Virus record (IMG/VR): IMGVR_UViG_3300045988_161046 | Location: 37,807-101,806 of that record | DNA length: 64,000 bases | Origin: a virus | Reading direction: 5' to 3' (one strand) | Shown: one piece after another, positions 1 to 64,000 of the stretch | How positions within the stretch are numbered: position 1 is the stretch's first letter | Layout: every line of letters starts with the position of its first letter | Position numbers and translations under genes: made by a program | The notes under the pieces: model-generated | The model's input: the letters and a program-made list of their open reading frames with translations, nothing else | Told to the model about the DNA's origin: nothing | Databases searched by the model: none

Positions 1-264
1 GTTGCCCAGCGCATCGGTTTCAACATACTCAGCCAATAGCTTACCTACTTCCGGTATAGCTAAAAACTGATTTTTGCAGTCGTTTATGCCCTGAATCTCC
101 CAGCCGTCGAAACCTTTCTGGAAGAAACGGAGATAAAATGTAGAAATAGTGAAGCCCTTAACTGATAAAAACTCAGCTAAATTCTTCTTTTCCTCCACCG
201 AAATATCATTTACCTCTAATGGAGTGTTTTTTCTACATATTTTTTCTATAAATTCCTTTGTCAT
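1..264 (-). CDS. hypothetical protein, C-terminus cut by window edge
   Basis: Manual minus-strand translation MTKEFIEKICRKNTPLEVNDISVEEKKNLAEF...; ATG at 264-262, open to base 1; absent from ORF track because no stop lies in the window. Confidence 0.4.
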   Translation of the reverse strand, partial: MTKEFIEKICRKNTPLEVNDISVEEKKNLAEFLSVKGFTISTFYLRFFQKGFDGWEIQGINDCKNQFLAIPEVGKLLAEYVETDALGN

Positions 265-434
265 TTCGATTTTATTTCTTAATTTTGGTGCAAATTTAAA
301 GAATAAAATTATAGCTACCAAATGTTACCTATATTTTCTTTCAGAAATTATGGTAATTTAACATAGGCTACATATATTAATTAATTTCGAGATAAACAGA
401 TTAGAATTATTCACCTTTAAAATGTATTTGATAT

Positions 435-1124
435 ATGAAGTACTTTTATAATTACAGCTTCCTCGACAAGTGGATGGAAGCAAATAGGAAAATCACCAAT
501 AGAGAAATTATGAAGGCTATGGGTACCACGAGCAATGCGTGCCTGGATAGCTGGATAAGAATGAAGTCTCCACTGCCTACCATCTCCCTGCTGCGCTTCT
601 GCAATGCGTTTCATGTGCCGCTGTCGGCTTTTATTGTAGATGCGGATAAAGACCAACAAGGCAGTGAAGGATGCTGCGGTGCGGGGTATGTATGCCCTGG
701 TATAGATGACCAGTTTGAGCCGGATGGGGGATATATAGATAATGATGAGAAGCGCAAACAGGGGACGAGGGCGCTGCGCAATCCCCTCGATGTGGAGAGG
801 ATGGAGTCGGTGGTACCTGGGTGGACCAGCGTTGGAAACGCTGGGAACGGAGGCGCAAAGGGACACAAGACAAGAGAAGAGGATAAGGAGGCTGCTGCTG
901 CACCTATGAATGCTGCTGCGCCTACCCCGATGGCAGAAAAAGCTGCAAACGCAGAACCGGACATCAGCCTAAAGACCCTTAACCGCATGCTCGATATTAT
1001 TGCTGAACAGCAGAAACAGATAGGCGATCAGCAAAAGCTCATCAGCGAACTCACCCACCGTCTGGAATCTCAGCAGCCTAGCTACAACATGGTAGCAGAA
1101 GAGATACATCGTAACGAGGAATAA
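435..1124 (+). CDS. putative HTH DNA-binding protein with C-terminal coiled coil
   Basis: N-terminus (ITNREIMKAMGTTSNACLDSWIRMKSPLPTISLLRFCNAFHVPLSAFI) resembles XRE-type HTH; C-terminus is heptad-like; low-complexity middle contains Class-A repeat copy 823-855. Confidence 0.45.
   Translation: MKYFYNYSFLDKWMEANRKITNREIMKAMGTTSNACLDSWIRMKSPLPTISLLRFCNAFHVPLSAFIVDADKDQQGSEGCCGAGYVCPGIDDQFEPDGGYIDNDEKRKQGTRALRNPLDVERMESVVPGWTSVGNAGNGGAKGHKTREEDKEAAAAPMNAAAPTPMAEKAANAEPDISLKTLNRMLDIIAEQQKQIGDQQKLISELTHRLESQQPSYNMVAEEIHRNEE
823..855 (+). repeat. Class-A hairpin element copy 1 (inside CDS 435-1124, stem variant gcgtt/aacgc)
   Basis: ggaccagcgttggaaacgctgggaacggaggcg. Confidence 0.85.
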
Positions 1125-1131
1125 ATGAAAA

Positions 1132-1162
1132 CAGCCAGCTATCCATCACGGACGGCTGGCTG
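1132..1162 (-). terminator. conserved-loop hairpin terminator T1
   Basis: Stem cagccagc/gctggctg; minus-sense loop CGTCCGTGATGGATA followed by T-rich run; lies downstream of the 1252-1809 operon. Confidence 0.5.
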
Positions 1163-1251
1163 CAAATGTTTCAGCTTTAACTACTTTAAACCAATAACGT
1201 TTATAAAAATATAGAAATAAATATATATAAAATATAAAGAACGAAATATGA

Positions 1252-1809
1252 TTAATGCTCGTTTACTGCTGCCATCTTACGGCGAAGGAACTCCCTCTCC
1301 GTGATTGTCTGGCAGTCCTCGCTTATGCTCTCGTAAGGCACATCGGTATAGAAAAATCCATGATGCAGGAAGAGGATAGGCGTTGTATTGCCAAAGGAGA
1401 ACGGAAGCTGCACCTCCTTGCCTTCCTTGCCCTTTGCCATCTTAGGTTTGAACTGCAAGATAGCGATAAGAGCAGTTTCATTTACGATAGGCAGTGCCAT
1501 CATCTCCTTCTCCAGGTCACTATTTTCATTAGGAACAAAGAGCGAAGTGCTCTGCATTCCGTCCTTGGTAGGAGTCTGAATGTTCGTCCAGCCTTCCTTG
1601 CTGATCGTGTTTTTGAACTCTACCATCGCCACACCACCTGCAAAGCCTTCGGGCGATTCGTAGTAGGTATCGGCTCCCTGCTTCTCTGCCCAGGCTCTCG
1701 CCTTCTCGCTTGCTTCACTACACTCAGCAAAAAAAGCCTTCAGCTTCTTGCCTGTCTCACTCTCCTCTGCTATCTTCAGATAGTTGTGAGGTCTGTTTTC
1801 TTTTTCCAT
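1252..1809 (-). CDS. hypothetical protein
   Basis: ORF track 1252..1866; start moved to MEKENRPH (1809) because the first 19 codons are the (GGTAAAAA)n array and overlap the upstream gene's stop. Confidence 0.55.
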   Translation of the reverse strand: MEKENRPHNYLKIAEESETGKKLKAFFAECSEASEKARAWAEKQGADTYYESPEGFAGGVAMVEFKNTISKEGWTNIQTPTKDGMQSTSLFVPNENSDLEKEMMALPIVNETALIAILQFKPKMAKGKEGKEVQLPFSFGNTTPILFLHHGFFYTDVPYESISEDCQTITEREFLRRKMAAVNEH

Positions 1810-1816
1810 AAATCCG

Positions 1817-1853
1817 TTTTTTACTTTTTTACCTTTTTGCTTTTTTACCTTTA
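1817..1853 (-). repeat. Class-B (GGTAAAAA)n array B1, leader of 1252-1809
   Basis: ttttttacttttttacctttttgcttttttaccttt. Confidence 0.8.
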
Positions 1854-2168
1854 AACTGCCCTGCAATAGATGACCGGCTCGCCGCTCTCATCATTCTGCA
1901 TACGGAAGCCCTGATAGCTTAACTCCTGCAGATAAAGAGAAAGCGGGTCGCCCAGCGGACAGACTATCGCCTTGAAATATTCACGAAGTCGGGCATCATT
2001 GAATACCTCGCAGCCATCTACCCAATGATCCAACGGCTTATACTGATTACTGAAGGCTTCTATCTTTGCCGGGATAACGAAATCCTGCAGCGTAACTTCT
2101 GCCTGTTCATCATTATCCACGATGTCGTAACCGTACTGCACGTGTTTCTTACTTTTTCCATTCCCCAT
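1851..2168 (-). CDS. hypothetical protein
   Basis: ORF track; packed in a same-strand operon. Confidence 0.55.
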   Translation of the reverse strand: MGNGKSKKHVQYGYDIVDNDEQAEVTLQDFVIPAKIEAFSNQYKPLDHWVDGCEVFNDARLREYFKAIVCPLGDPLSLYLQELSYQGFRMQNDESGEPVIYCRAV

Positions 2169-2769
2169 GGTCGGTATATTTATTAATTGCTGTAAGTGCC
2201 AGAACTATCACGATAAGCAGAAAAAGGGCAAGGGCGTTCTTTCTGGCTTTCTGAATCCAGTTAGCCTTTTTTATCTCTGCTGTATTCTTTTTCTGCGTAT
2301 CTGATAAGCTGTCGGTGGCCTCCCAGCGGGTGCCAACATCACTGCGGTTGCTGATAGCGAGGCTATCGATGGTTTTCTGCATCTGATTGATTTCCTGCTG
2401 CTGATTTTGCAATCGCTCATCATAAGATGACTGCTTATCATAACTGCCCTTGCGCTGGGTGGTGCGGTCGATAGTCTTCTGCTTGTTTCCGGAAAAATCG
2501 GTGGTCTCGGTGATATGCTCCTGGATAGTCTCTTCATATTCGCCCGTTTCCGTCGATGTAGAAGTAGTATGCTTATCCTCGCTCACCTTCACGGCTGCGC
2601 TATCGCCCACCGTTACCTGCTTACGTACGCTGTCCTGCTGAATAACCGATACGCTATCCTTCACTTCCTGGTGGTTATTGCTAACCGCCCGTCGAGAGGT
2701 AGCACATGCCGTAAACATCATCGTCACTACTGCAATCAAGAGTAGTTGAATAATCTCTTTCCTTTTCAT
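2149..2769 (-). CDS. lipoprotein with C-terminal TM helix
   Basis: Signal peptide plus lipobox MKRKEIIQLLLIAVVTMMFTAC; C-terminal hydrophobic ALALFLLIVIVLALTAI. Confidence 0.6.
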   Translation of the reverse strand: MKRKEIIQLLLIAVVTMMFTACATSRRAVSNNHQEVKDSVSVIQQDSVRKQVTVGDSAAVKVSEDKHTTSTSTETGEYEETIQEHITETTDFSGNKQKTIDRTTQRKGSYDKQSSYDERLQNQQQEINQMQKTIDSLAISNRSDVGTRWEATDSLSDTQKKNTAEIKKANWIQKARKNALALFLLIVIVLALTAINKYTDHGEWKK

Positions 2770-2799
2770 ACGTTTTCATTTCTTTTAATGTTTCTGACG

Positions 2800-2837
2800 C
2801 AAAGGTAAGAAAAAAAAGGGTTTATGGTTGGGACAAA
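2800..2837 (-). promoter_or_regulatory. Class-II promoter (TTTGTCCC, 26-nt gap, TACCTTTG)
   Basis: Minus strand TTTGTCCCAACC...TACCTTTGCGTCAGAAAC about 30 nt upstream of ATG 2769. Confidence 0.5.
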
Positions 2838-2843
2838 CAAATA

Positions 2844-2919
2844 AAGGTAAAAAAGTAAAAAGGTAAAAAAGTAAAAAAGCCTAGCGGGATAATGGCTTGC
2901 TTTTTACCTTTTTACCTTT
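2844..2919. repeat. Class-B inverted pair B2 (long hairpin after Rep stop)
   Basis: aaaggtaaaaaagtaaaaaggtaaaaaagtaaaaaagc ... gctttttacctttttaccttt. Confidence 0.8.
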
Positions 2920-4210
2920 AACTTCTGTAGAACACAGGAGCAAAAGAGCCTTTGCAATCGAAAAACTCCTTTGCCTTCTCCTCGATACCCAACTTTCGGA
3001 TCATTTCAAAATCATCATCGCTACACTCCACGCAGAACCTTCCGTTCTTCATGCCAATGAAGGAAATGCGGGAAAGCAGTAATTTCTCAGCATCGCCTAT
3101 AATGAGCTTGCAGAATGCCTTCCACTTGTCAGCGCCTTGCCCGCTCTCGGTTACAATCTTACTTTCCGTAAGCTGATGCACATGGGCGAATATATCACCC
3201 TCTACCGGTTTTCCAGTTTGCTGTGTGCTGTTCTGCTTATACCGCTCATTCAGAGTGGCAGCAATATCAGTGTTCTTATCCTTAGATAGATGATTCTCGC
3301 CAACCACCGTGCGCCGTACATGAAACCTGATAAACTCCGGATCACCTTTTCGCTTGCCCGATTTATAGATGATGTCTTCATCTTTCAGCTCATCAAATAC
3401 GATGTCCGTCTGGGATAACTTCTCCATCCTCTGCAAATCCTTACATACCACATCGAGGACCTGCTTTCTGAACTGCGAGAACTTGGGGTATTTGTTCATA
3501 ACCGGTTCGCCCAGCTCATTCAATAGAATCTCCTTCTTGTTGTTATCTAGTTCTACCAAACCGAGATAAGACTTCAGTTCCAGGAAAGGCACCGATATAT
3601 CCATGCTGCGGTTCAAACCTATCTGACGCAAGAGATAGATATATACGCGTGGAGTGTTCACGTTCTTGGCAAACTTTGCTATCATGGATATATGGTGAAT
3701 ATACCCCTGCCCCATATCGAATACACGCTTAGAAAGTTTCGGGTCAATCTCAAGCAGGATATATCCCAGTATGCGGTCCACCTTCTTTCCGTCCTTAGTC
3801 GTATATCCGTTCTTCGACAATGGTATACGCATTCGGCTGAATATATGCGTAAATTCCTCGCTACCATCGGGCAGTGTACTCTTCACCGCCATATCAAGAA
3901 TACTTGTCTTCAGCTCCGCTCTCAACTTCTGATAGCTCATATTCTCGTAAGTAATGAAATCGTGAATATCTATCTTGATAGGCGGGATATTCATAACAGC
4001 ATGGTCCACGCCTTGCTCAAACAGAAAATCAGAACGAGCGTCGCCCAACTGTCTTTTCTCCAGGAAGTACTCATCCACAAATTTTTGGAGGTGGGTACTC
4101 GTTAGCATCAACACGTTCTGCTGGAACAAAGTGTATTGCTTATCCAGTTTCGTGAGCGAAAAAGGAGTATTTATCCAGGCTAAACCCTTGTTTTCATTAT
4201 CTTCATTCAT
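2918..4210 (-). CDS. plasmid-type replication initiator (Rep_3/RepB-like)
   Basis: Pattern ...TPRVYIYLLRQ...ISVPFLELKSYLGL...YPKFSQFRKQVLDVVCKDL...IRFHV typical of iteron-binding winged-helix Rep proteins; iterons start 4 nt upstream of its ATG. Confidence 0.65.
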   Translation of the reverse strand: MNEDNENKGLAWINTPFSLTKLDKQYTLFQQNVLMLTSTHLQKFVDEYFLEKRQLGDARSDFLFEQGVDHAVMNIPPIKIDIHDFITYENMSYQKLRAELKTSILDMAVKSTLPDGSEEFTHIFSRMRIPLSKNGYTTKDGKKVDRILGYILLEIDPKLSKRVFDMGQGYIHHISMIAKFAKNVNTPRVYIYLLRQIGLNRSMDISVPFLELKSYLGLVELDNNKKEILLNELGEPVMNKYPKFSQFRKQVLDVVCKDLQRMEKLSQTDIVFDELKDEDIIYKSGKRKGDPEFIRFHVRRTVVGENHLSKDKNTDIAATLNERYKQNSTQQTGKPVEGDIFAHVHQLTESKIVTESGQGADKWKAFCKLIIGDAEKLLLSRISFIGMKNGRFCVECSDDDFEMIRKLGIEEKAKEFFDCKGSFAPVFYRS

Positions 4211-4213
4211 ATA

Positions 4214-4530
4214 AAATCTGACTTTTCGTTTACCTAAATCTGACTTTTCGTTTACCTAAATCTGACCTTTCGTTTACCTAAATCTGACCTTTCGTTTACC
4301 TAGAACTTTGTAAGTACTTAAATATCAGCACGTTAAGATTTTCCTAATATATATAATATAGATAATCTTATAATTTTCTATTTAAAGACTCCGTTTTTAG
4401 GTAAACGAAAAGTCAGATTTAGATAGGTAAATTGATACCAAGAACTATACCCCCTCGGTACTATTTCGGTACCTCGTCGAGGTAAAAGACTTTAGTAAGA
4501 TTTTACCTAAATCTGACTTTTCGTTTACCT
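4214..4530. repeat. iteron origin (oriV candidate): 6 x 22-bp AAATCTGAC(T/C)TTTCGTTTACCT
   Basis: Four tandem direct copies at 4214-4301, one inverted at 4399-4420, one direct at 4509-4530; AT-rich stretch 4320-4395 lies between them. Confidence 0.8.
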
Positions 4531-4533
4531 AGA

Positions 4534-4956
4534 TTATCCGTTCTTATGTCTATCCAGATACTCGATAACTGCCTGCAGAGCGATGTCCTTGATAGGCGTA
4601 CCCGTCTCCATCTTCATCTGAAGAATCTGCATGTAATATTTCATCGGCACATAGATGGTGATACCGTTTTGCGTCTTCTTGCCAGCCTTTCTCATAGGTG
4701 CAGAGTCGGGAGCAGAAAAAGGAGCGGCTGATGCAGGAGGAACCGGAGACTGCGAAGGTGCTTCAGCCTGGGGTGCAGGTTCCGGCTCTGCGGTACCCTG
4801 CCCGTTCTGCTGTTTCTCCAATGCCTCGGCAGCCCGCTTCTGGCGAGCTTCCTCATTCGCCTCATAAATTTTCTCTATACCTTGGATAGCTGGAGAGTCT
4901 TCCAGTCCTTTAAACTTGTTTACACTATTATTCTTTGCTTGTCTTGCCATAATCAC
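4534..4956 (-). CDS. ribbon-helix-helix partition adaptor (ParG/CopG-like) candidate
   Basis: Immediately downstream of parA; disordered Ala/Pro/Gln-rich N-terminus, C-terminus ITIYVPMKYYMQILQMKMETGTPIKDIALQAVIEYL fits beta-alpha-alpha. Confidence 0.5.
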   Translation of the reverse strand: MIMARQAKNNSVNKFKGLEDSPAIQGIEKIYEANEEARQKRAAEALEKQQNGQGTAEPEPAPQAEAPSQSPVPPASAAPFSAPDSAPMRKAGKKTQNGITIYVPMKYYMQILQMKMETGTPIKDIALQAVIEYLDRHKNG

Positions 4957-4991
4957 TAAACATTAATCATTAATCACTAAAACACTAATCA

Positions 4992-5864
4992 CTACTTCGG
5001 CATACTTGCCAATATCTCCTTCGTAAAGTTCTCATAGTCTTGCCCTACTCTACTGTAAGGCGAATAAGAAAATATATCCTGATTGATAGCCTGCGCTTCC
5101 ACCATCTTCGTATCACGACGAGTATACGAGTCGAACATGTAGTCATCAAACTTATTGCCCAGATACTCCTTAAACTGCTTTGTGGCTCTCGTCTGATCAT
5201 TACTCATTACCATAAACAGACCACGAATATCAATATCAGGGTTCAAGTCTTCTCGCGTTTCCTGTACCGCATTCAGAATTTCGGCAATACCTTTTGTTGC
5301 CAACATTTCAAGCTGGATAGGTATCACTACACCCGATGCAACCGATAGGGCATTATGCGTGAGAAGTGACAAAGCTGGTGGGCAGTCAATCAATACATAG
5401 TCGAAAGCCTCCAGGATAGAAGATACTCCCTCATTTATCAGTTCATCACCCCGAACTTCGGTCAAAGGCTTGCCGAATAACTTAAACAAAGCCTTGCGTG
5501 GTACCGGCATCTGATTGAGGAATGGTTCGATATTGATAAGGCGATAAGATGCTGGAGCAAGATAGATACCTTCCCTTACCTGGTAAACAGGCAAGCGGGA
5601 TTGCTGTATCATCGCATCGTACATGGTAGGCTGCCCCATATTCTCTGCCTCACTCCATCCAAAGAGGAAGGAAAGGCTCGACTGCGGATCGAGGTCGATG
5701 AGCAAGATACGAGGCTTGCGCTCCTTGCCGTTTTCACCCTTGCCAAAGTAACCCTTGCCATAACGACGAAGACCAGTTGCTAAACTCTGTACGGTTGTTG
5801 TCTTACCAACTCCTCCCTTGTGATTTACGAAGGCGAGGATTTCTTTTAATCTTGTTTCTGCCAT
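4992..5864 (-). CDS. parA: ParA/Soj-family partition ATPase
   Basis: Deviant Walker A NHKGGVGKTTT; Walker B-like VLIDCPP. Confidence 0.85.
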   Translation of the reverse strand: MAETRLKEILAFVNHKGGVGKTTTVQSLATGLRRYGKGYFGKGENGKERKPRILLIDLDPQSSLSFLFGWSEAENMGQPTMYDAMIQQSRLPVYQVREGIYLAPASYRLINIEPFLNQMPVPRKALFKLFGKPLTEVRGDELINEGVSSILEAFDYVLIDCPPALSLLTHNALSVASGVVIPIQLEMLATKGIAEILNAVQETREDLNPDIDIRGLFMVMSNDQTRATKQFKEYLGNKFDDYMFDSYTRRDTKMVEAQAINQDIFSYSPYSRVGQDYENFTKEILASMPK

Positions 5865-5985
5865 AATCTTAAAAGTATTAATTCTTTTATATATATTAAT
5901 GTATTCATTTCTTTGTTGAAAGAAAGAAAGCTATATTTTTTTCTTTCAATAAACACACTAACGCATCCACACATAAATACACATT

Positions 5986-6282
5986 TGTGCTTTTCTGCTT
6001 TTGTGGAAACATGCTTTTGTGTTTTAATGCCGCAAAGTTAAGATTTTAATTTTAAACCGCCAAATGTTTTTAATATTTTTAATGCTTTTATGTATGGATT
6101 GATGTATTGAAAGGAATAAACTAACAAATCAATCAAGAAATAAACCAATGAACGAACAAAGAAACAAACAAATGAAGAAACAAAGAAAGAAATTAATCAA
6201 TAAATACACAAACACATAAATACATAAACACATAAACGTGTGTTTATGTATGCTTTTATGTATTTGCGTTTTTATGCTTTTC
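5986..6282. repeat. TGCTTTT(N)TG short repeats flanking the parA promoter (centromere/operator candidates)
   Basis: Copies near 5986, 5994, 6010, 6081, 6249, 6272; plus palindrome cataaacaca-N6-tgtgtttatg at 6221-6246. Confidence 0.3.
6033..6064 (-). promoter_or_regulatory. Class-I promoter (TTTGGCGGTT, 20-nt gap, TAACTTTG) for the parA operon
   Basis: Canonical Bacteroidota -33 TTTG / -7 TAnnTTTG with a 20-nt gap. Confidence 0.55.
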
Positions 6283-6324
6283 TGTTTTTTACCTTCTCAT
6301 TTATCTTCTCAAAAGGAAAGGAAA

Positions 6325-6385
6325 AAGAAAACGTACCAAAGTATCGAAGTACGATAGTACTAAAGTGCTTTGGTACGTTTTCTTT
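6325..6385. repeat. 18-bp-stem hairpin
   Basis: aaagaaaacgtaccaaag ... ctttggtacgttttcttt. Confidence 0.6.
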
Positions 6386-6389
6386 TTCA

Positions 6390-6536
6390 GTGTTGAATGT
6401 TGAGTGTTAAATGTTGAATTTGGCTAGCGCCCTTGAGCCTGGTGGGGGACCAGCGATAGAATCGCTGGGGACGGGGGCGATAGGAAGAAACGCAACCCCG
6501 ATAGACTAATTCAACATTCAACACTCAACATTGAAA
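6390..6536. repeat. Class-C palindrome C1: (GTTGART)n arms 6390-6420 / 6509-6536 enclosing Class-A copy
   Basis: gtgttgaatgttgagtgttaaatgttgaatt ... aattcaacattcaacactcaacattgaa. Confidence 0.85.
6447..6479 (+). repeat. Class-A hairpin element copy 2
   Basis: ggaccagcgatagaatcgctggggacgggggcg. Confidence 0.9.
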
Positions 6537-7529
6537 TCAAAACTCCACCACGCTCTGTTCTTCCTCCCACGCATCATTGAGTGATACCGAAATGGTGGAA
6601 TGGTGATTATAGTAAGAGCCGCTTACTACCGTAACATGGTTGCGCTGCAAACTGATGTTCGATAGCTTAAACGAGGTGTAAGGCTCGGTGCTGCCCTTGC
6701 GGTTCATGGTGAAGGTGATGTCCGTAGTATAGCCATCCTTCGGCACCAGGAAATAGTAGAAGAGGGAAGAGGAGGTTTTGCCGGCATATCTCGTAACGTC
6801 AGCGATACGCAGGTTTGATACCTTGCCGGTGGCGGCAAAGGTCTGCCAGTCCCATTGTTTATATTCATCGAGCTGTAACTGCAGGGTACTGCAATCTTCC
6901 GGATATGTTCCGGTGTTCTTTACCGTCAGTTTCGCTACGATACGTTCCAGTTGGATATTGATACTCTGGTTCTGACCGACGCTTATACTCACGTCCTGCA
7001 CTGCGCCGAAGCTGTCAGAGTTCTTCGTGCTCGTAAGCACAGCAGGAAGGACACCATCGGCAGACACCGAAAAGGCAGTATTATCTGCCAGACTCCATAA
7101 CGAGCCATCAGCAGAGAGTAGGGTAGGGGTTTCGCTTCTCGTAGCTATCACCTTCAGCGTATGATTGCCGTAATCGAGACTCAGGGATGGCTCTGCAAAA
7201 TCCTCGGCATCGGCAGTCTGGTGCAACACCTGGAGCAGTTTGCCGCTTGCCTTGTCGTAATCGAAGATGTAGAGGTCGGTCATCGCCTTGCCGTTGGCAG
7301 CAAGCTCGGCACGCGTGATAGGGTAGGCGATCCGTCGGCACTGGCTCACGCTCACGTCACCGCCTTCTGGCGAAGTAAACCGCAGTCTTACCATAGTCTT
7401 GCCCGTCATAGGCCGGCTGCCTCCGTTCTCTACTGCATCTTCCACATACTCGGTGCATGAGGTATTCATCATCATGCACGCTGCCATCATCGCAAAGGTG
7501 GTGGCAAACAAAAACTTCTTAGTTCTCAT
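6537..7529 (-). CDS. lipoprotein, possibly fimbrillin (Mfa/FimA)-like
   Basis: Signal plus lipobox MRTKKFLFATTFAMMAACMMMNTSC; overall beta-rich; the fimbrillin call is a weak impression only. Confidence 0.55.
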   Translation of the reverse strand: MRTKKFLFATTFAMMAACMMMNTSCTEYVEDAVENGGSRPMTGKTMVRLRFTSPEGGDVSVSQCRRIAYPITRAELAANGKAMTDLYIFDYDKASGKLLQVLHQTADAEDFAEPSLSLDYGNHTLKVIATRSETPTLLSADGSLWSLADNTAFSVSADGVLPAVLTSTKNSDSFGAVQDVSISVGQNQSINIQLERIVAKLTVKNTGTYPEDCSTLQLQLDEYKQWDWQTFAATGKVSNLRIADVTRYAGKTSSSLFYYFLVPKDGYTTDITFTMNRKGSTEPYTSFKLSNISLQRNHVTVVSGSYYNHHSTISVSLNDAWEEEQSVVEF

Positions 7530-7582
7530 AAGCCAAAAATTTTAAAAGTTGTTATAGATATATTTTAAAGCTCTATTCCCTT

Positions 7583-7620
7583 TTGCATCGGCGAAACTCA
7601 GTGATATTTCGCCGATGCAA
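7583..7620. terminator. 14-bp-stem hairpin
   Basis: ttgcatcggcgaaa-N10-tttcgccgatgcaa between two minus-strand genes. Confidence 0.4.
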
Positions 7621-7634
7621 TAACGTAGGGAAAA

Positions 7635-8465
7635 CTATTCCGTCAGGTTCGGGTACATATCGTATTTGCTGGCGGCTTCCTGCTGCCACTCGTAAGACTT
7701 ACTTTTGTATGCTTCCTCCTGATACTCTTTATCCAGGAACTCGTTCCACTGCTTGTTAAATTCATCCTGCACGAATATCCTTATCATTCCGAGATACTTC
7801 TTTTCTTTATCATAGATGATACGGTTTTCCTTTTTGCGGTCGTCAGCATTCGGAGAAGTTGATTTCCTGAAGAAAACTCCAAATTCAACCTTAGAACGAA
7901 ACAGCTTGCGGTATTCTATCAGGAAAGGAACTAGGCGGTCTCTCAGCTTTTCTAATATCTCCTCTTCCTCATCCTCTAAACCACTAGCCGAAGAACGTAG
8001 AATCTCATCTAAAGACATTACTACCACATTCCTGTCTGTCTCTACCGTCAGTTCACAATACCAACATTCATCTTCAGAATATCCGTCCTTATAAAAACAG
8101 TGGTTTACGAACACTTTTAAGGAACCAGTCATATTCGATTTATCTATATGAACATCATAATTTTCCAGATTAGGAATAAGTGATGAAATATATTTAGTAT
8201 ATCCAAAGATATAGCATAGATTTTCAAAAGGTATCGTTTCGCCACGATGGGCGATGACTGGGTTATCATCAAAGTCGTCCTTTGCACCTGCAGGGATATG
8301 CCAGTAGTCATCATCGCCGATATAATACGGCTCGTCTAATCTATCTGGAATATCTTTATCTTTCTTCCATGCTATACCAACACGCTCACTCAATATGCCA
8401 TACTCATCAACGAAAATGGCATGATCATTATAAGGAATGGCTACTATTTCTTCATTATCTTTCAT
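7635..8465 (-). CDS. hypothetical protein
   Basis: ORF track; 276 aa, acidic. Confidence 0.6.
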   Translation of the reverse strand: MKDNEEIVAIPYNDHAIFVDEYGILSERVGIAWKKDKDIPDRLDEPYYIGDDDYWHIPAGAKDDFDDNPVIAHRGETIPFENLCYIFGYTKYISSLIPNLENYDVHIDKSNMTGSLKVFVNHCFYKDGYSEDECWYCELTVETDRNVVVMSLDEILRSSASGLEDEEEEILEKLRDRLVPFLIEYRKLFRSKVEFGVFFRKSTSPNADDRKKENRIIYDKEKKYLGMIRIFVQDEFNKQWNEFLDKEYQEEAYKSKSYEWQQEAASKYDMYPNLTE

Positions 8466-8562
8466 GTTTCTTAGTTTTAAAATTGTTCTTTATATATATC
8501 TAAGTAACGCAAGGGTTTCCGGAATTATTATATACCCTCACGTATTTTTTATTAAAATCTGC

Positions 8563-8661
8563 TCAAGCAGCACGCCCTGAAAAGGCAGCAGCTCCTAGCC
8601 CAGGGCAGCGCCCTGGGTAATCATAAGCGCGCCCCTTTCGCCCTGTAAGGGCAAAAGCTTT
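8563..8661 (+). repeat. REP/MITE-like element, copy A (inverted partner at 20095-20192)
   Basis: Core palindrome cccagggcagcgccctggg; about 80 percent identical to the reverse complement of 20095-20192; overlaps the 3' end of CDS 8595-10349. Confidence 0.8.
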
Positions 8662-10349
8662 TTCTCGTTTCCAGGTGGTGGCATAGGCTGCGCAGCCACA
8701 CCCACCAGATGGTGGATTTTTCTTGCGTCTATGCCCTTATCTCGCCCAGAAGGTGTAGTTGTAGGCGACGATACAAGATAGCCGCATACAGACTTAAAAT
8801 CTCTGGTGTACGATGGTGATGCAAGCAACTCGGCAATATTCATCTTTACGATAGCCGCAGGAACGGAAGCATAAGGGTGTTTTATTTCTTTCTCTTCTTC
8901 CTCCTTATCCTGTGCCAAATCTGCATGCTCCTTCGCCTTCAATGCATCCTTGAACATTTTATCCAGCTTCACGCCCTTGTAGGCGAAGAAAGCGCAGCCA
9001 CGATAACTGTTAGCCTTATTCCGTCTATCATCAGGCATGAACTCCTTGCAGAAACCGGAAAGGGTGTAAACCTTGCCCTGATATACCACCTTGTTATTGT
9101 CTATCGTGATAACCCTCTGCCCACCATGGATAAAAGTAATGATGTCGCCAGGCTCGATACCGATTTTATCAAAAGCAAACTTGCGGCTATCATCTACAGA
9201 CTTCTTTTTCTTCTCTGAAGATAATGCAGCTTTCTCTTCTGCCGCAGGAGCAGTGATTTCGCAGGTCTTCTGTAATAGCTTAACACCTTTGCCTGGTTCC
9301 CCCGCATCATATACGCCATCAGCCACCTTTTCGCCGATATATGAATCACCATCCTTGCGAGGGCAGAGCAGATAAACGTTTCCGTTCTCACTCTCAGCCA
9401 TCTTCAGAGTCTTCTCATTGATACCCAGATAGAGAATATCCAACTGAGGGATAGAGAGAAGATGCTCTGTGCCGAAACTAAGGGCAAAGCTATGTTTCAA
9501 TACTTCATCGGTGGCAAAGGTGGCTACGTTCTCGCCCATCTTTACCGTGATAACCTTCTCGCCCTTCTTTCCGGAAAGAGAAACATATTCCTCTCCAGAT
9601 ACAGAATAGATCATCTTGCGGATAGCATCCCAGCTGCCGCCGATACGGACGCAATATCCGTCGAAGATGTTGCCGAAGCAGGATGCCCAGTCTACGAACC
9701 GACAAGGAGAAGGTTCATAAGAAGTCATGCCATCAAACTCTATTACGGTAGTCTCTTCACGATTATCCAGTTTCACGGCCGCCAGTTCGTACACTTCACC
9801 CGGCTTCATCTTTGCGCACATCTTCTTCCAGGTCTTCGCATTGATGAGCATTTCGCGGGTATCCCCCGATTTCTGGGTGATGGTAACAGGCATAGCCAGC
9901 AGCTTATGGCTATCAGTAGCCACCAGGCGGTTTCTCTCTGCATCTATAAATATACTGATTATTGCCTCCATATCATGCTTTTTATAGACGAAATCGCAAA
10001 GTTCTGCCATCTCCTTGGTAGCCTGAAAACATACGCAGCCACGTTCCTTCTCGTTCTCTTCCTGATAAGTAAACATGCGCGCATTCTTGCCAATGCCGGC
10101 AAGACCCTCGAACTTAGTAACAAGACGGAAGATATACGCAGCAGCAAACTCGCAGCGGAAGCTGCCTACCTCTATCTGGAATGACTGATCTTTATCTGCA
10201 TCACCCCAATAAAAAATCTTACCCATGTTCTTTGCTATCTCGCTGGCACGGAAACAACCGTGGTCGTTTCTTACCATCTTCTGCCAAATCATTTCGGCTA
10301 TCTCATACAGTTTGTTGAGGATAGCCATATTCAGTTCCTTATTTGTCAT
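8595..10349 (-). CDS. sliding-clamp (DnaN)-like domain protein with extra N- and C-terminal domains
   Basis: ERNRLVATDSHKLLAMPV resembles the clamp motif LVATDGHRLA; later ...ALSFGTEHLLSIP...NVYLLCPRK resembles the clamp C-terminal domain; last ~25 aa are encoded by the REP-like repeat. Confidence 0.4.
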   Translation of the reverse strand: MTNKELNMAILNKLYEIAEMIWQKMVRNDHGCFRASEIAKNMGKIFYWGDADKDQSFQIEVGSFRCEFAAAYIFRLVTKFEGLAGIGKNARMFTYQEENEKERGCVCFQATKEMAELCDFVYKKHDMEAIISIFIDAERNRLVATDSHKLLAMPVTITQKSGDTREMLINAKTWKKMCAKMKPGEVYELAAVKLDNREETTVIEFDGMTSYEPSPCRFVDWASCFGNIFDGYCVRIGGSWDAIRKMIYSVSGEEYVSLSGKKGEKVITVKMGENVATFATDEVLKHSFALSFGTEHLLSIPQLDILYLGINEKTLKMAESENGNVYLLCPRKDGDSYIGEKVADGVYDAGEPGKGVKLLQKTCEITAPAAEEKAALSSEKKKKSVDDSRKFAFDKIGIEPGDIITFIHGGQRVITIDNNKVVYQGKVYTLSGFCKEFMPDDRRNKANSYRGCAFFAYKGVKLDKMFKDALKAKEHADLAQDKEEEEKEIKHPYASVPAAIVKMNIAELLASPSYTRDFKSVCGYLVSSPTTTPSGRDKGIDARKIHHLVGVAAQPMPPPGNEKKLLPLQGERGALMITQGAALG

Positions 10350-10393
10350 AGTCTTATAATCTTTAAAAACGAAAGTATTAAAATTGATATATT

Positions 10394-10516
10394 TTATTTG
10401 AATGCTCCAGCCAGAAGTGGCAGGAAGAACACAGCTACGCCGATGGTAGAGAATAGCAGCACGGCTACACCTACCAGGGCGATGGCTGCAACGGAATATG
10501 TAATTACTTTTTTCAT
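10394..10516 (-). CDS. 40-aa hydrophobic small membrane protein
   Basis: Manual translation MKKVITYSVAAIALVGVAVLLFSTIGVAVFFLPLLAGAFK; shares the leader aaagtattaaaattgat with the next gene. Confidence 0.35.
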   Translation of the reverse strand: MKKVITYSVAAIALVGVAVLLFSTIGVAVFFLPLLAGAFK

Positions 10517-10567
10517 AATGCTATAATCTTTTTAAAGTATTAAAATTGATGTTTATAATTTTATCTC

Positions 10568-10593
10568 AGCATCGGTAAAGTTTTGCCGATGCT
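10568..10593. terminator. hairpin agcatcgg-N10-ccgatgct
   Basis: Overlaps the stop of 10592-10777. Confidence 0.35.
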
Positions 10594-10777
10594 ATAATGA
10601 AGGGTTTTCCTGCGCCTTTAAGGTCGCAGCCTCGATAGCGCGTACAATATCCGTGATATATCTGCTGCCTCCATGTTTTCTTATCCAGTTGTGAACGTCA
10701 TTGGGTACTACGTATTTATGCACGCTGCCCTCGGCTGCGCGTCTGCCTCTCTTATTCGTTGTTTTAATATTCTCCAT
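10592..10777 (-). CDS. hypothetical small basic protein
   Basis: ORF track; leader CAGCCCTACTGCATCACGGATAAGCGGA directly upstream. Confidence 0.5.
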   Translation of the reverse strand: MENIKTTNKRGRRAAEGSVHKYVVPNDVHNWIRKHGGSRYITDIVRAIEAATLKAQENPSL

Positions 10778-10885
10778 AAAAATCCGCTTATCCGTGATGC
10801 AGTAGGGCTGTAAATTTATTAAAATTCTATAATAATTCGGGTGAAATGATACAATGTATCGTTTTATTCCTTAAATTTGCACTCG

Positions 10886-11086
10886 TCTTCGGAAGGCTTT
10901 TAATCGTACCTTTATGGATATTGATTTAATCGTACCTTTATGGAATGGAAAGAGCAATAAAAACTTCCGTTGACGGTCAGACTTTCAAAAGTCTGTGGAT
11001 TTAAACGCTCTTAATGAGCCAAATTTCTACTATAGTAGATTCGAGACGCCAGACTCGCAGTGCCCCGGCTTAGGTCGGGGCTTTTT
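10886..11086 (+). ncRNA. candidate plus-strand small RNA (speculative 5' end)
   Basis: Orphan plus-strand intrinsic terminator at 11062-11086; TAAATTTG box at 10872-10879; two 20-nt direct repeats ttaatcgtacctttatgga (about 10901-10945); hairpin cagacttt/aaagtctg. Confidence 0.2.
11062..11086 (+). terminator. intrinsic terminator on plus strand
   Basis: gccccg-gcttaggt-cggggc followed by ttttt. Confidence 0.6.
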
Positions 11087-11462
11087 CGTTTCGTGCATAA
11101 ACGCCAATTTTATGAAACTCCAACGTCGTGTGGTTATCAGGATAACTACAGTCCTCAAACATAACCCAATAACCTTGCTTGTCCAGGAATATCTGACCGA
11201 TTGAGCTTGCAAAGTCCTTTGGTTCGCCTGCCAATCTATTGCATATTATCCTAGTCAAGTCTTTATAAGGCTGTCTTTGTTCGTCTATGATACGGAAAGA
11301 GTATATATTCTTATCTCTTCCGGTAATCGTCAGCGTGGTTATTAACCCTTCGATCGTTCCAACTCTTTTGTATGTATCACCCTTACACTCCAAAGACTCA
11401 CCATTATCAAACAATCGTCTTGCAAGAAACGTTGTCGTATTGCTACAAATAATCTCAGACAT
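11070..11462 (-). CDS. hypothetical protein
   Basis: ORF track; leader CAGCCCTAGGCGCATCACGGTTAAGCGGA upstream. Confidence 0.55.
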   Translation of the reverse strand: MSEIICSNTTTFLARRLFDNGESLECKGDTYKRVGTIEGLITTLTITGRDKNIYSFRIIDEQRQPYKDLTRIICNRLAGEPKDFASSIGQIFLDKQGYWVMFEDCSYPDNHTTLEFHKIGVYARNEKAPT

Positions 11463-11503
11463 AATTATTCCGCTTAACCGTGATGCGCCTAGGGCTGAAA
11501 TGA

Positions 11504-12034
11504 TTATTCCTTAAAATTTACACCTTTGAGCGGATCATTATCACCGCTGTTCTCAATCCTGATGCCTTCCGGCTTTTCCAGAAGGAGTTTTCTCGTAGCC
11601 TCCAGCATCATAATGGTGTGGATGGTGGCCTGTCTTGCGTGATAATCTGAGCCGGCATCATCCACATACTGCTTATTCATGCGGACCAACGTGTTCAGGA
11701 AGTCAGCGCACTCCTCGCGGCTCGGATTCTTCACGTGAACCTCGCAGGTAACAGCCTTCATGAAGTACTCCATACCCTTCTTCAATAAGGTTCTTATTCT
11801 GCCCGTATCAGGGTGCTGTCCTATCATCTGGTGAATCTTGATTCTCAGGCTGCACCCATGGCGAGGGAAACCGATGCGGTAATCATCGCCTACCTCCTCC
11901 TTTTCCTCGTCGATGTAATCTACCTTTGCGATAAAACCGCAATCCTTATCAGTGCAGACAAGGAAGTCGCACTCACCACGCTTGTGATTTCGCAGCGTGT
12001 CTATAATAAACAGGGGAATTTCTCTTTTTGCCAT
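11504..12034 (-). CDS. hypothetical protein
   Basis: ORF track. Confidence 0.6.
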   Translation of the reverse strand: MAKREIPLFIIDTLRNHKRGECDFLVCTDKDCGFIAKVDYIDEEKEEVGDDYRIGFPRHGCSLRIKIHQMIGQHPDTGRIRTLLKKGMEYFMKAVTCEVHVKNPSREECADFLNTLVRMNKQYVDDAGSDYHARQATIHTIMMLEATRKLLLEKPEGIRIENSGDNDPLKGVNFKE

Positions 12035-12047
12035 ATCTCCAAGTATT

Positions 12048-12272
12048 TTATGATTCTTTGTACAGCTGACAGTACAGCTCTGATCTCATGCGCTTGATAT
12101 AGAAGACCACTTCGCCGGGTGCTGGCTGATAGTCTGATTTTACAAACATTGCATTTTCGCCATCTGTGGCTACATACTTTTCCATCCCGTAAGTATTCTT
12201 AGGGATGCTACCCTCATAGTAGCTTTTAGCTACAGAGGATAGCTGCAAAGGTGATAATATCATTTTTTCCAT
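12048..12272 (-). CDS. hypothetical protein
   Basis: ORF track. Confidence 0.5.
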   Translation of the reverse strand: MEKMILSPLQLSSVAKSYYEGSIPKNTYGMEKYVATDGENAMFVKSDYQPAPGEVVFYIKRMRSELYCQLYKES

Positions 12273-12276
12273 ATTC

Positions 12277-12501
12277 TTATAAATCTATATTAGTACCAGG
12301 AAGACCGAACCATTCTGGATAAAGCTTTTCTATCGGATCTCCCTCGCCCCAATTATTCAACATATTAATATCATTGTCGCAGTAAATATCCCAACCTTTT
12401 TCACGAAGGTAAGTTTTTACATGTTTCTTAGATGTTGCTGTAATGTGCATATACGCACGGCTTGCGTGATTATATACAGAGTAAGTTCTAATTCTTGCCA
12501 T
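12277..12501 (-). CDS. hypothetical protein
   Basis: ORF track. Confidence 0.5.
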   Translation of the reverse strand: MARIRTYSVYNHASRAYMHITATSKKHVKTYLREKGWDIYCDNDINMLNNWGEGDPIEKLYPEWFGLPGTNIDL

Positions 12502-12521
12502 AATCTATAAATCTTTAAACG

Positions 12522-13127
12522 TTAAAAAATAAGCGAAAAACGCTGCTTAACATCGAGTTCAAACTTTTCCTTGCTCACAGGATCGATGTCAGCATGCTCG
12601 TCGCACCAAAATTCCCAAGCCTCGAAAGCTTCATCTTCATCGTCAAAACCATCAAAACTGAATGATGTAACACTCTTAGATGTTGATACTTCGATGTTGG
12701 CAGGGTAGAACTTAATTCCGTGAATGCGGGTAAGACCTTTCTTGTTGACTGCATAGTCTTTGATGTCCTCGGAATTGTCGATGTATGAAGGAATCTTGTC
12801 ATACACATAAGCCTGATAAAGCGCCTCAATCTCCTCCTCGTTGCAGTCTTCGAGTTCCTTTACTCGCCAGGTACCGTAATCGTTGTCGTAATCAATCTGG
12901 CCAGTCTCATCCTCGATATTGTCGCGACCTTCCAAAAGAACATTACCAGCACGATCAAGAAGCTGCCACTGCTCATTAGGAAGCGGATTGCCGTCGATGT
13001 CGGTATCATTGATGATGTCATCCTCTCTGATAACGTCAGCCAATGATTGTACGCTAGGTACGAAAATAATTTTTCTACCGTTGAGGTTCTTGATGTTAAA
13101 AGCTACGATAATCTTATCTGTTGTCAT
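12522..13127 (-). CDS. hypothetical, strongly acidic protein
   Basis: ORF track; Asp/Glu-rich throughout. Confidence 0.6.
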   Translation of the reverse strand: MTTDKIIVAFNIKNLNGRKIIFVPSVQSLADVIREDDIINDTDIDGNPLPNEQWQLLDRAGNVLLEGRDNIEDETGQIDYDNDYGTWRVKELEDCNEEEIEALYQAYVYDKIPSYIDNSEDIKDYAVNKKGLTRIHGIKFYPANIEVSTSKSVTSFSFDGFDDEDEAFEAWEFWCDEHADIDPVSKEKFELDVKQRFSLIF

Positions 13128-13218
13128 ATTTCTCTGCTCATGCCCTTGAGACTTATTTGGCTATCTGGCACAGCCTGTTATTATTATTGTTGTTATTATC
13201 TTCTTGTTTTATCTGATG

Positions 13219-13250
13219 CAAAGGTACTAATAATTTTTGAAACTACCAAA
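13219..13250 (-). promoter_or_regulatory. Class-I promoter (TTTGGTAGTTTC, 20-nt gap, TACCTTTG)
   Basis: Canonical 20-nt gap; about 90 nt upstream of ATG 13127. Confidence 0.55.
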
Positions 13251-13420
13251 TAAAATGCACTTTAATTGCATATTTAGGTGCGTTTTTAACGTTTTATTAC
13301 GTTTCTAATGCTCAATACCCCGTTTATCAGTCATTTGTTCGCCGTGAAGTGTCGATCCTCACATCTTCTATAGATGTTGCCAGCCGTGGCAGCGATAAGC
13401 AAAGGCAAGGTGGTTAAGGC

Positions 13421-13448
13421 TTTTTTACCTTTTTACCCTTTTACCTTT
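13421..13448 (-). repeat. Class-B array B3
   Basis: ttttttacctttttacccttttaccttt. Confidence 0.75.
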
Positions 13449-13453
13449 AAAAA

Positions 13454-13480
13454 TCTGCTGCTATCCTCACGGACCGCAGA
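13454..13480 (-). terminator. conserved-loop hairpin terminator T2
   Basis: Minus sense tctgc-GGTCCGTGAGGATAGCA-gcaga then ttttt. Confidence 0.5.
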
Positions 13481-13667
13481 CAGCTGAGTTAAACTAAAAC
13501 AAATGCGAACGCCTTCGCACATAAACATTTAATTTTTAAAGTTATTTAAAAGAATAATTGCACCCCGCCGTGGTGTCGCTCCACCTTTTGCCGGTCTGCC
13601 GGACGGGGTAGGGGAAGGCTCTCAGGCTTCCCCTGATATGATTGATTTTGCATGATGGATAAACATC

Positions 13668-14243
13668 CTATGCCGCATCACCTTGCGCATAGCGCTTATT
13701 GTGGCAGGCCTTATATTCCTCCTCGGTCATACCTTTCTCAGTAAGATAATTCTCCCATTGACCTTCACGGATGTACTCCTCTTTCTTTTCCTCGAAGGTA
13801 TGAGGAGCGAAGCTCTCAGCAACGTAATAAGCCTCACATCGCAGTTCGATGCCATCGCCTATCCACTGTCCTGATAATAGACGGTTCTCCTCGTCCGGGT
13901 CTTCCTCATCCTCCTCCATCTGCTCATCGAAATGCTCGATAGCGTATTTAATTATCGTGCGGATGTCCTTCGCCCATGAGCTGGTATCGTCAGGGCTGAT
14001 ATTGCATTCCTGCAGTACCATATTCACCAGCTCGTCGATACCCTTGCGACTCTTGATGTATGCGTTGTGATAGAAGTCGAAAGGGATGATGTGATCCAAC
14101 TTCCAGTCCTTCTCCTCATTGACCGATGGTCGGCCGTATGCCTTGCGGCTCTCTTCTGTTACCTGCACTTCTTCTACATTCTCAATAACGTTCATACCGT
14201 TCTCTTTATTATTCTTTGCTTCCATAATTTCTAAATTTTTCAT
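13668..14243 (-). CDS. hypothetical protein
   Basis: ORF track. Confidence 0.6.
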   Translation of the reverse strand: MKNLEIMEAKNNKENGMNVIENVEEVQVTEESRKAYGRPSVNEEKDWKLDHIIPFDFYHNAYIKSRKGIDELVNMVLQECNISPDDTSSWAKDIRTIIKYAIEHFDEQMEEDEEDPDEENRLLSGQWIGDGIELRCEAYYVAESFAPHTFEEKKEEYIREGQWENYLTEKGMTEEEYKACHNKRYAQGDAA

Positions 14244-14291
14244 GTTGTTATAAATATTGTGATTGATATATTGCCCTATAATTTGGGAGAT

Positions 14292-14615
14292 TTAGAAATC
14301 TCCCTCCATATAGACTTCGCCCTCCTGGGAGTAATCGCGATATAATTTCTTCGTGATAGTCATTCCAGATGTTTCTATCTTCCTAGGGATGATTAATCGG
14401 GAATCAATATCGCAATCATCGCAGAACACCCACAGGTCGGAATCTTTTTCCTTTTCGTACACCAGTATGCCCGCCGTTTTTCTGAAGGCTCTGGCAGCCG
14501 TGCCCATGCCACACCTGATTACTACCATATCTTCCTCGGTTGACCACCAGCCTACAGCCACCGGCTTCACTACCTTGTTGCCGATAGTCAATATATAAGT
14601 ATATTCTTTTCTCAT
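14292..14615 (-). CDS. hypothetical protein
   Basis: ORF track 14292..14660; start moved to MRKEYTY (14615), just after the upstream stop at 14621. Confidence 0.55.
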   Translation of the reverse strand: MRKEYTYILTIGNKVVKPVAVGWWSTEEDMVVIRCGMGTAARAFRKTAGILVYEKEKDSDLWVFCDDCDIDSRLIIPRKIETSGMTITKKLYRDYSQEGEVYMEGDF

Positions 14616-14620
14616 AACTT

Positions 14621-14977
14621 CTAATTTTTTACACGTTCTATAATATTCGTATAATACCACACTACTGCCTGCGCCATCGCATCTTTCAATGCCTCCAGAT
14701 ACTTGTCGATAGCTGCCGGCGTATCGGTATTGATATGCTTATCTGGATATTTGTCGCCCTGGTCGCCACTGCCCAGATGGATGATGCAGAAGGAGCGGTC
14801 CGTGTCGTGGGTAGCTACCATACCACGGCGCTTGCAAAGTGACACTACCTTGTCGAAATATTGTGGCTCGAAGGTGATTACCTGGAGCACACTCCAGGGA
14901 TATTCCTGGGCAGTCAGCAGGATTTTGCCCTGCTGCTGCGAAATAGCGAAATTATATATAACCGATGATTTCTTCAT
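14621..14977 (-). CDS. hypothetical protein
   Basis: ORF track. Confidence 0.6.
   Translation of the reverse strand: MKKSSVIYNFAISQQQGKILLTAQEYPWSVLQVITFEPQYFDKVVSLCKRRGMVATHDTDRSFCIIHLGSGDQGDKYPDKHINTDTPAAIDKYLEALKDAMAQAVVWYYTNIIERVKN
14635..14645 (-). promoter_or_regulatory. early-leader motif copy (TATTATAGAAC)
   Basis: gttctataata 19 nt upstream of ATG 14615. Confidence 0.5.
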
Positions 14978-14986
14978 TTTCTATCT

Positions 14987-14996
14987 GTTCTATAAT
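14987..14996 (-). promoter_or_regulatory. early-leader motif copy (partial)
   Basis: gttctataat 9 nt upstream of ATG 14977. Confidence 0.4.
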
Positions 14997-15020
14997 GAGT
15001 GATTTCTAATTTTTCCGATG

Positions 15021-15060
15021 GGCAATAATAGGGCAGCGCTCAGGCTGCCTTATTATTGCC
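15021..15060. terminator. 17-bp-stem hairpin
   Basis: ggcaataatagggcagc-gctcag-gctgccttattattgcc, overlapping the stop of 15040-15678. Confidence 0.45.
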
Positions 15061-15678
15061 AGGGTATGTGATAAACTCGGAGATGCTCATCTGCTCGAAG
15101 ATGTTGTAATAAGCCATTATTTCCAGGCGATCATCGCCGTTCTTAGCCCCGATTTCAGCCTTCACTATATAATACAGCATGTAGGCAAGATAGGCTTCCT
15201 GACAGTCGCTCGTATGGTTAAATAAGGCTGCACGGTTCCAGTCTTTAATATCATTACTCAGAAAGGACCAGAACCCATCGCTGGAAGAGTGATTTTCCTT
15301 GATCCAGACGGCTATCTCTTCACGGTGATTTCTTACCTTTGCTATAATTGCCTTCTTTGCCTCGCTAGATAACCCGATTTTAACCTGGATGGTATCGGTG
15401 CTGAAATTATAAGCCAGTGGGTGCTGAACACCTACGAAGGATAATTTAATATCTTTGCAAACATACTGCTGGAGCCAGCGTTCCCACTGCTTGGTGTATG
15501 CCTCGCAAACTGCCTTCTGGTAACTGTCTTCATTGAAGGTGAAATCCTCATCCTCTACAACTTCGTTCCGGTACTCGTAATCTGATACCTCAAAAGAAGA
15601 ATCCCAGATAGTCTGATACAAGCCTTCGAAGCTTACCAGGTCGATGTTTGATACATCTAATTTCTTTTTCTTTTCCAT
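15040..15678 (-). CDS. hypothetical protein
   Basis: ORF track. Confidence 0.6.
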   Translation of the reverse strand: MEKKKKLDVSNIDLVSFEGLYQTIWDSSFEVSDYEYRNEVVEDEDFTFNEDSYQKAVCEAYTKQWERWLQQYVCKDIKLSFVGVQHPLAYNFSTDTIQVKIGLSSEAKKAIIAKVRNHREEIAVWIKENHSSSDGFWSFLSNDIKDWNRAALFNHTSDCQEAYLAYMLYYIVKAEIGAKNGDDRLEIMAYYNIFEQMSISEFITYPGNNKAA

Positions 15679-15696
15679 AACCTTAAAATTTTAAAT

Positions 15697-15707
15697 GTTC
15701 TATAATA
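15697..15707 (-). promoter_or_regulatory. early-leader motif copy
   Basis: gttctataata 18 nt upstream of ATG 15678. Confidence 0.5.
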
Positions 15708-15735
15708 TGTTATTTTTCTTTATTCCCAGGGAATC

Positions 15736-16443
15736 CTACTTTTGAGGATTCCCTGATACGATACGCACGCTATAATAAGGCGTACTGAAAGGGTATCTTA
15801 CTTCGTTAACGAAGTACTCGACAGACGGTGTACTCATTGCCAGGGTATCCTGGCAAATTACCCGTCCATTCATACCATGCACCATCATGTTAAGTGCACA
15901 CATTTTACATACCAGCGGATCTGAGTCTTGAGCAATATACTGGAATGGTCGCCCAGCTGAATTGTCCAGTTTACTAGCCTCGATAAAATGAGCCAAGAGG
16001 AGTCTGCCACTGCCAGCTGCACAATCATACACCGTGATGCCTTCTATTTTCGTGCTAGTGGCTTCGTTTTTGCCAGAGCCTATAATGGAGCTCATCAGGG
16101 TAGAAGCACTCTGAGGAGTGAAAAATTGCCCCGTTTTCGATGCCTTGCCAGCGGTTAAATACATATCCTCATACAGCATACCGAAAACGTCGAGCCACTG
16201 GCCGCGGTCCATAGTCTGGCTAACATCATTCAACCAAGCCACAGCCAAAACGCCAAACTTTGGTTTAGCCTGAAGGCGCTTCTGCTGCCAGTTTTTAAAA
16301 CCGTCCAGAGTACCGTCAAAAGCCTTCACGCTGAACAGGTCAAGCAGATAGTCACAAAAATCACTGAGCGCCGTTTCGTATGGTCGCCCGTCTGCCTTCG
16401 TCTGCTGGCTCAGATAATCAATATAAAATTTCTTGTTTATCAT
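15736..16443 (-). CDS. N6-adenine MTase-like protein lacking the catalytic (D/N)PP(Y/F) motif
   Basis: GQFFTPQSASTLM (motif X-like), VYDCAAGSGRLLL (motif I), QDSDPLVCKMCALNMMVHG; the ORF ends about 30 aa later without NPPF/Y. Confidence 0.55.
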   Translation of the reverse strand: MINKKFYIDYLSQQTKADGRPYETALSDFCDYLLDLFSVKAFDGTLDGFKNWQQKRLQAKPKFGVLAVAWLNDVSQTMDRGQWLDVFGMLYEDMYLTAGKASKTGQFFTPQSASTLMSSIIGSGKNEATSTKIEGITVYDCAAGSGRLLLAHFIEASKLDNSAGRPFQYIAQDSDPLVCKMCALNMMVHGMNGRVICQDTLAMSTPSVEYFVNEVRYPFSTPYYSVRIVSGNPQK

Positions 16444-16463
16444 AAATCCTCAAAAATTTAAAC

Positions 16464-16474
16464 GTTCTATAATA
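16464..16474 (-). promoter_or_regulatory. early-leader motif copy
   Basis: gttctataata 20 nt upstream of ATG 16443; second partial copy at 16490-16500. Confidence 0.5.
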
Positions 16475-16531
16475 AGTAATATTTCACTCGTTCTATAAAC
16501 AGATGCCCTGGATAGTCTCCAGGGCTAGCTG

Positions 16532-17356
16532 CTAGCATTCCCAGACGTGACTAACAAGCGGGTATTTTTCCAGGTCGTGTTCACGTGCCCAGCTTTTTAT
16601 TGTACCGTCGGTTTTTATCAATTCATGAAATGCAGCCTCAATTTTGCGTACCTGTTCCACGTACTTTGCATAATGTTTGATACTTTCTTTATATTTGGCT
16701 ATATCCTGTCTTTTATCCAAGATATACCCGTCGATCACCCCCAGGGCTTTTTCTGCCTCCATACGGTCGCCCGTGGTCCATTCCCACGCCTCATATATCT
16801 TAGAGCATGCAGTAGGATAGAGTGTAATACCTGGAGCATACTCCCCGTATGAATTAATCGCAAACATAAACAGGCAGTCTTCACAAAAGCTACAATTAAA
16901 GCCCGTCGCCTTCGTTGCAGCGTCCAGGAAGCGCTTATTTATCACTTTGCCGTCGAAGGTACTGCAAACGTCCTTAAGCGCCTTCAGGGCTATAATTTCT
17001 TTATTTGTGCGGTCCACGAGTTTATCGACGTGTTCGCGGTACTTTCTTACTTCCTCGTTTTTCTTGCGCCGCTGCCAGGCCTTCACGGCGTTCTGGTAAT
17101 CTTTTTTCGTGCCTATAATATAATTTTTTGGCTTATCTCGTTCAATAAAGCCACGGCGCATGCAAAACTCATTTCTCAGGATTCCATACTCTTTCGCGTT
17201 TTCTTCACTGCTGAAGGTTTTTGATGTTGGGACAGAAAGAGTATCATAAAACCACAGGAAAACATCTCCTGAGTCTTCAGACAAAACGCCCAGGCGGTCC
17301 GCGATATTCACGATATTTTCTTTCTCTAAATTATTTAAATCTATCTTTGTTTCCAT
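16532..17356 (-). CDS. hypothetical protein
   Basis: ORF track. Confidence 0.6.
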   Translation of the reverse strand: METKIDLNNLEKENIVNIADRLGVLSEDSGDVFLWFYDTLSVPTSKTFSSEENAKEYGILRNEFCMRRGFIERDKPKNYIIGTKKDYQNAVKAWQRRKKNEEVRKYREHVDKLVDRTNKEIIALKALKDVCSTFDGKVINKRFLDAATKATGFNCSFCEDCLFMFAINSYGEYAPGITLYPTACSKIYEAWEWTTGDRMEAEKALGVIDGYILDKRQDIAKYKESIKHYAKYVEQVRKIEAAFHELIKTDGTIKSWAREHDLEKYPLVSHVWEC

Positions 17357-17376
17357 AATTCCTCAAAATTTAAATT

Positions 17377-17387
17377 GTTCTATAATA
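17377..17387 (-). promoter_or_regulatory. early-leader motif copy
   Basis: gttctataata 20 nt upstream of ATG 17356. Confidence 0.5.
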
Positions 17388-17406
17388 TAGTGATATTTTA
17401 CACGTT

Positions 17407-17787
17407 TTATAATTTAAAGCCTTCCTTCTCGAAATCTGAAACGAACTCTTCACGAATCGAAGTCCACACCTGAATATTACGCCTTTTATAGGTGCAATCA
17501 AATTCAACCTCAGTGCGCGCCTTAAAAACAAGGCCTATTTGTTCCGCTCCTTCGTCGGTATCTCGATACATACCTGTAGCGGTTTTAATGCCGTTTTTGG
17601 TCAAATCGACACACCATTCACGGCTTAAAATCTCGCTGAATGCCTGGCACGCCTCCTTCAGGTTTTCTGCCTGGATCTCGCTGTGCTGATTTCTTATATC
17701 GATCCAAAAATCAGCTCTCTTAATATTACCTTCTTTGTCATATGATTCTGAAGGTGTCACTGTGTAGCAAAAATGAAAAGTCTTCAT
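17407..17787 (-). CDS. hypothetical protein
   Basis: ORF track. Confidence 0.6.
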   Translation of the reverse strand: MKTFHFCYTVTPSESYDKEGNIKRADFWIDIRNQHSEIQAENLKEACQAFSEILSREWCVDLTKNGIKTATGMYRDTDEGAEQIGLVFKARTEVEFDCTYKRRNIQVWTSIREEFVSDFEKEGFKL

Positions 17788-17805
17788 AACCTTAAAAATT
17801 TAAAT

Positions 17806-17816
17806 GTTCTATAATA
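17806..17816 (-). promoter_or_regulatory. early-leader motif copy
   Basis: gttctataata 18 nt upstream of ATG 17787. Confidence 0.5.
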
Positions 17817-17881
17817 TATATTTATTAATTCCTAGTGATATTTTACACCCACTATAAAAGCGGATTTTATCACCTTATTAG

Positions 17882-17933
17882 AAGGTGCCGGAAGTCCGCG
17901 AACCGCCTGGAGATCTCAAAATCTTTGCACCTT
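17882..17933. repeat. GGTGCCGG...GCACC structured intergenic element, copy 1
   Basis: aaggtgccggaagtccgcgaaccgcctggagatctcaaaatctttgcacctt; paralog at 18253-18302. Confidence 0.55.
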
Positions 17934-17960
17934 AATGTAAAAGCTTAGAAAAGAATATCA

Positions 17961-18221
17961 TTATAAAGAAATTGATAACAACACACACACCGCCGCGGTA
18001 ATTAGATTAATACCTATAATTTGAAGCCCGGTAACTGTCACGCCTTCACCGTCGCTTGCAAAGTAAGTTTCAGGCTTAAAAAGCCACTGCCAGGCGGCTT
18101 TTATAGCCGCAAAGGTACTTTTGTTCAGGCGTGCAAAAAGAAGGGCACACACCGCGAATAAAATGCTTACTAGTTCGGCCGTACCTGGACGGCGTGAAAA
18201 AATGATATTATAATTATTCAT
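17961..18221 (-). CDS. small membrane protein (2 TM)
   Basis: ORF track; hydrophobic segments LVSILFAVCALLFA and LITAAVCVLLSISL. Confidence 0.5.
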   Translation of the reverse strand: MNNYNIIFSRRPGTAELVSILFAVCALLFARLNKSTFAAIKAAWQWLFKPETYFASDGEGVTVTGLQIIGINLITAAVCVLLSISL

Positions 18222-18239
18222 GATCCTAATATTTTAAAT

Positions 18240-18250
18240 GTTCTATAATA
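18240..18250 (-). promoter_or_regulatory. early-leader motif copy
   Basis: gttctataata 18 nt upstream of ATG 18221. Confidence 0.5.
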
Positions 18251-18252
18251 GA

Positions 18253-18302
18253 GGGTGCCGGCGGGAACGATCCACCGTTTAAGGCCTCAAACCTTAGCAC
18301 CC
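18253..18302. repeat. GGTGCCGG...GCACC structured intergenic element, copy 2
   Basis: gggtgccggcgggaacgatccaccgtttaaggcctcaaaccttagcaccc. Confidence 0.55.
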
Positions 18303-18320
18303 CGAAATCTTTAAATTATA

Positions 18321-18758
18321 TTATAGCGCTGCCATCATAGCAACGGCCGCGTTAACGGTTTTAGCCTGGTTCATGTTTGTGATTTCTGGAGTGTGATCTT
18401 GAACGAATTTCTTTTGTTCAGTACTCAACGCCGCAAAATTAGCCGCGAACGCCTGGACAAACGCCTCCACCTTCTCGTGTTCGTTTTGTGCTACTGCCTG
18501 GATCTCCAGGCATAAAGGTTCACGCATACTTTTAGGGAATTTATCTACAGCGTGCAAAAGCGCCGTTTCGTACTGGAAAGATTCCCAGGTTCTATTTAAA
18601 TAAGACACGCGGGAATGTTCGTAATATTTACCGCCTCCACTTGCAAAAACATGGTGACAGAAGCCGTTTTTTGTGTTGGTCGTGTCACAAGTAAAATAAA
18701 CGTGTTCGCCGTTTACTACAAAATTAAATGTTTTAGTATTATATCTTTTTGTTGCCAT
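18321..18758 (-). CDS. hypothetical protein
   Basis: ORF track. Confidence 0.6.
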   Translation of the reverse strand: MATKRYNTKTFNFVVNGEHVYFTCDTTNTKNGFCHHVFASGGGKYYEHSRVSYLNRTWESFQYETALLHAVDKFPKSMREPLCLEIQAVAQNEHEKVEAFVQAFAANFAALSTEQKKFVQDHTPEITNMNQAKTVNAAVAMMAAL

Positions 18759-18777
18759 AATTTTTTAATTTTAAAAT

Positions 18778-18788
18778 GTTCTATAATA
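18778..18788 (-). promoter_or_regulatory. early-leader motif copy
   Basis: gttctataata 19 nt upstream of ATG 18758. Confidence 0.5.
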
Positions 18789-18821
18789 AGGGCCGCCGGA
18801 ACGGCCCCCGTTAACTATATA

Positions 18822-19190
18822 TTACAGACGGATCTCCTCTAATTTTCCAAGGTCGAAAATTGCAATTTGTTCATTTGCACGACCCGCCTCGATAGCTTCA
18901 GCGCGATTCTCAAAAATCACTGTTGCATCATAATAATAAAAACCGCTTTCGGAATCATACCACCCGCCGAATGCTAAGGTACGGCCGTTTAAATCATCTA
19001 AAGCCTGTAGTTTCTCAATGACATTTGCCACCTTTGCCAGACCTTCAGCCCCGAAACTGTTTTGGGTCTTCTTTAATGCTACGGCATAGCCTGTAGTTAC
19101 AGGCTGCAGAGTTGCAGCGTTAACGGTAAAACCTTCTGGGTTTAAAGCTGCAATTGCAGCAACACTTGAGATAATTAAATTCTTTTTCAT
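18822..19190 (-). CDS. hypothetical protein
   Basis: ORF track. Confidence 0.6.
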   Translation of the reverse strand: MKKNLIISSVAAIAALNPEGFTVNAATLQPVTTGYAVALKKTQNSFGAEGLAKVANVIEKLQALDDLNGRTLAFGGWYDSESGFYYYDATVIFENRAEAIEAGRANEQIAIFDLGKLEEIRL

Positions 19191-19236
19191 AACTTTAATT
19201 TTTTAAATGTTTGTACTATGTTTTATTTTTATGCTG

Positions 19237-19268
19237 CAAAAGTAATAATAAAATATTGAACCGCCAAA
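19237..19268 (-). promoter_or_regulatory. Class-I promoter (TTTGGCGGTTC, 20-nt gap, TACTTTTG)
   Basis: Canonical gap; about 45 nt upstream of ATG 19190; likely head of the early operon. Confidence 0.55.
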
Positions 19269-19429
19269 TATTTTGCAAAGAAAATACTTAAAAGATAGTA
19301 TTTTTAACCTTTATTTGCAATAACATGATAGTATCTTTACAAAATAAATACTATTATATGGTTACAAACAAATAATAGCTATTATATTATATTATTATAT
19401 ATACCTTATTATATATAGAGAAAGAACAA

Positions 19430-19890
19430 AAGCAAGAAGAAGGGAAGGAAGAGAGAGAACCAGGGCGAAGGATGCCGCCGCCATCTTCGCCCGTTCCTCG
19501 CCTCTCTTCCTGTTCTGTCTGCTGCCCCACCGTCCACACCATCGCCAGCGCTCACCCTCTCGCCACGTCGCACAAGCAGCCAGGGCGAGAGGAAGGGCGA
19601 GCACCTCGTCCGGTTCTGGGCGATACCATCGCCACACCTCGCCACACCTCGCCACCGATTGACCAGCAGCCACAGGGCAGCGCCTCGACGGTCTGCCATC
19701 CTGCCCGCCTCGTCCCCGCCTCTCTTCCAATCCGTCAGATGGTGAGGGTAGGGCAGCGAGCCAGCCAGGGCGGCGATCCTCTCCAGCTCACCCCGTCGAC
19801 CCTCTCGCCCGTCCTCGGCAATGTGGAGGGCATATTACAGGGACGACAAAAAGAGGTTAGAGGGGGAAGCTAACCAGTGTGGCGGCGCAG
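19430..19890. other. non-coding C-skewed GC island
   Basis: About 460 bp, clearly more GC-rich than the surrounding sequence by eye, plus strand C >> G; overlapping ORFs open in several frames give low-complexity peptides; tandem cgccacacct x2. Confidence 0.6.
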
Positions 19891-20094
19891 TCTTCCTTGC
19901 GAATCAAAGTTCTCAGGATAGACCGCACAAATGTATCGCTCTAAATATCAATTATTTAATTTCTCCGCTAGGCTATGCCGTGCAAAGCCGGTGTAGCGGG
20001 GAAATGGTAATTGTACTTAAAGTGTAAAAGATAACTAATTAAAACACAAATAGTTATAGGGGTGAATAAATAATTCGTTTTAGTAGTTTAGGTA

Positions 20095-20192
20095 AGACTT
20101 TTGCCATTACAGGGCGAATCGAAACCGCACGCCTATACCCAGGGCGATGCCCTGGGCTAGGAGCTTCTGCCACTTCAGGGCGTGCAGCTTGA
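20095..20192 (-). repeat. REP/MITE-like element, copy B (inverted partner of 8563-8661)
   Basis: Core cccagggcgatgccctggg; a third 25-bp fragment lies at 37361-37385. Confidence 0.8.
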
Positions 20193-20243
20193 AATAGCCA
20201 ATGCTTCCATGGCGTGCGGCTTATATTCTTCCTATTCTGCCGA

Positions 20244-21002
20244 TTAATAATCATACAGCGAAAAGGCAGTGGGACCTTCCAGTTTGAAAGCGGTCTCTAC
20301 ATATACCAGCTGACTTATGTAGTTTCGATAAGCTTTATATTCGGTACGGCAAGCATTAGCGGCATAAGTCAAGGAGCCATGCTCATTTACGCCGCCATCC
20401 TCTATGCCGGCATTGGTTAACGCGCCTCTTACTATATCAAAGCGGTCTTCTATCATCGCATTATAGCGAGCCAAAGGTGCAAGAGTCTCCTCTAGGCTCA
20501 TAGGTACCGACTGAAATACCTGGTTGCCGAGACTGATGCCGCCACCTGCTACCTTATGAAATACCTGACGATATACCTCGAATACCGGACGAACCCTGCG
20601 GGCGATAAAAAACTCAAGGCATGGAACACTAAGCATGTAAGCATTCTGCGGGCGGCCCATCACGCTTTTACCGTCAGTTTGCGTGTCATCAGACTTTTCC
20701 CCATTTTGGGGGAAAACTCCCGACTTTTTGCCATTTTGGGCAAAAACTCCAGACTTTTGAGCATTCTGGGAGAAAACTCCAGACTTTTGAGCATTTGTGC
20801 TCAAAACCTGATAATCAATGTCTTTCACGAATAAATTACTCTTTGCTAATGCTCTTACAGCATCGGAGCGGAACTTAAATACCAATGGCCACACCTCATC
20901 CAAATTCACTGGAAATTCCTCTTTGCTTCTTGAAAGGTTCAACACTTGGATAAAGTAAGCCTTTACCTCACTATCACTACTCTGTTTTGTTAGCTGAATC
21001 AT
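20244..21002 (-). CDS. putative DNA-binding/antirepressor-like protein with internal 10-aa tandem repeats
   Basis: Start set at MIQLTKQ (21002); C-terminal half ...GRPQNAYMLSVPCLEFFIARRVRPVFEVYRQVF resembles KilAC/Ant-type domains (weak); 30-bp x4 repeat at 20691-20810. Confidence 0.45.
   Translation of the reverse strand: MIQLTKQSSDSEVKAYFIQVLNLSRSKEEFPVNLDEVWPLVFKFRSDAVRALAKSNLFVKDIDYQVLSTNAQKSGVFSQNAQKSGVFAQNGKKSGVFPQNGEKSDDTQTDGKSVMGRPQNAYMLSVPCLEFFIARRVRPVFEVYRQVFHKVAGGGISLGNQVFQSVPMSLEETLAPLARYNAMIEDRFDIVRGALTNAGIEDGGVNEHGSLTYAANACRTEYKAYRNYISQLVYVETAFKLEGPTAFSLYDY
20691..20810 (-). repeat. 30-bp tandem repeat x4 inside CDS (NAQKSGVF(S/A)Q units)
   Basis: agacttttccccattttgggggaaaactcc and three variants. 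Confidence 0.85.
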
Positions 21003-21030
21003 AATCTTAATCTTTTTAAAAGGTGAAACT

Positions 21031-21219
21031 TCATGCTTGCACAAAAGTGGAGCGCAAACACGCAAAAAGAATACTCAAGCCCATATTATAGGATATGGAC
21101 TGTTCTTGACTCATGCTCCCAGTATCGGGTGGTGCAGTGGCAAGCTGCTCGATTACTGCCGTGGCTGCCTCCTGGAGGTCAGCTTTACCCATTGGTAGGG
21201 TAATGGTTGTTTCTTTCAT
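21031..21219 (-). CDS. hypothetical small protein
   Basis: ORF track; first minus-strand ORF of the divergent switch. Confidence 0.3.
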   Translation of the reverse strand: MKETTITLPMGKADLQEAATAVIEQLATAPPDTGSMSQEQSISYNMGLSILFACLRSTFVQA

Positions 21220-21468
21220 TCTACATTACTAATTTTAATCAGACATTGGTACACATATTTATATATAAAAAGAGGCAGTGTGCCCTTAACCCCTTGTCTA
21301 ATGACATAAAACGCTCGAATGTAGGAAAGAGCTTGCCACGATAGCGACATTACATCGCAATCAGGGGAGTTCACACTGCCATATATGTATACGCAGCCTC
21401 TGTATCAGAGACACATCACGTGCTTCGATACTTCCCACATTTCCGAATTTTTATTTTTTTAGACGGTG

Positions 21469-21500
21469 CAAAGATAAGGAGATTTATCGAAACTACCAAA
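21469..21500 (-). promoter_or_regulatory. Class-I promoter (TTTGGTAGTTTC, 20-nt gap, TATCTTTG), leftward
   Basis: Canonical gap; would give a ~240-nt leader containing the inverted repeat ggcagtgtg (21273-21281) / cacactgcc (21376-21384). Confidence 0.5.
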
Positions 21501-21571
21501 CTTTTTCCAAGAAAATTCCATTTTATAAGTAATTTTTCGCCAAAAAACTTGCGTAAATCAATATTTTGTTA

Positions 21572-21579
21572 TACTTTTG
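21572..21579 (+). promoter_or_regulatory. -7 box TACTTTTG, rightward promoter of the XRE gene
   Basis: About 30 nt upstream of ATG 21611. Confidence 0.4.
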
Positions 21580-21610
21580 CATCCGAACAATAATATATCA
21601 GATAAAGATT

Positions 21611-22276
21611 ATGAAGAAACTGGATATAAAAAGAGCCTTGCGTGAACATCACATGACGCAGGTTGAACTTTGCAAGAGAACCGGATTGCTTACTCAGAAC
21701 ATGAGTCCGATCATAAACGGCAATCCTACCATCTCTAAACTCTTCCAAGTAGCCGAAGGCATCGGCTGCGACATCACCGACCTCTTCTATCCCGACCCTG
21801 CGGAAGAAGCAGAGGAGAGAGACAAGGCACTCGAAAACGCAAAGAATAGCAAGATGCCGCTGGAACTTATTCTGCGTGACCTGACAAGAAGAGCCTATCC
21901 TAGCATCACGAAAGAGGAAATGGAGGAATGGATGGATGTCATCAGAAATAAGAATATGGTTCCTTGGTTTGATATAAATCCAAGCCAAATGGGTCTGCAG
22001 AATGCGATGGATAAGCTAAGACAATTCGAAGAGGCTAGAAAGAAGCATGAGGGCGAAACTCTGAACGAAACGCTGCGGGGCGATTTGCCGGAAGGTATCA
22101 TCAGCAGAGATGTGAAGTTTGTGCAGCAGGGAGCAGGGAGCGAGCCATCCTATCAGGTTCACGAAAACGGACTGGAATCAGAAAACCAGCAGCAAATAAT
22201 TCAGACTTCCACCTTCTGCCCTCACTGCGGCAAGAAAGTAAGGGTAGGAGTGGTATTATTAAATGTTGAATGTTGA
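21611..22276 (+). CDS. XRE/Cro-CI family HTH regulator with C-terminal zinc-ribbon-like CPHCGKK (repressor candidate)
   Basis: MKKLDIKRALREHHMTQVELCKRTGLLTQNMSPIINGNPTISKLFQVAEGIGCDITDLFY; start moved from 21566 to 21611. Confidence 0.75.
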   Translation: MKKLDIKRALREHHMTQVELCKRTGLLTQNMSPIINGNPTISKLFQVAEGIGCDITDLFYPDPAEEAEERDKALENAKNSKMPLELILRDLTRRAYPSITKEEMEEWMDVIRNKNMVPWFDINPSQMGLQNAMDKLRQFEEARKKHEGETLNETLRGDLPEGIISRDVKFVQQGAGSEPSYQVHENGLESENQQQIIQTSTFCPHCGKKVRVGVVLLNVEC

Positions 22277-22293
22277 GTGTTGAATGTTGAATG
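22263..22293. repeat. Class-C single arm C2
   Basis: atgttgaatgttgagtgttgaatgttgaatg; no partner arm nearby. Confidence 0.75.
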
Positions 22294-22316
22294 ATTTAAA
22301 CAAAAATTAGAAGAAT

Positions 22317-23168
22317 ATGAAAAAGAATTTTTTATCTATGATGAAACGTTCCATGATGGCTATCTGCACAGTGGTGGCCATGGGAATAATTACGGCTTCG
22401 CTGGCGGCTTGCAGCAGCAGCGAGGACGAGAGCGAGAGCGAGAAGAATGCGGCTAAGGTGAAGGAATATCTTGCCGGAAATGAGTGGACCATCAACAGCA
22501 CCAGCGGTACTTATTCTTACTACAAGAACCACATGGTTTACTATGAGGGCGAAGGAAGCTGGTCATCGGGCGGTCTCTTCGGAGAGCCTAACACAGCCTT
22601 CGGCTACTGGCAGATGGATGGCGACAGGCTTACTACCCGCTTCGAGGTAGGTACTCCCGAAAGCTTCAATATCAAGAATCTGCTGAACGAGACGATTTCG
22701 GGCGTGCATCTGCAGGAGAGCAACAAGCTTACGGGAAGCAGGGTATCGGTAAGCATCGATATGAGACCGCTGATTGTGGGTACCTTCGCCAACGGCAATG
22801 AATGCCAGATGAGATGCGGCAATACGCTGAATGATATTTCGGATGAGACGAGCCATGATGCGGCGCTGCGGGGTACCTGGTATTGCATCGTAACGATTAC
22901 AAAGGACGGAAAGAAGAGGGGTTGCATGGGGTCCATGACGTTTAATGAGGATGGCACCATGCACATGGTGATAGAGGGTGAGAAGGACTTCACTACCACC
23001 TATTCTACGAAGAACGGAAAGGTTACTATCAATGGTTATCTGGTAAAGGATCATGTAGCTACCTTCTATTATACGAACCTTAACGGTATAGAGATTAAGC
23101 TGTATAGCTGCGAGAACGGCTATCTTTCGTCTATATGGTTTAAAAATAGGGAAGACGCGAAGCGATAA
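22317..23168 (+). CDS. lipoprotein (cargo/moron candidate)
   Basis: Signal plus lipobox ...MGIITASLAAC followed by SSSEDESESE linker. Confidence 0.65.
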   Translation: MKKNFLSMMKRSMMAICTVVAMGIITASLAACSSSEDESESEKNAAKVKEYLAGNEWTINSTSGTYSYYKNHMVYYEGEGSWSSGGLFGEPNTAFGYWQMDGDRLTTRFEVGTPESFNIKNLLNETISGVHLQESNKLTGSRVSVSIDMRPLIVGTFANGNECQMRCGNTLNDISDETSHDAALRGTWYCIVTITKDGKKRGCMGSMTFNEDGTMHMVIEGEKDFTTTYSTKNGKVTINGYLVKDHVATFYYTNLNGIEIKLYSCENGYLSSIWFKNREDAKR

Positions 23169-23328
23169 AGGTAAAAAAGTAAAAAGGTAAAAAGGTAAAA
23201 AGAGCCTAGCGGGAGATAGGGACTCCTGCTAGGCTCTTTTCTTTTAGGACCAGCGATAGAATCGCTGGGGACGGAGGCAAGGGGGTAAGGTTCTTTTTAC
23301 CTTTTTACTTTTTTACCTTTTTACCTTT
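23167..23328. repeat. composite B-hairpin-A-B structure between convergent genes
   Basis: B arm 23167-23202, hairpin gagcctagc...gctaggctc 23202-23236, Class-A copy 23247-23278, inverted B arm 23293-23328. Confidence 0.85.
23247..23278 (+). repeat. Class-A hairpin element copy 3
   Basis: ggaccagcgatagaatcgctggggacggaggc. Confidence 0.9.
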
Positions 23329-23335
23329 AATAGGG

Positions 23336-23812
23336 TTAAGCATCGCCGCCGTCACCATCGGTGGTGCCGCTGCCTTGAGTGCCGCTGCCGCTTGCACCGG
23401 GTTTAACACCTGCGCCGCCACCTGCAGAAGGAGCAGATACATCGCCCGTTATGTCGAGGTCGCCCAGCTTCACCTTCAGATCTTCGGTTACGAGAGAGCA
23501 CAGATAGCTGTAAGGATTGCCTATCTTGTGCTGACCCTTGTAGGCCTTCATCACAAGCAGGTAATGCTCGCTGCCCTTAGGCTTCTCTGTAGATGGCTTG
23601 TTAGCCTTCCACCATGCGGCGGCAAACTTGCCTTTCGATACGAAAGTCTTGCGAACGGCCTGCTGTGCCTCGGTGTTAGCGTCGGTGAACTCGTGACGCT
23701 CCAATCGGTGAGTAATGCCCGTCTGCTTGTTGACAGCGTAGATAACTCCGCTTCTTGAGCAGAGTTTGCCTGAAATGCTCTCCACATCAGGCGCAAATTT
23801 TACTTTTGCCAT
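23336..23812 (-). CDS. hypothetical protein with Gly/Ser-rich tail
   Basis: ORF track. Confidence 0.6.
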   Translation of the reverse strand: MAKVKFAPDVESISGKLCSRSGVIYAVNKQTGITHRLERHEFTDANTEAQQAVRKTFVSKGKFAAAWWKANKPSTEKPKGSEHYLLVMKAYKGQHKIGNPYSYLCSLVTEDLKVKLGDLDITGDVSAPSAGGGAGVKPGASGSGTQGSGTTDGDGGDA

Positions 23813-23995
23813 AACTTTTTAAGAGTTTAAAAGTACAATAAAATAGTTTTTGAGACAGAGACGGGGTTGTTGTGGGCGAGATTTCAACAGGGCGTGAAAC
23901 ATTCTGCTTTCCTGCTCTATGAAAAGCCGGAAAAGAACCGGTAAGATGAGGGATGAGTTTTCTAGAAAAAGGCTCCTATCTATCTTTCGGTATTG

Positions 23996-24030
23996 TTTCG
24001 GGAATGTTTCGGGATTGTTTCGGGATTGGT
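23996..24030. repeat. short tandem repeat TGTTTCGGGA(A/T) x3
   Basis: ttgtttcgggaatgtttcgggattgtttcgggatt. Confidence 0.7.
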
Positions 24031-24232
24031 GTTCCTTCTACAAGCCAAACTTTCGTCCGGAAATCTCTCGGAATCATGCTCCGGGTTTTCTCATAAGCAA
24101 AGATACGAAAAAGCTGCGTGAAACATCGGACAACATCTGTTTGATTCCCAACGGAAGCTGCCATTATCTGTATGATTTTTATCAAATATTTCCAGATAAT
24201 TCTTACGGATATGCCCAGAAATTTACAGATAA

Positions 24233-24280
24233 TTCTCTGATTTTCTCTGATTTTCTCTGATTTTCTCTGAATTTCTCTAC
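24233..24280. repeat. 10-bp tandem repeat TTCTCTGATT x4
   Basis: ctctgattttctctgattttctctgattttctctgaatttctct. Confidence 0.8.
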
Positions 24281-24299
24281 ATATCTCGGTTTTTCTTCG

Positions 24300-24307
24300 T
24301 ATCTTTG
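24300..24307 (+). promoter_or_regulatory. -7 box TATCTTTG (P1; duplicate 12-mer tcgtatctttgc also at 24457-24468)
   Basis: Exact TAnnTTTG match. Confidence 0.45.
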
Positions 24308-24313
24308 CACCCG

Positions 24314-24425
24314 AAATTCCGCTGCCCGTAAAAAAGGTGGCGGTGTTATAATCTTTATAAAAGTATTAAAAAACGATGCAGCCCTGCCGTCCGCGATGGA
24401 TAGCAGGGCTTTTATCGTTTTTTGG
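24314..24425 (+). ncRNA. candidate ~110-nt sRNA between P1 and terminator T3
   Basis: Promoter box at 24300-24307, terminator at 24381-24425, no ORF in between. Confidence 0.3.
24381..24425 (+). terminator. conserved-loop intrinsic terminator T3
   Basis: gccctgc-CGTCCGCGATGGATA-gcagggc then ttttatcgtttttt. Confidence 0.7.
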
Positions 24426-24458
24426 TAACAGAAACATTGCGCTTTCAGATCATTTTCG

Positions 24459-24466
24459 TATCTTTG
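24459..24466 (+). promoter_or_regulatory. -7 box TATCTTTG (P2) for 24492-24851
   Basis: Exact TAnnTTTG match about 25 nt upstream of the ATG. Confidence 0.5.
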
Positions 24467-24491
24467 CGGCAGAAAATAAAATATTAAGATT

Positions 24492-24851
24492 ATGAAAAAA
24501 TTAGAACCATACGAAAATCAAATGATGTACCTGGTAGGTGGCAGTAGGTTGCCATCAACTCCTGGAGAGCGAGAGTTGGAGCACAAGTGTAATCCGCACC
24601 CTAACGACTGGATAGATGGTATCTATGATTTCAACAAACTTCCTTTCGCTGTTATAATGCAGAAAGGTCTTGTAACGCAAGCAGAGGATGAACGAAGGAA
24701 AGGTAGATATGGCTATCTTAGTGATTTAATTCCATCTTTCGGCGGCTCTGATGCTCCATATTTCTCTGACATGATATTAGAACCTATAGAGAAGTTCAAT
24801 GCAACACACTTCCCTGACGGACGAGAAAAGAATAAGGCGGTCACCATGTAG
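24492..24851 (+). CDS. hypothetical protein
   Basis: ORF track; has its own promoter and a hairpin at 24834-24862. Confidence 0.6.
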   Translation: MKKLEPYENQMMYLVGGSRLPSTPGERELEHKCNPHPNDWIDGIYDFNKLPFAVIMQKGLVTQAEDERRKGRYGYLSDLIPSFGGSDAPYFSDMILEPIEKFNATHFPDGREKNKAVTM

Positions 24852-24862
24852 TGAACCGCCTT
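24834..24862. terminator. hairpin between convergent genes
   Basis: aaggcggt-N13-accgcctt. Confidence 0.45.
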
Positions 24863-24870
24863 ATCTGTTC

Positions 24871-25197
24871 CTATCCTTCTAGTAAATCAACTATCTGACC
24901 ATAACCACCTACAGCCATCACAGGACAGAGTATCTTCTTGATAAGAATAATGTCCTCGGCTTCGATGTCTACGTTCTCAGCATCCTTGCCTATCTTGCAA
25001 GCTACCCGATAAGCACGTAGCTTTTCTTCGCCCGATAGCTGAATACTCTGATTGTCTATCACCTCGAAGAGCACCTTTCCTACAATATCGCCCATAATCT
25101 GTGGCTTGTAGGTTTCCTCTCCGTTCTCGTTCTTTACTGGTGATACTATCACCTCACCCTTCCAATTCTTGAAAGGTACATTGAAATTCTTTTTCAT
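24871..25197 (-). CDS. hypothetical protein
   Basis: ORF track. Confidence 0.6.
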   Translation of the reverse strand: MKKNFNVPFKNWKGEVIVSPVKNENGEETYKPQIMGDIVGKVLFEVIDNQSIQLSGEEKLRAYRVACKIGKDAENVDIEAEDIILIKKILCPVMAVGGYGQIVDLLEG

Positions 25198-25224
25198 ATT
25201 TCTTACTTTTTAATAATTATATTG

Positions 25225-26337
25225 CTATTTCCCAATAAACCAATTTACGTTCCAATTATTACCATCATATATTAATTCTGTTCTCTGGTTGTATGCACCC
25301 GAAGTGAAGCTATTTCTAGAAACTCCGTACCAAGACATATTATTAAGTGATGATTTAATAACAAAGTTGTCACCAGCTTGTATAAACTTATAATATTGAC
25401 CTCTCTGAGGTTTATCGGGGAGTGTTAGCGTTACGCCTCTTGTTACTATAATGAAGCAATCCATCTCAGATAATGTAATACTCTTATTGACTTTTCTTGT
25501 CACAGGACGTAATCCAGCATACATTCCTCTAGATGCGCATATTGCAAAGTTGCCTGATGGTTCATCGGAATAGCTACTTTGTTCCCTTGTTCCACCTTCG
25601 GCATGCAATACTAAACATGCCTTAGAATCGTCTGGTCGGTACTCTCGGTCGTCTATCCTTATATCAGATATTAGATTACTAATACCATAAATTGGGGAGA
25701 CACGCTTTGTAGTACCAATCCAGATAATTCTATCATTAGTTGTATGGTCAGTTGTGTGTGTGAAGAATAAACTATTCTCTGATAATTGCATTGGTTTGTG
25801 CGTGGTGTTATAACCATCGTCATATTCTAAGATTCCATTGTCTGTCAATGTGAATCTACCTATTCTTCCCATTAACGCATAGATTGCTCCATCTTGCGTC
25901 ACATGGAATGGAGCATTTTTAGCATTATCCGCACCAACAAAGAGAGGAGCATAGGTAGTATCATCTACCTTGCAAGCTTCCATATTCTCGGTATTTCCGA
26001 AATATCCCACATTGGCAGTTCCGTCCTCGGACTTCGCCCAAAGATGCTTAACCTCGATTTTATCTGCATCAATCAGGTTAGCATTGAGCTTACCATTACT
26101 GAACATGGCAATGGTGTTATTGTTCTCATCAATAACGCTCGTCTGCTTCGCCTTGATAGCAACACTATCCGAACCGATTACAATACCAGCCGCCGTCATG
26201 TCCTTAACCAACTGAGTAAAGTTCCCGATAGGCGTACTCTCATTCGTTGCAGTAATGAGACGAACAATCTCCGTCTCACTCGCTGTTTTGGGCTTTCTGC
26301 CTACCTTTACAACACCTTGCGCACTATGTCCAGCCAT
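25225..26337 (-). CDS. tail-fibre-like protein
   Basis: N-terminal region ...NGKLNANLIDADKIEVKHLWAK... resembles tail-fibre shaft motifs; position in the tail module. Confidence 0.45.
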   Translation of the reverse strand: MAGHSAQGVVKVGRKPKTASETEIVRLITATNESTPIGNFTQLVKDMTAAGIVIGSDSVAIKAKQTSVIDENNNTIAMFSNGKLNANLIDADKIEVKHLWAKSEDGTANVGYFGNTENMEACKVDDTTYAPLFVGADNAKNAPFHVTQDGAIYALMGRIGRFTLTDNGILEYDDGYNTTHKPMQLSENSLFFTHTTDHTTNDRIIWIGTTKRVSPIYGISNLISDIRIDDREYRPDDSKACLVLHAEGGTREQSSYSDEPSGNFAICASRGMYAGLRPVTRKVNKSITLSEMDCFIIVTRGVTLTLPDKPQRGQYYKFIQAGDNFVIKSSLNNMSWYGVSRNSFTSGAYNQRTELIYDGNNWNVNWFIGK

Positions 26338-26355
26338 AGTATACCTCCTTTCTTT

Positions 26356-26775
26356 TTATACGTTAGCGTTAATTATCTCAACTGCCTTTCTAGCAATTTC
26401 CTTTGCGTGGATGCGCCACTCTTGCATCGCCTTATACTCTGCAATATACTCCTCACGCTTGCTATCATCCAAGGAAATTGATGCCACAGCACTATTCTGA
26501 GCCAACTCGAAGTTAAGACGAATGGCATCCATCTTGTCTGAAGGGTACTTGTCTTCGATGATTGCAGACGCGATTGCATCATAGCTACGGATGCCGCCAC
26601 GAAGCTCGATGTATTCGGCACTATACGCATTATCACCAACAACTACATTACCTTCACTATCATTCTTAGGCTCGGACTTCACGTAGTCGAAAGTAACACG
26701 CATCCAATCACTACTAACCTTTACTGAGACGTTCTCCTTTGGAGCTTCGCCAACCAAATCAAAATATGTTTTCAT
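26356..26775 (-). CDS. hypothetical protein (downstream of DGR RT)
   Basis: ORF track; acidic. Confidence 0.55.
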   Translation of the reverse strand: MKTYFDLVGEAPKENVSVKVSSDWMRVTFDYVKSEPKNDSEGNVVVGDNAYSAEYIELRGGIRSYDAIASAIIEDKYPSDKMDAIRLNFELAQNSAVASISLDDSKREEYIAEYKAMQEWRIHAKEIARKAVEIINANV

Positions 26776-26809
26776 ATCTGTCTTTATTTTTAATGTTTAA
26801 CAATCCTGT

Positions 26810-28258
26810 TTAATCCAAGTCGTAAGTAAAGTTACCACCACGAAGGAAGACTATAGATGCGAAAGTTTCCAATGGGTAGATGTTTTGTTGCCTTCCCAAA
26901 TTAAGTTTTTCAATGATGCGCTTGCTTGTAGTACAGAACTTATATTTCTCACTATTAGCATCATCCTTGAAAGAAAACATCACCCAACAGCGACCACTTT
27001 TATTTGCTATCGTCACATTATCCTCGAAATCGTGAATGATTATCGGTACATGTGTCTGTGCCAACTCTGCAAGTTTCTTCTCCAGTACGTCAAAGACACG
27101 CTTACCATCCTTATCCACATTTACTTGACTTGTAGTAATTCCATGTTCTTTAAAACTCATGTTATTTTCCTTTAATATCGTATTCCATAAATTATTACAT
27201 TTTCCCCATTTAGCTATTCCCCAATAGGAAGCATACAACTCTTTCCTTCTTTTGCGGCTCTTTACTCCATGAAAGCTTTTCACCATGTTGAGTTTGGTAC
27301 GCTTACGCATTCTCATGTTTTTACGGGAAAATACATATCCCACAAAGTCGATGCTGCGACCATCTATCAGCTTACTCTCATCCATCAATGGTGCAACATA
27401 GCTACTACATTTCACTACCATTCCAATACGACTAAGAATATCATCAAAGCACCTCAATAACTCATTGGCTTCTTCCTTGGTTCTAACCATCGCAACTATA
27501 TCATCGCAATGCCTATGATAAAACTCTATGTGCAATTTCTGCTTGGCATATCTGTCAACTTCCGAAAGTACGAGATTGCCGATTATCTGCTTGATGCAGT
27601 TACCTAGTGTTATACCTCGTTCTTCACCTACATAAGCAAGTGGAGTATTCGAAGTCCAAGGACACGTTGCACGTTTCTTGGCATCTTCTTCCAGCAACAA
27701 AGGCTCAATATCCGATTCATAGTCTAAAACCGTCTTCTCTATTAGTTCTAAGAATAGGTCATCATCAATGTACCTTCTCAACGCATTCATTACAACCTTG
27801 TGAGGCAAAGACGGATAGAACTTCCTTATATCTAGCTTTACTACGTAATGAAGATTAGGATGCTTACGCAATAGCTGTTGGGTTCTCAAAGCTGCGAATA
27901 CTTGACCCTTACCCTTTCTTCCTGCCGAAGAATCGTATATCAGAATCTTCTCAACTATAGGCTCGAACACTACCTTAATGGCATGATAGAGGATATTCCA
28001 AGGCATGAAGTGTTGTGGATATATCACTCTGTCCTTATCCTTTGCGTGAAGAACCCTGGGACGATAAGGCTTCGTAGGATATTCTCGCAAAATTATCATA
28101 CTTTGAATCTTTTCGAGATTTGCAGTCTCATTTTTAAGAAACTGCTTCACGTACCAAGCTTCCTTATCTTTTACCACACTTGTTGCATCATTCGCACCTT
28201 CCAATAAGGTTTCCATCTTTATCACCTTGTCAATAAGATGCCTTGCTTTCTTTGTCAT
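26810..28258 (-). CDS. DGR reverse transcriptase
   Basis: RT motifs LDIRKFYPSLPH, GITLGNCIKQIIGNLVLSEVD (DGR-type (I/L)GxxxSQ-like), HCDDIVAM; sits directly downstream of TR; ~150 aa C-terminal extension. Confidence 0.85.
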   Translation of the reverse strand: MTKKARHLIDKVIKMETLLEGANDATSVVKDKEAWYVKQFLKNETANLEKIQSMIILREYPTKPYRPRVLHAKDKDRVIYPQHFMPWNILYHAIKVVFEPIVEKILIYDSSAGRKGKGQVFAALRTQQLLRKHPNLHYVVKLDIRKFYPSLPHKVVMNALRRYIDDDLFLELIEKTVLDYESDIEPLLLEEDAKKRATCPWTSNTPLAYVGEERGITLGNCIKQIIGNLVLSEVDRYAKQKLHIEFYHRHCDDIVAMVRTKEEANELLRCFDDILSRIGMVVKCSSYVAPLMDESKLIDGRSIDFVGYVFSRKNMRMRKRTKLNMVKSFHGVKSRKRRKELYASYWGIAKWGKCNNLWNTILKENNMSFKEHGITTSQVNVDKDGKRVFDVLEKKLAELAQTHVPIIIHDFEDNVTIANKSGRCWVMFSFKDDANSEKYKFCTTSKRIIEKLNLGRQQNIYPLETFASIVFLRGGNFTYDLD

Positions 28259-28466
28259 TATTTCAAAGAGTCGCTTATTTTTCCTCGCCCTAGGCTTTTC
28301 TCCATACTGGCTGCATGGCTACATCACCTAGCTTGTCTGTAATTTAATACTGACCTTTCTGCGTATATGTTTTGGCAGTCCACTAAAGACCGCCAAGGTT
28401 CACGAAACTCAATCGAAAATGGTTTCTCTCTATAGGAGAGACTACTTTTCTGCCTTGATTGATTTT

Positions 28467-28583
28467 ATAAGTTAGACGAGCCCCGTAATTCGTCCTGCGG
28501 TTATCGAAAGCGTTATTCGAATTGACGCAACCGAGACCGCTGTGCGACTGGTTGTTGGAATTGCCACCCCAGATACAGAGCTT
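28467..28583 (-). repeat. DGR template repeat (TR)
   Basis: Gap-free alignment to 28780-28896; Asn (AAY)-rich reading ...WGGNSNNQSHSGLGCVNSNNAFDNRRTNYGARLTY. Confidence 0.9.
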
Positions 28584-28730
28584 ATGTTTCGTTCCACCTT
28601 TTATGCGAGTTGTTTGCGAATTTATGTGAATGTTAATAATTTAATTATTTAACTCTTATGCTCGCTCGCTACGGCTCGCTCGGTTTTTAATTGCCTTGCT
28701 TGCCATAGCTTGCTTGCGTTTTTTGGTGCT

Positions 28731-28749
28731 GCTGACCCTAAAGGTCAGC
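28731..28749. other. 7-bp-stem hairpin at the target gene stop (VR-flanking)
   Basis: gctgacc-ctaaa-ggtcagc. Confidence 0.6.
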
Positions 28750-30039
28750 TCCGTTTACGATTTTCGGTAATGCGCCATAATAAGCGAGACGAGCCCCGCA
28801 ATCCGCCCTGCGGATATCGAAAGCGTTACTCGAATGGACGCAACCGAGACCGCCGCGCGACCGGGCGCCGGAATAGCCACCCCAGATACAGAGCTGCCCA
28901 ACAGGCTTATTATTGCCGTCATAGCACCAATACTTATCTCCCCAACGGCTACCAGAGCCACCTCCACCTTGTGAAGGAATGAGGTCGAAATGTTCACCAA
29001 TCGCCATCTTTGCTATCCACATTTCTTGACTTCCCAATCGTTGAATAGTACGATATGTTCCTGTAGGATGGCTAATAAGTTCCGCATCGGTCGGCAGTCG
29101 ATTACCTTCGTATATAAACGCCTCTAGTCCAGTCTGTCCTTCATTGTTTACATTACCGAAATAGATACCTTGTCTCATTTCCCATTGCCAGTTGTACCAG
29201 TCCTCGACACCAAAGAGAGATACACGACAAGCATTCGGTGCATTAGTTAACGTGATAGGTATCTTACCGCAACTATCTCCAAGTGATATTGTTGCACCCG
29301 TCTTCAACTGAGAAACTCCACCCCAGTTGTCTGCCCATTCACCTTCACCGCCAACACCATTTCCGATATTAGCTTGTACGTTAGGATTGCCATACTCGGA
29401 TAGGTTTGTCATCATTCCCCATTGACCATGCTCGTAGCAAGTGATACCATAATCCTTACCATTGTTTCTAGCGAGATTCCAGAAATCACGGATAAATCTG
29501 CTTCCTGATACATCAATGTTCTTACCGCTACGAGAATGAAGAGCATTACCAGCAACACTACCCATGTATGCACCAATCATCGGATGCTCGATATAATAGC
29601 CACCAATAGGATATTGTGACTGCCATACAACATTGCATCCCATTGATGCATCATACTTAACGACAAAATAAAGGCGTGGAGCTACCACGAATACATCACC
29701 TTTCGATTCATCAACGGTCGTACCATCCGCAAAAATCGAACTATTGATAGATGATAGTTTTGCCATCTTCTCACCTCCAGTCTTCACAAGGTAGCGACCG
29801 ATAGCTCTCTTGTACTCTTCCCATAAGGAGAGATTACCTATTCTTCCCCAATTTTGACTATCTTCGTCTTGTTTGATAGGTGTACCCCACGCTATCAGAG
29901 CCAAATCAAGTTGATTAGTCTGAATAGAGTTAGCCAAATCAGACAGCTTGATACGTCTGAGCGAGCCACCAACCTCTATCAATAAAGTATCACCCTTAAC
30001 CATTGATGATACCAATGCTACTGTTGCAAGATTTTTCAT
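28738..30039 (-). CDS. DGR variable protein; receptor-binding/tail-fibre candidate with C-type-lectin-like C-terminus
   Basis: VR lies in the last ~50 codons (...CIWGGYSGARSRGGLGCVHSSNAFDIRRADCGARLAYY...). Confidence 0.85.
   Translation of the reverse strand: MKNLATVALVSSMVKGDTLLIEVGGSLRRIKLSDLANSIQTNQLDLALIAWGTPIKQDEDSQNWGRIGNLSLWEEYKRAIGRYLVKTGGEKMAKLSSINSSIFADGTTVDESKGDVFVVAPRLYFVVKYDASMGCNVVWQSQYPIGGYYIEHPMIGAYMGSVAGNALHSRSGKNIDVSGSRFIRDFWNLARNNGKDYGITCYEHGQWGMMTNLSEYGNPNVQANIGNGVGGEGEWADNWGGVSQLKTGATISLGDSCGKIPITLTNAPNACRVSLFGVEDWYNWQWEMRQGIYFGNVNNEGQTGLEAFIYEGNRLPTDAELISHPTGTYRTIQRLGSQEMWIAKMAIGEHFDLIPSQGGGGSGSRWGDKYWCYDGNNKPVGQLCIWGGYSGARSRGGLGCVHSSNAFDIRRADCGARLAYYGALPKIVNGADL
28780..28896 (-). 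repeat. DGR variable repeat (VR)
   Basis: 16 mismatches to TR, all at TR coding-strand adenines. Confidence 0.9.
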
Positions 30040-30064
30040 ATTTTGCTATTTTTATGTTACTAAA

Positions 30065-31270
30065 TCAGTTACCAATTAAGTATTCTCCGTTCTCATCAAC
30101 GAGGGGTTCAGAACCATCAGAGAAGAAGTCGAAGCTCGGCTTGTATTCAGCATCACATCTTATCTCCAACTCATCATCAGCAGTTTCGCCTAAACCAGTA
30201 TCAGAGATATTGAAGATTGCCGTATCGCCCTCTTGCCATTGCCTTGTAGTTGTAGCACCGCCATTTTCGGCAATAGTGCTCCAATTGAGTTTGAGGACAT
30301 TAGCAGGGCAGTCCACGATGTTACCCTCTGAATTGACTAGAGCAATCTGTTGTCGGTTGTCAACTCCAGGAGATATGTCTACGTTCTGTCCTGCCGATAC
30401 GCTATACTTCGGATAGGTTCGGGAGACAGATATTTGCTTGTTGCATACTTCCGTATCGCCCACAAATGCCCTAATTACGTATAATGCCGAATTAATCAGT
30501 CTTAAATCAAGTGCGATGTAACTTGTGTTGATTGCTGCCACCTCATTCATTCCTACGCTTATCTGTGTCATCGAAGAACCGCTCATCTTGTAGAGCTTGA
30601 TAGTGTAGCCAGAAGTAATACTCTTTGCGCCCTTGTAGATGTGGAGAGGAATATTTCTCAGATAAGCCTTCTCATCAATGCAAGCGTTCCTAACAGCATC
30701 GGATGCAGCTATCATTCCATGAGCTACCTTGTAGTCGTACAGAAGCAATCTATCTAACATCGGATTGTAGATGATAGTCTCATCATCATCAATAGCCATT
30801 GAATAGGCATCATCGCTCTTTGCAACCGTGTTCAGAACTACCTCATCTGTAAGGATAGGAACATTGATTTTGGTTCGATAGTCAACGATGTCAGCCTTGA
30901 ACCTCAGAGCAAATCGTTCTGTTACTGCTACATTACGGAATATGGTAAGGTCTCCACGTGTAGCACCATCCTGATTAATTGAGTAATCCGATGCAGCCCA
31001 TACATTGCTTATATCCTCGCCGTTGACAAGCCACACCATGTTGGCAAGTACCGCATTTGCTTGCTGATACTTCCACGTTCCATCGCTTGCATAAGCTGTG
31101 ATGTCTGGGTGTAACACACAAGGTGTGTTGGCTCGGTTCGGCTCGAAGCTACTATTAACCACGTTCCACACTTGCGTTGTAGGAGAGCCGCCCGACACAC
31201 ATACGATTGATTTTGCCGTATTGAGAGGTGCAAAAGACCTTCTTATTCTTACTGCGTTGTTTGTTGCCAT
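30065..31270 (-). CDS. virion structural protein (tail/fibre module)
   Basis: ORF track; beta-rich; synteny only. Confidence 0.55.
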   Translation of the reverse strand: MATNNAVRIRRSFAPLNTAKSIVCVSGGSPTTQVWNVVNSSFEPNRANTPCVLHPDITAYASDGTWKYQQANAVLANMVWLVNGEDISNVWAASDYSINQDGATRGDLTIFRNVAVTERFALRFKADIVDYRTKINVPILTDEVVLNTVAKSDDAYSMAIDDDETIIYNPMLDRLLLYDYKVAHGMIAASDAVRNACIDEKAYLRNIPLHIYKGAKSITSGYTIKLYKMSGSSMTQISVGMNEVAAINTSYIALDLRLINSALYVIRAFVGDTEVCNKQISVSRTYPKYSVSAGQNVDISPGVDNRQQIALVNSEGNIVDCPANVLKLNWSTIAENGGATTTRQWQEGDTAIFNISDTGLGETADDELEIRCDAEYKPSFDFFSDGSEPLVDENGEYLIGN

Positions 31271-31287
31271 AATTGTTTCCTCCTATT

Positions 31288-32298
31288 TTACCAGGTTGCC
31301 GTAAACATAACATAAGCATCATGCTCTGTACCGCCATAGTCGCTCTCAGATTTTGCGATTGTGATAACGTTAGAATTTACTTCCTTGATAAGCTCATTAT
31401 TGTCCTTGTAGGCTTTAGCGTTCCACGAAACATTTGTTGGCGTTACAATAGCATTTGTTCTTGTATTCTTGATACTTCCTGTTATCGTTGCAGCCTTATC
31501 GCCTATAAGGTTTGAAACTTCACCGACAATTACGTATTCGTCCGCGTTATCAGTCATTACCTTACCAGCTCTGAAACAAGCATTCTGAGCATCCTTGTGG
31601 TAGAACTCGCAAGTAATGAGGGTAGAACCGTTCACCATATCACGAGTAACCGTGAGGGTCTTATCACTTCCAAGTACTTTACCTGCCGAGTTCTTCCACT
31701 TAACTGAGAAGTCGGTAAGTTCCGTTGTGGATAACCACAATCTTGCCGAGAGTGTAGCCGTATTCTCATTCTGAGCATCTGTCAGTATCGAGCGGTTGGC
31801 GGTTATCCATCCCATGTATGAGTTATTGCCCATAGGTTGTATGAGAATCGTAACGAATCCACTAACGTCCTGAGTGCTGCTGTCACCTATTGTGGCAGTA
31901 CCGCTATATGTAAGCGTATCTGAGCTTGTAGAACTGCTTGATGCAAGGTTTTTGAATATCTTCAATCTTCCGTATTCATCCATACCGAACTTTCCATCAC
32001 TAGTGAGCCAAAACGTTCCACTTTTACTATCGGTAAACACAAGCAACGTATCACCATACTTCCAATGATGGTTGCTGAGAGATACGATATTACCTTTCGC
32101 ACTCTTAACCACAGGAGTAAGGATAGGTCGAGCCGCATCGTCAGTCTCCCAGTTAGGGAATGGTGTAGCGTTGTCATTGTTGGCATCCACGCCTTGAAAT
32201 AGAGGCTGCGAACTCTCGATTGAAATTGACAAAGAATCGTTGTTACGAACTCTTCGTACAGGTATACAACCTTGTGCTGAGTAATTAGTATTTGCCAT
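31288..32298 (-). CDS. virion structural protein (tail/fibre module)
   Basis: ORF track; synteny only. Confidence 0.55.
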   Translation of the reverse strand: MANTNYSAQGCIPVRRVRNNDSLSISIESSQPLFQGVDANNDNATPFPNWETDDAARPILTPVVKSAKGNIVSLSNHHWKYGDTLLVFTDSKSGTFWLTSDGKFGMDEYGRLKIFKNLASSSSTSSDTLTYSGTATIGDSSTQDVSGFVTILIQPMGNNSYMGWITANRSILTDAQNENTATLSARLWLSTTELTDFSVKWKNSAGKVLGSDKTLTVTRDMVNGSTLITCEFYHKDAQNACFRAGKVMTDNADEYVIVGEVSNLIGDKAATITGSIKNTRTNAIVTPTNVSWNAKAYKDNNELIKEVNSNVITIAKSESDYGGTEHDAYVMFTATW

Positions 32299-32300
32299 CT

Positions 32301-32516
32301 TTATTCCTCCGTATTTTTAAATTGTTCCAACTCTTGCTCGGTCATAGCTTTGCCACCGATATTCTTAACACGCTCATCCAAGGTATTACCTTGAATATTG
32401 TTGCTCATCAACACTTCCTTCTCGTTGAGAATCATCTTGCCGTGAGCAGTGATGTGGGTGTGCAGGTTGAATCCGAGACCCAAAGCCTGCACCTTGTCTA
32501 ATATTACATACATCAT
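32301..32516 (-). CDS. hypothetical small protein
   Basis: ORF track; 4-nt overlap with the upstream gene. Confidence 0.5.
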   Translation of the reverse strand: MMYVILDKVQALGLGFNLHTHITAHGKMILNEKEVLMSNNIQGNTLDERVKNIGGKAMTEQELEQFKNTEE

Positions 32517-34576
32517 ACGCTTATTGTTCCTTTTGCTAGTTCAACTTTATTACCCCAAAAAGCAGTGATGGTGAAGATACAGCTATTGGAATCACCGATG
32601 TCATCTTCATCATCCGTCCACGCAATATCTATCGTTCCATCAAAGTTCTTGACCTTATCCTTATTCTGCCAAGCCGCATCATTGACAGCATCACCACTAT
32701 CACGCACGATGTTCCACGATGTAACTTGGGCTGTTATATCCTCAAAACCACGTATCACGGAACATACTACATGGTTTGTCTCTCCCTTGTCTATCCATTC
32801 TCCTGTGCTCTGCGTGATATTGAGTGTAGCATCAAGGATGGCATTCTGCGCCTTCCAGAAATCATTACCCCTTGCAGGTTCACTCGTTACATTTGTTCCT
32901 TCTGGTGCAACACATAACCAAGTTGTTCCGTTGTGTGTCACTTGGTCGTAGTACGTGTAGGTATCTCCTTGTTTCCAATCGCCACGATAGTTTATGGTCT
33001 TAACAATACTTCCGTCTACGTTAACTTGCTCGTAGTACTTAGTATAGAACCGCACCTTCTTCGGGCTTATCTCATATACAAGATTATCATTGCCGAGCGT
33101 GTAGCTATGAACGTTGGTATATCCTACCTCTCTAGGAGCGTTGTCACCATAGGTTTCTTTAACCACGAAGCTCATTCGGTTAGTGTTCGTGCGATTACCC
33201 ATGAGAACGATTGTGTCTCCAGCAGCAGGGTTATCACTACCTTCTGCCTTATCACTTGCAGAGATAACTATCCATGAAAATTTCTTTCCATCATAGAGGA
33301 TATTGTTGTTAGAATCCCTTATCTCCTCATTATCAGTAGACACATCAGTAATCCTGCGCCAATAGAACTTGTTCGATACATTCTCATATACGCCAGCCTT
33401 GATGTTAAAGGTCTCACATCGAACTTGGTCATCAACCTCAAACATATTTGTTGTTGCGGTTGTACCATCATCTGCTAACAGGTAGCACTTCCAACCAGTC
33501 AGTTCATTTGTGGTCTCGTTATTAATCTCTCTCACCTCGAATATTTTACCTGCCGAAGGAGAGAAAACAAGATTGCCGCCTACATAGGTCAGTTCTCGGA
33601 TAGTGAGGTTATTGAAGTACGCCTTACCCCATACTGAGAGGTCAGTAACATTCAGTCCGTACTTTCCATCCTTTCGCTTATAGAAGCCGAAACCCGACTG
33701 CATGGCATCATCGTAATCGGCAGAGTTTAGAAGGTTGATGGTTACGTTTCCGTCGGCATCTATGTAGTATTTGGTCGATTTACCTAAACGCAAGCCTTTC
33801 AGGAAGGTGATTAATCCTGCAGCCGTATCATCCTTATCCTTAGCAAGGAAATGCTTTACACCGAACTGACCGAGATAATGAGGGGTAACTACGGTATCAT
33901 CGCTTGTTTCCAGAGTGCCGTTACTGTCAGCAATGCCCTTCAGTTCATGCCCACCTAAGAAAAGACTGGTTACACGGGCTACCTTTGCCGACAATTCACT
34001 GAAAGTTGCCTTCAGAATTTCCTTCAGAAAGGTGATGGTATCTGATACGGAATTATACCGCCACCATGCGCCTTCACCACCGCTGGCTATTGCCTCGTCG
34101 GTAGCCAGTTTGCCGCATTCAAAATGCTGTTCCCATTCTCGCTTTCTGGTATTGTCGGCATCGGTCTTTACAGCAGATATGATACCGCCTGTAAAGATAT
34201 AGTAATAAGCCTCATTACCTATCTGTTCACCCCCAGTTCTTGAAGCTGTTATAGCCTTTCCGTAAATATCTATCTTCTGACCAGGGAACACGACGGTAGC
34301 CTGGTTATTATCGGTGGTAGACTGTCGTGGAATGGCGATATACACATACTTCCGTTCGCTATCAGGAAAGATAGAAGGGTAGGCAGCAAGCGTCCAGCGC
34401 TGATAGTTGTGACCGGCATCATAGCCCAAGCCGGGCACATCGCTCATATAGCAGAGAACGGAAGCACCCGATACTACACTACACTGGATGTAGTCAGGCT
34501 CTCCCATCGCATTGAGCTGGATATATAGAGCAGTGCTCGAGATCCAATAGTTTGTACTTTTTGCTTCTGTTGCCAT
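32513..34576 (-). CDS. large tail/baseplate structural protein
   Basis: ORF track; 687 aa; synteny only. Confidence 0.55.
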   Translation of the reverse strand: MATEAKSTNYWISSTALYIQLNAMGEPDYIQCSVVSGASVLCYMSDVPGLGYDAGHNYQRWTLAAYPSIFPDSERKYVYIAIPRQSTTDNNQATVVFPGQKIDIYGKAITASRTGGEQIGNEAYYYIFTGGIISAVKTDADNTRKREWEQHFECGKLATDEAIASGGEGAWWRYNSVSDTITFLKEILKATFSELSAKVARVTSLFLGGHELKGIADSNGTLETSDDTVVTPHYLGQFGVKHFLAKDKDDTAAGLITFLKGLRLGKSTKYYIDADGNVTINLLNSADYDDAMQSGFGFYKRKDGKYGLNVTDLSVWGKAYFNNLTIRELTYVGGNLVFSPSAGKIFEVREINNETTNELTGWKCYLLADDGTTATTNMFEVDDQVRCETFNIKAGVYENVSNKFYWRRITDVSTDNEEIRDSNNNILYDGKKFSWIVISASDKAEGSDNPAAGDTIVLMGNRTNTNRMSFVVKETYGDNAPREVGYTNVHSYTLGNDNLVYEISPKKVRFYTKYYEQVNVDGSIVKTINYRGDWKQGDTYTYYDQVTHNGTTWLCVAPEGTNVTSEPARGNDFWKAQNAILDATLNITQSTGEWIDKGETNHVVCSVIRGFEDITAQVTSWNIVRDSGDAVNDAAWQNKDKVKNFDGTIDIAWTDDEDDIGDSNSCIFTITAFWGNKVELAKGTISV

Positions 34577-34609
34577 TTTTATTGTTTGGATTTTTATTTA
34601 TTTATAAGG

Positions 34610-34646
34610 CAAAGATAAAGGGTTTCGATTTTTTAGTTGGGACAAA
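34610..34646 (-). promoter_or_regulatory. Class-II promoter (TTTGTCCC, 25-nt gap, TATCTTTG)
   Basis: Upstream of ATG 34576; Class-A copy abuts it. Confidence 0.55.
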
Positions 34647-34649
34647 AAA

Positions 34650-34680
34650 CCCAGCGATGGAATCGCTGGGAACGGAGGCG
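34650..34680 (+). repeat. Class-A hairpin element copy 4
   Basis: cccagcgatggaatcgctgggaacggaggcg. Confidence 0.9.
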
Positions 34681-34707
34681 AGAGGGAGACACGCAGCTCG
34701 CGCTGGG

Positions 34708-35769
34708 CTAGATGGAGGCGAAGGGGTTGCCGTTGATACCTAGAGTGGCGGTAAAGGAAACGGAATACATATTCTTGTTGGTTTCGTCCTTGATGGTTAT
34801 CTCATCTTCAAGATTGATGATACAAGGAAACCAGGCATCATTTGCTTTCAGCCATACGTGCCCAGACATCAGGAACTCATGGAGATACCACTGCTGCCAT
34901 GCCTTGGTGAGCGGGTCACTCTGATAGAGCCAACTTTCACGATCATTCTGCTTATGAATAGCCGAACGGGAGAACTCATTGAAGGTTTCCTGAATAGCTT
35001 TCGTATATTGCGTGCTCTCGACACTCATATTCTGAGAATAGGATTTCGGAACACTGATGCTCTCCATACAACCGAAGCGGTTAATGAAACGGAAGGTGGT
35101 ACGGTCTTCAGCTTCAGAGGATGGCAGGGCATAGATAGGGTGTCCATGAATGCTCTGCGCACCCTCCTTCGTGATTTCCTGCTCCCTAGATACAGGGGCG
35201 GTCAGTGAGCTGCTGGTAGCTAAGTTCTGCCCTTCGCTATAGGAGACAGGATAAACAAAGCTCTCGCCTACAACGGCTATTTCGTGGGTATCAGTCGGTT
35301 TGCAGGAGAGAAGGGTGACAGCCTTCGTTACGCCCGATTTCAGGCGCTCTATATCGCTGAAGGCACCAGCTATGCAGCGAAGGTTGGTGCTTCCTCCATT
35401 CTTTGAGCCATCAGCTGGATAATAGACTTCGCCTACACCGGTATGCACCTCGCCGTTGTTATCCATATACTCATCGTAGGCTTTGATGTACCAGCTTACT
35501 ACCGGATAGGTAGATGGAGTAGCAGTATACTTATAGCTATCCAGCGTAATGCGGAGAGCAGAGGATATATCGAGCGATACATCTCTTTCCTCGGTGGTAA
35601 CAGGAATGGTGAGCTTATTGGTTTCGTAACTTCCCGTACCATCATCGAAATGCACCTCTACAATGACCCGATGGAAAGATGGCTTCGTAGCCAAGGAAGG
35701 GGTGATGGTAAAGGTTATCGGGTTTCCGGCAAAGACCGAACCCGATGTGAGATTGATTTTCAGTGCCAT
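34708..35769 (-). CDS. virion structural protein
   Basis: ORF track; synteny only. Confidence 0.55.
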   Translation of the reverse strand: MALKINLTSGSVFAGNPITFTITPSLATKPSFHRVIVEVHFDDGTGSYETNKLTIPVTTEERDVSLDISSALRITLDSYKYTATPSTYPVVSWYIKAYDEYMDNNGEVHTGVGEVYYPADGSKNGGSTNLRCIAGAFSDIERLKSGVTKAVTLLSCKPTDTHEIAVVGESFVYPVSYSEGQNLATSSSLTAPVSREQEITKEGAQSIHGHPIYALPSSEAEDRTTFRFINRFGCMESISVPKSYSQNMSVESTQYTKAIQETFNEFSRSAIHKQNDRESWLYQSDPLTKAWQQWYLHEFLMSGHVWLKANDAWFPCIINLEDEITIKDETNKNMYSVSFTATLGINGNPFASI

Positions 35770-35788
35770 AGTTATTCTTTTTTTTGAA

Positions 35789-35887
35789 GGGTAAAAAGGT
35801 AAAAGAGTAAAAAGGTAAAAAGAACCTTAACCGCTCTTTTGCCTTTTACTATTTTTTACCTTTTTACCTTTTTACTTTTTTACTTTT
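35789..35887. repeat. Class-B inverted pair B5 (long hairpin after ACP stop)
   Basis: gggtaaaaaggtaaaagagtaaaaaggtaaaaag ... cttttactattttttacctttttacctttttacttttttactttt. Confidence 0.8.
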
Positions 35888-36120
35888 AAAATCACAAGAT
35901 TGACTACATCAGAAACGAGTTTGCAATCTTTCGCCTCTTCCGGAGTAATCTTGATGTGGAACATCATTTCCACCTGCTGGATCATATCGAGAAAATCAAT
36001 AGACTCAAGTTCTACCTCGTCACGAAGATTAGAGTGCTCTGTTACCTCGTGTTTTACCCATTCAGTTTTCACGCTGTTCACGATGGTAATAATGCGAGAT
36101 GTTATTTCTTCTTTTTTCAT
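35872..36120 (-). CDS. acyl carrier protein
   Basis: 82 aa acidic helical protein; LESIDFLDMIQQVE matches the ACP phosphopantetheine-Ser motif (D/E)S(L/I)D. Confidence 0.7.
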   Translation of the reverse strand: MKKEEITSRIITIVNSVKTEWVKHEVTEHSNLRDEVELESIDFLDMIQQVEMMFHIKITPEEAKDCKLVSDVVNLVILKVKK

Positions 36121-36122
36121 AA

Positions 36123-37325
36123 CTATACTTTTGAAATAATAAATGAGGAGTTTGTACCGCCAAAGCCGAAGGCATTACAGAGAATATGGTGAGGGGAGTA
36201 CCACTTAGGGCGCATTACCAGGTTAAGATGAGGGAAAGCATTCTCATCGGTGGTGGCTGCATGGAACAGACGGCCATAAGCGAACATCGCTACGGCTTGC
36301 ACGGCTTGAGATACGCCCGCCATCCAACACTCGTGACCCGTCATCCCTTTTGTAGCTACTACGTTCGGACAGATAGGGAAAATTCTCTCTATTGCCTTTG
36401 CCTCGGCTTCATCGCCCATCGGTGTACCCGTAGCATGAGCAAGTACTACGTCTATCATACCTTCGTCCAATCCTGCGTCCTCGATAGCATTCAGCATCGA
36501 CACTTCTTCCTGATAGCTATCAGGGGTAGTGATGGCCTTGCCGTTTGAAGAGAAACCATAACCGGAAAGGGAAGCGAAGGAAGGCACCTTCTCTTCTTTC
36601 AATCGAAGACTATCCGATGGTTCGAGGATGATGCAGGCTGCACCACCAGATGGGGCGAGTCCGTTTCTATTCTTGCCAAACGGCTGCACCTTATCGGGTG
36701 AGAAGACACGCAGCGCATCGAATGCCTCCATGCTATAAAGTGATGTCGTTTCCTGCGTACCAACAACGATAACCATCTCGGTCTGTTTGCTATCAAGAAG
36801 CATCTTGGCAAGACCGATTGCATGGCCACCTCCTGCACAGGCCGCACTTACGGTAAGTGATAGGCCATGAATACCGAGGATAGTAGCCAGGTTCATACTG
36901 ATAGCGGAATTAAGTGTTTTGAACAGAGTTCCTGTCTCCAGGTATCTATTATTGAGATCATAATCTACATGATGAACTACCTCTCTTGTTTCGTAACACT
37001 CAGAGTCGTTACTAACGATGACAGAAACATTATGGTTCTGAAGGAAATCATCGCTTATCTTTGCTTTCCTCAAAGCTTCAAAAACGGCATCAAGTGCATA
37101 AAAACCATGTAAGGGCATACTATTGAGTTGTGTCCGAGTTAACTTTTTCGAGTAATCTCCTTTCCAACCAGTCACACGACCGCACAACTCCGAAAGATAA
37201 TGCTCTCTGATTTTGTCGTGATATAGTCCGCATTTGCCCTTGTAGAGGTTCATGGCTACTTCTCTTGTATTTCTACCCATGGCAGAAATAATACCGGTTC
37301 CGGTAATCAATATCTTTTTATCCAT
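36123..37325 (-). CDS. beta-ketoacyl-ACP synthase I/II-type (FabF/FabB-like)
   Basis: Cys-His-His triad contexts SAACAGGGH, AHATGTPMGD, KGMTGHECWMAG, plus NAFGFGGTN; its stop lies 2 nt before the ACP ATG. Confidence 0.8.
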   Translation of the reverse strand: MDKKILITGTGIISAMGRNTREVAMNLYKGKCGLYHDKIREHYLSELCGRVTGWKGDYSKKLTRTQLNSMPLHGFYALDAVFEALRKAKISDDFLQNHNVSVIVSNDSECYETREVVHHVDYDLNNRYLETGTLFKTLNSAISMNLATILGIHGLSLTVSAACAGGGHAIGLAKMLLDSKQTEMVIVVGTQETTSLYSMEAFDALRVFSPDKVQPFGKNRNGLAPSGGAACIILEPSDSLRLKEEKVPSFASLSGYGFSSNGKAITTPDSYQEEVSMLNAIEDAGLDEGMIDVVLAHATGTPMGDEAEAKAIERIFPICPNVVATKGMTGHECWMAGVSQAVQAVAMFAYGRLFHAATTDENAFPHLNLVMRPKWYSPHHILCNAFGFGGTNSSFIISKV

Positions 37326-37379
37326 TTTTATTTTCTTTTTATGTTATAAAACATATTTTCTATTTAAAAGCTTTTGCCC

Positions 37380-40184
37380 TTACAGGGCGTACACTGTTAA
37401 CTCAACCTCGCCCATTCCCGTCTTGGCATCGATGGTGGTGTTTACCTTGTCTATGAGGCATTTCATACCGCCTATATTCCACCATTCCTGCCAGTGGTTC
37501 GGTATATCGGCCACTTGCGCTACGGTGGTGGTACATCTCACCATAAACTTCTTTCTGTTTAAGAGGAAGTAAGCGTAGGGGAGGACGAAGGTATCAAAGA
37601 GGCCACGGGAGCGAACCTTCTTAACCACCTTACCATTTTTATCTACCTCATCTTTATCACAAAGTACTACATTTTGATACTTCGGATCACTCAACCACGA
37701 TGGTTCCTTGAAAGCACGTATCTTGAGTGAGAATTTTTCACCTTCGCCCGTTCCTTCCTGAATACCATTATAGTCAAATTCATTACCCATCATATCCAAT
37801 GAATCGCATGCCAGGGCATACTTACCAGATACGGTACGCCATTTGGACGTTCCGAAGTGGTCGTAATTATAATCGTAAGACTGGCGGGTAGCATCGCTAC
37901 CACCGCCTCGCATCAAAGCAACCGCATATCCCCAGCGTGAATCATCCTGCAACGGAGAGTTGCCATCATCGGTGCTCGAAGGGTCGTAGCTTTCTACGAG
38001 TGATAGTGTCTGCTGCATGTAGAAATCACAGAAAGCAGTAGAGATAGTCTGATTGATAATCTGCTCCACAAACTCATGCTCCATATCCTCATCTACATAA
38101 GCACAGAGGATAGGCTGACCGTCAGCGATAGTTACACCATATTTCTTGCCGTTGTAGGAGTCGATTGCCTCGTGAGAGCCATAGGCAGCTTCTATCTCTT
38201 TGAAATAGTTCACGTCATTAAACGGAACAGGAGTAAAATCTACCGAAATATCGTGAACGAAATCTTTGTTCTCATCACTGCAATCTCCATATTCTACACC
38301 CTTGAACTGACCTACTTCAAAGAGTACCGGTTTCAAGTCGGCTGTCGTGGTTGCATCACTATTCACTTTTACGCGATAAGCGTTGCCAGTCTTGCGGTCG
38401 ATATAGCAGTGCTTATCTCCACTACTCAGATTATGGAAGAAATCGATGTAGTCGAGATTGTAGACCGTGGAATTATCGCCACTATCGGGCGCAGGGTAAT
38501 CGATGTAGTCGTAATCGGTAGAGTAACCCATATTCTTGTTTCTACGGCTATCGAGTACATTCTGACGCTGATCTTTTGCATCACTCTCTGCAGAATAGCG
38601 CATACGCACACCTGTAATTTTCTCTGTCACCGGAATCATTGAATGAATATTGGCATGAAATGTTCTTGCCTTATCGCCACTCTTGCGCAGCACATCACGG
38701 GTGAGATAGGCTGTTACCTTCTTTTGTTCGTAATCATACGAAAACTTGATACCAAAGGCGCTTTCCAGCGAAGAGATAATGGTGCTTACACTCTCGTCGG
38801 GGAAATTCCCGCTGTTGGCTACCATATTGAGCACGTTCGCCTGAACATTGAACTTGCTGATTTTAGCCTCGATGCTGATACCGGTTACCTTGCCGCCATC
38901 ATCGCGTACCTCACCTACCTGCACATGCTCGGTCGTACCCTCTGGTGTACGGAGGGTCAACTCCTGCACATCCTTATCCTCGGCTTTCACGATATTAATC
39001 TTTCCACCGCAACCGCGGCTTTCGAGCCATGAATTGATATGCTCCTGACTTTGAAAATAACCTGTCTTTATTTCACCAGCTTTCTTCTTCTTGGCGATGA
39101 CTTCGGCATCAGTTTCGCTGTAATAAGTACCATGATGAGGATGTTGAATGGTATCGTAGCTGCATACGGTCGTGAAGAAGCAGAGGTGTTTCAAATCCTC
39201 TATCTCCATTAATGCCTTCTTGTCGAATGTAACACCAAGATAGTCAAAGAGGCAATCGAGGAAATAAAGCACATAGAAGCAGATACCAGACTGCGGGCGT
39301 TTTGCATCCAATACCCAATAAGGATAAAGGTCTTCATTCGTCCAGGTACAATCCTTCATGCTGATAATGCCGCTATCAGTTTTTTTTCCTTCTTCGTCCA
39401 AACCATGATGTTTATAACAGATACGTGCGTTGCAATAAGAAGCGGCTCTACCCGCGCCGTCGGTTTCACCATAGGCTGCGGCGGTATTGATGTAGTTTCC
39501 GTTACTAGCGATGGCAGGCTCATTTACAATGTGGTTCTGGGGATAGGAGCGCTCTGACATAATCTTAGCATCTCCTTTTTTGTGATGGGTGCCTGTAGTA
39601 GTCCATTCCACGCAATTAGCAGGATAAGAGAAACCGAGTGCCTGCGGTTCGAGAACCTTGCTTACGCTTACGTGGGCGGCTCTGATTTCGTGGATTTCCG
39701 TCTTATCATCCTTATGCTTACCTCCGGTAACAAAAACATTTACCTTTACCACAGGGTCGCTCTCTATATCCACCCTCACATTACCTATCTTCTCGCCGAT
39801 GATAATCTGGTCCTTGACCGGAATATCACGACATTGCAGGTCGCTGATAAGCTCGCTGAAACTCTGGGTGCTGGCATCGATGTTCATACTGAGGGAATCG
39901 GTTATCTCCTCATCGTCCTGCATGACCAAGGTACCGCTGCGGAATGGCAGTCCGTCGGCATGAATGCGGGTAGGCAGGTGCTCCATGTTTACGGCTTTTA
40001 CCGCTGCATGCACGTCTTCTATGTTCTTTACCAGCCAGCGGTTGCCATCTAGCGGAATAGAGAAAGGATAGGAGAACATTTCCGTATCGTTGAACACAGG
40101 GTTCTGGTCCTCTATATCTATAGAGAAATCATCGGGCAAAGCTACCGGCTTGTCATTGATTAATATCGTAAGATGCGAGTTCAT
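37380..40184 (-). CDS. large (934 aa) tail/baseplate structural protein
   Basis: ORF track; size and synteny only. Confidence 0.55.
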   Translation of the reverse strand: MNSHLTILINDKPVALPDDFSIDIEDQNPVFNDTEMFSYPFSIPLDGNRWLVKNIEDVHAAVKAVNMEHLPTRIHADGLPFRSGTLVMQDDEEITDSLSMNIDASTQSFSELISDLQCRDIPVKDQIIIGEKIGNVRVDIESDPVVKVNVFVTGGKHKDDKTEIHEIRAAHVSVSKVLEPQALGFSYPANCVEWTTTGTHHKKGDAKIMSERSYPQNHIVNEPAIASNGNYINTAAAYGETDGAGRAASYCNARICYKHHGLDEEGKKTDSGIISMKDCTWTNEDLYPYWVLDAKRPQSGICFYVLYFLDCLFDYLGVTFDKKALMEIEDLKHLCFFTTVCSYDTIQHPHHGTYYSETDAEVIAKKKKAGEIKTGYFQSQEHINSWLESRGCGGKINIVKAEDKDVQELTLRTPEGTTEHVQVGEVRDDGGKVTGISIEAKISKFNVQANVLNMVANSGNFPDESVSTIISSLESAFGIKFSYDYEQKKVTAYLTRDVLRKSGDKARTFHANIHSMIPVTEKITGVRMRYSAESDAKDQRQNVLDSRRNKNMGYSTDYDYIDYPAPDSGDNSTVYNLDYIDFFHNLSSGDKHCYIDRKTGNAYRVKVNSDATTTADLKPVLFEVGQFKGVEYGDCSDENKDFVHDISVDFTPVPFNDVNYFKEIEAAYGSHEAIDSYNGKKYGVTIADGQPILCAYVDEDMEHEFVEQIINQTISTAFCDFYMQQTLSLVESYDPSSTDDGNSPLQDDSRWGYAVALMRGGGSDATRQSYDYNYDHFGTSKWRTVSGKYALACDSLDMMGNEFDYNGIQEGTGEGEKFSLKIRAFKEPSWLSDPKYQNVVLCDKDEVDKNGKVVKKVRSRGLFDTFVLPYAYFLLNRKKFMVRCTTTVAQVADIPNHWQEWWNIGGMKCLIDKVNTTIDAKTGMGEVELTVYAL

Positions 40185-40191
40185 ATTCTGA

Positions 40192-40227
40192 TTTTTTACC
40201 TTTTTACCTTTTTACTTTTTTACCTTT
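40192..40227 (-). repeat. Class-B array B6, leader of 37380-40184
   Basis: ttttttacctttttacctttttacttttttaccttt. Confidence 0.8.
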
Positions 40228-40238
40228 AAATAGCCTTT

Positions 40239-40892
40239 TTACCCTCTTAACATTATCTGTGCACTATCGTACAAATCTATGAGTCGATCGGTAAAAGTTT
40301 CGATGGTTGCCGTGCCAAAGGCATTGATTTTCTGATGCCCATGGTCGTGAAGGGTGCCATCGGTAATGAAGACTACACTCTGGTCGTAGCTCTCTGCCTC
40401 GCTGCCCGTCACCAGGTGGGCATAGTTTCGGGCGATACCGTAACCTGCCTTGATGGTTGCCTTGCTGCCATCCAATAACTCTATCTTGCAGCCTTCATTC
40501 ATTACGAGGGCGGTAGCGGCATTATGAAGGATGACGTGCGCCTTGCCGAGGACGTATATCTTTCGGGAGGAGTAGAGATGTATCACCTCGTCTGTATCGC
40601 CCACAAGGACGGTTCCGGTAGGCGAATCTTCGTTGTAGAAGATGCCACCCTGATTTATATCTGCCTTGAACTCCGGATATACGGCTTTGAAGGCATCGAT
40701 TACCTGCTGCGGTACCTCGGTGATTAAGCCATGCCAGTACTTGCGCCACGCCTCGCACATATCCGGAATGCTCTGCGTGCTTTTGAAGGCATGCTGGGAT
40801 TCCTGGCAGTTCCCGCTCTGGGCGAGGATATTGACGCAAAGGGTTTTAAAACGCTGCGTGCGCTGTTCTTGGGTTTCTTTATTCTTTGCCAT
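40239..40892 (-). CDS. hypothetical virion-module protein
   Basis: ORF track. Confidence 0.6.
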   Translation of the reverse strand: MAKNKETQEQRTQRFKTLCVNILAQSGNCQESQHAFKSTQSIPDMCEAWRKYWHGLITEVPQQVIDAFKAVYPEFKADINQGGIFYNEDSPTGTVLVGDTDEVIHLYSSRKIYVLGKAHVILHNAATALVMNEGCKIELLDGSKATIKAGYGIARNYAHLVTGSEAESYDQSVVFITDGTLHDHGHQKINAFGTATIETFTDRLIDLYDSAQIMLRG

Positions 40893-40917
40893 TGCTTTTT
40901 TCTTTTTATTTATATGG

Positions 40918-40954
40918 CAAAGATAGGGGGTTTTTTCTTATTAGGGGGGACATA
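40918..40954 (-). promoter_or_regulatory. Class-II promoter (TATGTCCCC, 25-nt gap, TATCTTTG)
   Basis: Upstream of ATG 40892. Confidence 0.5.
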
Positions 40955-40963
40955 AAAAAAGAA

Positions 40964-40994
40964 CCCAGCGATTGAATCGCTGGGAACGGGGGCG
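40964..40994 (+). repeat. Class-A hairpin element copy 5
   Basis: cccagcgattgaatcgctgggaacgggggcg. Confidence 0.9.
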
Positions 40995-41002
40995 AGATGG
41001 AA

Positions 41003-42115
41003 TTATGCTTCGGGATCCTCTTTGGCTTCTTCTATAGTCTTTGTGAGAATAGCTTCATAGCCGGAAAGCTCCTCTTCGGTCACGATGTCAGAGTAATCCT
41101 GGCGAAGTTGGTCTATGCGCTCCTTGATGCCTTTCACTCTCGTCTGGGTAGATGGCTTATCCTTGCGAAGGATATACTTGATGCGGGCATCGGCTTCTGC
41201 CTTGTGCTTGGCGGCTGCATCACGGGCTGCCTTTACTTCCGGACGATCGTTGGCTATCTTCTCGGCTACCTGCTCGGCAAAATGAGGGTCACGAGACTGC
41301 GCCTTCTCATAGAACGGCTTGAACTGGGTGCGGAGGGTCTGAGGGTCGATAGTAAAGGCTTTCTTTGCATAGGCGATATACTCAGGGTCTCCGGTCTTCT
41401 CGCTCAGTCGCAGGTAACACTCACCCATCTCTCTATCTACTGCCTTAAATATCTCCGGAAGAATATCGCTTTCGATTTCTACGGCTCTTGTGGCGAGAGC
41501 GGCAATCTCATCCTCGGTATAGATGGCGCTTTTGCCTTGTGAGATGGCTTTCTCGTTGGCTTCTGCCACCGTCTTAGCCTGCTCTGCTTTACTTGCCATC
41601 TCGTTGCGGAGTTCACACACGGTGTTCACCTGCTCCTGAAGGGCTGTAGAGAGGAACGGGCGCAACTGCATCAGGTTTGGCATTGTGGCAGCGATACTTT
41701 CGCCATTAGGGTTGGCTACGATACCGTTGTAAGTGAGTGGCTGCAGGGTGGTGTCCGGTTTCAGGCTAGGGAAGAGAGACTGCTTCGCCTCTTCCAGGGC
41801 TTTCTGCTTCTGAAGTTCTGCATAGGCAGCCTGTTCCTGCTTGGTAGGTCGGCCAACACGCCGCTTGTCGGTAGCAGATGATGCAGCGTTGACTTGAGAG
41901 TTGCTGTAGCTGTTGAGATAGGCTATCATCTGTCGGGTACGGCGATGATAATCTTTAAACTTGCGAGAGTTCTCAATAAACGAACGTGCGTTACTTGCAC
42001 CTTCCAGTAGAGACAATCCCTGCTCATAGGCATCTTTCTGTTCCTGAGTAAGCATTCTTGCGCCGATAGCTGGCTTCAAGATACTGATGATTTCCTGTAA
42101 AGATAAATTTTCCAT
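41003..42115 (-). CDS. hypothetical helical protein (virion module)
   Basis: ORF track. Confidence 0.6.
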   Translation of the reverse strand: MENLSLQEIISILKPAIGARMLTQEQKDAYEQGLSLLEGASNARSFIENSRKFKDYHRRTRQMIAYLNSYSNSQVNAASSATDKRRVGRPTKQEQAAYAELQKQKALEEAKQSLFPSLKPDTTLQPLTYNGIVANPNGESIAATMPNLMQLRPFLSTALQEQVNTVCELRNEMASKAEQAKTVAEANEKAISQGKSAIYTEDEIAALATRAVEIESDILPEIFKAVDREMGECYLRLSEKTGDPEYIAYAKKAFTIDPQTLRTQFKPFYEKAQSRDPHFAEQVAEKIANDRPEVKAARDAAAKHKAEADARIKYILRKDKPSTQTRVKGIKERIDQLRQDYSDIVTEEELSGYEAILTKTIEEAKEDPEA

Positions 42116-42245
42116 AAATCCTTGTTGTTGTTATTTATTTGAAAATTAAGAATATTTTTTGCCTGTTTTAGGCTTGATTCCAGATTAAACGTCAAATTAA
42201 GCGGTTTTTGAAACGCTTGATATGACATTAATGCGGAAATAAGTC

Positions 42246-43409
42246 TTAGCACAGGATAGGAGTAACGAAGATACGAGAACCTTTTTGGTTGTTGTCGTAA
42301 CCTTCGCTGCCACCTTTGTTATCCGATGATGAAACAATGGAGGCGTTACTCATCGATGATGAAGAGGTACTGCCTTCTACGGCACTCTCAGCTTTGACTG
42401 CATCGAGTTTGGCTTGCTTCTCGGCTTCCTCTTTCTTCAGCAACCGATGAATGCTTTCCCTTACGGTGATGACATCATTGTGCGCTGTGGAGCGGGTCAA
42501 TTTATCAAAATTGATAACTGATGTACGCTCCTTGAGATAGGCGGCTACAAGCTGGCGTGCCTTCTTCAGCATCTTGTCGTTCTCATCGGCTTGCAGGAGA
42601 CGAGGAATGAAGTCTTCGCCAAAAGCTTCTTCCAGATACTCGCTCTGAATGAAAAGCATATCTGGGATGAGACGGACGAACTTATCTCTGTTGCCGTAAA
42701 TATCAAGATATGGCTGCAAAGACTCGCAGGTAGGGAAAAGCAGATTCCGATGATAGTAATAGTACTTGCTCTCCTGCCAAAGGGTTACGATTTTCTCTAT
42801 CGCTTCATGCTGCTTTGCCTCGGTTTCAGCTGCATTATCTTTGCCGCTATCGGTTCCTTCATCTGTTCCTTCAGATGAGGAACCCTGGTTACTGCCATCT
42901 GAAGGGGTGCTGCCTTCTACACCATCGCCCGCTGTATCGATAGGCATAGGGGTATTCACTTCCTTTGCCCATCCCTCCAAGAGGGAAAGCAGGTTATTGA
43001 GCGAGGTCATTGCTGACTGGCGATAGCTTTCCTTGCCTTGAGCAATCTGCTTGTCGGTGGCTACGGCATAGTCGTTGCTGGAGGCTACGTTGATACCGGA
43101 GCCATTCACAGAAAGGGCTTGCTTCTCGATGTTCTGCGCCATCGCATCATTCACAATCATGCGCTGGGCTAAAAGCAGAAGCTCATTCCATGGGTCGTTG
43201 ACGTAGGTACCATCAGCAACCGCATCGCAGAAGACTGAGGGTTCTATGCTCGCATACTGCTTGCAGAGACGGTCGTATAGGGATGCTCCCAAGCGAGGCT
43301 TCAAAAAGTCCTTTTCGCTGTTGTCGAGCATACCCTGCAGGTTGGCTACATCGTCCACGGCATTGCTGGGGAGATGGAGCCTAAGTTCTTGATTCGTAAA
43401 GAGTATCAT
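42246..43409 (-). CDS. hypothetical protein (possible head-tail connector/adaptor)
   Basis: ORF track; follows the portal gene. Confidence 0.5.
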   Translation of the reverse strand: MILFTNQELRLHLPSNAVDDVANLQGMLDNSEKDFLKPRLGASLYDRLCKQYASIEPSVFCDAVADGTYVNDPWNELLLLAQRMIVNDAMAQNIEKQALSVNGSGINVASSNDYAVATDKQIAQGKESYRQSAMTSLNNLLSLLEGWAKEVNTPMPIDTAGDGVEGSTPSDGSNQGSSSEGTDEGTDSGKDNAAETEAKQHEAIEKIVTLWQESKYYYYHRNLLFPTCESLQPYLDIYGNRDKFVRLIPDMLFIQSEYLEEAFGEDFIPRLLQADENDKMLKKARQLVAAYLKERTSVINFDKLTRSTAHNDVITVRESIHRLLKKEEAEKQAKLDAVKAESAVEGSTSSSSMSNASIVSSSDNKGGSEGYDNNQKGSRIFVTPILC

Positions 43410-43416
43410 ATCCTTA

Positions 43417-43453
43417 TTTTTTTACCTTTTTACTTTTTTACTTTTTTACCTTT
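43417..43453 (-). repeat. Class-B array B7, between portal stop and next ATG
   Basis: tttttttacctttttacttttttacttttttaccttt. Confidence 0.8.
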
Positions 43454-45269
43454 AAGAGACCTCTTGTTTCGCCACTCCGGTCTTCGAGTTATCGAGGGTA
43501 GTCAATACCTCCCGGTCAACCTGCCATACCAGGTGCTCGTCCCAATCGTTGAAGCGGCTCAAGACTTCCAGCGGGCGTATCATCAACTGCTGCAATGGGG
43601 CAAACTGAATCTGCTTGACCAGGAAACGCTCTCTCAGGTCGGTACCGCCAGAGGACGCTGTATCACCAGGGGTGTTGCCGATGAGCTTTGCATCGAGACC
43701 CATGGCAAAGAAGATGATGCTGCTTATTTCCTGTAACTCGGTCTTGTCGGCATTCGCCTGATCATTTGCCTTGGTTTCGATTTCCACGATTTCCCAAGCC
43801 TTGTGCTCCTTTCCGTCGCTTCCCGTAAAGGCAGAAGAGATGAGTGCCTGACCTGCATTATCAGGGTTGGCGAGCCATGTATTGATGGAAGTGAAGATTT
43901 CATTCTGAATCTCACCCTGGGTTTTCTTTTTCTTCTCACCCTGCTGCTGATAGAGCCTGCTGATATAGTCCTGGTGGATATAGATGACACGACCGATGAT
44001 GTTGCTGTTGCGCTTTCGGGTGAGGCGGTCATCTACGATGGTGAAGGCATATTCAAAGATGCTGCCGGCAAAGATGGAGTGCCAAAGGGCATCGGCATAA
44101 TACGGACCACCGAAATCACGTGGCGACATGATGAAGCGGGTAGGGCGTTTCTTGCGGCTTACCTGCTTCTGACGTGCCTCACGTATCTTGCGCTGCAAAT
44201 CCTTTACGGCTGATGTGGTAGGGAGATAAGGGATAGCCGCTATCTTGCGGTCTTCCTCCTTCTGCACACCGACGTATTGGGTTGGGTCGAGCCACTGGTT
44301 GCTGACGTAGGCATAGTTGATGCGGTAGTTCTCGTCCATTCGTTCCAGTCGGGTGGTGAAAATACTGCGATGCTTCAGACCGATTACCTTCGGGGTCCAT
44401 TGAGCGGTAGGAACAGCCTTGCCGTTTTCGTCGAGGGAACGCTGATTAAGCTGAAGTTCTACAAAGCATTGTGACATCAGAGCCATATCTCCTGCCAGGT
44501 CGAGGAAGGTCTGCATCAGGTCGTTATTCTCTATGAAATCACGAAGCTGGGTATTGGTTTCTTCCCATTTGTGGAGGGCTTCTTTCAGAGATTTCATCTC
44601 CTCGCTTTCCTCTTCATCGGAGGATAAGACCTGCGATGAAATCGCAGGGAACGGAGTCTCCTCTTGCTGAGACTGCCCGTTCTGGCTCTGCTGCTCGCTC
44701 TGGCGCTTGGCTTCGGCGGCTGCCTCTTCCTTGGCTTTGAGGTCGGCTATCTGACCACGGAGCAGAACTCCTGCACTCTCGTAGGGGATATATTTCTCTG
44801 TGATGTTTCCGCCTACATACTGGGTATAGTGATACTTTGGGGCGGGACCGCGACCTACCAGTATCTTCTTGATGTAATCAACTCCTGCTGCCGTAAAGGG
44901 CGACATACGGGAGAGCATCCAGATAAGGTTTGGCAGTCGGTTGGACATACCCCATTCCATAAAGCCTAAGCCTTCGGTACCTACGTCTTTCGGTTTACCC
45001 ATGTTCTCGCCGCCACTTGATGCAAAGATTGTGGAGACTTGCTGACGTGCTGCAGAACCGCTTGCGTCGCCACCGCTTGCCGACATACCGGCTGTGGTCA
45101 GGAGCATGCTGTGAACGTAGTCGTTCCAGGAGAAGACTTTACCGCCACCATTCTTAAGCGGCGTAAAGGCATCCGGGCGAACGGCTACATAGCCTGCATC
45201 TTTCAGTTCCTCACTACGCTGTTGGAGCTGCTGCAGGTTGGTTACTCTGTTTCTGTTTTTGCTTGCCAT
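43452..45269 (-). CDS. portal protein
   Basis: 605 aa; C-terminal region ...IIFFAMGLDAKLIGNTPGDTASSGGTDLRERFLVKQIQFAPLQQLMIRPLEVL resembles the conserved portal core. Confidence 0.55.
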   Translation of the reverse strand: MASKNRNRVTNLQQLQQRSEELKDAGYVAVRPDAFTPLKNGGGKVFSWNDYVHSMLLTTAGMSASGGDASGSAARQQVSTIFASSGGENMGKPKDVGTEGLGFMEWGMSNRLPNLIWMLSRMSPFTAAGVDYIKKILVGRGPAPKYHYTQYVGGNITEKYIPYESAGVLLRGQIADLKAKEEAAAEAKRQSEQQSQNGQSQQEETPFPAISSQVLSSDEEESEEMKSLKEALHKWEETNTQLRDFIENNDLMQTFLDLAGDMALMSQCFVELQLNQRSLDENGKAVPTAQWTPKVIGLKHRSIFTTRLERMDENYRINYAYVSNQWLDPTQYVGVQKEEDRKIAAIPYLPTTSAVKDLQRKIREARQKQVSRKKRPTRFIMSPRDFGGPYYADALWHSIFAGSIFEYAFTIVDDRLTRKRNSNIIGRVIYIHQDYISRLYQQQGEKKKKTQGEIQNEIFTSINTWLANPDNAGQALISSAFTGSDGKEHKAWEIVEIETKANDQANADKTELQEISSIIFFAMGLDAKLIGNTPGDTASSGGTDLRERFLVKQIQFAPLQQLMIRPLEVLSRFNDWDEHLVWQVDREVLTTLDNSKTGVAKQEVS

Positions 45270-45368
45270 TTTTTTTGCGTTTCTTTTTTTTATGTTATCC
45301 TGAATATGATTGAAAGAGAGAAGGGTGGCGATATACGCACACCCGCTTTATCTCCTTGTTTCTGAGTG

Positions 45369-45405
45369 TAAAGTTAGGGCTTTTTATGGTTTTGGTGGGG
45401 ACAAA
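45369..45405 (-). promoter_or_regulatory. Class-II promoter (TTTGTCCCC, 25-nt gap, TAACTTTA)
   Basis: Upstream of portal ATG 45269. Confidence 0.45.
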
Positions 45406-45414
45406 GAGGGGAGG

Positions 45415-45446
45415 GGACCAGCGATAGAATCGCTGGGAACGGAGGC
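45415..45446 (+). repeat. Class-A hairpin element copy 6
   Basis: ggaccagcgatagaatcgctgggaacggaggc. Confidence 0.9.
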
Positions 45447-45474
45447 TCCTCTTCTTATTCATAATTAATAATGA

Positions 45475-45567
45475 TCATAAAATCTTTGGCGATGGAGGAG
45501 ATGGCGTTACTGATACCCCCCCCGATTTCTAACCTTTGGGAGTGAGGGTTGGAGTACCAATCACCAT
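45475..45567 (-). pseudogene. degenerate C5-MTase TRD-like cassette c with in-frame TAG and G8 tract
   Basis: Manual translation MVIGTPTLTPKG*KSGGVSVTPSPPSPKIL*; TAG at 45529-45531; C8 at 45516-45523. Confidence 0.35.
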
Positions 45568-45594
45568 CGGCTCTGCCTCTGCTTGCGCAGGTTC

Positions 45595-45777
45595 TTATTC
45601 GTATTGTTGCCATAAAAGATTATCTTTCGTTACGGTGGAAATGCAGTTACTCCAGGGGTAGGAGCTTGGGCGATGATACTTATCCTGATAGCGGCAACCG
45701 CCTCTGTCGCCGTGTATCTTGCGATATGCCTTCGCTTCCTCGGTGCGATAGTGGGTAATGATGGCTTGCTTAATCAT
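45595..45777 (-). CDS. 60-aa protein, paralog of 45944-46120
   Basis: MIKQAIITHY...TKDNLLWQQYE vs MIKILAIHEA...TKDNLLAFRYE; its ATG overlaps the stop of TRD cassette b (ATGATTAA); ORF track gives 45595..45816. Confidence 0.45.
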   Translation of the reverse strand: MIKQAIITHYRTEEAKAYRKIHGDRGGCRYQDKYHRPSSYPWSNCISTVTKDNLLWQQYE

Positions 45778-45934
45778 ACTCCACAAATATTTTGGGATGA
45801 AGTCCACCTCCCCCACATGTATTACAAGCAGGGGCTATGCCTTTTACCGAATACACTCGTTTTGCCAGTTGAAAGCGCTTATCAAAAGGAGGCGTATTCA
45901 GCAAGCCTACTACTATCGTATGTATTTCGTTCAT
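45770..45934 (-). CDS. detached C5-MTase TRD-core mini-ORF b (54 aa)
   Basis: Manual translation ...AKRVYSVKGIAPACNTCGGGGLHPKIFVEYD; resembles the M.HhaI-type TRD core RIYSTRGIAITLSAYGGG. Confidence 0.45.
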   Translation of the reverse strand: MNEIHTIVVGLLNTPPFDKRFQLAKRVYSVKGIAPACNTCGGGGLHPKIFVEYD

Positions 45935-45943
45935 AACTTTTCT

Positions 45944-46120
45944 TTATTCATATCTGAAGGCAAGGAGATTATCCTTCGTGTGGAAGGTACCGATGCACTG
46001 CATCAGGAAGCTGTCACGGAAGAAGATGGCTTTATCACGATAATCGTTGGTGCCAGTCTGCTTGCGTACTTCCTTGGCGTGCTCTGTTCTTGCCTCGTGA
46101 ATGGCTAATATCTTAATCAT
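45944..46120 (-). CDS. 58-aa protein, paralog of 45595-45777
   Basis: Manual translation MIKILAIHEARTEHAKEVRKQTGTNDYRDKAIFFRDSFLMQCIGTFHTKDNLLAFRYE. Confidence 0.4.
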   Translation of the reverse strand: MIKILAIHEARTEHAKEVRKQTGTNDYRDKAIFFRDSFLMQCIGTFHTKDNLLAFRYE

Positions 46121-46206
46121 ATTCTATTAATACAAGGGGTGGCATATCATTAGGGTCATTCTCTTTCTCTTCGGAAGGAGGAATACTGCCTTTATCTATT
46201 ATAACC

Positions 46207-46356
46207 TTATTCATACTCTAATAATATTTTCGGTTTATCAACATCATGCCCTTTGCCCCCCCCACAAAGGCATAGGGCAATACCTTTCGGATGCACGATA
46301 ATGCCATTTTGGGATGGACTATAAGAACCGAGGATAATAGGACGATTACAAATCAT
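46207..46356 (-). CDS. detached C5-MTase TRD-core mini-ORF a (49 aa) containing a G8 tract
   Basis: MICNRPIILGSYSPSQNGIIVHPKGIALCLCGGGKGHDVDKPKILLEYE; its ATG overlaps the MTase TGA (ATGA); C8 at 46256-46263. Confidence 0.45.
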   Translation of the reverse strand: MICNRPIILGSYSPSQNGIIVHPKGIALCLCGGGKGHDVDKPKILLEYE

Positions 46357-47654
46357 TTCTTCTCCAAAAACTGATGATACAAATTATCTAACTTTGGATT
46401 TTGGAACTTGCCGTTCTCTTTCCAGTCATTGAACAGCGGCATGATGATGTCCTCGTGAGCAGAAGAAATCTCCTCCTGCAGTTCTTTTAGAGTGCAATTC
46501 CAAAGATGCGCCTCTTCTATATAAAGAGTGAGGATGGCTTTCAATGCCATTGCATTCTCGTGGCTCGGCTCTATCTCGAACTGATGGAAGACGCAGGTGT
46601 CTTTATCGTTTGCCTGGAGGAATTTGCTGACGGCTTCATCTTTCAGGAAGAACCTTGTATCTACTTCTTCCTGCAACACATCTTCCAGCTTTCTCTTCAG
46701 CGGAATAGGGTCGGGGAACTGGTAATCGAAGGCTACATCTTTTCTCATCGAGAGGCAGAATACTCGGTCGCGGTTCTGCGGAACACCATAGTCTTTGGCA
46801 TTGAGTCTTGCCCATCGGCTTACGTAACCGAGAGATGAGAGCTTATCAAGCCACTTCTGAAAATCGGGCATAAACTTCTCACTTACCAGGGCTGCCACAT
46901 TCTCCTGGAGTAGATACTTCGGTCGCAATACTTCCACGGCATCGGCTACTCGCCACAATAATGCCGAGCGGGTATCGGAACCTTCCTTCAAACCCATCTG
47001 CTTGCCGGCTTGCGATATATCCTGACAAGGTGAGGAATAGGTAAAGAGGTCGATTTCTTGCCCCCCCACATTACGCTTTACCTGTTGCCAGTCGATTTTG
47101 GTTATATCGCCCAAGGCTTTGTCGGCAAACTGCGGAAAGATGAGATTGTGCATCTGACAGGCATACTTATCTATATCGCTCCAGCCTACACACGTCCAGC
47201 GGAAATCAGGGTGCTGCTGGGCGAGGACATCGGCTGCCATCAACTGCGAGTCGTAACCGGAGAAGGTGGTGAGGATAAGTTTCTCGCCATGGTTCTTATC
47301 TACCGGATAGGTAGGGAGTTGGTCTTCTGGGAAGAAATCGGCAAAAAATGAAGTCTGCGCCTCATGCTTCGGTTCTTTCGGGTACCAGAGTTGCTGATAG
47401 ATGGCTGCGAGCACATCTACCACGATGGAGTTACCTGCCTGCTTGTATTGCTGACTGGCTGATACTGCCATATCTTCTGCCTTTCCCTTGCTCTTATAGC
47501 CGGCTACTCGCTCGGCTGCCTGGGCGTTGGTACTTTGCATCGTGCGGATCACATCATCACGCACACCCATCAGTCGAAAACACTCGAAGGGTGTCAGCTT
47601 TCGGATGGCATAAGACTTAATGGTCTTATCCTTGAAATTGAACTTTGTTATCAT
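46353..47654 (-). CDS. DNA cytosine-5 methyltransferase, circularly permuted motif order IX-X-I-IV-VI-VIII
   Basis: IRKLTPFECFRLMGV (IX), QAGNSIVVDV (X), TTFSGYDSQ (I), SSPCQDISQAGK (IV), LLQENVAAL (VI), VPQNRDRVF (VIII), in that order. Confidence 0.85.
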   Translation of the reverse strand: MITKFNFKDKTIKSYAIRKLTPFECFRLMGVRDDVIRTMQSTNAQAAERVAGYKSKGKAEDMAVSASQQYKQAGNSIVVDVLAAIYQQLWYPKEPKHEAQTSFFADFFPEDQLPTYPVDKNHGEKLILTTFSGYDSQLMAADVLAQQHPDFRWTCVGWSDIDKYACQMHNLIFPQFADKALGDITKIDWQQVKRNVGGQEIDLFTYSSPCQDISQAGKQMGLKEGSDTRSALLWRVADAVEVLRPKYLLQENVAALVSEKFMPDFQKWLDKLSSLGYVSRWARLNAKDYGVPQNRDRVFCLSMRKDVAFDYQFPDPIPLKRKLEDVLQEEVDTRFFLKDEAVSKFLQANDKDTCVFHQFEIEPSHENAMALKAILTLYIEEAHLWNCTLKELQEEISSAHEDIIMPLFNDWKENGKFQNPKLDNLYHQFLEKK

Positions 47655-47684
47655 CTTGTTTTGCTCTATAAATCTTTTCTTTGT

Positions 47685-48011
47685 TTATAATTCTACGAAT
47701 ACAAACGGATTGCTGCTGGCTGCCGTGAGTGTATTCACCATTTTACCCCCCCCAACTGTGCGGCTGCGTCTTAGGGCAGAGGTAGGGTAGTTCAAATCGG
47801 CTACACCGGGTGCAGGGCAATCGGTATAGCCTTGCTCTGTAGCCTGACGGATGCGCAGGAATGTTTCTCCTTCTATATCCACGATTTCAAGAAACGGACG
47901 GTCGGAGGTGGAGTATATCCGATAGAGAGAACCATCTGGATAAAAGCCATATCTCTTTCCGTTCAAGATAATCGTTCCTCGCTTGTATTGAGGTTGGTTA
48001 TTGCTACTCAT
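47685..48011 (-). CDS. C5-MTase TRD-like ORF T1, in frame with the downstream MTase across one TAA
   Basis: LRIRQATEQGYTDCPAPGVADLNYPTSALRRSRTVGGGKMVNTLTAAS resembles the ATKKGY...RRGRVG...TLT TRD type; C8 at 47746-47753. Confidence 0.5.
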   Translation of the reverse strand: MSSNNQPQYKRGTIILNGKRYGFYPDGSLYRIYSTSDRPFLEIVDIEGETFLRIRQATEQGYTDCPAPGVADLNYPTSALRRSRTVGGGKMVNTLTAASSNPFVFVEL

Positions 48012-48132
48012 ACTCTATCATTATGCAGTGTGGGCATTTATAATCGGTGGCTCTGAGCGCAGAAGAAAGCTCCCCCCCATTTCTTCCATTCCTGTTTACG
48101 GCTCAAAGGGTGTACAGATGCCTTTACATCTA

Positions 48133-49239
48133 TCATTTGTTCCTCCTCATCTTTTCCATTTCCTCATTCTCTTTCGACAACCTTTCGAGATGTTCGAGAA
48201 CGAGGGAATAAGACTGAGTATTGACCTGATCTTCCGTTAGGCCGACATACTTCTGCATCGTAGCGGTGGTGACGGTGTAGATCTCCATCGGGGTTTGCGG
48301 CTTGGTGTTGTTTGCCTTCTGTACCTTGAACACGTGAGGGTAGCGATGAGCTAGGGTGTGCATGATGCCCGTCCACCAGAAGAGGATGACCTGCCAGTTT
48401 GCCTCTGGGAAATTGACGAAATACTTTGCGTTCTCGGTGAACTGCTTTGACTCGTAATGAAAATCGTATTTCGTGATGCCTGTTGTCGGATCGACGTACT
48501 GGGTGGTGGTGTTGAAGATGGTGGCAAGGAACATGTTTCTGGCGCTAGCTACGCTCTGAGCTTGCGTCTGAAGTTGCTCCTCGATGAACTTATCCATCTG
48601 CTTCATCTTTACCAGGTTATTGCTTAACTTGGTGTAGGTCTGCATCATATCGCTAGCAAAACGGTATTGCTGCCAGGAAAAGCCATCGAGGTCTGTACTC
48701 GGACCGCGGAAGGCTTTGGCACGACGATACCACTTGGCTTTCTGTCCGATGAGCGGATAGGGGAAGAGGGTGAGGAAATTGCCGCTGTCTGCATCCAGCC
48801 AGTCGAGAAGACCTGCGCCCTGAGCGATATACTCAGGGGAGGTTTTATCCTTGGTCTTGGCTTTCGGAGAGAGCCAATAGTTGAGCTGCCAAAGATAGAG
48901 GGGAAAGTGGCTGCCGGACTGCGGACCAGCGATAGAATCGCTGGGAACGGGGGCGCAGAGGGAGAGGAGCTTCTTCAGAAGGCTCTTCTTCTGCGGCTCT
49001 ATGCTTACCAGGTAGTGCTGCTCATTGATAGGCATGCGAGGGTCGGGATAGGCATTGATGCCTATTCCGGCAAAAAGGAAGAAAACGGCTATCTTCACCT
49101 TCTGCATATCGAAGGGGTGATAGCGGTCTGCCTTGGCTATCTGCTCCAGCATGATGAGGGCAATCTGCTCCAGCTGGGTAGGGGTGCATTGGTTCCAGCC
49201 GCGGGGGATGGTGAGGTTTATCTGTTCTTGCATAATCAT
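48133..49239 (-). CDS. hypothetical protein carrying an in-frame Class-A element
   Basis: ORF track; residues ...CAPVPSDSIAGPQ... are encoded by repeat 48923-48955. Confidence 0.55.
   Translation of the reverse strand: MIMQEQINLTIPRGWNQCTPTQLEQIALIMLEQIAKADRYHPFDMQKVKIAVFFLFAGIGINAYPDPRMPINEQHYLVSIEPQKKSLLKKLLSLCAPVPSDSIAGPQSGSHFPLYLWQLNYWLSPKAKTKDKTSPEYIAQGAGLLDWLDADSGNFLTLFPYPLIGQKAKWYRRAKAFRGPSTDLDGFSWQQYRFASDMMQTYTKLSNNLVKMKQMDKFIEEQLQTQAQSVASARNMFLATIFNTTTQYVDPTTGITKYDFHYESKQFTENAKYFVNFPEANWQVILFWWTGIMHTLAHRYPHVFKVQKANNTKPQTPMEIYTVTTATMQKYVGLTEDQVNTQSYSLVLEHLERLSKENEEMEKMRRNK
48923..48955 (+). repeat. Class-A hairpin element copy 7 (inside CDS)
   Basis: ggaccagcgatagaatcgctgggaacgggggcg. 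Confidence 0.9.
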
Positions 49240-49246
49240 TTTTTTT

Positions 49247-49341
49247 AGTGTTGATTGTTGAGTGTTGAATGTTGAATTGCCTCACGGACTCGATGGCGTA
49301 TTCCTAATTCAACATTCAACACTCAACATTCAACACTCAAT
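49247..49341. repeat. Class-C palindrome C3
   Basis: Arms 49247-49278 / 49306-49341; loop contains cctcacggac. Confidence 0.85.
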
Positions 49342-49347
49342 TTACCT

Positions 49348-49902
49348 TTAAAATATGATTTTCTTGCCGCCATTGGCGATGAGGGAGCCGTATTTGATGG
49401 CTTCTAATCTGCGGAGCCAGCCTTTCTCAAATACCTTCTGACTAGGGTGCTTGGCGATGATGCCGGAGATGTATTGCTTGCGGCGTACCTTGATGCGGGC
49501 GAAGAACTGACTAGGGTTCTGGGCGTTGAGGGCAGCGAGGGTCTGCTTGCCTACGATGCCATCGGCTGTTACGCCCAGCATGGCTTGCACGAGGGTGATG
49601 CCTGGAGTACCGCTAGACCATACCCAATCTACCAGAATGTTGGCAATGCTCTGGTCTTTGATGCCATCGGCTTTCCATCGGTTCCAATAACAGCGGCGAA
49701 GGATGGCAGTGAAATCGGCTTTGGTGATAAGCTTTACATCCTTTGCATCGATGCGGCCATCATGGTTCTTGTCATAACCTTGGGTTTGCCAGGTTTTCAG
49801 CGTTACGCCCATGTTGGTAGGGCCGCCCTTGTCGTTGGGGTGGTTTACGTAACCTCCTTCAAAGGAGAGAATGAAATCTGCAAGAGGTTGAATCTTTGCC
49901 AT
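49348..49902 (-). CDS. endolysin, GH108 N-acetylmuramidase with peptidoglycan-binding C-terminal domain
   Basis: ILSFEGGYVNHPNDKGGPTNMGVT is the GH108 signature. Confidence 0.8.
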   Translation of the reverse strand: MAKIQPLADFILSFEGGYVNHPNDKGGPTNMGVTLKTWQTQGYDKNHDGRIDAKDVKLITKADFTAILRRCYWNRWKADGIKDQSIANILVDWVWSSGTPGITLVQAMLGVTADGIVGKQTLAALNAQNPSQFFARIKVRRKQYISGIIAKHPSQKVFEKGWLRRLEAIKYGSLIANGGKKIIF

Positions 49903-49939
49903 ATATTTTCTGTTTTATCGTTTTTATTTCTTCTGAGGG

Positions 49940-49976
49940 CAAAGATAGGGGTTTCTATTTTATTCGAGGGGACAAA
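49940..49976 (-). promoter_or_regulatory. Class-II promoter (TTTGTCCCC, 25-nt gap, TATCTTTG)
   Basis: Upstream of endolysin ATG 49902. Confidence 0.55.
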
Positions 49977-50096
49977 GAAAGCCTCCCTACGACTTTCACA
50001 GTCGCAAAGAGGCTTCAAAAAATGTTATCCCAATCTTTTTACTTTAAAAACTTGCACTCGCTAGTGCGAAATCCATATCACCTATATCAAAACAAA

Positions 50097-50597
50097 CTAC
50101 ATCGTAGCGTGAGCGAACATATAGTCCCATATCTTGGTACAATCGTCTTCTTCGGGTTGCCAGTCTGCATCCTGGAAATAGAAGAGATAAGCTGCCTTGA
50201 TGATTTCATCTTCTGTCATATCGCTGCACAGGTCAGCATACATGGCATTGAAGGCAACATACTTATCCCAATCGTTCACCTTATTATGGAACTTCATGCC
50301 CTTGGTAACATTCGCTATCTGCGATTTGGTCCAGTGTGCGCCGCTTCCTACAAATTCGCCATTCTCACCTTTCTTGTTATACACAAGATGGCAGACATCA
50401 TGGTTGGCCATTTTCTCGCTGTAATGACGGTCATAGAACACTGCGTGCTGATGACGGAGAATGCACCAGTACAATTCCGGATTTGTTTCCTCTAAGGAGG
50501 CGAGGTCGCAGCTCAACTGTTCCATCGCCTCCATCATCTTCTTCTCGGTAGCCACGCCGTGAGCGCGGGCTTGATCTATCAACTGAATATACTTCAT
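50097..50597 (-). CDS. hypothetical protein
   Basis: ORF track. Confidence 0.6.
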   Translation of the reverse strand: MKYIQLIDQARAHGVATEKKMMEAMEQLSCDLASLEETNPELYWCILRHQHAVFYDRHYSEKMANHDVCHLVYNKKGENGEFVGSGAHWTKSQIANVTKGMKFHNKVNDWDKYVAFNAMYADLCSDMTEDEIIKAAYLFYFQDADWQPEEDDCTKIWDYMFAHATM

Positions 50598-50629
50598 CGT
50601 TTCTTACCTTTCCTTTTGTTGGTGGATAG

Positions 50630-51184
50630 TCATGCGATGGCGAATGTTAAAGGAGCATCGCACACGAAAGTCTTGCTACAGGAGCAGCAGGCTACCTTGA
50701 CAAGACGGTTTTTCACGCTGTCAAGAGATGTGGTAACGTTCGTGAAAAGTGAAGCTACCTGCGATTTAAGCACGTCGATGTTGGCGTTGGCAGCGGCATT
50801 GTATGCCATCTGCTCTGCGTTGACCGCCTGTTGCGCATCCTTGTTGGCATCCACTTTGTTTTCGAGCTGGCGAATCTTACCGTCGAGATACTGAGTTACC
50901 TCTACCAACTTCTTGTCGGCATAGTTCTCGCTCTTTGGGATAGCAAGTTCCGTCTTCAATGTAGCGTTCTCCTGCATAAGGTTGGTCTCACCCTTGGTTG
51001 CAAAGCGTGAATCCGAGTCACCTGGGGTGGCTGCCATGCCATTGTTGCCTCTACCGAGGTTGAACAAGGAAGCACCGCCACCCAGTAAACTGGTAGCCAA
51101 ACCTGCGATACCAATTCCAAGGGCGGTATTACCCAATCCCTTGCTGGCAACATCATAGTTGCCATCATTCGTTTTTACCTGCAT
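50630..51184 (-). CDS. hypothetical protein (Gly-rich hydrophobic N-terminal segment, coiled-coil middle)
   Basis: ORF track. Confidence 0.55.
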   Translation of the reverse strand: MQVKTNDGNYDVASKGLGNTALGIGIAGLATSLLGGGASLFNLGRGNNGMAATPGDSDSRFATKGETNLMQENATLKTELAIPKSENYADKKLVEVTQYLDGKIRQLENKVDANKDAQQAVNAEQMAYNAAANANIDVLKSQVASLFTNVTTSLDSVKNRLVKVACCSCSKTFVCDAPLTFAIA

Positions 51185-51463
51185 AGTTTTTTGTGTTTAA
51201 ATTCTTCCAATATCGGAATCGTATGCAAAGGTAATAGGAATGAAGTAAACAGAAAAGCCCCGGTATCTTGCCTTATCTTACTAAGGCGCAATACCGAGGC
51301 TTTGATTTATAGAGTAAATTGCCAATGGAACTCATTGGATAGGGGAGCGATTATTCATCGTTTTCGCCGGGCGTAGAGGTTTCATCATTGACAGATGCTA
51401 CCTGCTTACTCCGCTTAGATGACTGCCGTGAAGCGGAATTGGTATCGCTCTTTTCAGTTCCGC

Positions 51464-52042
51464 TTACGCTCCCCCCGGTGTGCCTGCACCGTTAAGGAGA
51501 GAATCCCAGCCATCTTCTGGTGCGGCAATCTCATAGCGGCCATACATGGTCGGACTGAGAGAACCGCTCAGTGCCACTGTACGGTCATCCTCAGGTTTTT
51601 TGCCCGTGTCTCCCTTAATATTACCGGAGTCGTACTTGAAGTCGTGCTGCTTGTCATAAACGATGATAGATTTATCACCATCCTCAATGATGTAACCACA
51701 CTTGAGGTTATTGAGACCACGAGCCACAAAAGCAGTGGGGGCGTTTACGCTCTCAAGAACGTAGTCCAAGGTCTGCTTGAAACCCTTCTTGAAACCGAGG
51801 TTCTCCCAGGTGTGACCCTGACCGCCATCCTGGCACTCAAACTTGTAGAGACCCTTACCTGGCTTGAAGGACGCACGAGTCAGCGCTGCATAGGTGTTCT
51901 TACCTGCCTCTGGTGAGAGAGGGGCAGCAAGATCACTCTTGATAAAGACATATACGTTTACGCCAAGACCGCCGAAGTTTTCCAAGCAATCGTTCTCGGA
52001 AAGCAGATCCTTGATCTCTGGGCATGTTACTGTTTCTGCCAT
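51464..52042 (-). CDS. hypothetical virion protein (follows capsid gene)
   Basis: ORF track; synteny only. Confidence 0.55.
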   Translation of the reverse strand: MAETVTCPEIKDLLSENDCLENFGGLGVNVYVFIKSDLAAPLSPEAGKNTYAALTRASFKPGKGLYKFECQDGGQGHTWENLGFKKGFKQTLDYVLESVNAPTAFVARGLNNLKCGYIIEDGDKSIIVYDKQHDFKYDSGNIKGDTGKKPEDDRTVALSGSLSPTMYGRYEIAAPEDGWDSLLNGAGTPGGA

Positions 52043-52150
52043 AATTGTATCTTTTTTGATGATTAAACGAAATGGCGGCGGAAGCCATATTCCGCCAGGT
52101 CAGGCGACCGCCGCCGAGGATTTATAGAGGGAATACCTTTTCTGCCTGTT

Positions 52151-52182
52151 GGACCAGTGATGGAATCGCTGGGGACGGGGGC
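52151..52182 (+). repeat. Class-A hairpin element copy 8
   Basis: ggaccagtgatggaatcgctggggacgggggc, starting 10 nt after the capsid gene stop. Confidence 0.85.
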
Positions 52183-52191
52183 AGGAGAGGG

Positions 52192-53484
52192 CTAACCCTG
52201 CTTCTTGAAGAAGGCGGTGAAGCCCTGGCTCATGCCCGTTGCAGCGAACTGGATCTTCTTCACCTTGCTGCCGGTGCTCCAGTGGTCGAAGATGTAGCTG
52301 GTACCATCTACTGCCTCAAGAGTAACAATAGCGTTAGGAGTTGTCTCCACTGGCTTAGTGTAATCAGCATCGTTCACCTTCACATGACCATCAATCTCTC
52401 CCTCTGCGCTAGCTACGGTCTTGGCAAGAGTAACGGTAATGTTAGACTCGGTGTAGTCGCCTGAAACGAACTCTGCGCTTTCGAGGGCACCGTCTGTCAT
52501 TGCGAAGGCCCAAGAGAATGGATTCTCTACATAACAGCCCTGAATACTTTGTGCCTGAATAGTGATGTCTCTCAGGTCGTCTGGACTGCCTTCACCAATC
52601 ATAACCCTAGTGTCGTTACCCTCAGAATCTACTGCGTAAACAAGGTTGTTTTCGATAGAGAAGAGGATGCGATCACCGACACCCAAGCCCTCAACTGGAA
52701 CGATGGTACACTTAGGAAGCTCTGGGATAACGTAATTACCGCCATCTACCACATTGAGCTTATGAGTGCCGTATGACTGGAGTGCGTAAGCATCAGAGAT
52801 AGCGATGGCTGTCTCAGGAGTCATGTAAGCGAGAACCTTCTGACGACGCATGCGTGGGTCCAGTTTCATGTAAACATCACGGAAGATCTTGTATGCAGAG
52901 CTGTCTGTTGCATCAGCTGGTGCAGAGATAGCTTCGCAGTGAATGAGGTTGTGGTTAGCCTCGCTGATAAGACCGTCCTCAATATCGTGCTTAATACCGG
53001 TAAGGAAGCCATCATAGAGAGCCATAGACTTCTCCAGATTTGAAGCGCCAGGAACGTCTCTATCAATGTCACCCCACCAGAGGTTGTTGTAAAGGTCGTC
53101 GGCGTAAGTCTTCAATACCGCTTCGATAGCTACGGTAGAAAGAGGATAAGCGCCATGTGAGTCTGTACCAAGGTTTGTCTCACAATAGCGGTCTATGTTA
53201 TCGGTACCGTGGAACCAAGCGAGCTTGGCTGTCAACTTACGTTCCTTGAGGAAACCGATTTCACTGTTCAACTTAGGATTTACATCCTTACGGCGAGTAG
53301 TACCACCCTTACGGATAAATACATTAATAGTGCGCTGATACTGGATGCCGCTGATAGTCTTGATGCCAAGACGCTTCATCTCCTCAGGGTTAGCGTAAGA
53401 TGGACCCTGAACAACGCTCTTGAATACCTGGTTAGCGACCTCTCTAAGGGCGCTGATACCAATAAAGTTGTTTGGTATTGCCAT
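52192..53484 (-). CDS. major capsid protein candidate
   Basis: 430 aa ORF immediately downstream of the protease-scaffold gene; call from synteny and size only. Confidence 0.5.
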   Translation of the reverse strand: MAIPNNFIGISALREVANQVFKSVVQGPSYANPEEMKRLGIKTISGIQYQRTINVFIRKGGTTRRKDVNPKLNSEIGFLKERKLTAKLAWFHGTDNIDRYCETNLGTDSHGAYPLSTVAIEAVLKTYADDLYNNLWWGDIDRDVPGASNLEKSMALYDGFLTGIKHDIEDGLISEANHNLIHCEAISAPADATDSSAYKIFRDVYMKLDPRMRRQKVLAYMTPETAIAISDAYALQSYGTHKLNVVDGGNYVIPELPKCTIVPVEGLGVGDRILFSIENNLVYAVDSEGNDTRVMIGEGSPDDLRDITIQAQSIQGCYVENPFSWAFAMTDGALESAEFVSGDYTESNITVTLAKTVASAEGEIDGHVKVNDADYTKPVETTPNAIVTLEAVDGTSYIFDHWSTGSKVKKIQFAATGMSQGFTAFFKKQG

Positions 53485-53535
53485 AATTAAAATTCAAATT
53501 TTGCTTATTTATGTATGTGATTTAAATTTCAAAAA

Positions 53536-55134
53536 CTAGAGGAGACCATTTTCTCTCTTGTACTCCTCGATAGCTTTCTTTGAACCTACTGGGTCGGCTG
53601 GATTCCAGGTTGGGTAGCCTGTCTTTGCGGTTTCTACCTTTGCGCCCTCACCGTTGTTCTGAGGTGCGGCACCCTGCGCTGGCTCCTCACCTGGGTTCTC
53701 GTTCAGCTCGGCAATCTGAGCGTCCTTGTCGGCGATGGTCTGCTGGGCAGTCGCGAGTGAAGCCTGGGCAGTCTTCAACTCCTCATCTGCCTTTGCCTTC
53801 TCCTCATCGGCCTTAGCCTTTGCCTCTTTCAGGTTCTTGATTTCCTCGTCCTTCTGGGCGATGGTTTCAGCGAGTGCGTCGTGCTTTGCCTGAAGGTCAG
53901 CAAGATTCTGCTCTGCTGTGGTGGCTTTCTGCTTGGCATCAGCCACAGCCTGCTCCTGCGATGCGAGATGAGCTTCGAGGGTATCGAGCAACGGGGCATT
54001 CATGAATGCGCCTTCCTCCTTTACCTCAATCTGCTGACCATCCTGCATACCGCAAGCGGCATTGATCTTTGAATAATTTGCCATATTGATTGATTTTTGT
54101 GAAATAGTATGTTGATGATTTTCTTGTACAATAGATGCAGATGCCTGCTCCGGCTCGTTCTCTTCCGGTTCAGGCTTTTGGATAGAAGCCTCTCGATTGA
54201 TAGGCTCGGCTGTGCCGTTGTAGAGAGCGAAGCAACGCTGAACGCACCCCATAAAGGTAGACTGGTCGTCCATAAGGATTCCCTTTACGTCTTCAGCATT
54301 GAATACCTTACCTTTCAGGTGAACATCCTCGATAGCGTTAGGACAGGCTTTCTTCACATCGGCTCTGAACTCCACGCCCAACTCGGAAAGCTCTTTGATA
54401 AGCTCCTTGTTGTCATTCTTGTTGGCGATGTCACGGTAAGCCTTATTCTTGTCGAAAGACTCTGGATCGTACTCCTCGTGATAAGTCTCATCGGTATATT
54501 TATCCTTTGAGCCATTAGCCAAAGTATAGAAGGCAGCCATCACGCCGATGCAACCAACCTGGTCTTTCGGATTCAAGTAATATCGCTCATCGCAAAGAGA
54601 AGCGAGATACATACCTGCACTGGCACACATTCCATCTACCAGGGCGATGACCTTCTGACCCTTGGAGTGGGCATAGTCGATAGCAAGTGCATAATCGTTT
54701 TTAGCCCAAGCCGAACCGCCAGGAGTATTAATGATAAAAAGATGACCTCGGCAAAGCGGATGGTCAGCTGCACGCATCATCATATCGCGATGGTCGATAG
54801 AACCATAAGAGCAATATCCACCATTTCGAGTGATAGGACCATCTACGGTGAGAACCGAAACAAACGGGAAGTTCTGTGCCCGCTCATCCTCCTCCGGATA
54901 GTCGAGCTGATAGTTAGCTCTCACCTGCTTGCCATCCTCGGAAATCTGATATTCCTCCGGATAGTAGGTGTTGCCTTCAGCATCCTCCGCAGTGACGAAT
55001 CCACAAGTCCTTTCCGGTTTGGTAAACTCTGTGTGAGTATTTAGGTTCTGCTCAATCGATTTACGAATGCCATGCACGAAATCGGGGTTCACCATCCACT
55101 TCTTCTCGGTCAGAATTTCATAAAGACCTTTCAT
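53536..55134 (-). CDS. S49 (SppA/ClpP-like) prohead protease fused to a coiled-coil scaffold region
   Basis: LFIINTPGGSAWAKND...VDGMCASAGMYLASL; C-terminal Ala/Lys/Glu-rich coiled coil. Confidence 0.7.
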   Translation of the reverse strand: MKGLYEILTEKKWMVNPDFVHGIRKSIEQNLNTHTEFTKPERTCGFVTAEDAEGNTYYPEEYQISEDGKQVRANYQLDYPEEDERAQNFPFVSVLTVDGPITRNGGYCSYGSIDHRDMMMRAADHPLCRGHLFIINTPGGSAWAKNDYALAIDYAHSKGQKVIALVDGMCASAGMYLASLCDERYYLNPKDQVGCIGVMAAFYTLANGSKDKYTDETYHEEYDPESFDKNKAYRDIANKNDNKELIKELSELGVEFRADVKKACPNAIEDVHLKGKVFNAEDVKGILMDDQSTFMGCVQRCFALYNGTAEPINREASIQKPEPEENEPEQASASIVQENHQHTISQKSINMANYSKINAACGMQDGQQIEVKEEGAFMNAPLLDTLEAHLASQEQAVADAKQKATTAEQNLADLQAKHDALAETIAQKDEEIKNLKEAKAKADEEKAKADEELKTAQASLATAQQTIADKDAQIAELNENPGEEPAQGAAPQNNGEGAKVETAKTGYPTWNPADPVGSKKAIEEYKRENGLL

Positions 55135-55236
55135 GTGGGTAATAAATTTTTAAAAATAAATGTATGTTATCGTTATCCTGAATACAAATCTCCTTACCTT
55201 ATTTAGCAAAAGAAGACCTTTCAATATTTCTGACGG

Positions 55237-55273
55237 CAAAGGTAAAGGAAATACATGGGCATATAGGGACAAA
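55237..55273 (-). promoter_or_regulatory. Class-II promoter (TTTGTCCC, 25-nt gap, TACCTTTG)
   Basis: About 100 nt upstream of ATG 55134. Confidence 0.55.
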
Positions 55274-55276
55274 ATA

Positions 55277-55297
55277 AAGGTAAAAAGGTAAAAAAAC
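55277..55297 (-). repeat. Class-B array B8
   Basis: aaaggtaaaaaggtaaaaaaac. Confidence 0.7.
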
Positions 55298-55302
55298 AAA
55301 AA

Positions 55303-55330
55303 GCCCTGCGATCCTCACGGACAGCAGGGC
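55303..55330 (-). terminator. conserved-loop intrinsic terminator T4
   Basis: Minus sense gccctgc-TGTCCGTGAGGATC-gcagggc then ttttt. Confidence 0.65.
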
Positions 55331-55415
55331 TAAAATTAATATAAAATTTCGATACTTATGAATTATATGTTTTCAAAAACTAGAAGATAATTAAGTACTA
55401 TAAATTTATGATTGA

Positions 55416-55904
55416 TTAAGCAATCGTTATCGGAATAAACTCTGACATCGCCTGACAGGTAGCCGTGATGCTGCGGGTCTCAGCATCCATCTGGATAGTT
55501 ACCGATGGAGCGATACTGAAGGTACCAGGTATCGTATGGCACAGATAAAGTGAATCATCCTGCTTACGCAAGACTATATAATAGTCCTTTCCGTGCATAT
55601 TCTTGATGATTTCGGGCATATTCGCCTTGCCATCACTGATATTGGCGGTAATCTCGAACTTGAAGACGGTACCATTGCCTCCCTCTGAAGAGGTCTCTTT
55701 GGCAGTAATGCTGTCAGATATTACATAATTGTCGCCTTCGCTGGTGGCAAGATGGAGTGCTTCGCCGGCAAACTTGCAGCCATTCATATTCAATATCAGC
55801 GGTATGCTGAAGGGGATAGGAACGGAACTTTCCCTTACGGCATAAAAATAAGCATCGGTTACTCCATCCAGAAATAACTCTCTGCAACTATCAGGTAACT
55901 TCAT
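55416..55904 (-). CDS. hypothetical protein
   Basis: ORF track. Confidence 0.6.
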   Translation of the reverse strand: MKLPDSCRELFLDGVTDAYFYAVRESSVPIPFSIPLILNMNGCKFAGEALHLATSEGDNYVISDSITAKETSSEGGNGTVFKFEITANISDGKANMPEIIKNMHGKDYYIVLRKQDDSLYLCHTIPGTFSIAPSVTIQMDAETRSITATCQAMSEFIPITIA

Positions 55905-55978
55905 ATCTTTTCCTTGATTTAGCTATTATTTAGCTTTTGTTTATATATAAATTAACACCTATTATACAAGATGTAAAA

Positions 55979-56767
55979 TCATAGCCACTGCACTTCGTCG
56001 ATGCGGTTAGGCTTGTCACGACTATCTTTATATTGCATATCCACACAGGAATAGCTCTTGAAGAAGCAATGCTCCGTGCGGAACCATCTGCCGATGATTC
56101 GGCGCAATACGTCTTTCTCTTCCTCGCTGACTTCTATACCGTAGCGCATTAAATAACGCTCCAGCATGGCGTTATGGGAACGGGCGATAACCCTTCCTTT
56201 GGAGGTACAGAAGTCGAAGGTGGAGAGTGCCCATTCTACCAGACTGCGCTTGAAATCATTGTTCAATGAGACCGCCAGGGCCCGCATGCCGTTCGTATCG
56301 AGTGTAAAGGTAGGCTTTACCGGATAAACAGTATCGACAACTTCTACCTCGCTCGGCAAGCGGATGCAGAGATAATCATCGTGTGAACCCTTGCCATCGG
56401 TAAGGCGGCCATTGAGCTGCTGAACTTCCTGGAAGGTGAGCCAGCTTCCGACATCACGGCGCATCATTACCTTGCCTCCGGCAGGATGCCTACCCGTGAG
56501 CATATTGCACCATTGCTGCTGCGAGAAACAGCCGAGGTCAATACGGTTGCTTTTCGCAGGGGCGCTAATAAGCGAATTGCGCATGATGAACTGCTCGTGT
56601 GAGTAGTTGCTGAACACCACCGGCTCATCCTTTGCCAGGGTGAACTTAGGGTCGCGGTGCCGGAAAAACTGGCAGCGGGATGTGGGGAGACGGAGATAGA
56701 TATTTGGCACCTTTTCTAATTTATAATTTATAGTTGATAGGGCAGGCTTGCTAAAAGAACCTAGCAA
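55979..56767 (-). CDS. hypothetical protein
   Basis: ORF track; start uncertain because the first codons overlap Class-A copy 9. Confidence 0.55.
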   Translation of the reverse strand: MLGSFSKPALSTINYKLEKVPNIYLRLPTSRCQFFRHRDPKFTLAKDEPVVFSNYSHEQFIMRNSLISAPAKSNRIDLGCFSQQQWCNMLTGRHPAGGKVMMRRDVGSWLTFQEVQQLNGRLTDGKGSHDDYLCIRLPSEVEVVDTVYPVKPTFTLDTNGMRALAVSLNNDFKRSLVEWALSTFDFCTSKGRVIARSHNAMLERYLMRYGIEVSEEEKDVLRRIIGRWFRTEHCFFKSYSCVDMQYKDSRDKPNRIDEVQWL

Positions 56768-56789
56768 TGGAATTGCTGGGAACGGGGGC
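56760..56789 (+). repeat. Class-A hairpin element copy 9 (stem variant gcaat/attgc)
   Basis: cctagcaatggaattgctgggaacgggggc. Confidence 0.8.
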
Positions 56790-56834
56790 TAGATAGCGCT
56801 AGCCTTCTATCAACTATTAATTGTTAACTGTTAA

Positions 56835-57809
56835 CTATTTCATTGCGATGCCTTTCTCCATGGCGTAATGGAGCATGATGGCATCGGTGATGTAGAGAAA
56901 ATATTTCTGCATGCTGTTGCCTTCCTTCGGGCGTGGTACCAGCTTATCAAGCTTGGCAGTCTGGTCCTCGCTGAGATTAGCGATGAGTTTCATGCCGTCG
57001 ATATAGCAGCCGCCGGATTCCGTCTTGGCGATGAAACTTTCGTTGAACTTCTTGTCTTCTCCGAAGAAGAGGTTGATGGCTTCCACCATCTGATCCTGTG
57101 TGAAACCGGGAAGGGTAGGATGCAGCTTGCGGTACTTCTGCGAATAGGTCTTCATACGCTTATCCATATAGATATTGATGCTGTCGGCATACTCATAGTA
57201 GAGGGCGTAATCTTTCGATTTCTCGTCTTTCTTACGGGCAAAATCGAAGAAACCGCTCAACTGACGGAGGCTTGCCATCACGCCGTCAAACTGCTGAAAC
57301 TCACTGGCACCTTTGAAGATTTCCAGCATATCGCCCTTCACCTGGGTAAGCAGGTTTTCGAGCATTTCAGAGAGGAACGTTATCTTATCGAGATTGGTAT
57401 TCAGCTGGTCTACCTTCGCCTGTATGCCCGGACGGCTGTAGTCTACGTAGTAACGTATCAGATGGCCGAAGTTAAGGAAGTCGTAAGTTACCTCACTATG
57501 CAGATTTACCTGTACTAGCAGGTCATAGATGGAATTTGCCAGTTTGCTATCCTTATCCTGGATAGCCTTAATGAGTGATAACATCTGAGGCGAACCCTGC
57601 GGTATGCGGTTGGCAGCACGTACCAGTTCGTTTCGGTTGCGCACGGCATCGGCAAACTTCGGATCTGCGAAGAGCGTCTCCAGGGTTTTAACGTATACAT
57701 CAGCAGGCACATCCTTGAAGTTGAAGGTGTAGATGGTAGGGAGGTTTCTTATTTGCGCCTCACGCTTGGCCATCGCCTGCTGCTGGTGTTTCTTGTTTTT
57801 TGTTCCCAT
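56835..57809 (-). CDS. hypothetical protein
   Basis: ORF track. Confidence 0.6.
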   Translation of the reverse strand: MGTKNKKHQQQAMAKREAQIRNLPTIYTFNFKDVPADVYVKTLETLFADPKFADAVRNRNELVRAANRIPQGSPQMLSLIKAIQDKDSKLANSIYDLLVQVNLHSEVTYDFLNFGHLIRYYVDYSRPGIQAKVDQLNTNLDKITFLSEMLENLLTQVKGDMLEIFKGASEFQQFDGVMASLRQLSGFFDFARKKDEKSKDYALYYEYADSINIYMDKRMKTYSQKYRKLHPTLPGFTQDQMVEAINLFFGEDKKFNESFIAKTESGGCYIDGMKLIANLSEDQTAKLDKLVPRPKEGNSMQKYFLYITDAIMLHYAMEKGIAMK

Positions 57810-57832
57810 TGCTTTTTACTTTTTTTGCTTAC

Positions 57833-57864
57833 GGACCAGCGATAGAATCGCTGGGAACGGAAGC
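57833..57864 (+). repeat. Class-A hairpin element copy 10
   Basis: ggaccagcgatagaatcgctgggaacggaagc, 24 nt upstream of ATG 57809. Confidence 0.9.
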
Positions 57865-57911
57865 TCTATTTATCATAATGAGCGTTAGAGATATTGAGGA
57901 GAGGGGAGCGG

Positions 57912-58301
57912 TTATCGCTCATCGCCTTCACCGGCTATCACATGACGCTCCTTGCGGGAGGCAAGCTTTGCCAGGTTCTCCTCGGCTACTTCTTCGAGGC
58001 TTACACCCATCACATGGGCGAGTCCTGCGGTCTGCCAGAGAATATCTCCGATTTCGGAAAGCATCAGCTTGCGCTCTTCCTCGGTTACATTCCAGATTTG
58101 GGTGTGGCAGATTTTGCCATCCTCGTCACGCTCGGTGGTGGTGATATGAAGCTTGCCTTTGCGCATGTGCTTGCCAGCCTTGCTTGCAAATTCTCCTACT
58201 TCGCCACAAAGGTTGGCGAGCATATAGAAGAGGTTATCACTCTCTGAAAGGCAGGTTGTCATTGCCTTCTCCTGATATTCGTTTAATGTCATTTTTGCCA
58301 T
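57912..58301 (-). CDS. mazG: MazG-like nucleotide pyrophosphohydrolase
   Basis: LCGEVGEFASK and EIGDILWQTAGLAHVMG match the MazG EExxE / ExxD helices. Confidence 0.7.
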   Translation of the reverse strand: MAKMTLNEYQEKAMTTCLSESDNLFYMLANLCGEVGEFASKAGKHMRKGKLHITTTERDEDGKICHTQIWNVTEEERKLMLSEIGDILWQTAGLAHVMGVSLEEVAEENLAKLASRKERHVIAGEGDER

Positions 58302-58313
58302 TTTATTTCTCCT

Positions 58314-59210
58314 TTAGATTTCAAAATCTTTATCATATTCCATCATTCTCTCGGTAATGATGCGATGAATCAGATAGCCTATTTCCTTGGCGTTAGGATG
58401 CGCCTTGCCGGTACTTTCATGGAAGCGGAGGTCCAGGATATGTTTCCACTCCTTGAGGGTATAGGTATAGGCTACCACCGTATAGGTATCGAGAGGAAGA
58501 ATGCCGCGGGCATCCTGCGGCTTCATGCCCGATTTCAGCAAACGGCGATAGAGCCAGTCGGCTATCTTGCATCCAGCAAGATATAGGAACTTCTGCCATC
58601 GGGTGCCCTCATGCAGCCAATGCGGACGAGCAATCTGCACACCACCTTTCTTCTCCAGGTTCACATAGCGTGTGCTCTGCTCGCTGATACAGTTAGGCGA
58701 TGTGCGGTTCAGCTCACGGCTGGTGCTGATCTGCGTGGTAACAACCATGGTCATGCGGAGGAGATAGAGCGCCTTTTTGCAATCATACTTCAGCGCCTTC
58801 TCGATAAACTCATCTTCCTTCACCTGGTAGGGCGTGAGGAGGTTGAGAGTATCGGGATGCTCGGCCAGAAACTGCATGTTGCTGCTGATCCATACCTTTT
58901 TTTCCTGCACTGCATAGTTGATGTAGGGTGAAGCTACGAGGAGCGACCAAAGTGACCTCGGCAGTCTGTTATCATTCTTGACGAAGAAATAGATGGTGCC
59001 GTGACGGAGCATAGAGCGATGACCGCTCTCCCAGAAACGGTTAACCATCTTTACTGCCTGTTCTTCCCGAAACTCCTCTTTCTTACCTTCAGGAAGATTC
59101 TCGTCAGGCTGTTTTGCCTTACTCTTGTAGCAGATTCTGCCTACTCGGGCAATCTGTTGGGCGGCGGTCTTCTGAGGCCACCACTCAACACCAGGAATTA
59201 TCATTTTCAT
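58314..59210 (-). CDS. ThyX-like (flavin-dependent thymidylate synthase fold) protein with an atypical signature
   Basis: ESGHRSMLRHGTIYFFV and SEQSTRY fit ThyX; where canonical ThyX has RHR, my manual alignment gives LNRTSPNC. Confidence 0.55.
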   Translation of the reverse strand: MKMIIPGVEWWPQKTAAQQIARVGRICYKSKAKQPDENLPEGKKEEFREEQAVKMVNRFWESGHRSMLRHGTIYFFVKNDNRLPRSLWSLLVASPYINYAVQEKKVWISSNMQFLAEHPDTLNLLTPYQVKEDEFIEKALKYDCKKALYLLRMTMVVTTQISTSRELNRTSPNCISEQSTRYVNLEKKGGVQIARPHWLHEGTRWQKFLYLAGCKIADWLYRRLLKSGMKPQDARGILPLDTYTVVAYTYTLKEWKHILDLRFHESTGKAHPNAKEIGYLIHRIITERMMEYDKDFEI

Positions 59211-59227
59211 ATCTAAACTATCAATTA

Positions 59228-59800
59228 TTAATTATCTTTCAATGCTGCCTTTATATATTCGGAAAGTTTTGAGCTTTCCTGCTTTTCCAGACTATAGTTC
59301 GTTATCTGCAGAGACGTTGCGATTACTGACTGCATCAGAGCGTAGAGCGAAGAATTGTTGGTAATGACGTTATCAAAACTGTTTATATCCATTGTTACCC
59401 GATATTCGTCACGCTTCATTCTTTCTGGAGCGATGCCACGAGCTTTCAGAGTTTCGGGCTTGGCAGCTACGTAGATATTCACCAGTTCAATATCAGGGAA
59501 TCGCTCGCAAATATCCATGATACCTTTTTCGTCGATTACATAGATGGCGGTATCTTTTATCTGAGAAAGTTCCGTCCAATACTTATAACCTCCATACTCG
59601 GTATAGGCAAGCATTTTTTCTCTTGGGATATTGCATTCTTTCACGAAGATGTGCTCTCTGCCGTTTACCTCGCCTTCACGCATAGGTCGGGTGGTATAGG
59701 AGCAAAGGATGGGCACATGAAGTGTCATCCGCATCAGCTGGGCAACCGTATCTTTTCCGGAGCCAGCCTGACCTACTATTGCAATAATCTTCTGTTTCAT
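59228..59800 (-). CDS. guanylate-kinase-like nucleoside monophosphate kinase
   Basis: P-loop GQAGSGKDT; YTTRPMREGEVNGREHIFV matches the Gmk motif TTRxxRxGExxGxxYxFV; start moved to MKQKII (59800). Confidence 0.6.
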   Translation of the reverse strand: MKQKIIAIVGQAGSGKDTVAQLMRMTLHVPILCSYTTRPMREGEVNGREHIFVKECNIPREKMLAYTEYGGYKYWTELSQIKDTAIYVIDEKGIMDICERFPDIELVNIYVAAKPETLKARGIAPERMKRDEYRVTMDINSFDNVITNNSSLYALMQSVIATSLQITNYSLEKQESSKLSEYIKAALKDN

Positions 59801-60010
59801 ATCCTTTGTTTTGTAAAGTTTTTTATATATAAATAGAGGGATAAACGAACAACACCGAAACAATCGCAAAACATTCCCAAAACATTCATAAGACTCTCGT
59901 GAGACTCTCGCAAAATTTTTACAAAAGCGTAAAACCTTTATTATCAGTTACTTACGAAAAATATAAATTTTAACTTTCAGGATTCTGCCGAACCGATTTG
60001 TAAATTTATT

Positions 60011-60292
60011 TCATCCTCTCAAAACCTTATTTCCTGTAGGTAAAAACGTGAGGTTTCTCAGTCGTTCCAGCGAAGGATATTGCTGATTTACTCTGTCTCT
60101 GAAATCGTCCATATCGCCCATGTATACCATATATTTTCCCAATGCCATATCAAAGTTCACCGGGAACGTCATCGTGATTTGACGGAGGAATTTACCCCCC
60201 CCAATCATTACATCGAATACAACTTTCTCCCATCGCTGACCTTTCTTGTCGAGCCATGACCCCTTCGGGATTTCTACTTTTCTCTTTGCCAT
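60011..60292 (-). CDS. hypothetical protein containing a G8 tract
   Basis: ORF track; C8 at 60195-60202 encodes IGGGK. Confidence 0.5.
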   Translation of the reverse strand: MAKRKVEIPKGSWLDKKGQRWEKVVFDVMIGGGKFLRQITMTFPVNFDMALGKYMVYMGDMDDFRDRVNQQYPSLERLRNLTFLPTGNKVLRG

Positions 60293-60330
60293 AATCTTAT
60301 ATCTTTAATGTATTAAAAAGCTTTTTGTCA

Positions 60331-60419
60331 ATGTTGAGTGTTGAGTGTTGAATGTTGAATTAGGCTAGCGCCCTTGAGTCCGTCAGACAATTCAACATTC
60401 AACATTTAACATTAAACAT
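60331..60419. repeat. Class-C palindrome C4
   Basis: Arms 60331-60361 / 60389-60419; loop ggctagcgcccttgagtccgtcagac. Confidence 0.85.
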
Positions 60420-61488
60420 TCCGCTCGCGGTAAACCTGCTGCAGAATAGAGTGATATTCTCCTTCGCCCAAATTCACCTTGGCGGCGTGGATAAGGTAAT
60501 TGTAACTCACAGTGGTACTTCTGCCTAACTGCCGCCACTTCTGTGAAGCCTGGGCAGCGTTGTACTTCCGGCTGCAGGCTGAAAGCTCGTGAAACAGACG
60601 TTCGCCATAAGGGTGCGCCTTCAATGACCAACCTGCCTTCGTCCACTCATCGTAGCTTTCCGTAATGTTGATGTTTCGGCTCACTAGGGCTTTTACGATG
60701 AGTTCGATGATGCGGTCTTGCGTGCGAGGATCATTCCAGAAGGCTGAGTTATCGCTGCCGCCGTAAGCGCTGGAGGCGTTACTCTGCGGTTGCCGGTACA
60801 TCGGTCGTGCCTGCGGTATCACCTGCGGTTCGTCCATCTGCAAGCCTTGGTAAGGCTGCACATGAGTATTAATATATATATGGTCGGCATCATCCCATGA
60901 AGCGAAACGCACACGTCCGATATTGCCGCATTGCTTATCGAGCACGATGCCCAAGGCTGCATATTCCTTGAGGATAGCCTTGAACTGCTCCTTATGCCTG
61001 TCGGGATAAGCCAGCCGAACCAGTCCGAAATATCCGGTACCCGAACAGGAACGCATCAGCAAGCCTATCTCTGGACGGAAACGAGCCACCATGCGGATAT
61101 TCTCAAAGCTGGTAAGCTGCTGGTTGTCCTGAAGGTCGATGTCGATAGCGAGCCATCCGGTATGCTGCCAAAGATGGGTTTCTCTTCTTGATACCATCAC
61201 GCGCTGACCGGGATGGGTAAGGCTATCGTCTTCGTAGAGACGGAAGAGACCGCTCAATGTGGCACCGGGAAGCATCTTCTTTGTTTCGATATATTCCGGC
61301 ATCTTCTTCGCCTTGCTGCCATACTGTTGCCTCATGGCTCTCAGCTTCTCAACATACGGCTTCCATCTGTCCGTCAGACAAAACTCACGGATAGACATCT
61401 GCGTGATGCACTCGCCAGTCTCCATATCGATAAAGTCACCGTGGGCATCCGTAGCAGACTTGTAGATGGAGCATATCTCTTCAAACAT
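60412..61488 (-). CDS. primase-like protein (VirE/BT4734 N-terminal-type domain plus PriCT-2-like C-terminus)
   Basis: ...RSCSGTGYFGLVRL...GNIGRVRFASWDDADHIYIN... and ...YDEWTKAGWSLKAHPYGERLFHELSACSRKYNAAQASQKW. Confidence 0.5.
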   Translation of the reverse strand: MFEEICSIYKSATDAHGDFIDMETGECITQMSIREFCLTDRWKPYVEKLRAMRQQYGSKAKKMPEYIETKKMLPGATLSGLFRLYEDDSLTHPGQRVMVSRRETHLWQHTGWLAIDIDLQDNQQLTSFENIRMVARFRPEIGLLMRSCSGTGYFGLVRLAYPDRHKEQFKAILKEYAALGIVLDKQCGNIGRVRFASWDDADHIYINTHVQPYQGLQMDEPQVIPQARPMYRQPQSNASSAYGGSDNSAFWNDPRTQDRIIELIVKALVSRNINITESYDEWTKAGWSLKAHPYGERLFHELSACSRKYNAAQASQKWRQLGRSTTVSYNYLIHAAKVNLGEGEYHSILQQVYRERNV

Positions 61489-61521
61489 ACCTTACATATA
61501 TTATTTATTCATTTTTCGCTG

Positions 61522-61529
61522 CAAAGATA
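61522..61529 (-). promoter_or_regulatory. -7 box TATCTTTG upstream of the primase-like gene
   Basis: Exact TAnnTTTG about 35 nt upstream of ATG 61488; no clear -33. Confidence 0.4.
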
Positions 61530-61605
61530 CAAAAATAAATCGAAAATAGTATAGGTAAGCTATATAATATTTGAAATAAGTTATATTTTTAACATTTAAT
61601 ATATA

Positions 61606-61741
61606 AAAAGTAAAAAAGTAAAAGGGTAAAAAAAGCATTAGCCACCTTCTGCCTTTTCTTCTCGGACCAGCGATGGAATCACTGGGAACGGAGGCGAGAA
61701 TGGAGCCACGCAACCCCCGCCAGGCTCTTTTTACCTTTTTT
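61606..61741. repeat. composite B-A-B structure
   Basis: B arm 61606-61636, Class-A copy 61664-61695, short inverted B arm 61728-61741. Confidence 0.75.
61664..61695 (+). repeat. Class-A hairpin element copy 11
   Basis: ggaccagcgatggaatcactgggaacggaggcg. Confidence 0.85.
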
Positions 61742-62291
61742 GGACCATTCTTCCCAAAAAGTCCAAAAACGGTTCAAAAAGTCCAAAAATTAAAGGGAAA
61801 ACAGGAAAATGGCTTGGACCATGTTTTGTTAACAAATGTAAATTGACCATACGCAGACCTGTTATAGTCCGTTAAAAGGTGAATTTCTATTTTTGCCTAA
61901 CTTCTGCTGAATCAGCAGATTTACTTTATTTAGACCAAAAATTTATTGATTTTCTTCTACTTTATATATAAGAAATGGTGAAAAAAAAATATTTAAAAAG
62001 AGTATTGTACACATTTTTCTTGTACAATATAGGGATTTTGCGGCTCAGTTGCCTCTCATTTCCATTACCTAAGTACCTATTAGTCTAGAGTTTACGGCGA
62101 AGCCGTTGATGCTACCAACTTCTTTTTAGAGTTAAAGGGTTTTTACTTTTTAGGAGAAATAAAAAAACAAGAAAAATCTGTAGGGTAGTAGTGAAAACGA
62201 AGATATTTTTGGACTTTTTGCCCTAATTTACCACTAAAAGTCAAAAAATCAATGAATTATAGAGAAAAACACTTCAGACAGGAAAATACCT

Positions 62292-62326
62292 AAAAAAGGC
62301 TGCCTCGCTTCACAGCGAAACAGCCT
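62292..62326 (-). terminator. intrinsic terminator after the tape-measure-like gene
   Basis: Minus sense aggctg-N18-cagcct followed by tttttt. Confidence 0.6.
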
Positions 62327-62391
62327 CGAATGAAAATAATAATAAACTTAAAAACTAACAACTATATAAATAATCAACAAAAAAACTTCAT

Positions 62392-63999
62392 CTATTTATT
62401 CTTCATGAATTGGTTAGCCTTATTCAGACTGTCATGCAGTCCATCACGACCGTACATGTTAATCTTAGCGTTGATAGGCTGGTTCAAACGCTGAATGAGC
62501 GCATTCACGGCTTGCAGGAACGCCGCATTGCTTGCTGCGCTGGCTGCTATCAGTCCGTCTGCCGCTGACGCGCCAGACGAAAGATTACCATTGTTCCCTT
62601 GCGTGCCCGCTGCAAGAATATCACCCACATTTCCATTGTCAAATGCCCTTCTTGCTGAGTTTCTTCCCGAATAGTTGCTGTCGTAATTGACAAGTGCCTT
62701 TAGTAATCCAGGATTGTTCATCATCATCGCATGAGTAGTTTCACGGCCAATCACGATTTCCGGTCCTTTCTCGGCTACGAGAGATGGCTGCCCGTTCACA
62801 GAGGTGGCGGTAGGTGTCGTGAGCATCTTTACGCCCTGCATCTGTTTGCCATCATCCTCCTTCGCCCAATACACTTCGTCGTTATCAGCCACGAATGGCT
62901 TCAAATCCTGCACGTTACCGCTATCGTAGGTAAGCATACCGGTTACGAGCTTGGTGTTGGTGGAAGATGTGTTACTCTTCTTCTTGCCACTGCTGAAGGC
63001 AGAGTTGAGTGCCCACTGGAGCAAGCCCATGAGGGTAGCCTTCACACCCGCGGCTGCAATAGGACCCGCGATAGGACCCAGGAAATCGAAACACTTAGCC
63101 ATCGCACCCGCGATAGAGAGGGTCATTCCTGCTTGCGTGCGGGCAGCATCCGATGCGGTAATGGCTTCGTTATTGGCTTGCGTTTCGGCAAGGGTGGTAG
63201 TGAGCGCCGTTTCCGTCATAGCCATACCCGCGTTCAAAGCCACCTTAGTGCCCTCACTCTGCTCCTTGTTTCCGGCAGCAGTTACATCCGTGATGTTCTG
63301 AACACCCTGGGTAGTTACCTTCTCACGATCCTCATTGCCCTTCTTTACCTCTTTGCTCAGTTCCTTCTGGTGCTTCTTCTCCTTCTTTAACTGGTTGGCT
63401 TTCTCCTCGTCTTCCTTGGATTTGCCGCCAGTCTTGAACTCGGTATTCATCACACCACCGATGAAGGAGCCAGTGATGCCGGCTGCGGCATCAGCGAAGG
63501 AACCGCCACCAGCGATAGCATCGGCTGCTGCTGTACCCGTCTGCGTGGCTGCATCATTATAGAACGCATCAGCATTGTCCCTGTTGCGATGTGCCCACGC
63601 ATGAGGAGCACCATTACCCTGCTCTTTTTTATTCGCCTGCTCGGGGGTTGCAGGGGGCGCGTATGGAGGCACAATAGCCGGACTGTCAGGATTGATAGGT
63701 GTACCATCAGGATTCCAGCCGAGAGCCGGCTGTTGAGGAGGCAGATTCTCGAAGTTAGACGGCGGTTGCTGAGTGAGATAAGATGCGCCCTCATCTACCA
63801 GTCGCACATACATCGGGTTGGTCTTTGTACCGAGCTTTGAGAAATCCTCCTTCACGGCATTGGCATTAGCGTTGGCTCTCGCTTTATCAATATCAGGCTG
63901 GGCTTTTTTCTTGGCTCGCTTGGCACCAGCATCATTGATAGCCTTCCACATCTGCGTATTCACGTCGTTGAGTGCCATATTACCCCATGATTCGAGCAT
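62392..63999 (-). CDS. tape-measure-like / internal virion protein, possibly N-terminally truncated by window edge
   Basis: Gly/Ala-rich segments with hydrophobic stretch ...GMTLSIAGAMAKCFDFLGPIAGPIAAAGVKATLMGLL...; the first ATG sits at the last bases of the window. Confidence 0.4.
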   Translation of the reverse strand: MLESWGNMALNDVNTQMWKAINDAGAKRAKKKAQPDIDKARANANANAVKEDFSKLGTKTNPMYVRLVDEGASYLTQQPPSNFENLPPQQPALGWNPDGTPINPDSPAIVPPYAPPATPEQANKKEQGNGAPHAWAHRNRDNADAFYNDAATQTGTAAADAIAGGGSFADAAAGITGSFIGGVMNTEFKTGGKSKEDEEKANQLKKEKKHQKELSKEVKKGNEDREKVTTQGVQNITDVTAAGNKEQSEGTKVALNAGMAMTETALTTTLAETQANNEAITASDAARTQAGMTLSIAGAMAKCFDFLGPIAGPIAAAGVKATLMGLLQWALNSAFSSGKKKSNTSSTNTKLVTGMLTYDSGNVQDLKPFVADNDEVYWAKEDDGKQMQGVKMLTTPTATSVNGQPSLVAEKGPEIVIGRETTHAMMMNNPGLLKALVNYDSNYSGRNSARRAFDNGNVGDILAAGTQGNNGNLSSGASAADGLIAASAASNAAFLQAVNALIQRLNQPINAKINMYGRDGLHDSLNKANQFMKNK

Positions 64000-64000
64000 A

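Follow-up and report, generated by a model that had tools for sequence, protein, structure and literature searches.

Hairpin copies in the window

Almost all long open reading frames (ORFs) of the window, by which we mean the whole 64-kb stretch of DNA analyzed here, from an uncultured gut phage, lie on the minus strand, and a short hairpin recurs along it (Table 1). The eleven copies listed in an earlier note on this DNA were all found at their coordinates and on the same strand. Eight of them were recovered with at most 3 mismatches, against 0 expected from 100 shuffles of the window, and the remaining three were verified by eye and by fuzzy search. When up to 7 substitutions were allowed, the window gave 12 copies and 20 shuffles gave none; the twelfth, a diverged copy at 44627-44658 (CCTGCGAT ttc ATCGCAGG), was absent from the earlier list. 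Two of the 12 are intragenic: the copy at 823, which is antisense to its gene because it lies inside the plus-strand ORF 435-1124, and the one at 44627, in the minus-strand ORF 43452-45269. In relatives, ORF 435-1124 varies around copy 1 by substitutions with a period of three and by indels of 9 and 18 nt. Searches with Rfam gave no match at gathering thresholds anywhere in the window, and around one long-form copy from a host chromosome (see below) they gave only noise, all far below thresholds.

Table 1. Hairpin copies and neighboring promoter-like sites of the window.
Feature	Position	Strand	Description
Copy 1	823..855	-	Stem variant CCAGCGTT/AACGCTGG; within plus-strand ORF 435-1124, in a Gly/Ala-rich, indel-prone linker
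Copy 2	6447..6479	-	68 nt past stop of ORF 6537-7529(-); nested in the loop of a long palindrome (~6395-6532, arms of GTTGAATGTTGA type; fold -61.7 kcal/mol, z = -7.4)
Copy 3	23247..23279	-	Long form; preceded by a (GGTAAAAA)n array; 67 nt past stop of ORF 23336-23812(-); between convergent genes, followed by a separate palindromic terminator (~23197-23241)
Promoter-like site, Bacteroidota-type	34608..34647	-	TTTG ... TATCTTTG; adjoins copy 4
Copy 4 (34650)	34648..34680	-	Terminator form; 9-bp stem CCCAGCGAT/ATCGCTGGG, then TTTTTTG; 38 nt past stop of ORF 34708-35769(-)
Promoter-like site	40918..40961	-	CCCCCTATCTTTGCC; adjoins copy 5
Copy 5 (40964)	40962..40994	-	Terminator form, then GTTCTTTTTTT; 19 nt past stop of ORF 41003-42115(-)
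Copy 12	44627..44658	-	Diverged; in frame within the 605-aa ORF 43452-45269(-); compensatory A-T to T-A change (CCTGCGAT/ATCGCAGG); encodes ..TPFPAISSQV.. in an acidic linker
Weaker promoter-like site	3' of copy 6	-	TTTG ... TAACTTTA
Copy 6	45415..45447	-	148 nt upstream of ATG of ORF 43452-45269(-)
Promoter-like site	~48888-48922	-	CCCCTCTATCTTTGG; 28 nt after copy 7
Copy 7	48923..48955	-	Formally within long ORF 48133-49239(-)
Copy 8	52151..52183	-	~10 nt past stop of ORF 52192-53484(-), putative major capsid gene; single stem mismatch, C.A in gene sense
Copy 9 (56760)	56758..56790	-	Compensatory variant GCAAT/ATTGC, then GTTCTTTT; nested in a TAGTTGATAG/CTATCAACTA palindrome
Copy 10	57833..57865	-	57 nt past stop of MazG-like ORF 57912-58301(-); before ATG of ORF 56835-57809(-)
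Copy 11	61664..61696	-	Long form; preceded by GGTAAAAAGAGCC...GGGGTTGCGTG; 178 nt upstream of primase-like ORF 60412-61488(-)

Read in the sense of the genes, the unit is GCCYCCGTYC-CCAGCGAT-TCY-ATCGCTGG-TCC, with a core of ~33 nt. It starts with a C-rich, unpaired 5' tag, the last bases of which are CGT(T/C)C (about three quarters of the copies have CGTTC, the remainder CGTCC). The other parts are a stem that is generally 8 bp (CCAGCGAT/ATCGCTGG) and reaches 9 bp in the terminator forms, a 3-nt loop (TCC or TCT) and a TCC tail. What had been taken for a conserved 3' flank is thus a tag that precedes the hairpin on its 5' side, while T-runs fall 3' of it on the minus strand. The flanks are conserved in sequence, not in structure.

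The paired stem changes pointed out previously are real, with GCGTT/AACGC in the copy at 823 and GCAAT/ATTGC, including a T.G on the plus strand, in the copy at 56760. In the larger set of copies, compensatory changes exceeded chance, as proposed: we counted 17 double-change cells against 0.7 in shuffles (0/500), and 98.8% of stem cells were paired, compared with 15-47% in slid controls. Changes occur on both sides in four of the eight stem pairs and comprise seven kinds of compensatory variant. Among one-sided changes, sense-strand G.U (~14) is not in clear excess over A.C (9), so that an RNA hairpin is not favored over a DNA hairpin. The loop is sometimes flipped from TCC to GGA between orthologous sites, which suggests template switching at the DNA level within the palindrome, a process that could yield "compensatory" changes without selection.

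Three of the 12 copies (34650, 40964 and 56760) have a T-run after the hairpin in minus-strand sense, each with a G+C-rich 9-bp stem and then a U-run, while the other nine have TCC and mixed sequence in its place. The view that the copies are not simply terminators therefore stands, only these three having the G+C-rich hairpin with an immediate U-run that defines an intrinsic terminator. On the gene strand, no site between 33 and 53 kb looks more like a terminator than those at 34650 and 40964. Bacteroidota-type promoter motifs occur 28-39 nt downstream of three copies; the proposed abutment on promoters is good for 34650 and 40964, where the -33 TTTG of the site at 34608..34647 is itself part of the copy 4 terminator T-run, and weaker for 45415. 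The copy at 48923 also has a promoter-like site downstream, so the real start of the gene that formally contains it is probably downstream of that site. Two distances given in the earlier note hold as well: copy 57833 sits 23-26 nt ahead of the ATG at 57809, and another copy starts about 10 nt beyond the stop of ORF 52192-53484, whose identity as the capsid gene is only putative. This ORF comes after a prohead protease.

Occurrence in phages and in Segatella copri

The element was found at no fewer than 118 viral loci, and a contig typically carries several copies. The related viral contigs are ~50-110 kb long; the related phage group had no match among 50,697 deposited phage records. Classified by the orientation of the upstream and downstream genes relative to the element, the phage copies were 98 same/same, 12 same/opposite, 3 opposite/same and 0 opposite/opposite. 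All copies lie on the same strand in 38 of 38 multi-copy phage loci, and the copy at 823 keeps this common strand though antisense to the local gene. Near-identical phages, with flanks 95-99% identical, differ by clean presence or absence of 74-96 nt, with several independent gains, and the inserted segments of the compared phages had neither fixed ends nor a consistent target duplication. Empty sites were found in relatives for copies of the window itself: the copy 5 module is missing entirely from L074, L002 and L041, with another palindrome in its place in L116 and L037, and the copy 9 module is missing from L117 and L045. Intragenic in-frame copies exist in both orientations, encoding peptides such as ..APVPSDSIAG.. 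and ..TPFPAISSQV.. or, for the antisense copy, ..WTSVGNAGNGG.. Copies also occur nested in pre-existing palindromes, and the element also has long perfect palindromic forms, as in L157.

We also detected the element at a minimum of 120 host loci, almost all of them in Segatella copri, where ~2 chance matches were expected; they correspond to ~30-35 independent sites in ~25 genomes of the S. copri complex. The likely host of the phage is therefore S. (Prevotella) copri. Host copies lie between housekeeping genes such as trpD and trpC, hemB and hemL, or rhaB and rhaA, and also between a histidine kinase and its neighboring response regulator. Many are within operons or come before a canonical terminator that is distinct from the element. 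Random orientation of frequent host copies had been named as an observation that would speak against the earlier reading; copies are indeed present in host chromosomes, but their orientation is not random. Among the matches listed, 91 of 104 classifiable copies (88%) are oriented as the upstream gene (64 tandem and 27 convergent), 11 are opposite to both neighbors and 2 are divergent. The median distance past the stop of the upstream gene is 61 nt, and 5 copies of those listed are inside ORFs. Many S. copri lineages retain host copies at orthologous sites, where the core is invariant and the flanks vary.

At least 10 exact sites are present on one complete chromosome (3.86 Mb), and the neighborhood of known copies holds ~1 further site per 79 kb, which makes tens of copies per genome likely; the density in phages is at least 10 times that in the host. 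This host copy number seems low for a classical REP family. The 120 host clusters listed contain 132 copies, so that singletons predominate; doublets were seen in L120, L129, L171, L181, L188, L194, L195, L231 and L236, and none of the 120 blocks has more than two copies or regular CRISPR-like spacing. A tblastn search of 1.9 Mb of loci with two approximate Y1/RAYT transposase queries gave no match.

A proposed REP-like punctuation hairpin and its alternatives

These observations lead us to regard the element, with moderate confidence, as a REP-like palindrome common to the S. copri complex and its phages, a transcribed hairpin that punctuates 3' ends and spreads by copy-insertion. It has the general features of a REP, being a palindrome within the 20-40 nt range at many dispersed chromosomal sites, mostly extragenic, between tandem or convergent genes and rarely between divergent ones. 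A role as 3'-end hairpin together with spread by copy-insertion is the most likely combination; we infer transcription and 3'-end formation at the elements from their position. The element would be transcribed within the 3' UTR of the upstream gene or in intercistronic RNA, where the hairpin may block 3'-to-5' decay or act as an attenuator, and copies with a U-run would be full intrinsic terminators. With such a role, phage copies would thus separate transcription units, often right before the next promoter. Spread may rely on host functions, with copies being inserted or recombined into palindromes that resemble terminators and into A-rich (GGTAAAAA)n tracts.

The earlier note named three possible roles, among which the miniature mobile element comes closest, because the clean gains and losses, the in-frame intragenic copies and the dispersed host family fit a REP-like repeat. 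RNA processing is possible. A binding site for a phage regulator or antiterminator found no support, since the same sequence is found within housekeeping operons of the host, and these cannot rely on a protein of the phage. Its broader version, a nut-like RNA site (boxA-like tag, boxB-like hairpin) or a hairpin promoter read by a phage RNA polymerase, as in phage N4, would suit a conserved linear tag plus hairpin in intergenic positions and one orientation. We regard it as very improbable, given also that copies keep to the 3' ends of the genes before them and not to the starts of operons, and that no RNA polymerase or antiterminator family appeared among the scanned window proteins.

The mobile behavior could also be the whole story, the element being purely selfish hairpin DNA copied by a host or phage enzyme of HUH/Y1 or other type, with its positional biases reflecting tolerated sites or strand-specific insertion. 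The clean insertions in near-identical flanks with their independent gains, the in-frame copies in both orientations, the single strand at every phage locus (antisense copy included), the loop flips and the nesting in palindromes already there all agree with this. On the other hand, host copies are held at orthologous sites with a core invariant among variable flanks, 88% of them follow the upstream gene, some copies are predicted terminators ahead of promoters, the inserts lack fixed ends or consistent target duplications, and the two approximate queries matched no transposase in 1.9 Mb; we consider a purely selfish origin possible, though doubtful. A related scenario, which we judge rather unlikely, is that of an actively mobile repeat with hairpin loops as its targets. 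Its main reservoir would be the ~100-kb S. copri phages, in which its density is at least 12 times the chromosomal one, and these would seed host operons and carry it between lineages; as no Y1 transposase is evident in the 1.9 Mb searched, the mobilizing enzyme could be of a new type.

The placement of all phage copies on one strand, regardless of gene orientation at copy 823, flanks kept by sequence and not by structure, and loop flips and long perfect palindromes (L157) suggestive of cruciform or hairpin DNA could alternatively point to a DNA-level site, either for a host protein on double- or single-stranded DNA (gyrase, a nucleoid protein) or for replication or packaging on one strand. 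Gyrase or nucleoid protein binding is reportedly a property of E. coli REPs. Compensatory stem changes are at odds with duplex recognition by a dimeric protein, and tracking of the upstream gene with avoidance of divergent regions in the host is unexpected for a topological or replication site, making this explanation improbable. Finally, Racr RNA anti-CRISPRs are said to be solitary CRISPR repeat units in phages, and the element resembles such a mimic in size, in its short stem-loop with conserved flanks and in its intergenic location in phages, a resemblance only. Twelve copies per 64 kb, some intragenic, host copies between housekeeping genes, and at most two, never regularly spaced, copies in the 120 host blocks listed leave this idea scarcely credible.

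Known repeat families and significance

REP families typically exceed 100 copies per genome; in REPIN-RAYT systems, inverted doublets (REPINs) predominate and a RAYT gene, coding for a Y1 HUH transposase, is flanked by the repeats. With E. coli REP/BIME and Pseudomonas REPIN-RAYT systems, the REP-like element of S. copri shares the short extragenic palindromes downstream of genes within operons, the proposed protection of mRNA 3' ends and attenuation, the inverted doublets that could form long hairpins, and gain and loss between strains. Unlike them, it has no GTAG tag and gave no RAYT match in 1.9 Mb of loci, its host copies are apparently tens rather than hundreds and mostly singletons, and it is strongly present in virulent-looking phage genomes. 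The three window copies with a G+C-rich 9-bp stem and U-run are like Rho-independent terminators, whereas nine of the 12, and >90% of all copies, have TCC for the U-run. Rickettsia palindromic elements likewise enter coding genes in frame and add a short peptide in tolerant regions; compared with the RPE-1 type (100-150 bp), the S. copri core is only ~33 nt and its copies are mostly intergenic.

In architecture, the closest analogs appear to be the "tagged" REPs. Among these is the CGTC-tagged superfamily (Di Nocera et al. 2013; PMC3733652), which is reported in Bacteroidetes and to which dRS3 of Neisseria and RPE-4 and RPE-6 of Rickettsia belong. Its units end in a CGTC tag (or TGTC or CCTC) that stays unpaired beside a stem of 8-9 bp; the loop measures 4-5 nt, and the tail has three nucleotides with the consensus CCA. 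The S. copri element has in common with these repeats the unpaired terminal tag, the 8-9 bp stem, the short loop and the 3-nt unpaired tail; the location between unidirectional or convergent ORFs, near the 3' end of the upstream one; and inverted dimers, in-frame intragenic units in linkers, families of probably tens of copies and no linked transposase, for S. copri in the 1.9 Mb of loci searched (PMC3733652). It differs in its tag, mostly CGTTC within a longer conserved C-rich tag (CGTC is present only in some copies, as most carry CCGTTC and a minority CCGTCC), in its loop of 3 nt instead of 4-5, in its tail TCC instead of CCA and in a stem that starts with C-C instead of A/T. It also shows both dimer types, and it occurs in phages too, where it is denser.

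Our literature searches returned no earlier description of this S. copri repeat family, and it appears to be a so far undescribed REP-like family of an important gut bacterium. It provides a sequence-based link between a large and abundant gut phage family (~60-110 kb) and the S. (Prevotella) copri complex. As it sits at presumed transcript boundaries beside promoter-like sites, it can serve in practice to mark out the transcription units of these phages. REP-type repeats are usually viewed as chromosomal furniture; here, such a repeat is found in phages too and is strongly enriched there, which offers a test case for useful RNA punctuation versus genomic parasites that travel by phage. If phages were its main reservoir, they would be vectors of REP-type repeats.

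Copies of the element and their position in the window

Tolerating at most 3 mismatches to the 22-mer GGACCAGCGATAGAATCGCTGG, we recovered 8 copies in the window, on the + strand throughout (0 in 100 shuffles), and copies 34650, 40964 and 56760 show the identical hairpin except that CCC replaces GGACC, which together confirms the 11 single-strand copies listed in the earlier note. A search with a 32-nt consensus, allowing substitutions only and up to 7 mismatches, returned 12 copies versus 0 in 20 shuffles, the additional one being located at 44627-44658. As the window has nearly all its long ORFs on the minus strand, the unit has to be read in gene sense, namely as 5'-GCCYCCGTYC, CCAGCGAT, TCY, ATCGCTGG, TCC-3'. 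The conserved flank reported previously is indeed present; what had been described as a 3' flank is, in gene sense, a 5' tag.

Seven window copies follow a minus-strand ORF, 19-68 nt past its stop codon. At 34650, 40964 and 56760 the TCC tail is replaced by a G followed by a T-run, suggesting that these copies are intrinsic terminators with a 9-bp stem, and two of these three are the best-scoring terminator-like sites of the gene strand between 33 and 53 kb. T-runs are occasional, as previously noticed, and lie 3' of the hairpin on the transcribed strand. A Bacteroidota-type promoter-like motif, TTTG ... CYYnTATCTTTG, occurs 4 times on the minus strand, and 3 of the 4 occurrences are found 28-39 nt downstream of an element, confirming the adjacency to promoters that had been noticed from the sequence. 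This promoter-like motif is conserved in the phage and is of the -33/-7 type, TTTGTCCCC...(C)CCnTATCTTTGCC.

Copies 44627 and 823 are intragenic. Three-periodic substitutions set the coding strand of the ORF overlapping copy 823 as +, and relatives differ by 9- and 18-nt indels in the linker around this copy. In relatives, a phage protein of 352-404 aa that is not encoded by the window has two conserved domains separated by a Glu/Lys/Ala-rich linker of variable length, and this linker includes an in-frame copy of the element (..APVPSDSIAG..).

The window derives from an uncultured tailed phage. Among 50,697 deposited phage records, neither megablast with its nucleotides nor tblastn with its putative capsid protein gave a match, and a search of PDB sequences with the latter was equally negative; hundreds of relatives of this putative capsid protein were found on metagenomic contigs of ~95-110 kb. 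The ParA-like ATPase gene is preceded by a palindrome-rich intergenic region of 585 nt, and a plasmid-like prophage stage is thus possible. The region 26810-30039 is a diversity-generating retroelement (DGR), composed of a reverse transcriptase and a pair of 116-nt repeats (86% identical), probably the template repeat and variable repeat (TR/VR), since the second copy falls within the 3' end of a tail-protein ORF.

Coordinates and loci of the features discussed (numbers are window positions; L-numbers are viral-contig or host-genome loci carrying the element or its context)
Feature	Position or loci	Remark
Stop codons preceding seven copies	6537, 23336, 34708, 41003, 52192, 56835, 57912	
Promoter-like motif	34608-34647, 40918-40961, 48888-48922, ~49951	gene strand
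ORF containing copy 44627	43452-45269	605 aa; in frame, within ..QQEETPFPAISSQVLSSDEEE..
ORF overlapping copy 823	435-1124	+ strand; copy antisense, in Gly/Ala-rich linker
352-404 aa protein with element	L015, L024, L025, L017, L083, L095, L001, L042	
ParA-like ATPase (AAA_31/CbiA)	4992-5864	
Reverse transcriptase ORF	26810-28258(-)	
116-nt repeats	28467-28582, 28780-28895	
Tail-protein ORF with second repeat	28738-30039(-)	
C-5 cytosine DNA methyltransferase	46353-47654	Pfam E = 1e-50
S49-type prohead protease	53536-55134	
Tail proteins, GH108 endolysin, MazG-like protein, primase-like protein		encoded in window
8-nt arrays	2846-2916, 23170-23325, 35790-35884, 40192-40224, 43417-43450	window sites include these
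GTTGAATGTTGA-type repeats	6395-6532; L116, L037, L102, L061; host L153, L163, L179, L183, L200	
Filled L085	empty L057	flanks 99% identical, insert 78 nt
Filled L058	empty in eight relatives	insert 96 nt, TTTTAA direct repeat at edges
Filled L059	empty window ~2903-2916	insert 86 nt, edged by 21-nt duplicate of TAAAGGTAAAAAGGTAAAAAG
Filled L043, L068	empty window 36121-36130 and four relatives	
Filled L079	empty L039	insert 74 nt
Filled L045, L117	empty window ~58315-58344	
Host sites between genes		trpD/trpC, rhaB/rhaA, hemB/hemL, histidine kinase/response regulator pair
Host site 5' of gene		DAHP synthase/chorismate mutase
S. copri-type sites under other labels	L154, L160, L162, L194, L207, L217	CAVBFV01
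S. copri-type sites under other labels	L167, L172	CAVHWE01
Phage-family pieces in 'Prevotella sp.' MAGs	L175, L199, L215, L220, L237, L238	

Distribution in viral contigs and host chromosomes

The exact sequence CCAGCGATNNNATCGCTGG was found at no fewer than 118 loci, that is, at least 118, in viral contigs, most of those listed being contigs of 50-110 kb with several copies apiece, and the one-sided CCGTYC tag is present in 154 of the 178 viral copies among the matches listed. The decisive result came from one genome per bacterial species, scanned with GTYCCCAGCGATNNNATCGCTGG, for which ~2 chance matches are expected. At least 120 loci were obtained and, among the matches listed, almost all are from the Segatella (Prevotella) copri complex, either in chromosomes or in metagenome-assembled genomes (MAGs), with at least 10 dispersed sites in the complete HDD04 chromosome. 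The host loci listed correspond to ~30-35 independent sites, each kept across many genomes, with the consensus (GGTAAAAA)n-GAGCCTTAACCCCTTTGCG-CCCCCGTTC-CCAGCGAT-TCC-ATCGCTGG-TCCCC. S. copri-type sites, in a context identical to that of the S. copri loci, are also present in some contigs under the labels 'Lachnospiraceae bacterium' or 'bacterium', suggesting that the CAVBFV01 and CAVHWE01 MAGs contain mis-binned contigs. Pieces of the phage family of the window were also observed inside 'Prevotella sp.' MAGs.

Among the matches listed, 104 host copies had a classifiable context: 64 lie between tandem genes in the same orientation as the element, 27 between convergent genes with the element oriented as the upstream gene, 11 have both neighbours opposite to the element, and 2 are between divergent genes. 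The host copies listed follow the upstream stop at a median of 61 nt, and their distance to the next ATG has its mode at 36-40 nt. The corresponding phage contexts, again among the matches listed, are tandem (98), convergent (12), divergent (3) and both-opposite (0), and copies are on a single strand in 38/38 of the multi-copy phage loci listed. In gene context, phage loci behave like host loci. Inverted doublets are found at several host loci, and at the host locus L157 the hairpin is the tip of a long perfect palindrome.

With 5 mismatches at most, the 64 kb of the window contain 10 copies (1 per 6.4 kb), versus 10 further clusters in 793 kb of host blocks, or 1 per 79 kb, where blocks were picked for containing one copy and only additional clusters were counted; the phage is thus at least ~12 times denser. 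The TCT loop is as frequent as TCC in phage copies, in which GCCTCC or GCCACC tags are common, whereas TCC is found in 110/130 host copies among the matches listed, a difference in loop and tag sequences suggesting that the element diversified inside phages and was not repeatedly captured from the host.

Stem covariation and turnover

An unbiased substitution search, yielding 340 unique contexts, revealed stem variants including CGAG/CTCG, CAAG/CTTG, CCGG/CCGG, CCTG/CAGG and GCGAA/TTCGC, as well as GCGTT/AACGC (copy 823) and GCAAT/ATTGC (copy 56760), the paired changes on which the earlier note had based its covarying stem. In 150 distinct sequences, 98.8% of cells are paired (15-47% in slid controls) and both-side changes amount to 17 cells versus 0.7 in shuffles (0/500), with the caveat that template switching is also able to yield "compensatory" changes. 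L131 (host trpD/trpC) and position 9018 of L001 show a flipped loop, GGA, between two unflipped flanks, while orthologous sites have TCC, which points to template switching in a palindrome or to cruciform processing. All folded copies form the hairpin, often enclosed by a larger local palindrome. One-sided stem changes give ~14 sense-strand G.U versus 9 A.C pairs, without a clear excess, so that RNA and DNA hairpins are indistinguishable by this measure.

A systematic comparison of flanks revealed clean presence or absence of the element, so that its positions differ among related phages, a comparison proposed in the earlier note; by parsimony, this indicates several independent gains. One phage gene pair exists in three spacer states, with nothing (stop, few A, ATG), with the element and a promoter, or with another long palindrome and the same promoter. 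The ends of the inserts are not fixed: long forms start at TTTTTAAAGGTAAAAG and short forms a few bases past a stop codon. An element-only empty site was not found in the host, where the variable segments that were found were all larger and included the element.

Two other repeats were observed in phage as well as host. In one, an 8-nt unit is repeated in tandem, and the arrays, (GGTAAAAA)n and (TTTTTACC)n on opposite sides, make up the two arms of palindromic terminators; the gene strand of the array has TAA in all three frames, and many host ORFs 5' of the element end in ..KGKKVKG*, a sequence that the array encodes. Long inverted repeats of GTTGAATGTTGA-like units can enclose the hairpin element or take its intergenic position.

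Relation to known repeats and possible function

Among REP-type repeats, the closest published match is the tagged REPs (Di Nocera et al. 2013, PMC3733652), which share with the element an unpaired terminal tag, a stem of 8-9 bp, a short loop and a 3-nt tail, a location between unidirectional or convergent ORFs near the 3' end of the upstream one, inverted dimers, insertion into larger palindromes, and in-frame intragenic units in linkers. The CGTC-type tagged REPs likewise occur in Bacteroidetes and without a linked transposase; in a weak test, tblastn of the element loci with approximate Y1/RAYT query sequences detected no such transposase. Given that the element has CGTTC more commonly than CGTCC as its tag, a loop of 3 nt, a TCC tail and a stem beginning with C-C, its membership in the CGTC superfamily is not established. 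All findings agree with published REPs, and a REP-type repeat appears to be the best fit. Literature searches (by sequence, for REPs in S. copri and for REPs shared with its phages) returned no matching paper, the element has one, unannotated, match in deposited phages and none in plasmids, and the family and its phage enrichment appear undescribed, the kind of element being well known.

The presence of the same sequence in host housekeeping operons, together with the lack of arrays at the host loci examined, disfavours phage-regulator, phage-promoter and CRISPR-mimic readings. More specifically, the presence of the sequence within the trp, hem and rha operons of the host and its tracking of gene 3' ends argue against a phage-polymerase promoter (T7-like, or an N4-like hairpin promoter) and equally against a nut-like site, and with it the antiterminator binding site previously suggested. 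ARAGORN and Rfam scans of the window gave no match, so that a fragment of a tRNA or tmRNA and membership in a known RNA family were rejected. A Chi-like protection site was rejected as well, the element being too long for such a site and much too rare in the host. Both the distribution of the element in the host and the compensatory changes of its stem make a centromere or partition site for the ParA-like gene unlikely. A purely selfish hairpin element is the main rival reading; a role at the DNA level is a lesser one.

What was observed is where the copies lie, how their orientation is biased and that a subset is terminator-like; from this we infer a role in RNA. In the working model that we consider most likely, a transcribed hairpin would end the upstream cistron, whose 3' end it may protect or define, and it would attenuate read-through, with full termination when a U-run is present. 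In phages, the element would part transcription units immediately ahead of promoters.

Follow-up and report, generated by a model that had tools for sequence, protein, structure and literature searches.

Does the reverse transcriptase (RT) gene set among the tail genes of a human-gut phage with a genome of ~100 kb belong to a working DGR, and what assists the enzyme if Avd does not? The window analysed here is a 64-kb stretch of one strand of the phage genome. A first-pass annotation had proposed a complete DGR that diversifies the C-terminus of a tail-fibre-like protein. Our results indicate that the locus is almost certainly a genuine and evidently active DGR of the avd-less target-VR-TR-RT layout. 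DGRs rewriting phage tail fibres are already well known; the unusual point of this one is a helper domain fused to the RT.

Programmatic comparison reproduced the gap-free alignment of TR and VR at an offset of 313, a direct repeat of 116 nt with 86% identity (Table 1). The earlier repeat starts (28467 and 28780) held; the ends at 28583 and 28896 did not, as homology stops at 28582/28895 and the flanks diverge completely beyond the repeat ends. The optional 17th mismatch at 28583/28896 is thus outside the homology and is not to be counted. The count of 16 stands, and every one of these mismatches falls, as first read, on a plus-strand T in the copy at 28467, corresponding to an A on the coding minus strand (hypergeometric P = 1.75e-12, given 28 A in the 116-nt TR). 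The TR-to-VR substitutions comprise 11 A>G, 3 A>C and 2 A>T, and 27 of the 28 TR adenines occupy codon positions 1 or 2. The translations of both repeats were exactly as first given, the AAY-rich TR having 8 AAY codons. The 24 mutable adenines, in 16 codons, could yield up to 2.8e14 DNA variants and up to 1.3e14 peptide variants, and a stop codon is impossible. A search for a remote copy found no second VR in the 64-kb window.

Related gut-phage genomes display the same bias on a larger scale. Among 14 VR copies, 235 of 240 differences from TR were located at TR adenines and 5 elsewhere. In this wider set, 15 TR copies represent only 3 sequences, and the 14 VR copies represent 13 distinct alleles; the TR sequence is identical in 8 of 10 close relatives. 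Across 11 related genomes, the varying VR sites are 24 TR-adenine positions between TR positions 8 and 96, which places the segment really diversified at ~28799–28887. Nucleotide diversity is 0.137 in VR, 0.018 in TR and about 0.008–0.04 in the surroundings. Where genomes share 92–97% identity across the locus, VR differs from one genome to the next, while TR and the adjacent spacer are almost identical. Moreover, changes in TR were copied into the VRs of the same genomes (G14T in L018; T95G/A86T in L024), indicating that information passes from an invariant TR to a hypervariable VR. An invariant VR beside a variable TR had been named as evidence against a DGR; the reverse was found, with TR constant and VR varying at adenine sites. 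The VR variation observed is that between assemblies. Some relatives show decay: the RT gene is split in L018 and LoVEphage, and VR is undiversified in L103.

The RT gene follows TR as first described. Its ORF (26810–28258, minus strand; 482 aa) is intact, starts 208 nt after TR and matches Pfam RVT_1. The best PDB sequence match of the protein is bRT (8ub7_A, 6e-17; group II, 2.8e-7), which is also its best fold match (E 3.5e-17, TMt 0.87). Two bRT residues, R74 and I181, promote adenine mutagenesis (PMC7826257); the former aligns with the invariant R77 and the latter with L218. The DGR RT signature motif [I/V/L]GxxxSQ (PMC7826257) reads LGNCIKQ, with L, G and Q kept and S replaced by K; subfamily members carry S, N, G or A at this site, and the Q is invariant. 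The catalytic box departs from the canonical YxDD, its tyrosine being replaced by histidine (HCDD) and both aspartates being kept. HCDD is invariant in a subfamily of 43–98% identity, and relatives carry YCDD, YADD or YMDD. The YxDD box is a general RT feature and does not define DGRs.

Two similar repeats could also arise by simple duplication, or by gene conversion linking the 3' end of the fibre gene with a copy that does not code, and the RT nearby would then be an unrelated retron, group II or defence enzyme. The RT has weak likeness to the NCBIfam models of group II, Drt and retron RTs, and some database sources name its homologues 'retron-type RT'. However, all NCBIfam scores are far under the cut-offs (72 versus 300 for group II, 25 versus 235 for retron), bRT is a better match than group II RTs by sequence as well as by fold, and no Rfam family, intron and retron RNAs included, was found in 28100–29000. 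Neither would such an origin account for mismatches confined to adenines in the repeat pair (16 of 16) and nearly so across alleles, or for the finding that 69 of 80 related viral RT loci have an adenine-biased repeat pair immediately upstream of the RT. This origin is effectively refuted, and the RT is of the DGR type, not retron or group II, in agreement with the first-pass annotation.

It might instead be supposed that the DGR is a fossil, inactive in this phage, with the VR differences between contigs being old inherited alleles. The HCDD box, like the K that replaces S in the signature motif, could point to lowered activity, and both the decay in relatives and the between-assembly nature of the variation would fit. 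Yet the RT ORF here is intact, and HCDD enzymes evidently work, because all members of the HCDD subfamily carry adenine-mutated VRs. Old alleles are also difficult to reconcile with closely similar genomes that differ in VR while sharing an almost identical TR and spacer, and with the TR changes copied into VR in L018 and L024. We therefore regard a fossil element as very unlikely and retain an active DGR as the preferred reading.

Table 1 Features of the DGR locus (positions in the 64-kb window)
Feature	Position	Strand	Description
Target gene, 433 aa	28738–30039	−	Tail-collar-fibre-like; VR in frame at 3' end
Variable repeat (VR)	28780–28895	−	Repeat comparison and variation across 11 related genomes
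IMH-like 3' end of VR	28780–28798	−	CGGGGCTCGTCT-CG-CTTAT
Hairpin/cruciform, 7-bp stem	28731–28749	−	GCTGACC-TTTAG-GGTCAGC; 5-nt loop
VR-TR spacer, 197 nt	28583–28779	−	Too short for avd; holds upstream duplex arm
Upstream arm of long-range RNA duplex (predicted)	28586–28598	−	GGU...ACGAAAC; RNAalifold, 11 relatives
Template repeat (TR)	28467–28582	−	28 adenines; gap-free repeat comparison
TR-RT spacer, 208 nt	28259–28466	−	Conserved structured RNA
Downstream duplex arm (predicted)	28397–28408	−	Within TR-RT spacer
Hairpin of TR-RT spacer	28372–28396	−	RNAalifold and pair counts
GCGGAAAGG-hairpin-CAAGC motif	28321–28362	−	Within TR-RT spacer
RT core, residues 1–366	27161–28258	−	Pfam RVT_1; DGR type; HCDD; LGNCIKQ
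Fused accessory domain, RT residues 367–482	26813–27160	−	phrog_19665-like; predicted alpha/beta; not Avd

The 3' ends of VR and TR differ in the manner of an IMH/IMH* pair. CG at 28785–28786 is fixed in all VR alleles and AA at 28472–28473 in all normal TRs, and the G/C-rich GGGGCTCGTCT precedes the CG in all VRs and the AA in all normal TRs. Relatives of 43–55% identity show this two-position difference as well. The TR of L011 (IMGVR_UViG_3300045988_075205), as assembled, departs from the rule in appearing mutated and carrying the IMH. As judged from these alignments, 2 of the 16 mismatches (28472–28473) are a fixed boundary difference of the IMH*/IMH type, not mutagenesis. The first-pass annotation had further likened the hairpin at the target stop to the one at the VR of phage BPP-1, from which the analogy is drawn (PMC3240598). 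A hairpin is indeed present there, 30 nt past the end of VR homology and with the target stop codon TAG inside its loop, and it is kept in L019–L022 through compensatory change (GCAGACC-TGTAG-GGTCTGC). The likeness does not extend to the loop, which has 5 nt and is non-GRNA, or to conservation in all relatives, as L003, L023 and L100 have a degenerate hairpin or none.

VR encodes residues ~382–420 of the 433-residue target, which is located among tail genes and matches phrog_5302 'tail protein' (E 4e-23). Pfam, NCBIfam and PDB sequence and profile searches with the target gave nothing, and fold comparison alone was informative. The only significant PDB fold match of its AlphaFold model (pLDDT 83) is the DGR variable protein TaqVP (5vf4, E 1.7e-8), at a modest TM of 0.37–0.47. 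Tail collar fibre proteins from crAss-like phages are further matches of the model (TMq ~0.7, E 1e-22), and its BFVD fold matches include TvpA-like and FGE-like entries. These comparisons support a receptor-binding, tail-collar-fibre-like protein with a predicted variable end of the C-type-lectin-fold type, much as the first reading had suggested; the C-type-lectin assignment depends on Foldseek E-values, the TM scores being modest.

The spacers flanking TR contribute to a predicted RNA structure. The VR-TR spacer contains no ORF of at least 50 aa on the coding strand and varies less among close relatives than any other stretch (pi 0.008). Two odd direct-repeat pairs also occur inside it. In the alignment of 11 relatives, helix 2 of the duplex formed between the two spacers has 97% pairing, with two-sided changes at 6 of its 7 pairs. 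Overall, 93.9% of cells in the RNA structure are paired, slid controls reaching no more than 45.5%, and two-sided changes occur at 12 pairs. Covariation thus shows a predicted long-range RNA duplex that brackets TR. A scan for sigma-70 promoters and terminators found none on the coding strand; the host is probably a member of the Bacteroidota, whose promoters are outside the scan's models.

Neither the neighbouring genes nor 60 ORFs of middle size in the window matched PF22296 or PF05635, the Pfam bAvd control being positive, and there is no room for avd between VR, TR and RT. Avd is present in ~74% of DGRs and is not obligatory (PMC5758913). The 'complete' DGR of the first-pass annotation is therefore upheld for target, VR, TR and RT, but Avd is absent, and an unrelated domain is fused to the RT instead. 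This domain, to which phrog_19665 ('unknown function') is homologous, measures 102–130 aa with a pI of 6.7–9.2 and is linked to DGRs in three gene positions at 64 of 80 loci. In our phage, hankyphage and LoVEphage it forms part of the RT; it is free in the avd position of relatives, where homologous ORFs were detected at E 1e-15 to 1e-10; and it is free just after the RT, as in L093–L095, in which a separate 114-aa ORF follows a 366-aa RT (51% identity).

PDB profile and Pfam searches with the accessory domain gave nothing, and a match to p202 HIN at E 8.7 is noise. The avd-position ORF of relatives was rejected as a divergent Avd: hhalign against bAvd gave a probability of 0.14%, PF22296 was not matched, and the predicted structure is alpha/beta. 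The CH1 accessory class (160–169 aa, pI 4.7) differs from the domain in size and pI, a comparison made by description only. A 139-aa ORF after the RT (26356–26775) was likewise set aside as an accessory gene, since it is syntenic in relatives and unannotated, and tail-module synteny explains it equally well. We tentatively suggest, at slightly less than an even chance, that the C-terminal 116 residues of the RT represent an undescribed class of DGR accessory factor that stands in for Avd across a large branch of the DGRs of gut phages.

How does the locus relate to known systems? Against named phages, the sole Megablast match of 26000–31000 was a 1.1-kb segment of a record that lacks annotation, and the phage family could not be recognized from PHROG scans of 20 large ORFs. 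The cassette reads target-VR-TR-RT along a single strand and has no free-standing accessory gene, which fits the layout of lineage 3 or Architecture A1 of Wu et al. 2018 (target-TR-RT, no accessory gene; PMC5758913, PMC7290462). The crAss-like DGRs, such as that of crAssphage LMMB (PMC7290462; lineage 3, PMC5758913), share the order TG-VR(IMH)-TR(IMH*)-RT without avd, and their target is a tail-collar fibre protein structurally similar to ours (TMq ~0.7). However, identity to the crAss-like RTs assigned to lineage 3 is only 28–31% over the core, and their C-terminal regions, unlike that of the RT here, gave no match to the profile of the accessory domain at E < 0.01.

Bacteroides phage LoVEphage (MW660583) and hankyphage p00 (BK010646; PMC6199706) have the same arrangement of tail-collar-fibre target, VR, short spacer, TR, ~208-nt spacer and RT, also without avd. 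In hankyphage, VR and TR are each 116 nt and the TR-RT spacer is 208 nt; LoVEphage has flanking gene order in common with our locus. Their RTs carry the same fused C-terminal domain, and all three are human-gut Bacteroidota-type phages. The RTs are nevertheless distant: that of LoVEphage is 37% identical to ours and split into three ORFs, and that of hankyphage is 26% identical and has YCDD in place of HCDD. The phage itself also differs from both, with another genome of ~100 kb and almost no PHROG-annotated genes.

The Bordetella phage BPP-1 DGR (mtd-avd-TR-brt) shares with our locus the adenine-specific transfer from TR to VR, a VR at the tail-fibre 3' end, an IMH/IMH*-type difference, a stop-codon hairpin after VR and the bRT fold (TM 0.87). 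In contrast, its Avd (PF22296) is absent here, its catalytic box is YMDD, the hairpin loop of its class is a 4-nt GRNA, and the RT here is 154 aa longer, with a ~32-aa insertion between motifs and the fused alpha/beta domain. Because there is no Avd, the BPP-1 mechanism is not transferable unchanged.

A working model can nonetheless be outlined. Minus-strand transcription would produce an RNA spanning TR and its flanks, in which the covarying duplex would bracket TR, followed by the conserved hairpins; by analogy with the BPP-1 RNP, the duplex may serve in cDNA priming and stopping. The RT, presumably helped by its fused C-terminal domain in Avd's place, would copy TR into cDNA and misincorporate opposite adenines, as its class and the mutation pattern suggest. 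The cDNA would then replace VR, the 3' limit of transfer, to judge from which adenines vary, lying at the G/C-rich IMH-like end. The AA/CG difference would protect TR, and the stop-codon hairpin may assist. The diversified receptor-binding tip of the tail-collar fibre would let the phage population follow changing host surfaces.

The locus adds one more well-documented case of tail-fibre hypervariation in human-gut phages, and its natural alleles showing TR-to-VR transfer aid annotation of an abundant ~100-kb phage group, whose RT cluster has ~1000 member sequences. About a quarter of DGRs are without Avd. To our knowledge, structural and RNA studies of DGRs have all dealt with the bRT–Avd complex. 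This locus and its relatives offer a candidate replacement, a ~115-aa alpha/beta domain alternating between fused and free forms, which together with the conserved RNA scaffold makes an Avd-independent mechanism directly testable. If this proposal is true, the domain and the covarying TR-bracketing RNA would define an Avd-independent DGR ribonucleoprotein, and this variant may also include the invariant HCDD active site.

On the minus strand, the cassette runs from the target gene with its VR through a 197-nt spacer, the TR and a 208-nt spacer to the RT ORF. The gap-free TR/VR match with a fixed 313-nt offset, noticed in the first-pass annotation, was confirmed over 116 nt. The homology ends abruptly at either side, and the base at 28583/28896, proposed as a possible 17th mismatch, falls outside it. 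As claimed, all 16 mismatches over 116 nt (16/16) lie at a plus-strand T of the TR (the 28467 copy), an adenine on the coding strand; with 28 adenines per 116 nt of TR, the chance of 16/16 differences on adenines is 1.75e-12. The substitutions from TR to VR comprise 11 A>G, three A>C and two A>T. The TR and VR translations given earlier were exact; the AAY codons of the TR number eight, and codon positions 1 and 2 together account for 27 of its 28 adenines. No second VR was found elsewhere in the 64-kb window. Two pairs of 9-nt direct repeats, 5 nt between members, lie in the VR–TR spacer (28655-28720, minus) and read GCAAGCAAG-CTATG-GCAAGCAAG and CGAGCGAGC-CGTAG-CGAGCGAGC, with no suggested function; of two related loci, L003 keeps part of them and L019 is without them.

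Features of the DGR cassette and its flanking RNA elements
Feature	Window position	Strand	Description
Target ORF	30039-28738	minus	433 aa
VR	28780-28895	minus	direct repeat, 116 nt; target residues ~382-420
VR-TR spacer	between VR and TR	minus	197 nt
TR	28467-28582	minus	direct repeat, 116 nt
TR-RT spacer	between TR and RT ORF	minus	208 nt
Long-range RNA duplex	28586-28592 + 28596-28598 pairing with 28402-28408 + 28397-28399	minus	covariation
Hairpin after duplex	28372-28396	minus	in TR-RT spacer
Conserved GCGGAAAGG-hairpin-CAAGC element	28321-28362	minus	in TR-RT spacer
RT ORF	28258-26810	minus	482 aa
Accessory domain	RT residues 367-482	minus	C-terminal extension from invariant methionine M367

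To follow natural variation, we gathered further copies of the locus in ENA, Logan, IMG/VR and JGI contigs, using look-ups of the exact protein and scans for the TR pattern in which N replaced A. Ten close relatives were 92–97% identical from target through RT, and the TR was identical in eight. Overall, 15 TR copies gave only three sequences beside 13 distinct VR alleles, the reverse of the invariant VR and varying TR that the first-pass annotation had named as contrary to its reading. The VRs differed from their own TRs at 235 adenine positions and five other positions. Nucleotide diversity was 0.137 in the VR, 0.018 in the TR, 0.008 in the VR–TR spacer and 0.037–0.039 in the remaining target and the RT. 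The varying adenines number 24, at TR positions 8–96 (counted from 0 along the coding strand), and A0 and A114 are invariant; these 24 allow 2.8e14 variants at the DNA level and 1.3e14 at the peptide level, none of which introduces a stop codon. TR positions 109–110 are AA in all normal TRs and CG in all VRs. Therefore, two of the window's 16 mismatches (28472-28473 vs 28785-28786) represent a constant difference of IMH*/IMH type, not mutagenesis. In relatives with only 43–55% RT identity, TR and VR can be told apart at these two positions as well.

The direction of transfer is visible from TR changes that recur as the same bases in the locus's own VR, namely G14T in the related locus L018 and T95G and A86T in L024. 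In another, L011 (IMGVR_UViG_3300045988_075205), the counterpart of the window TR (6322-6437) is flanked on either side by TR-type sequence, yet its positions 109–110 read CG, as in a VR, and seven more A>N changes leave it with 19 adenines. This copy could reflect natural IMH*-to-IMH conversion followed by TR self-mutagenesis, VR-to-TR conversion or an assembly chimera. In L103 (GCA_965308005.1, RT P0018; repeats at 1900-2014 and 2184-2298), the VR equals the TR save for a 3' IMH-type difference, TTGC vs TAAC; this VR is undiversified or freshly reset, despite an intact RT.

The gene after the TR does encode an RT, as annotated, with a Pfam RVT_1 domain. Its best PDB sequence match is bRT, the RT of Bordetella phage BPP-1 (8ub7_A, E 6e-17), with group II intron RTs ranking behind (E 2.8e-7), and bRT is also the top fold match of its AlphaFold model (pLDDT 88; E 3.5e-17, TM 0.87 on the target structure). 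Assignment to group II, retron or Drt RTs was rejected, the NCBIfam models scoring far under their cut-offs. Compared with bRT, the protein is 154 residues longer, with an insertion of ~32 aa between motifs and a C-terminal extension. The bRT residues R74 and I181, which promote adenine mutagenesis (PMC7826257), align with R77, invariant in the subfamily, and L218. The DGR signature [I/V/L]GxxxSQ reads LGNCIKQ (residues 218–224, window 27587-27607), with K in place of S, whereas relatives have IGxxxSQ. The YxDD box reads HCDD (residues 249–252, window 27503-27514), which is invariant across the subfamily (43–98% identical); relatives carry YCDD (hankyphage), YADD or YMDD (bRT). Directly after the RT lies a 139-aa ORF (26356-26775, minus) without Pfam or PHROG match, and all relatives examined have a 123–159-aa ORF there, followed by a large tail-like protein; the 139-aa ORF may encode a chaperone for the fibre or be just another conserved gene of the tail module.

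Sequence searches of the target against Pfam, NCBIfam and the PDB gave no match, including one with a 25-sequence profile; PHROGs class it as a tail protein (phrog_5302, E 4e-23). The sole significant PDB relative of its AlphaFold model (pLDDT 83, pTM 0.85) is the C-type-lectin-fold variable protein TaqVP of the Thermus aquaticus DGR (E 1.7e-8), and BPP-1 Mtd, the next fold match, is not significant. In a comparison with predicted viral structures, the model matched 'tail collar fiber' proteins from crAss-like phages and from other phages of the gut (TMq ~0.7, E to 1e-27); its matches to FGE-like and TvpA-like entries were weaker. The PHROG and structure matches (TaqVP, tail collar fiber) thus support the earlier reading of a tail-fibre-like protein with a variable end of C-type-lectin type, the latter part on moderate structural scores.

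The cassette has no space for avd, and none of 60 mid-size window ORFs matched the bAvd-like (PF22296) or 23S_rRNA_IVP families (the bAvd control scores 7e-36). The RT instead carries a fused accessory domain. In three related loci (L093–L095), residue 366 is the last of the RT, and an independent ORF of 114 aa that starts 3 nt later is 51% identical to RT residues 367–482 (E 1e-40). A profile of the domain retrieved 174 clusters at 50% identity from 1.84 billion proteins, some fused in 430–580-aa proteins and others free at 100–130 aa. Of 80 viral loci with a related RT, 31 have the domain fused to the RT; in 25, and probably two more, it is a free ORF at the site where avd usually lies, between VR and TR; in six it is free directly after the RT, and in 16 it was undetected. 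The hankyphage and LoVEphage RTs have it fused; those of crAssphage LMMB, cr55_1 and BPP-1 did not match. In its free form the domain corresponds to phrog_19665, whose annotation is 'unknown function', and neither Pfam nor PDB searches gave a sequence relative. It is not Avd itself, showing no bAvd similarity (hhalign probability 0.14%) and a predicted beta-beta-alpha-beta-beta-beta-alpha-beta-beta-beta topology with no helical bundle. Two free accessory proteins (L071:5367-5720 and L098:5001-5309) gave weak, sub-threshold matches to the Pfam family PF09710, 'Treponema clustered lipoprotein' (E 2.5e-4 and 9e-3, respectively). A DGR is well known from Treponema denticola, and these matches are probably noise. 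Known DGR accessory classes are Avd, HRDC, MSL and CH1 (PMC8632793); avd is lacking in 26–29% of DGRs and in 'lineage 3', and ~20% of DGR RTs bear an unexplained C-terminal extension (PMC5758913; PMC7290462). Our literature search found no description of this domain. Because it is linked to DGRs and mobile between positions, we infer that it may substitute for Avd.

The TR is bracketed by a long-range RNA duplex whose arms lie just upstream and ~60 nt downstream. With 11 relatives aligned, pairing holds in 93.9% of cells, vs <=45.5% with slid partners, and both sides change in 12/21 pairs overall and in 6/7 of the main helix. No Rfam family matches within 28100-29000. In arrangement the duplex resembles the 'cPRT Stop' duplex of BPP-1 DGR RNA, whose conservation was surveyed solely in Avd-containing DGRs (preprint 10.1101/2023.10.23.563531), and it may be functionally alike. 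The 7-bp hairpin noticed at the target stop (28731-28749) is present, with TAG inside its loop, 30 nt past the end of VR homology; we roughly estimate that chance alone would place a perfect, short-looped 7-bp inverted repeat within 60 nt with a probability of ~0.02. Its likeness to BPP-1 holds in part: stem length and distance fall within the range of phage DGR hairpins (7–10 bp, 4–34 bp), but the loop is 5 nt rather than the 4-nt GRNA (PMC3240598). A compensatory change maintains the hairpin in related loci L019–L022, and no comparable stem occurs in L003, L023 or L100.

The phage is represented by a 101.8-kb metagenomic contig, most of whose genes lack PHROG annotation; one target homologue is labelled uncultured Prevotella. 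The few annotatable window genes encode a DNA methyltransferase (46353-47654), a thymidylate-synthase-like protein (58314-59210) and a ParA-like partition protein (4992-5864), all on the minus strand; among the small ORFs are those for a GH108 lysin, MazG and a guanylate-kinase-like protein. A lifestyle of plasmid-like or pseudolysogenic type is hinted at by the ParA-like gene. Among named phages, Bacteroides phage LoVEphage has the closest RT (37% identity), and its neighbouring genes are the same as here. Its RT gene is split into three annotated ORFs in the record (L113, MW660583), and that of L018 (IMGVR_UViG_3300045988_089604), whose VR has also lost 3 nt, is broken into two; the breaks reflect either decay of the DGR or frameshifts from sequencing. 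Next after LoVEphage come the hankyphage RT, at 26% identity, and crAss-like phage RTs, at 28–31% over the core. The element is thus a divergent DGR of the avd-less target-VR-TR-RT kind already known from gut Bacteroidota phages. Its existence will not surprise a specialist; what deserves further attention is a modular accessory domain distinct from Avd, an active site that reads HCDD and the covarying RNA that brackets the TR.

Follow-up and report, generated by a model that had tools for sequence, protein, structure and literature searches.

A two-gene ketosynthase and acyl carrier protein cassette of gut phages as a possible host-dependent condensing module

Analysis of a 64,000-nucleotide stretch of viral DNA (the window; IMG/VR record IMGVR_UViG_3300045988_161046), which belongs to a common phage of ~100 kb with Prevotella-type gut bacteria as hosts, points to a pair of adjacent genes for a beta-ketoacyl-ACP synthase (KS) and an acyl carrier protein (ACP). 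Based on sequence comparisons, this pair may constitute a self-matched, host-dependent type-II condensing module, i.e., an auxiliary lipid-metabolism cassette and not a part of the virion, a reading to which we assign a probability of roughly 45%. The features of the locus are as follows:

36123-37325, minus strand: predicted KS, 400 aa (PF00109 and PF02801; alignment to FabB/FabF structures)
36837-36839, 36435-36437, 36348-36350 and 36333-36335, minus strand: predicted KS catalytic codons Cys163, His297, Lys326 and His331, respectively
35872-36120, minus strand: predicted ACP, 82 aa (PF00550; phrog_5934, "acyl carrier protein")
36001-36003, minus strand: codon of Ser40, the predicted phosphopantetheine attachment site, within the motif LESIDFLD
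36118-36125, minus strand: KS-ACP junction (KS stop TAG, a 2-nt spacer "tt", ACP start ATG)
37380-40184, minus strand: g934, upstream neighbor, conserved large protein of 934 aa (synteny)
34708-35769, minus strand: g353, downstream neighbor, beta-rich protein (synteny; AF2 pLDDT 59)
37326-37379, minus strand: 54-nt spacer from g934 stop to KS start (24-nt insert at 37356-37379 and 12-nt copy at 37344-37355)
35783-35891, no strand: long imperfect hairpin (arms 35783-35821 and 35853-35891, inverted (GGTAAAAA)n arrays)

The two predicted proteins and their relatives

The KS matches PF00109 (1e-26, 94.4 bits) and PF02801 (3e-18, 66.6 bits), so that both its N- and C-terminal ketoacyl-synthase domains exceed the gathering cut-off (20.8 bits for PF00109, PF02801 and PF00550 alike) that marks KAS I/II enzymes of the thiolase superfamily. 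An initial annotation of this DNA had described an intact KAS I/II-type enzyme with all hallmarks; indeed, every motif that it quoted is present (SAACAGG, AHATGTPMGD, KGMTGHECWMAG and NAFGFGGTN), and when the full-length protein was aligned to FabB and FabF of E. coli, no active-site residue turned out to be missing: Cys163, His297, Lys326, His331, Phe388 and Thr299/301 align, and Asp305, Glu308 and GFGG (G387-G390) are likewise in register. The entire set (Cys-His-His, Lys, Thr-x-Thr, the Phe gatekeeper, GFGG and the two acidic residues) is invariant in 61 of 61 phage relatives, and all KSs of the wider tree, among them the phage copies of the sister lineage and of L473, retain the Cys. The phage KS is a predicted decarboxylating condensing enzyme of the Cys-His-His type.

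The 82-aa ACP with its LESIDFLDM motif, also recognized in the initial annotation, has a PP-binding domain above the Pfam cut-off (PF00550, 8e-6, 26.4 vs. 20.8 bits), and its Ser40 aligns with AcpP Ser36 at the start of helix II. LESIDFLD is invariant throughout the window-type clades, the predicted attachment serine being kept in 61 phage relatives. Judging by its scores, this ACP is a divergent member of its family, as it falls below the NCBIfam AcpP-type equivalog cut-off (best 43.3 vs. 66 bits). It is less acidic than AcpP (16 D+E and 12 K+R vs. 20 D+E and 5 K+R); the ESID motif is atypical, while helix II retains the E-S-I-D-x-x-D pattern. The closest reference ACP is ApeF (27% identity), the ACPs of the nearest cellular KS clusters are 13-21% identical, and the phage pair gives weak NCBIfam matches to AcpM and KasA/B models. 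The FabB residues K63 and R66, which dock ACP, are not conserved in the phage KS (as seen in the alignment of relatives); together with the retained helix II pattern, this fits a co-evolved pair that could still be recognizable by host AcpS. The dN/dS values across phage relatives (0.12 for KS and 0.16 for ACP) indicate strong purifying selection on both genes.

Phylogenetic placement, one of the checks proposed for this locus, assigned the phage KS to a separate, FabB-like phage clade below every FabF and FabB cut-off. The KSs of the window type and of a second phage lineage (L062-type) form one clade (98% bootstrap), joined by a third lineage at 75%, and the phage clade is split from E. coli FabB, FabF, ApeO and ApeR with 100% bootstrap. 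The phage enzyme scores 176.8 vs. 493.75 bits required for the FabF equivalog (TIGR03150) and 166.1 vs. 630 bits for the FabB equivalog (NF005935), and its identity is 27% to FabB, 24% to FabF and 22% to ApeO and ApeR. Of the curated models, FabB fits the clade as a whole best, and FabB structures are the best PDB matches (E 2.5e-39 to 1e-35); the cellular sister KSs, with 321-414 bits, do not reach the FabB cut-off either. No PHROG family matched the KS, and no match with at least 38% identity was found among 50,697 deposited phage records. As a separate observation, the N-terminal half of the phage KS is recombining, which may serve to adjust the choice of primer or carrier from host to host.

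The phage clade adjoins stand-alone KSs of Bacteroidales, Desulfobacterales and Planctomycetota from multi-KS lipid clusters (MAG loci L065-L076), the closest of which are 35-40% identical to the phage KS. These clusters encode an O-methyltransferase, two ACPs, a KS-CLF fusion (grouping with ApeO at 98% bootstrap), a GT2-LPLAT protein, phytoene-desaturase-like FAD enzymes, MMPL, SDR and B12 radical-SAM proteins; because the identity is only 35-40%, their pathway context transfers weakly to the phage. An aryl-polyene KS of the ApeO/ApeR type was considered as the identity of the phage enzyme and rejected (22% identity, 100%-bootstrap split).

Age and setting of the insertion

The KS search yielded 63 independent viral contigs (50-110 kb) with the KS/ACP locus, the two genes being adjacent in all 63, the divergent L062 included, and the cassette also recurs in hundreds of metagenome clusters. 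A synteny survey of related phages covered relatives with KS identity as low as 57% and found the same flanking genes, g934 and g353, at 61 loci. Conversely, in KS-less relatives (L423, L426, L435 and L438; g934 38-48% identical) only 12-15 nt separate the g934 stop from the ATG of g353, with no KS or ACP gene between them, indicating that g934 is the ancestral direct neighbor of g353. The shared flanks and the direct g934-g353 adjacency in distant relatives argue for an old, fixed insertion. The initial annotation, which had proposed a moron-type insertion, thus holds as to insertion at a junction where relatives lack the cassette; the event is not recent, the locus being fixed in 61 relatives. 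With related phages that lack the cassette entirely, the basic life cycle can evidently proceed without it.

The same annotation had taken the hairpin and a REP-like piece for the boundaries of the insert. The hairpin downstream of the ACP gene is real (-34 kcal/mol, z = -4.6), overlapping the last ACP codons and occupying the ACP-g353 spacer. It is, however, present in L004 and absent or relocated in other close relatives (absent in L001, L011, L020 and L036), where cassette spacers can be as short as 1-20 nt, and its (GGTAAAAA)n units recur at no fewer than eight further intergenic sites in the window. The REP-like fragment is a 24-mer overlapping the g934 stop, with a single other window copy at 8640-8663; the 24-nt insert in the spacer upstream of the KS belongs to this repeat. 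In the 54-nt spacer, the 12-nt stretch (TATGTTTTATAA) is a copy of the ancestral g934 3' end; the equivalent junction in L036 consists of the g934 stop, 17 nt and the KS ATG. Both elements are genome-wide, shifting intergenic repeats and not insertion scars. Short spacers and shifting repeats are found here in place of the own promoter and terminator and the insert-marking flanking repeats of a classical moron (a sigma-70 promoter scan is uninformative for Bacteroidota). The locus has the makeup of an auxiliary metabolic gene set: cellular-type metabolic genes with phage genes on both sides, recurring in related phages.

The window is of phage character (tail PHROGs, RT, head protease, a TMP-like giant protein, ThyX, primase and lysin), the composition of KS and ACP falls within the range of the neighboring phage genes, and the pair is embedded, as annotated, in a block of large virion-type genes. 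The sole basis for a "tail/baseplate" setting is PHROG tail matches 5-8 kb downstream of the cassette. For g934 (AF2 pLDDT 29, without fold assignment) no match was found in Pfam, PHROG or PDB searches, and the g353 model matches only generic Ig/FN3-like structures. Since ancestral spacers between the cassette and g934 or g353 are only 1-20 nt (e.g., in L036 and L011), KS and ACP are probably co-transcribed with late structural genes. The 2-nt distance between the KS stop and the ACP ATG, noted initially and seen in the sequence, belongs to a wider pattern (-4, 1, 2 or 5 nt, i.e., no more than 5 nt, in 34 of 62 relatives) that suggests translational coupling.

Two further phage lineages (L062/L080 and L473) carry a cassette of KS and ACP only, in the order ACP-KS in L062, with ACP overlapping the KS start in L062/L080, and KS-ACP in L473. 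KS-ACP adjacency is obligatory in the three phage lineages. In the other lineages the cassette adjoins primase/ThyX/DNA methylase or terminase/gyrase genes, i.e., replication or packaging modules, which argues that its function is independent of tail genes.

Proposed function and competing readings

Pfam-level search of the window found no acyltransferase, PPTase, reductase (KR/ER) or dehydratase, in line with the initial annotation of the vicinity; none turned up in the other ~39 kb of a close relative's genome either, most of which was searched at Pfam level and the last ~4.7 kb against PDB sequences alone, a less sensitive method. CLF, thioesterase, methyltransferase and exporter genes were likewise not found in the phage (window and relative genome). 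A condensing module of this kind would thus depend on its host. Host AcpS-type PPTase would convert the phage ACP to its holo form and host FabD would load it with malonate; the phage KS would take an acyl primer onto Cys163 and condense it with malonyl-ACP, leaving the phage carrier with a beta-ketoacyl chain, with reduction and dehydration left to host enzymes of the FabG/FabZ/FabI-K type. During infection, part of the host malonyl and acyl flux would be drawn onto a phage-controlled carrier, altering the kind or amount of a fatty-acyl or polyene-like lipid in the cell. Participation of host AcpS, FabD and reductases is inferred, as are primer, product and any gain for the phage. Several points speak against a condensing module: the probable late structural co-transcription would be an unusual timing for metabolic reprogramming; should host acyltransferases not accept the phage ACP, there is no evident way for the product to reach host lipids; some related phages do without the cassette; and the closest cellular KSs are too distant for their pathway context to carry much weight.

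A more far-reaching version, tentative and in our estimate rather unlikely, is that a phage-specific cassette, spread among at least three large (90-160 kb) Bacteroidota phage lineages, relies on host accessory enzymes alone to produce a lipid or polyketide-like compound under phage direction. The cassette-bearing lineages include a very abundant human-gut clade. If this version is true, the compound may be a changed lipid or pigment of the outer membrane, or else a small molecule serving superinfection exclusion, anti-defense or signaling, and the cassette would define a new class of viral modules for natural products or lipid remodeling.

It is also conceivable, at somewhat longer odds, that the cassette is wired into a host type-II PKS pathway of the aryl-polyene/flexirubin-like kind, or substitutes for one of its steps (e.g., with the KS priming chains or elongating them further on a carrier of its own), changing an outer-membrane pigment or lipid or producing a small polyketide-like molecule for signaling, exclusion or anti-defense. 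The nearest cellular KSs lie in aryl-polyene/flexirubin-like gene clusters, with which the E. coli APE cluster shares a parts list, and the phage KS is below both the FabF and FabB cut-offs; nevertheless, its distance from ApeO/ApeR in identity and in the tree, FabB as the best model for the clade, and a phage without CLF, thioesterase, methyltransferase or exporter (window and relative genome) all weigh against it.

We consider it improbable that the pair acts in metabolic sabotage, draining or blocking host fatty-acid synthesis with no useful product, whether by KS decarboxylation of malonyl-ACP or by sequestration of host FabD, AcpS and Fab enzymes on the phage ACP, and thereby shutting off the host or freeing acetyl/malonyl-CoA and ATP for the phage. 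The phage has only the two malonyl/acyl-binding components, neither able to finish a product, and the low acidity and atypical ESID motif of the ACP would suit a decoy. On the other hand, the full condensation machinery is invariant, including Phe388, Thr299/301 and Lys326, and a pure decarboxylase or decoy could do without Cys163 (cf. KSQ/CLF-type proteins), yet this residue is kept throughout the KS tree.

Acylation of a virion or tail protein, one of the roles initially suggested, is disfavored. The position of the window-lineage cassette between two conserved large structural-type genes, the co-expression implied by short ancestral spacers and the downstream tail matches would agree with KS and ACP supplying an acyl group for a tail/baseplate protein, or being themselves packaged or ejected; the replication or packaging surroundings in sister lineages, the persistence of the g934-g353 pair in KS-less relatives, the lack of assignable folds in g353 and g934, and a search of the window and relative genome that found no ACP-to-protein acyltransferase make such a role very unlikely. 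Finally, many "phage" database KS matches are bacterial fab genes at prophage edges (H3, for instance, is E. coli fabB beside mnmC), but a bacterial contaminant, assembly chimera or decaying hitch-hiker is effectively refuted here by the recurrence of the locus across independent contigs and metagenome clusters, purifying selection, invariant active sites and phage genes on both flanks. Overall, rewiring of a lipid or polyketide-like kind is still the leading explanation.

Comparison with known systems

The phage pair resembles E. coli FabB/FabF with AcpP in its two Pfam domains, equal length, and aligned active site and ACP serine, and differs in its private ACP, the absence of fabD/G/Z/I neighbors and the non-conserved K63/R66 docking. 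The Bacteroidales, Desulfobacterales and Planctomycetota cluster KSs are on the same side of the 100% split and have dedicated ACPs nearby; they are, however, surrounded by at least eight pathway genes, whereas the phage retains KS and one ACP only. The aryl-polyene system of E. coli CFT073 (ApeO/ApeC/ApeR, ApeE/ApeF) is similarly type-II PKS-like with dedicated small ACPs, but its ApeO and ApeR group with FabF and not with the phage clade. In rhizobial AcpXL-FabF1XL/FabF2XL (very-long-chain acid of lipid A) and mycobacterial AcpM-KasA/KasB, a dedicated ACP and KS extend host-made chains. The phage pair would share with them a private carrier and an elongating KS atop a housekeeping synthase; these systems are cellular, their loci bring along a dehydratase, reductase or FabD of their own, and the likeness seen here is one of concept.

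Among phages, PHROG 5934 files ACPs under "moron, auxiliary metabolic gene", and our literature search found no description of a phage cassette of KS and ACP only. Predicted roseobacter prophages with fabG-acpP-fabF have been reported (PMC8224337); their gene order is that of the host operon, and they may represent host DNA at the prophage margins. Gut phages of the "Flandersviridae" carry genes for enzymes of the isoprenoid pathway (PMC8008677). Compared with these earlier phage lipid genes, the present cassette is distinguished by its KS-plus-ACP-only content, its phage-specific phylogeny and its fixation in an abundant lineage.

The ketosynthase and carrier protein genes

The cassette consists of a beta-ketoacyl-ACP synthase gene (KS) and an acyl carrier protein gene (ACP), with two bases (tt) lying between the TAG stop codon of the former and the ATG of the latter.

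36123-37325, minus strand: KS, 400 aa; Pfam PF00109 (1e-26) and PF02801 (3e-18)
35872-36120, minus strand: ACP, 82 aa; Pfam PP-binding domain (8e-6, above the gathering score)
36650-37240: allelic dimorphism and recombination breakpoint within KS (residues ~45-210)

The initial annotation had described this pair as apparently intact; all motifs that it quoted were found, with both genes at the positions and the 2-nt spacing it gave, and the domains, catalytic residues and ACP serine are all present. In comparisons with solved structures, the alignment of KS covers its full length for FabB from Vibrio, Brucella and E. coli (E 2.5e-39 to 1e-35), and FabF structures are matched at E about 1e-31, while ACP aligns with type-II ACPs, its Ser40 falling on the AcpP serine. 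When KS is aligned by MAFFT with the FabB and FabF sequences of E. coli (taken from genome records), its catalytic columns are filled (Cys163, His297, Lys326, His331, Thr299/301, Asp305, Glu308, Phe386/388 and the GFGG turn). Since none of these residues varies among 61 full-length phage relatives, the active-site loss that would have undone the initial reading is not seen, and that objection fails. Median pairwise dN/dS is 0.12 for KS and 0.16 for ACP, and the G+C content and codon usage of KS are inside the range of neighbouring genes. The basic ACP-docking residues of FabB (K63, R66) are replaced in the phage KS; helix II of the phage ACP retains the acidic S+2/S+5 pattern (E-S-I-D-F-L-D). 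Judged by sequence, the cassette is a complete decarboxylating condensing enzyme with a carrier bearing an attachable serine, always paired, and the two proteins very probably form an active pair.

Within KS, the first ~210 residues are only 75% identical to those of loci L003, L004 and L058 (dS 1.0-1.4), whereas the remainder is 95% identical (dS 0.2-0.4), and these loci are otherwise 91-100% identical to the window in the flanking genes at the DNA level. This split against near-identical phages indicates that the window carries a minority, recombinant N-terminal allele, which is also present in L001, L002 and L060; dN/dS against L003, L004 and L058 is low in both halves alike. The N-terminal half of FabB/FabF carries ACP-docking and acyl-pocket elements, so preference for primer or carrier might vary between the two alleles.

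The absence of partner enzymes nearby, as noted in the initial annotation, was borne out by Pfam scans of 59 ORFs from the window, each 82 aa or longer, which revealed no phosphopantetheinyl transferase, malonyl/acyl-transferase, ketoreductase, dehydratase or enoyl reductase. The same five classes were also missing from the Pfam scan of ~35 of the 39 kb lacking from the window, as read from a 102-kb relative (contig 160689), and a comparison of the last 4.7 kb of this relative with PDB sequences, a less sensitive search than Pfam, yielded nothing relevant. The Pfam matches obtained from window and relative are of DNA-metabolism, methylase, PAPS-reductase, holin, YopX and small GNAT types. Outside the window, the relative also has a pair of ORFs in which radical-SAM-like CxxxCxxC motifs occur, as well as small GNAT acetyltransferases (L520 9608-10225 and 12408-13400; L223 16225-16623), none of them a recognised enzyme of fatty-acid synthesis.

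By the logic of type-II synthase chemistry, host AcpS would convert the phage ACP to its holo form and host FabD would malonylate it, KS would take an acyl group from host acyl-ACP or acyl-CoA onto Cys163 and condense it with malonyl-ACP, and host reductases and dehydratases would process the product, the outcome being a phage-controlled branch of acyl-chain synthesis. The full reading, which combines an active pair, host dependence and lipid redirection, is tentative, with a probability of roughly 0.45.

Phylogenetic place of the ketosynthase

Phylogenetic placement, as proposed in the initial annotation, assigned KS to a phage clade of its own, apart from E. coli FabB, FabF and the aryl-polyene synthases ApeO and ApeR. 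No curated NCBIfam model is passed by KS (FabF, 177 bits vs. a cut-off of 494; FabB, 166 vs. 630). In the 50%-representative library of 1.84 billion proteins, where the listing is dominated by multi-KS megasynthases and only about 20 stand-alone entries are usable, the sole stand-alone match above 43% identity is another member of the phage clade (61%). Neighbour-joining trees (200 bootstraps) support the KS clade of the 61-locus lineage to which the window belongs (window-type) at 100%, its union with a second lineage (L062-type) at 98%, and a larger group adding a third (L473) and a few unplaced metagenome sequences at 75%. A 100% split separates all of these sequences, along with a set of stand-alone cellular KSs, from FabB, FabF, ApeO and ApeR. 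Orthology to ApeO/ApeR or to FabF was rejected by NCBIfam scores, identities and tree.

With 35-40% identity, the cellular neighbours belong to MAGs of Bacteroidales, Paludibacteraceae, Desulfobacterales and Planctomycetota. Among curated models they score best against FabB, with 321-414 bits, which is below its cut-off. Their gene clusters contain further KSs, a KS-CLF fusion grouping with ApeO, an O-methyltransferase, two ACPs, GT2-LPLAT, phytoene-desaturase-like FAD enzymes, MMPL, SDR and B12 radical-SAM genes, a parts list matching that of aryl-polyene/flexirubin-like lipid pathways. On the strength of scores, tree and these clusters, the phage KS is placed as a FabB-like enzyme of a specialised-lipid lineage, rather than a captured housekeeping fabF. 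Alternatively, the cassette may feed or replace a step of a polyene-type pathway of the host, or make a small polyketide, which we consider unlikely. A role in draining or blocking host synthesis appears more doubtful still, as the residues needed for condensation are strictly retained.

Insertion site, flanking repeats and other lineages

KS adjoins an ACP in all 63 IMG/VR loci, and in 34 of 62 the two genes are no more than 5 nt apart. The survey of related phages for synteny, suggested in the initial annotation, revealed an identical order, g387-g370-g217-g934-KS-ACP-g353-g687 (genes named by length in aa), in 61 of the 63, including lineages at only 57-63% KS identity. A profile search with g934 additionally recovered four relatives (L423, L426, L435, L438; 38-48% g934 identity) in which, around 8586-8676, only 12-15 nt separate the g934 stop from the start codon (ATG) of a g353 homologue with a matching N-terminus (MAQKIEITSGS versus MALKINLTSGS), and neither KS nor ACP lies between. 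No KS was detected elsewhere on these contigs, some of them incomplete, by a scan down to 26% identity. Because g934 and g353 are adjacent in the KS-less relatives, the cassette must have entered exactly at this junction in the ancestor of window-type phages, where it then stayed fixed; by this comparison, it is an old insertion.

The initial annotation had suspected a moron-type insertion bounded by a REP-like fragment and a hairpin. The insertion itself stands, given the vacant junction in KS-less relatives; it is ancient and fixed, and the repeats are not its boundaries.

35783-35821 and 35853-35891: arms of the downstream hairpin (-34 kcal/mol, z = -4.6)
1819-1852, 2843-2919, 13423-13448, 23167-23328, 35787-35887, 40194-40227, 43420-43453, 55276-55301, 61606-61631: intergenic tandem arrays of an 8-nt unit, (GGTAAAAA)n
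8640-8663 (plus) and 37362-37385 (minus): the only two window copies of the REP-like 24-mer CGCCCTGTAAGGGCAAAAGCTTTT

The hairpin is built of inverted (GGTAAAAA)n arrays, which occupy at least eight further intergenic sites of the window and form inverted pairs, and hence long hairpins, at three; an 18-mer built from the unit has 31 window matches vs. 0.17 expected. In relatives, the arrays lie upstream of KS, between KS and ACP, or are missing; since their positions vary even between near-identical relatives, their behaviour resembles that of mobile or recombinogenic elements of the intergenic spacers. The 24-mer comprises a small GCCCT/AGGGC stem and a AAAAGCTTTT palindrome, and its copy at 37362-37385 overlaps the g934 stop codon. 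Upstream of KS (37344-37379), the end of g934 is followed by an insert, 24 nt long in the window but a (GGTAAAAA)n array in both L004 and L011, and then by a 12-nt repeat of the ancestral g934 3' end (TATGYTTTATAA, 37344-37355) that looks like a target-site duplication from a small mobile or recombinogenic element. Hairpin and 24-mer were rejected as insertion scars, the arrays being genome-wide and shifting or absent in relatives, and the spacers between cassette and neighbours being as short as 17 nt in L036 and 1-12 nt in L011.

The two-gene cassette recurs in two other lineages.

L062, L080-L082, L441-L449 and contigs with P0128 (lineage 2): ACP then KS, 16-nt overlap; KS ~40% identical
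L473 7995-9361, on a 160-kb contig (lineage 3): KS then ACP

In lineage 2 it follows a giant tape-measure-like gene and precedes primase/ThyX, adjoining a DNA methylase and Pol III beta; in L473 it adjoins a T4-type terminase, gyrase B, a dNMP kinase and a 5'-3' exonuclease. No other fatty-acid or polyketide genes were found near either. L449 has a second ACP ~5 kb downstream. Since composition is constant while the address shifts between structural, replication and packaging modules, a function that depends on tail proteins is unlikely. AlphaFold2 modelling reached a pLDDT of 59 for g353 and of 29 for g934, the putative baseplate gene of the initial annotation; for g353, Foldseek against PDB offered generic Ig/FN3 sandwiches, none of them at E <= 0.001, and profile searches against PDB were empty. 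A link of cassette to tail is unproven, and a functional one unlikely. A virion-linked role, as might be imagined from the location in the window, is very improbable in view of these other addresses and of the KS-less relatives, and an artefact is scarcely credible.

The phage, its host and known systems

The window is phage DNA, with virion, replication and lysis genes.

28738-31270: tail PHROG matches
26810-28258: reverse transcriptase (phrog_1423, 1e-61), directly downstream of the genes annotated as tail and probably part of a diversity-generating retroelement
62392-63999, running off the window end: C-terminus of a ~2,072-aa protein with a PhageMin_Tail (tape-measure-type) domain (cf. L121 5393-11611)
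4992-5864: ParA/AAA_31 ATPase, a hint of plasmid-like maintenance
6537-7529: Mfa2/DUF6562-like fimbrial-anchor-type protein
22317-23168, plus strand: lipocalin-like gene

The latter two may be surface or lipoprotein morons, and the PhageMin_Tail gene is unusually placed, upstream of primase, ThyX and head genes. Other window genes encode a head-maturation-protease-like protein, DNA methylases, ThyX, a PriCT/BT4734-type primase, a GH108 lysin and MazG; a search of the window for tRNA genes was negative. Related contigs span 85-110 kb, and comparison of loci of one contig revealed circular permutation.

Near-DNA and g934 protein searches of 50,697 deposited phage records came up empty, so this clade is not among deposited phages. 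KS tblastn against phage records gave a best match of 37.8%, to an unannotated faecal contig, and others at 29% or less. At least some of the latter are bacterial fab genes from records wrongly called "phage", the one checked (H3) being chromosomal E. coli fabB, and these were rejected as evidence for phage KSs. The window's clade is very common in metagenome assemblies: KS clusters at 83-95% identity number more than 100, clusters of flanking genes have up to 1,110 and 1,480 members, and the clade is seen in hundreds to thousands of gut assemblies. GenBank TPA copies are labelled "hypothetical protein", leaving the KS+ACP feature effectively unannotated. A Prevotella-type host is inferred: two copies fall within MAGs named "uncultured Prevotella sp.", and the Bacteroidales-type domains (BT4734_N, Mfa2-like) and 45% G+C are compatible with such a host.

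Overall, strong selection acts on a minimal chain-extending unit that is fixed in an abundant clade of gut phages and recurs in other large Bacteroidota phages. If active, it would enable abundant gut phages to reshape fatty-acid or polyene-lipid chemistry in hosts of the Prevotella type, lipids that shape outer membranes, vesicles and host immune signalling, and would provide a tractable two-protein system for studying how a virus taps a cellular type-II synthase.

To our knowledge, auxiliary lipid-metabolism genes of phages are limited to scattered cases, such as cyanophage desaturases, "Flandersviridae" isoprenoid genes and stray ACPs. Phage ACPs already form a PHROG family, filed under AMG/moron, and the KS described here has none; full-text literature searches found no description of a KS+ACP cassette. 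Predicted roseobacter prophages are reported to carry fabG-acpP-fabF triplets in host operon order (PMC8224337), and gut "Flandersviridae" carry isoprenoid genes (PMC8008677). Alongside these systems, the cassette is classed as a predicted viral auxiliary lipid-metabolism module, reduced to KS and ACP, phylogenetically phage-specific and fixed in an abundant clade of gut phages.
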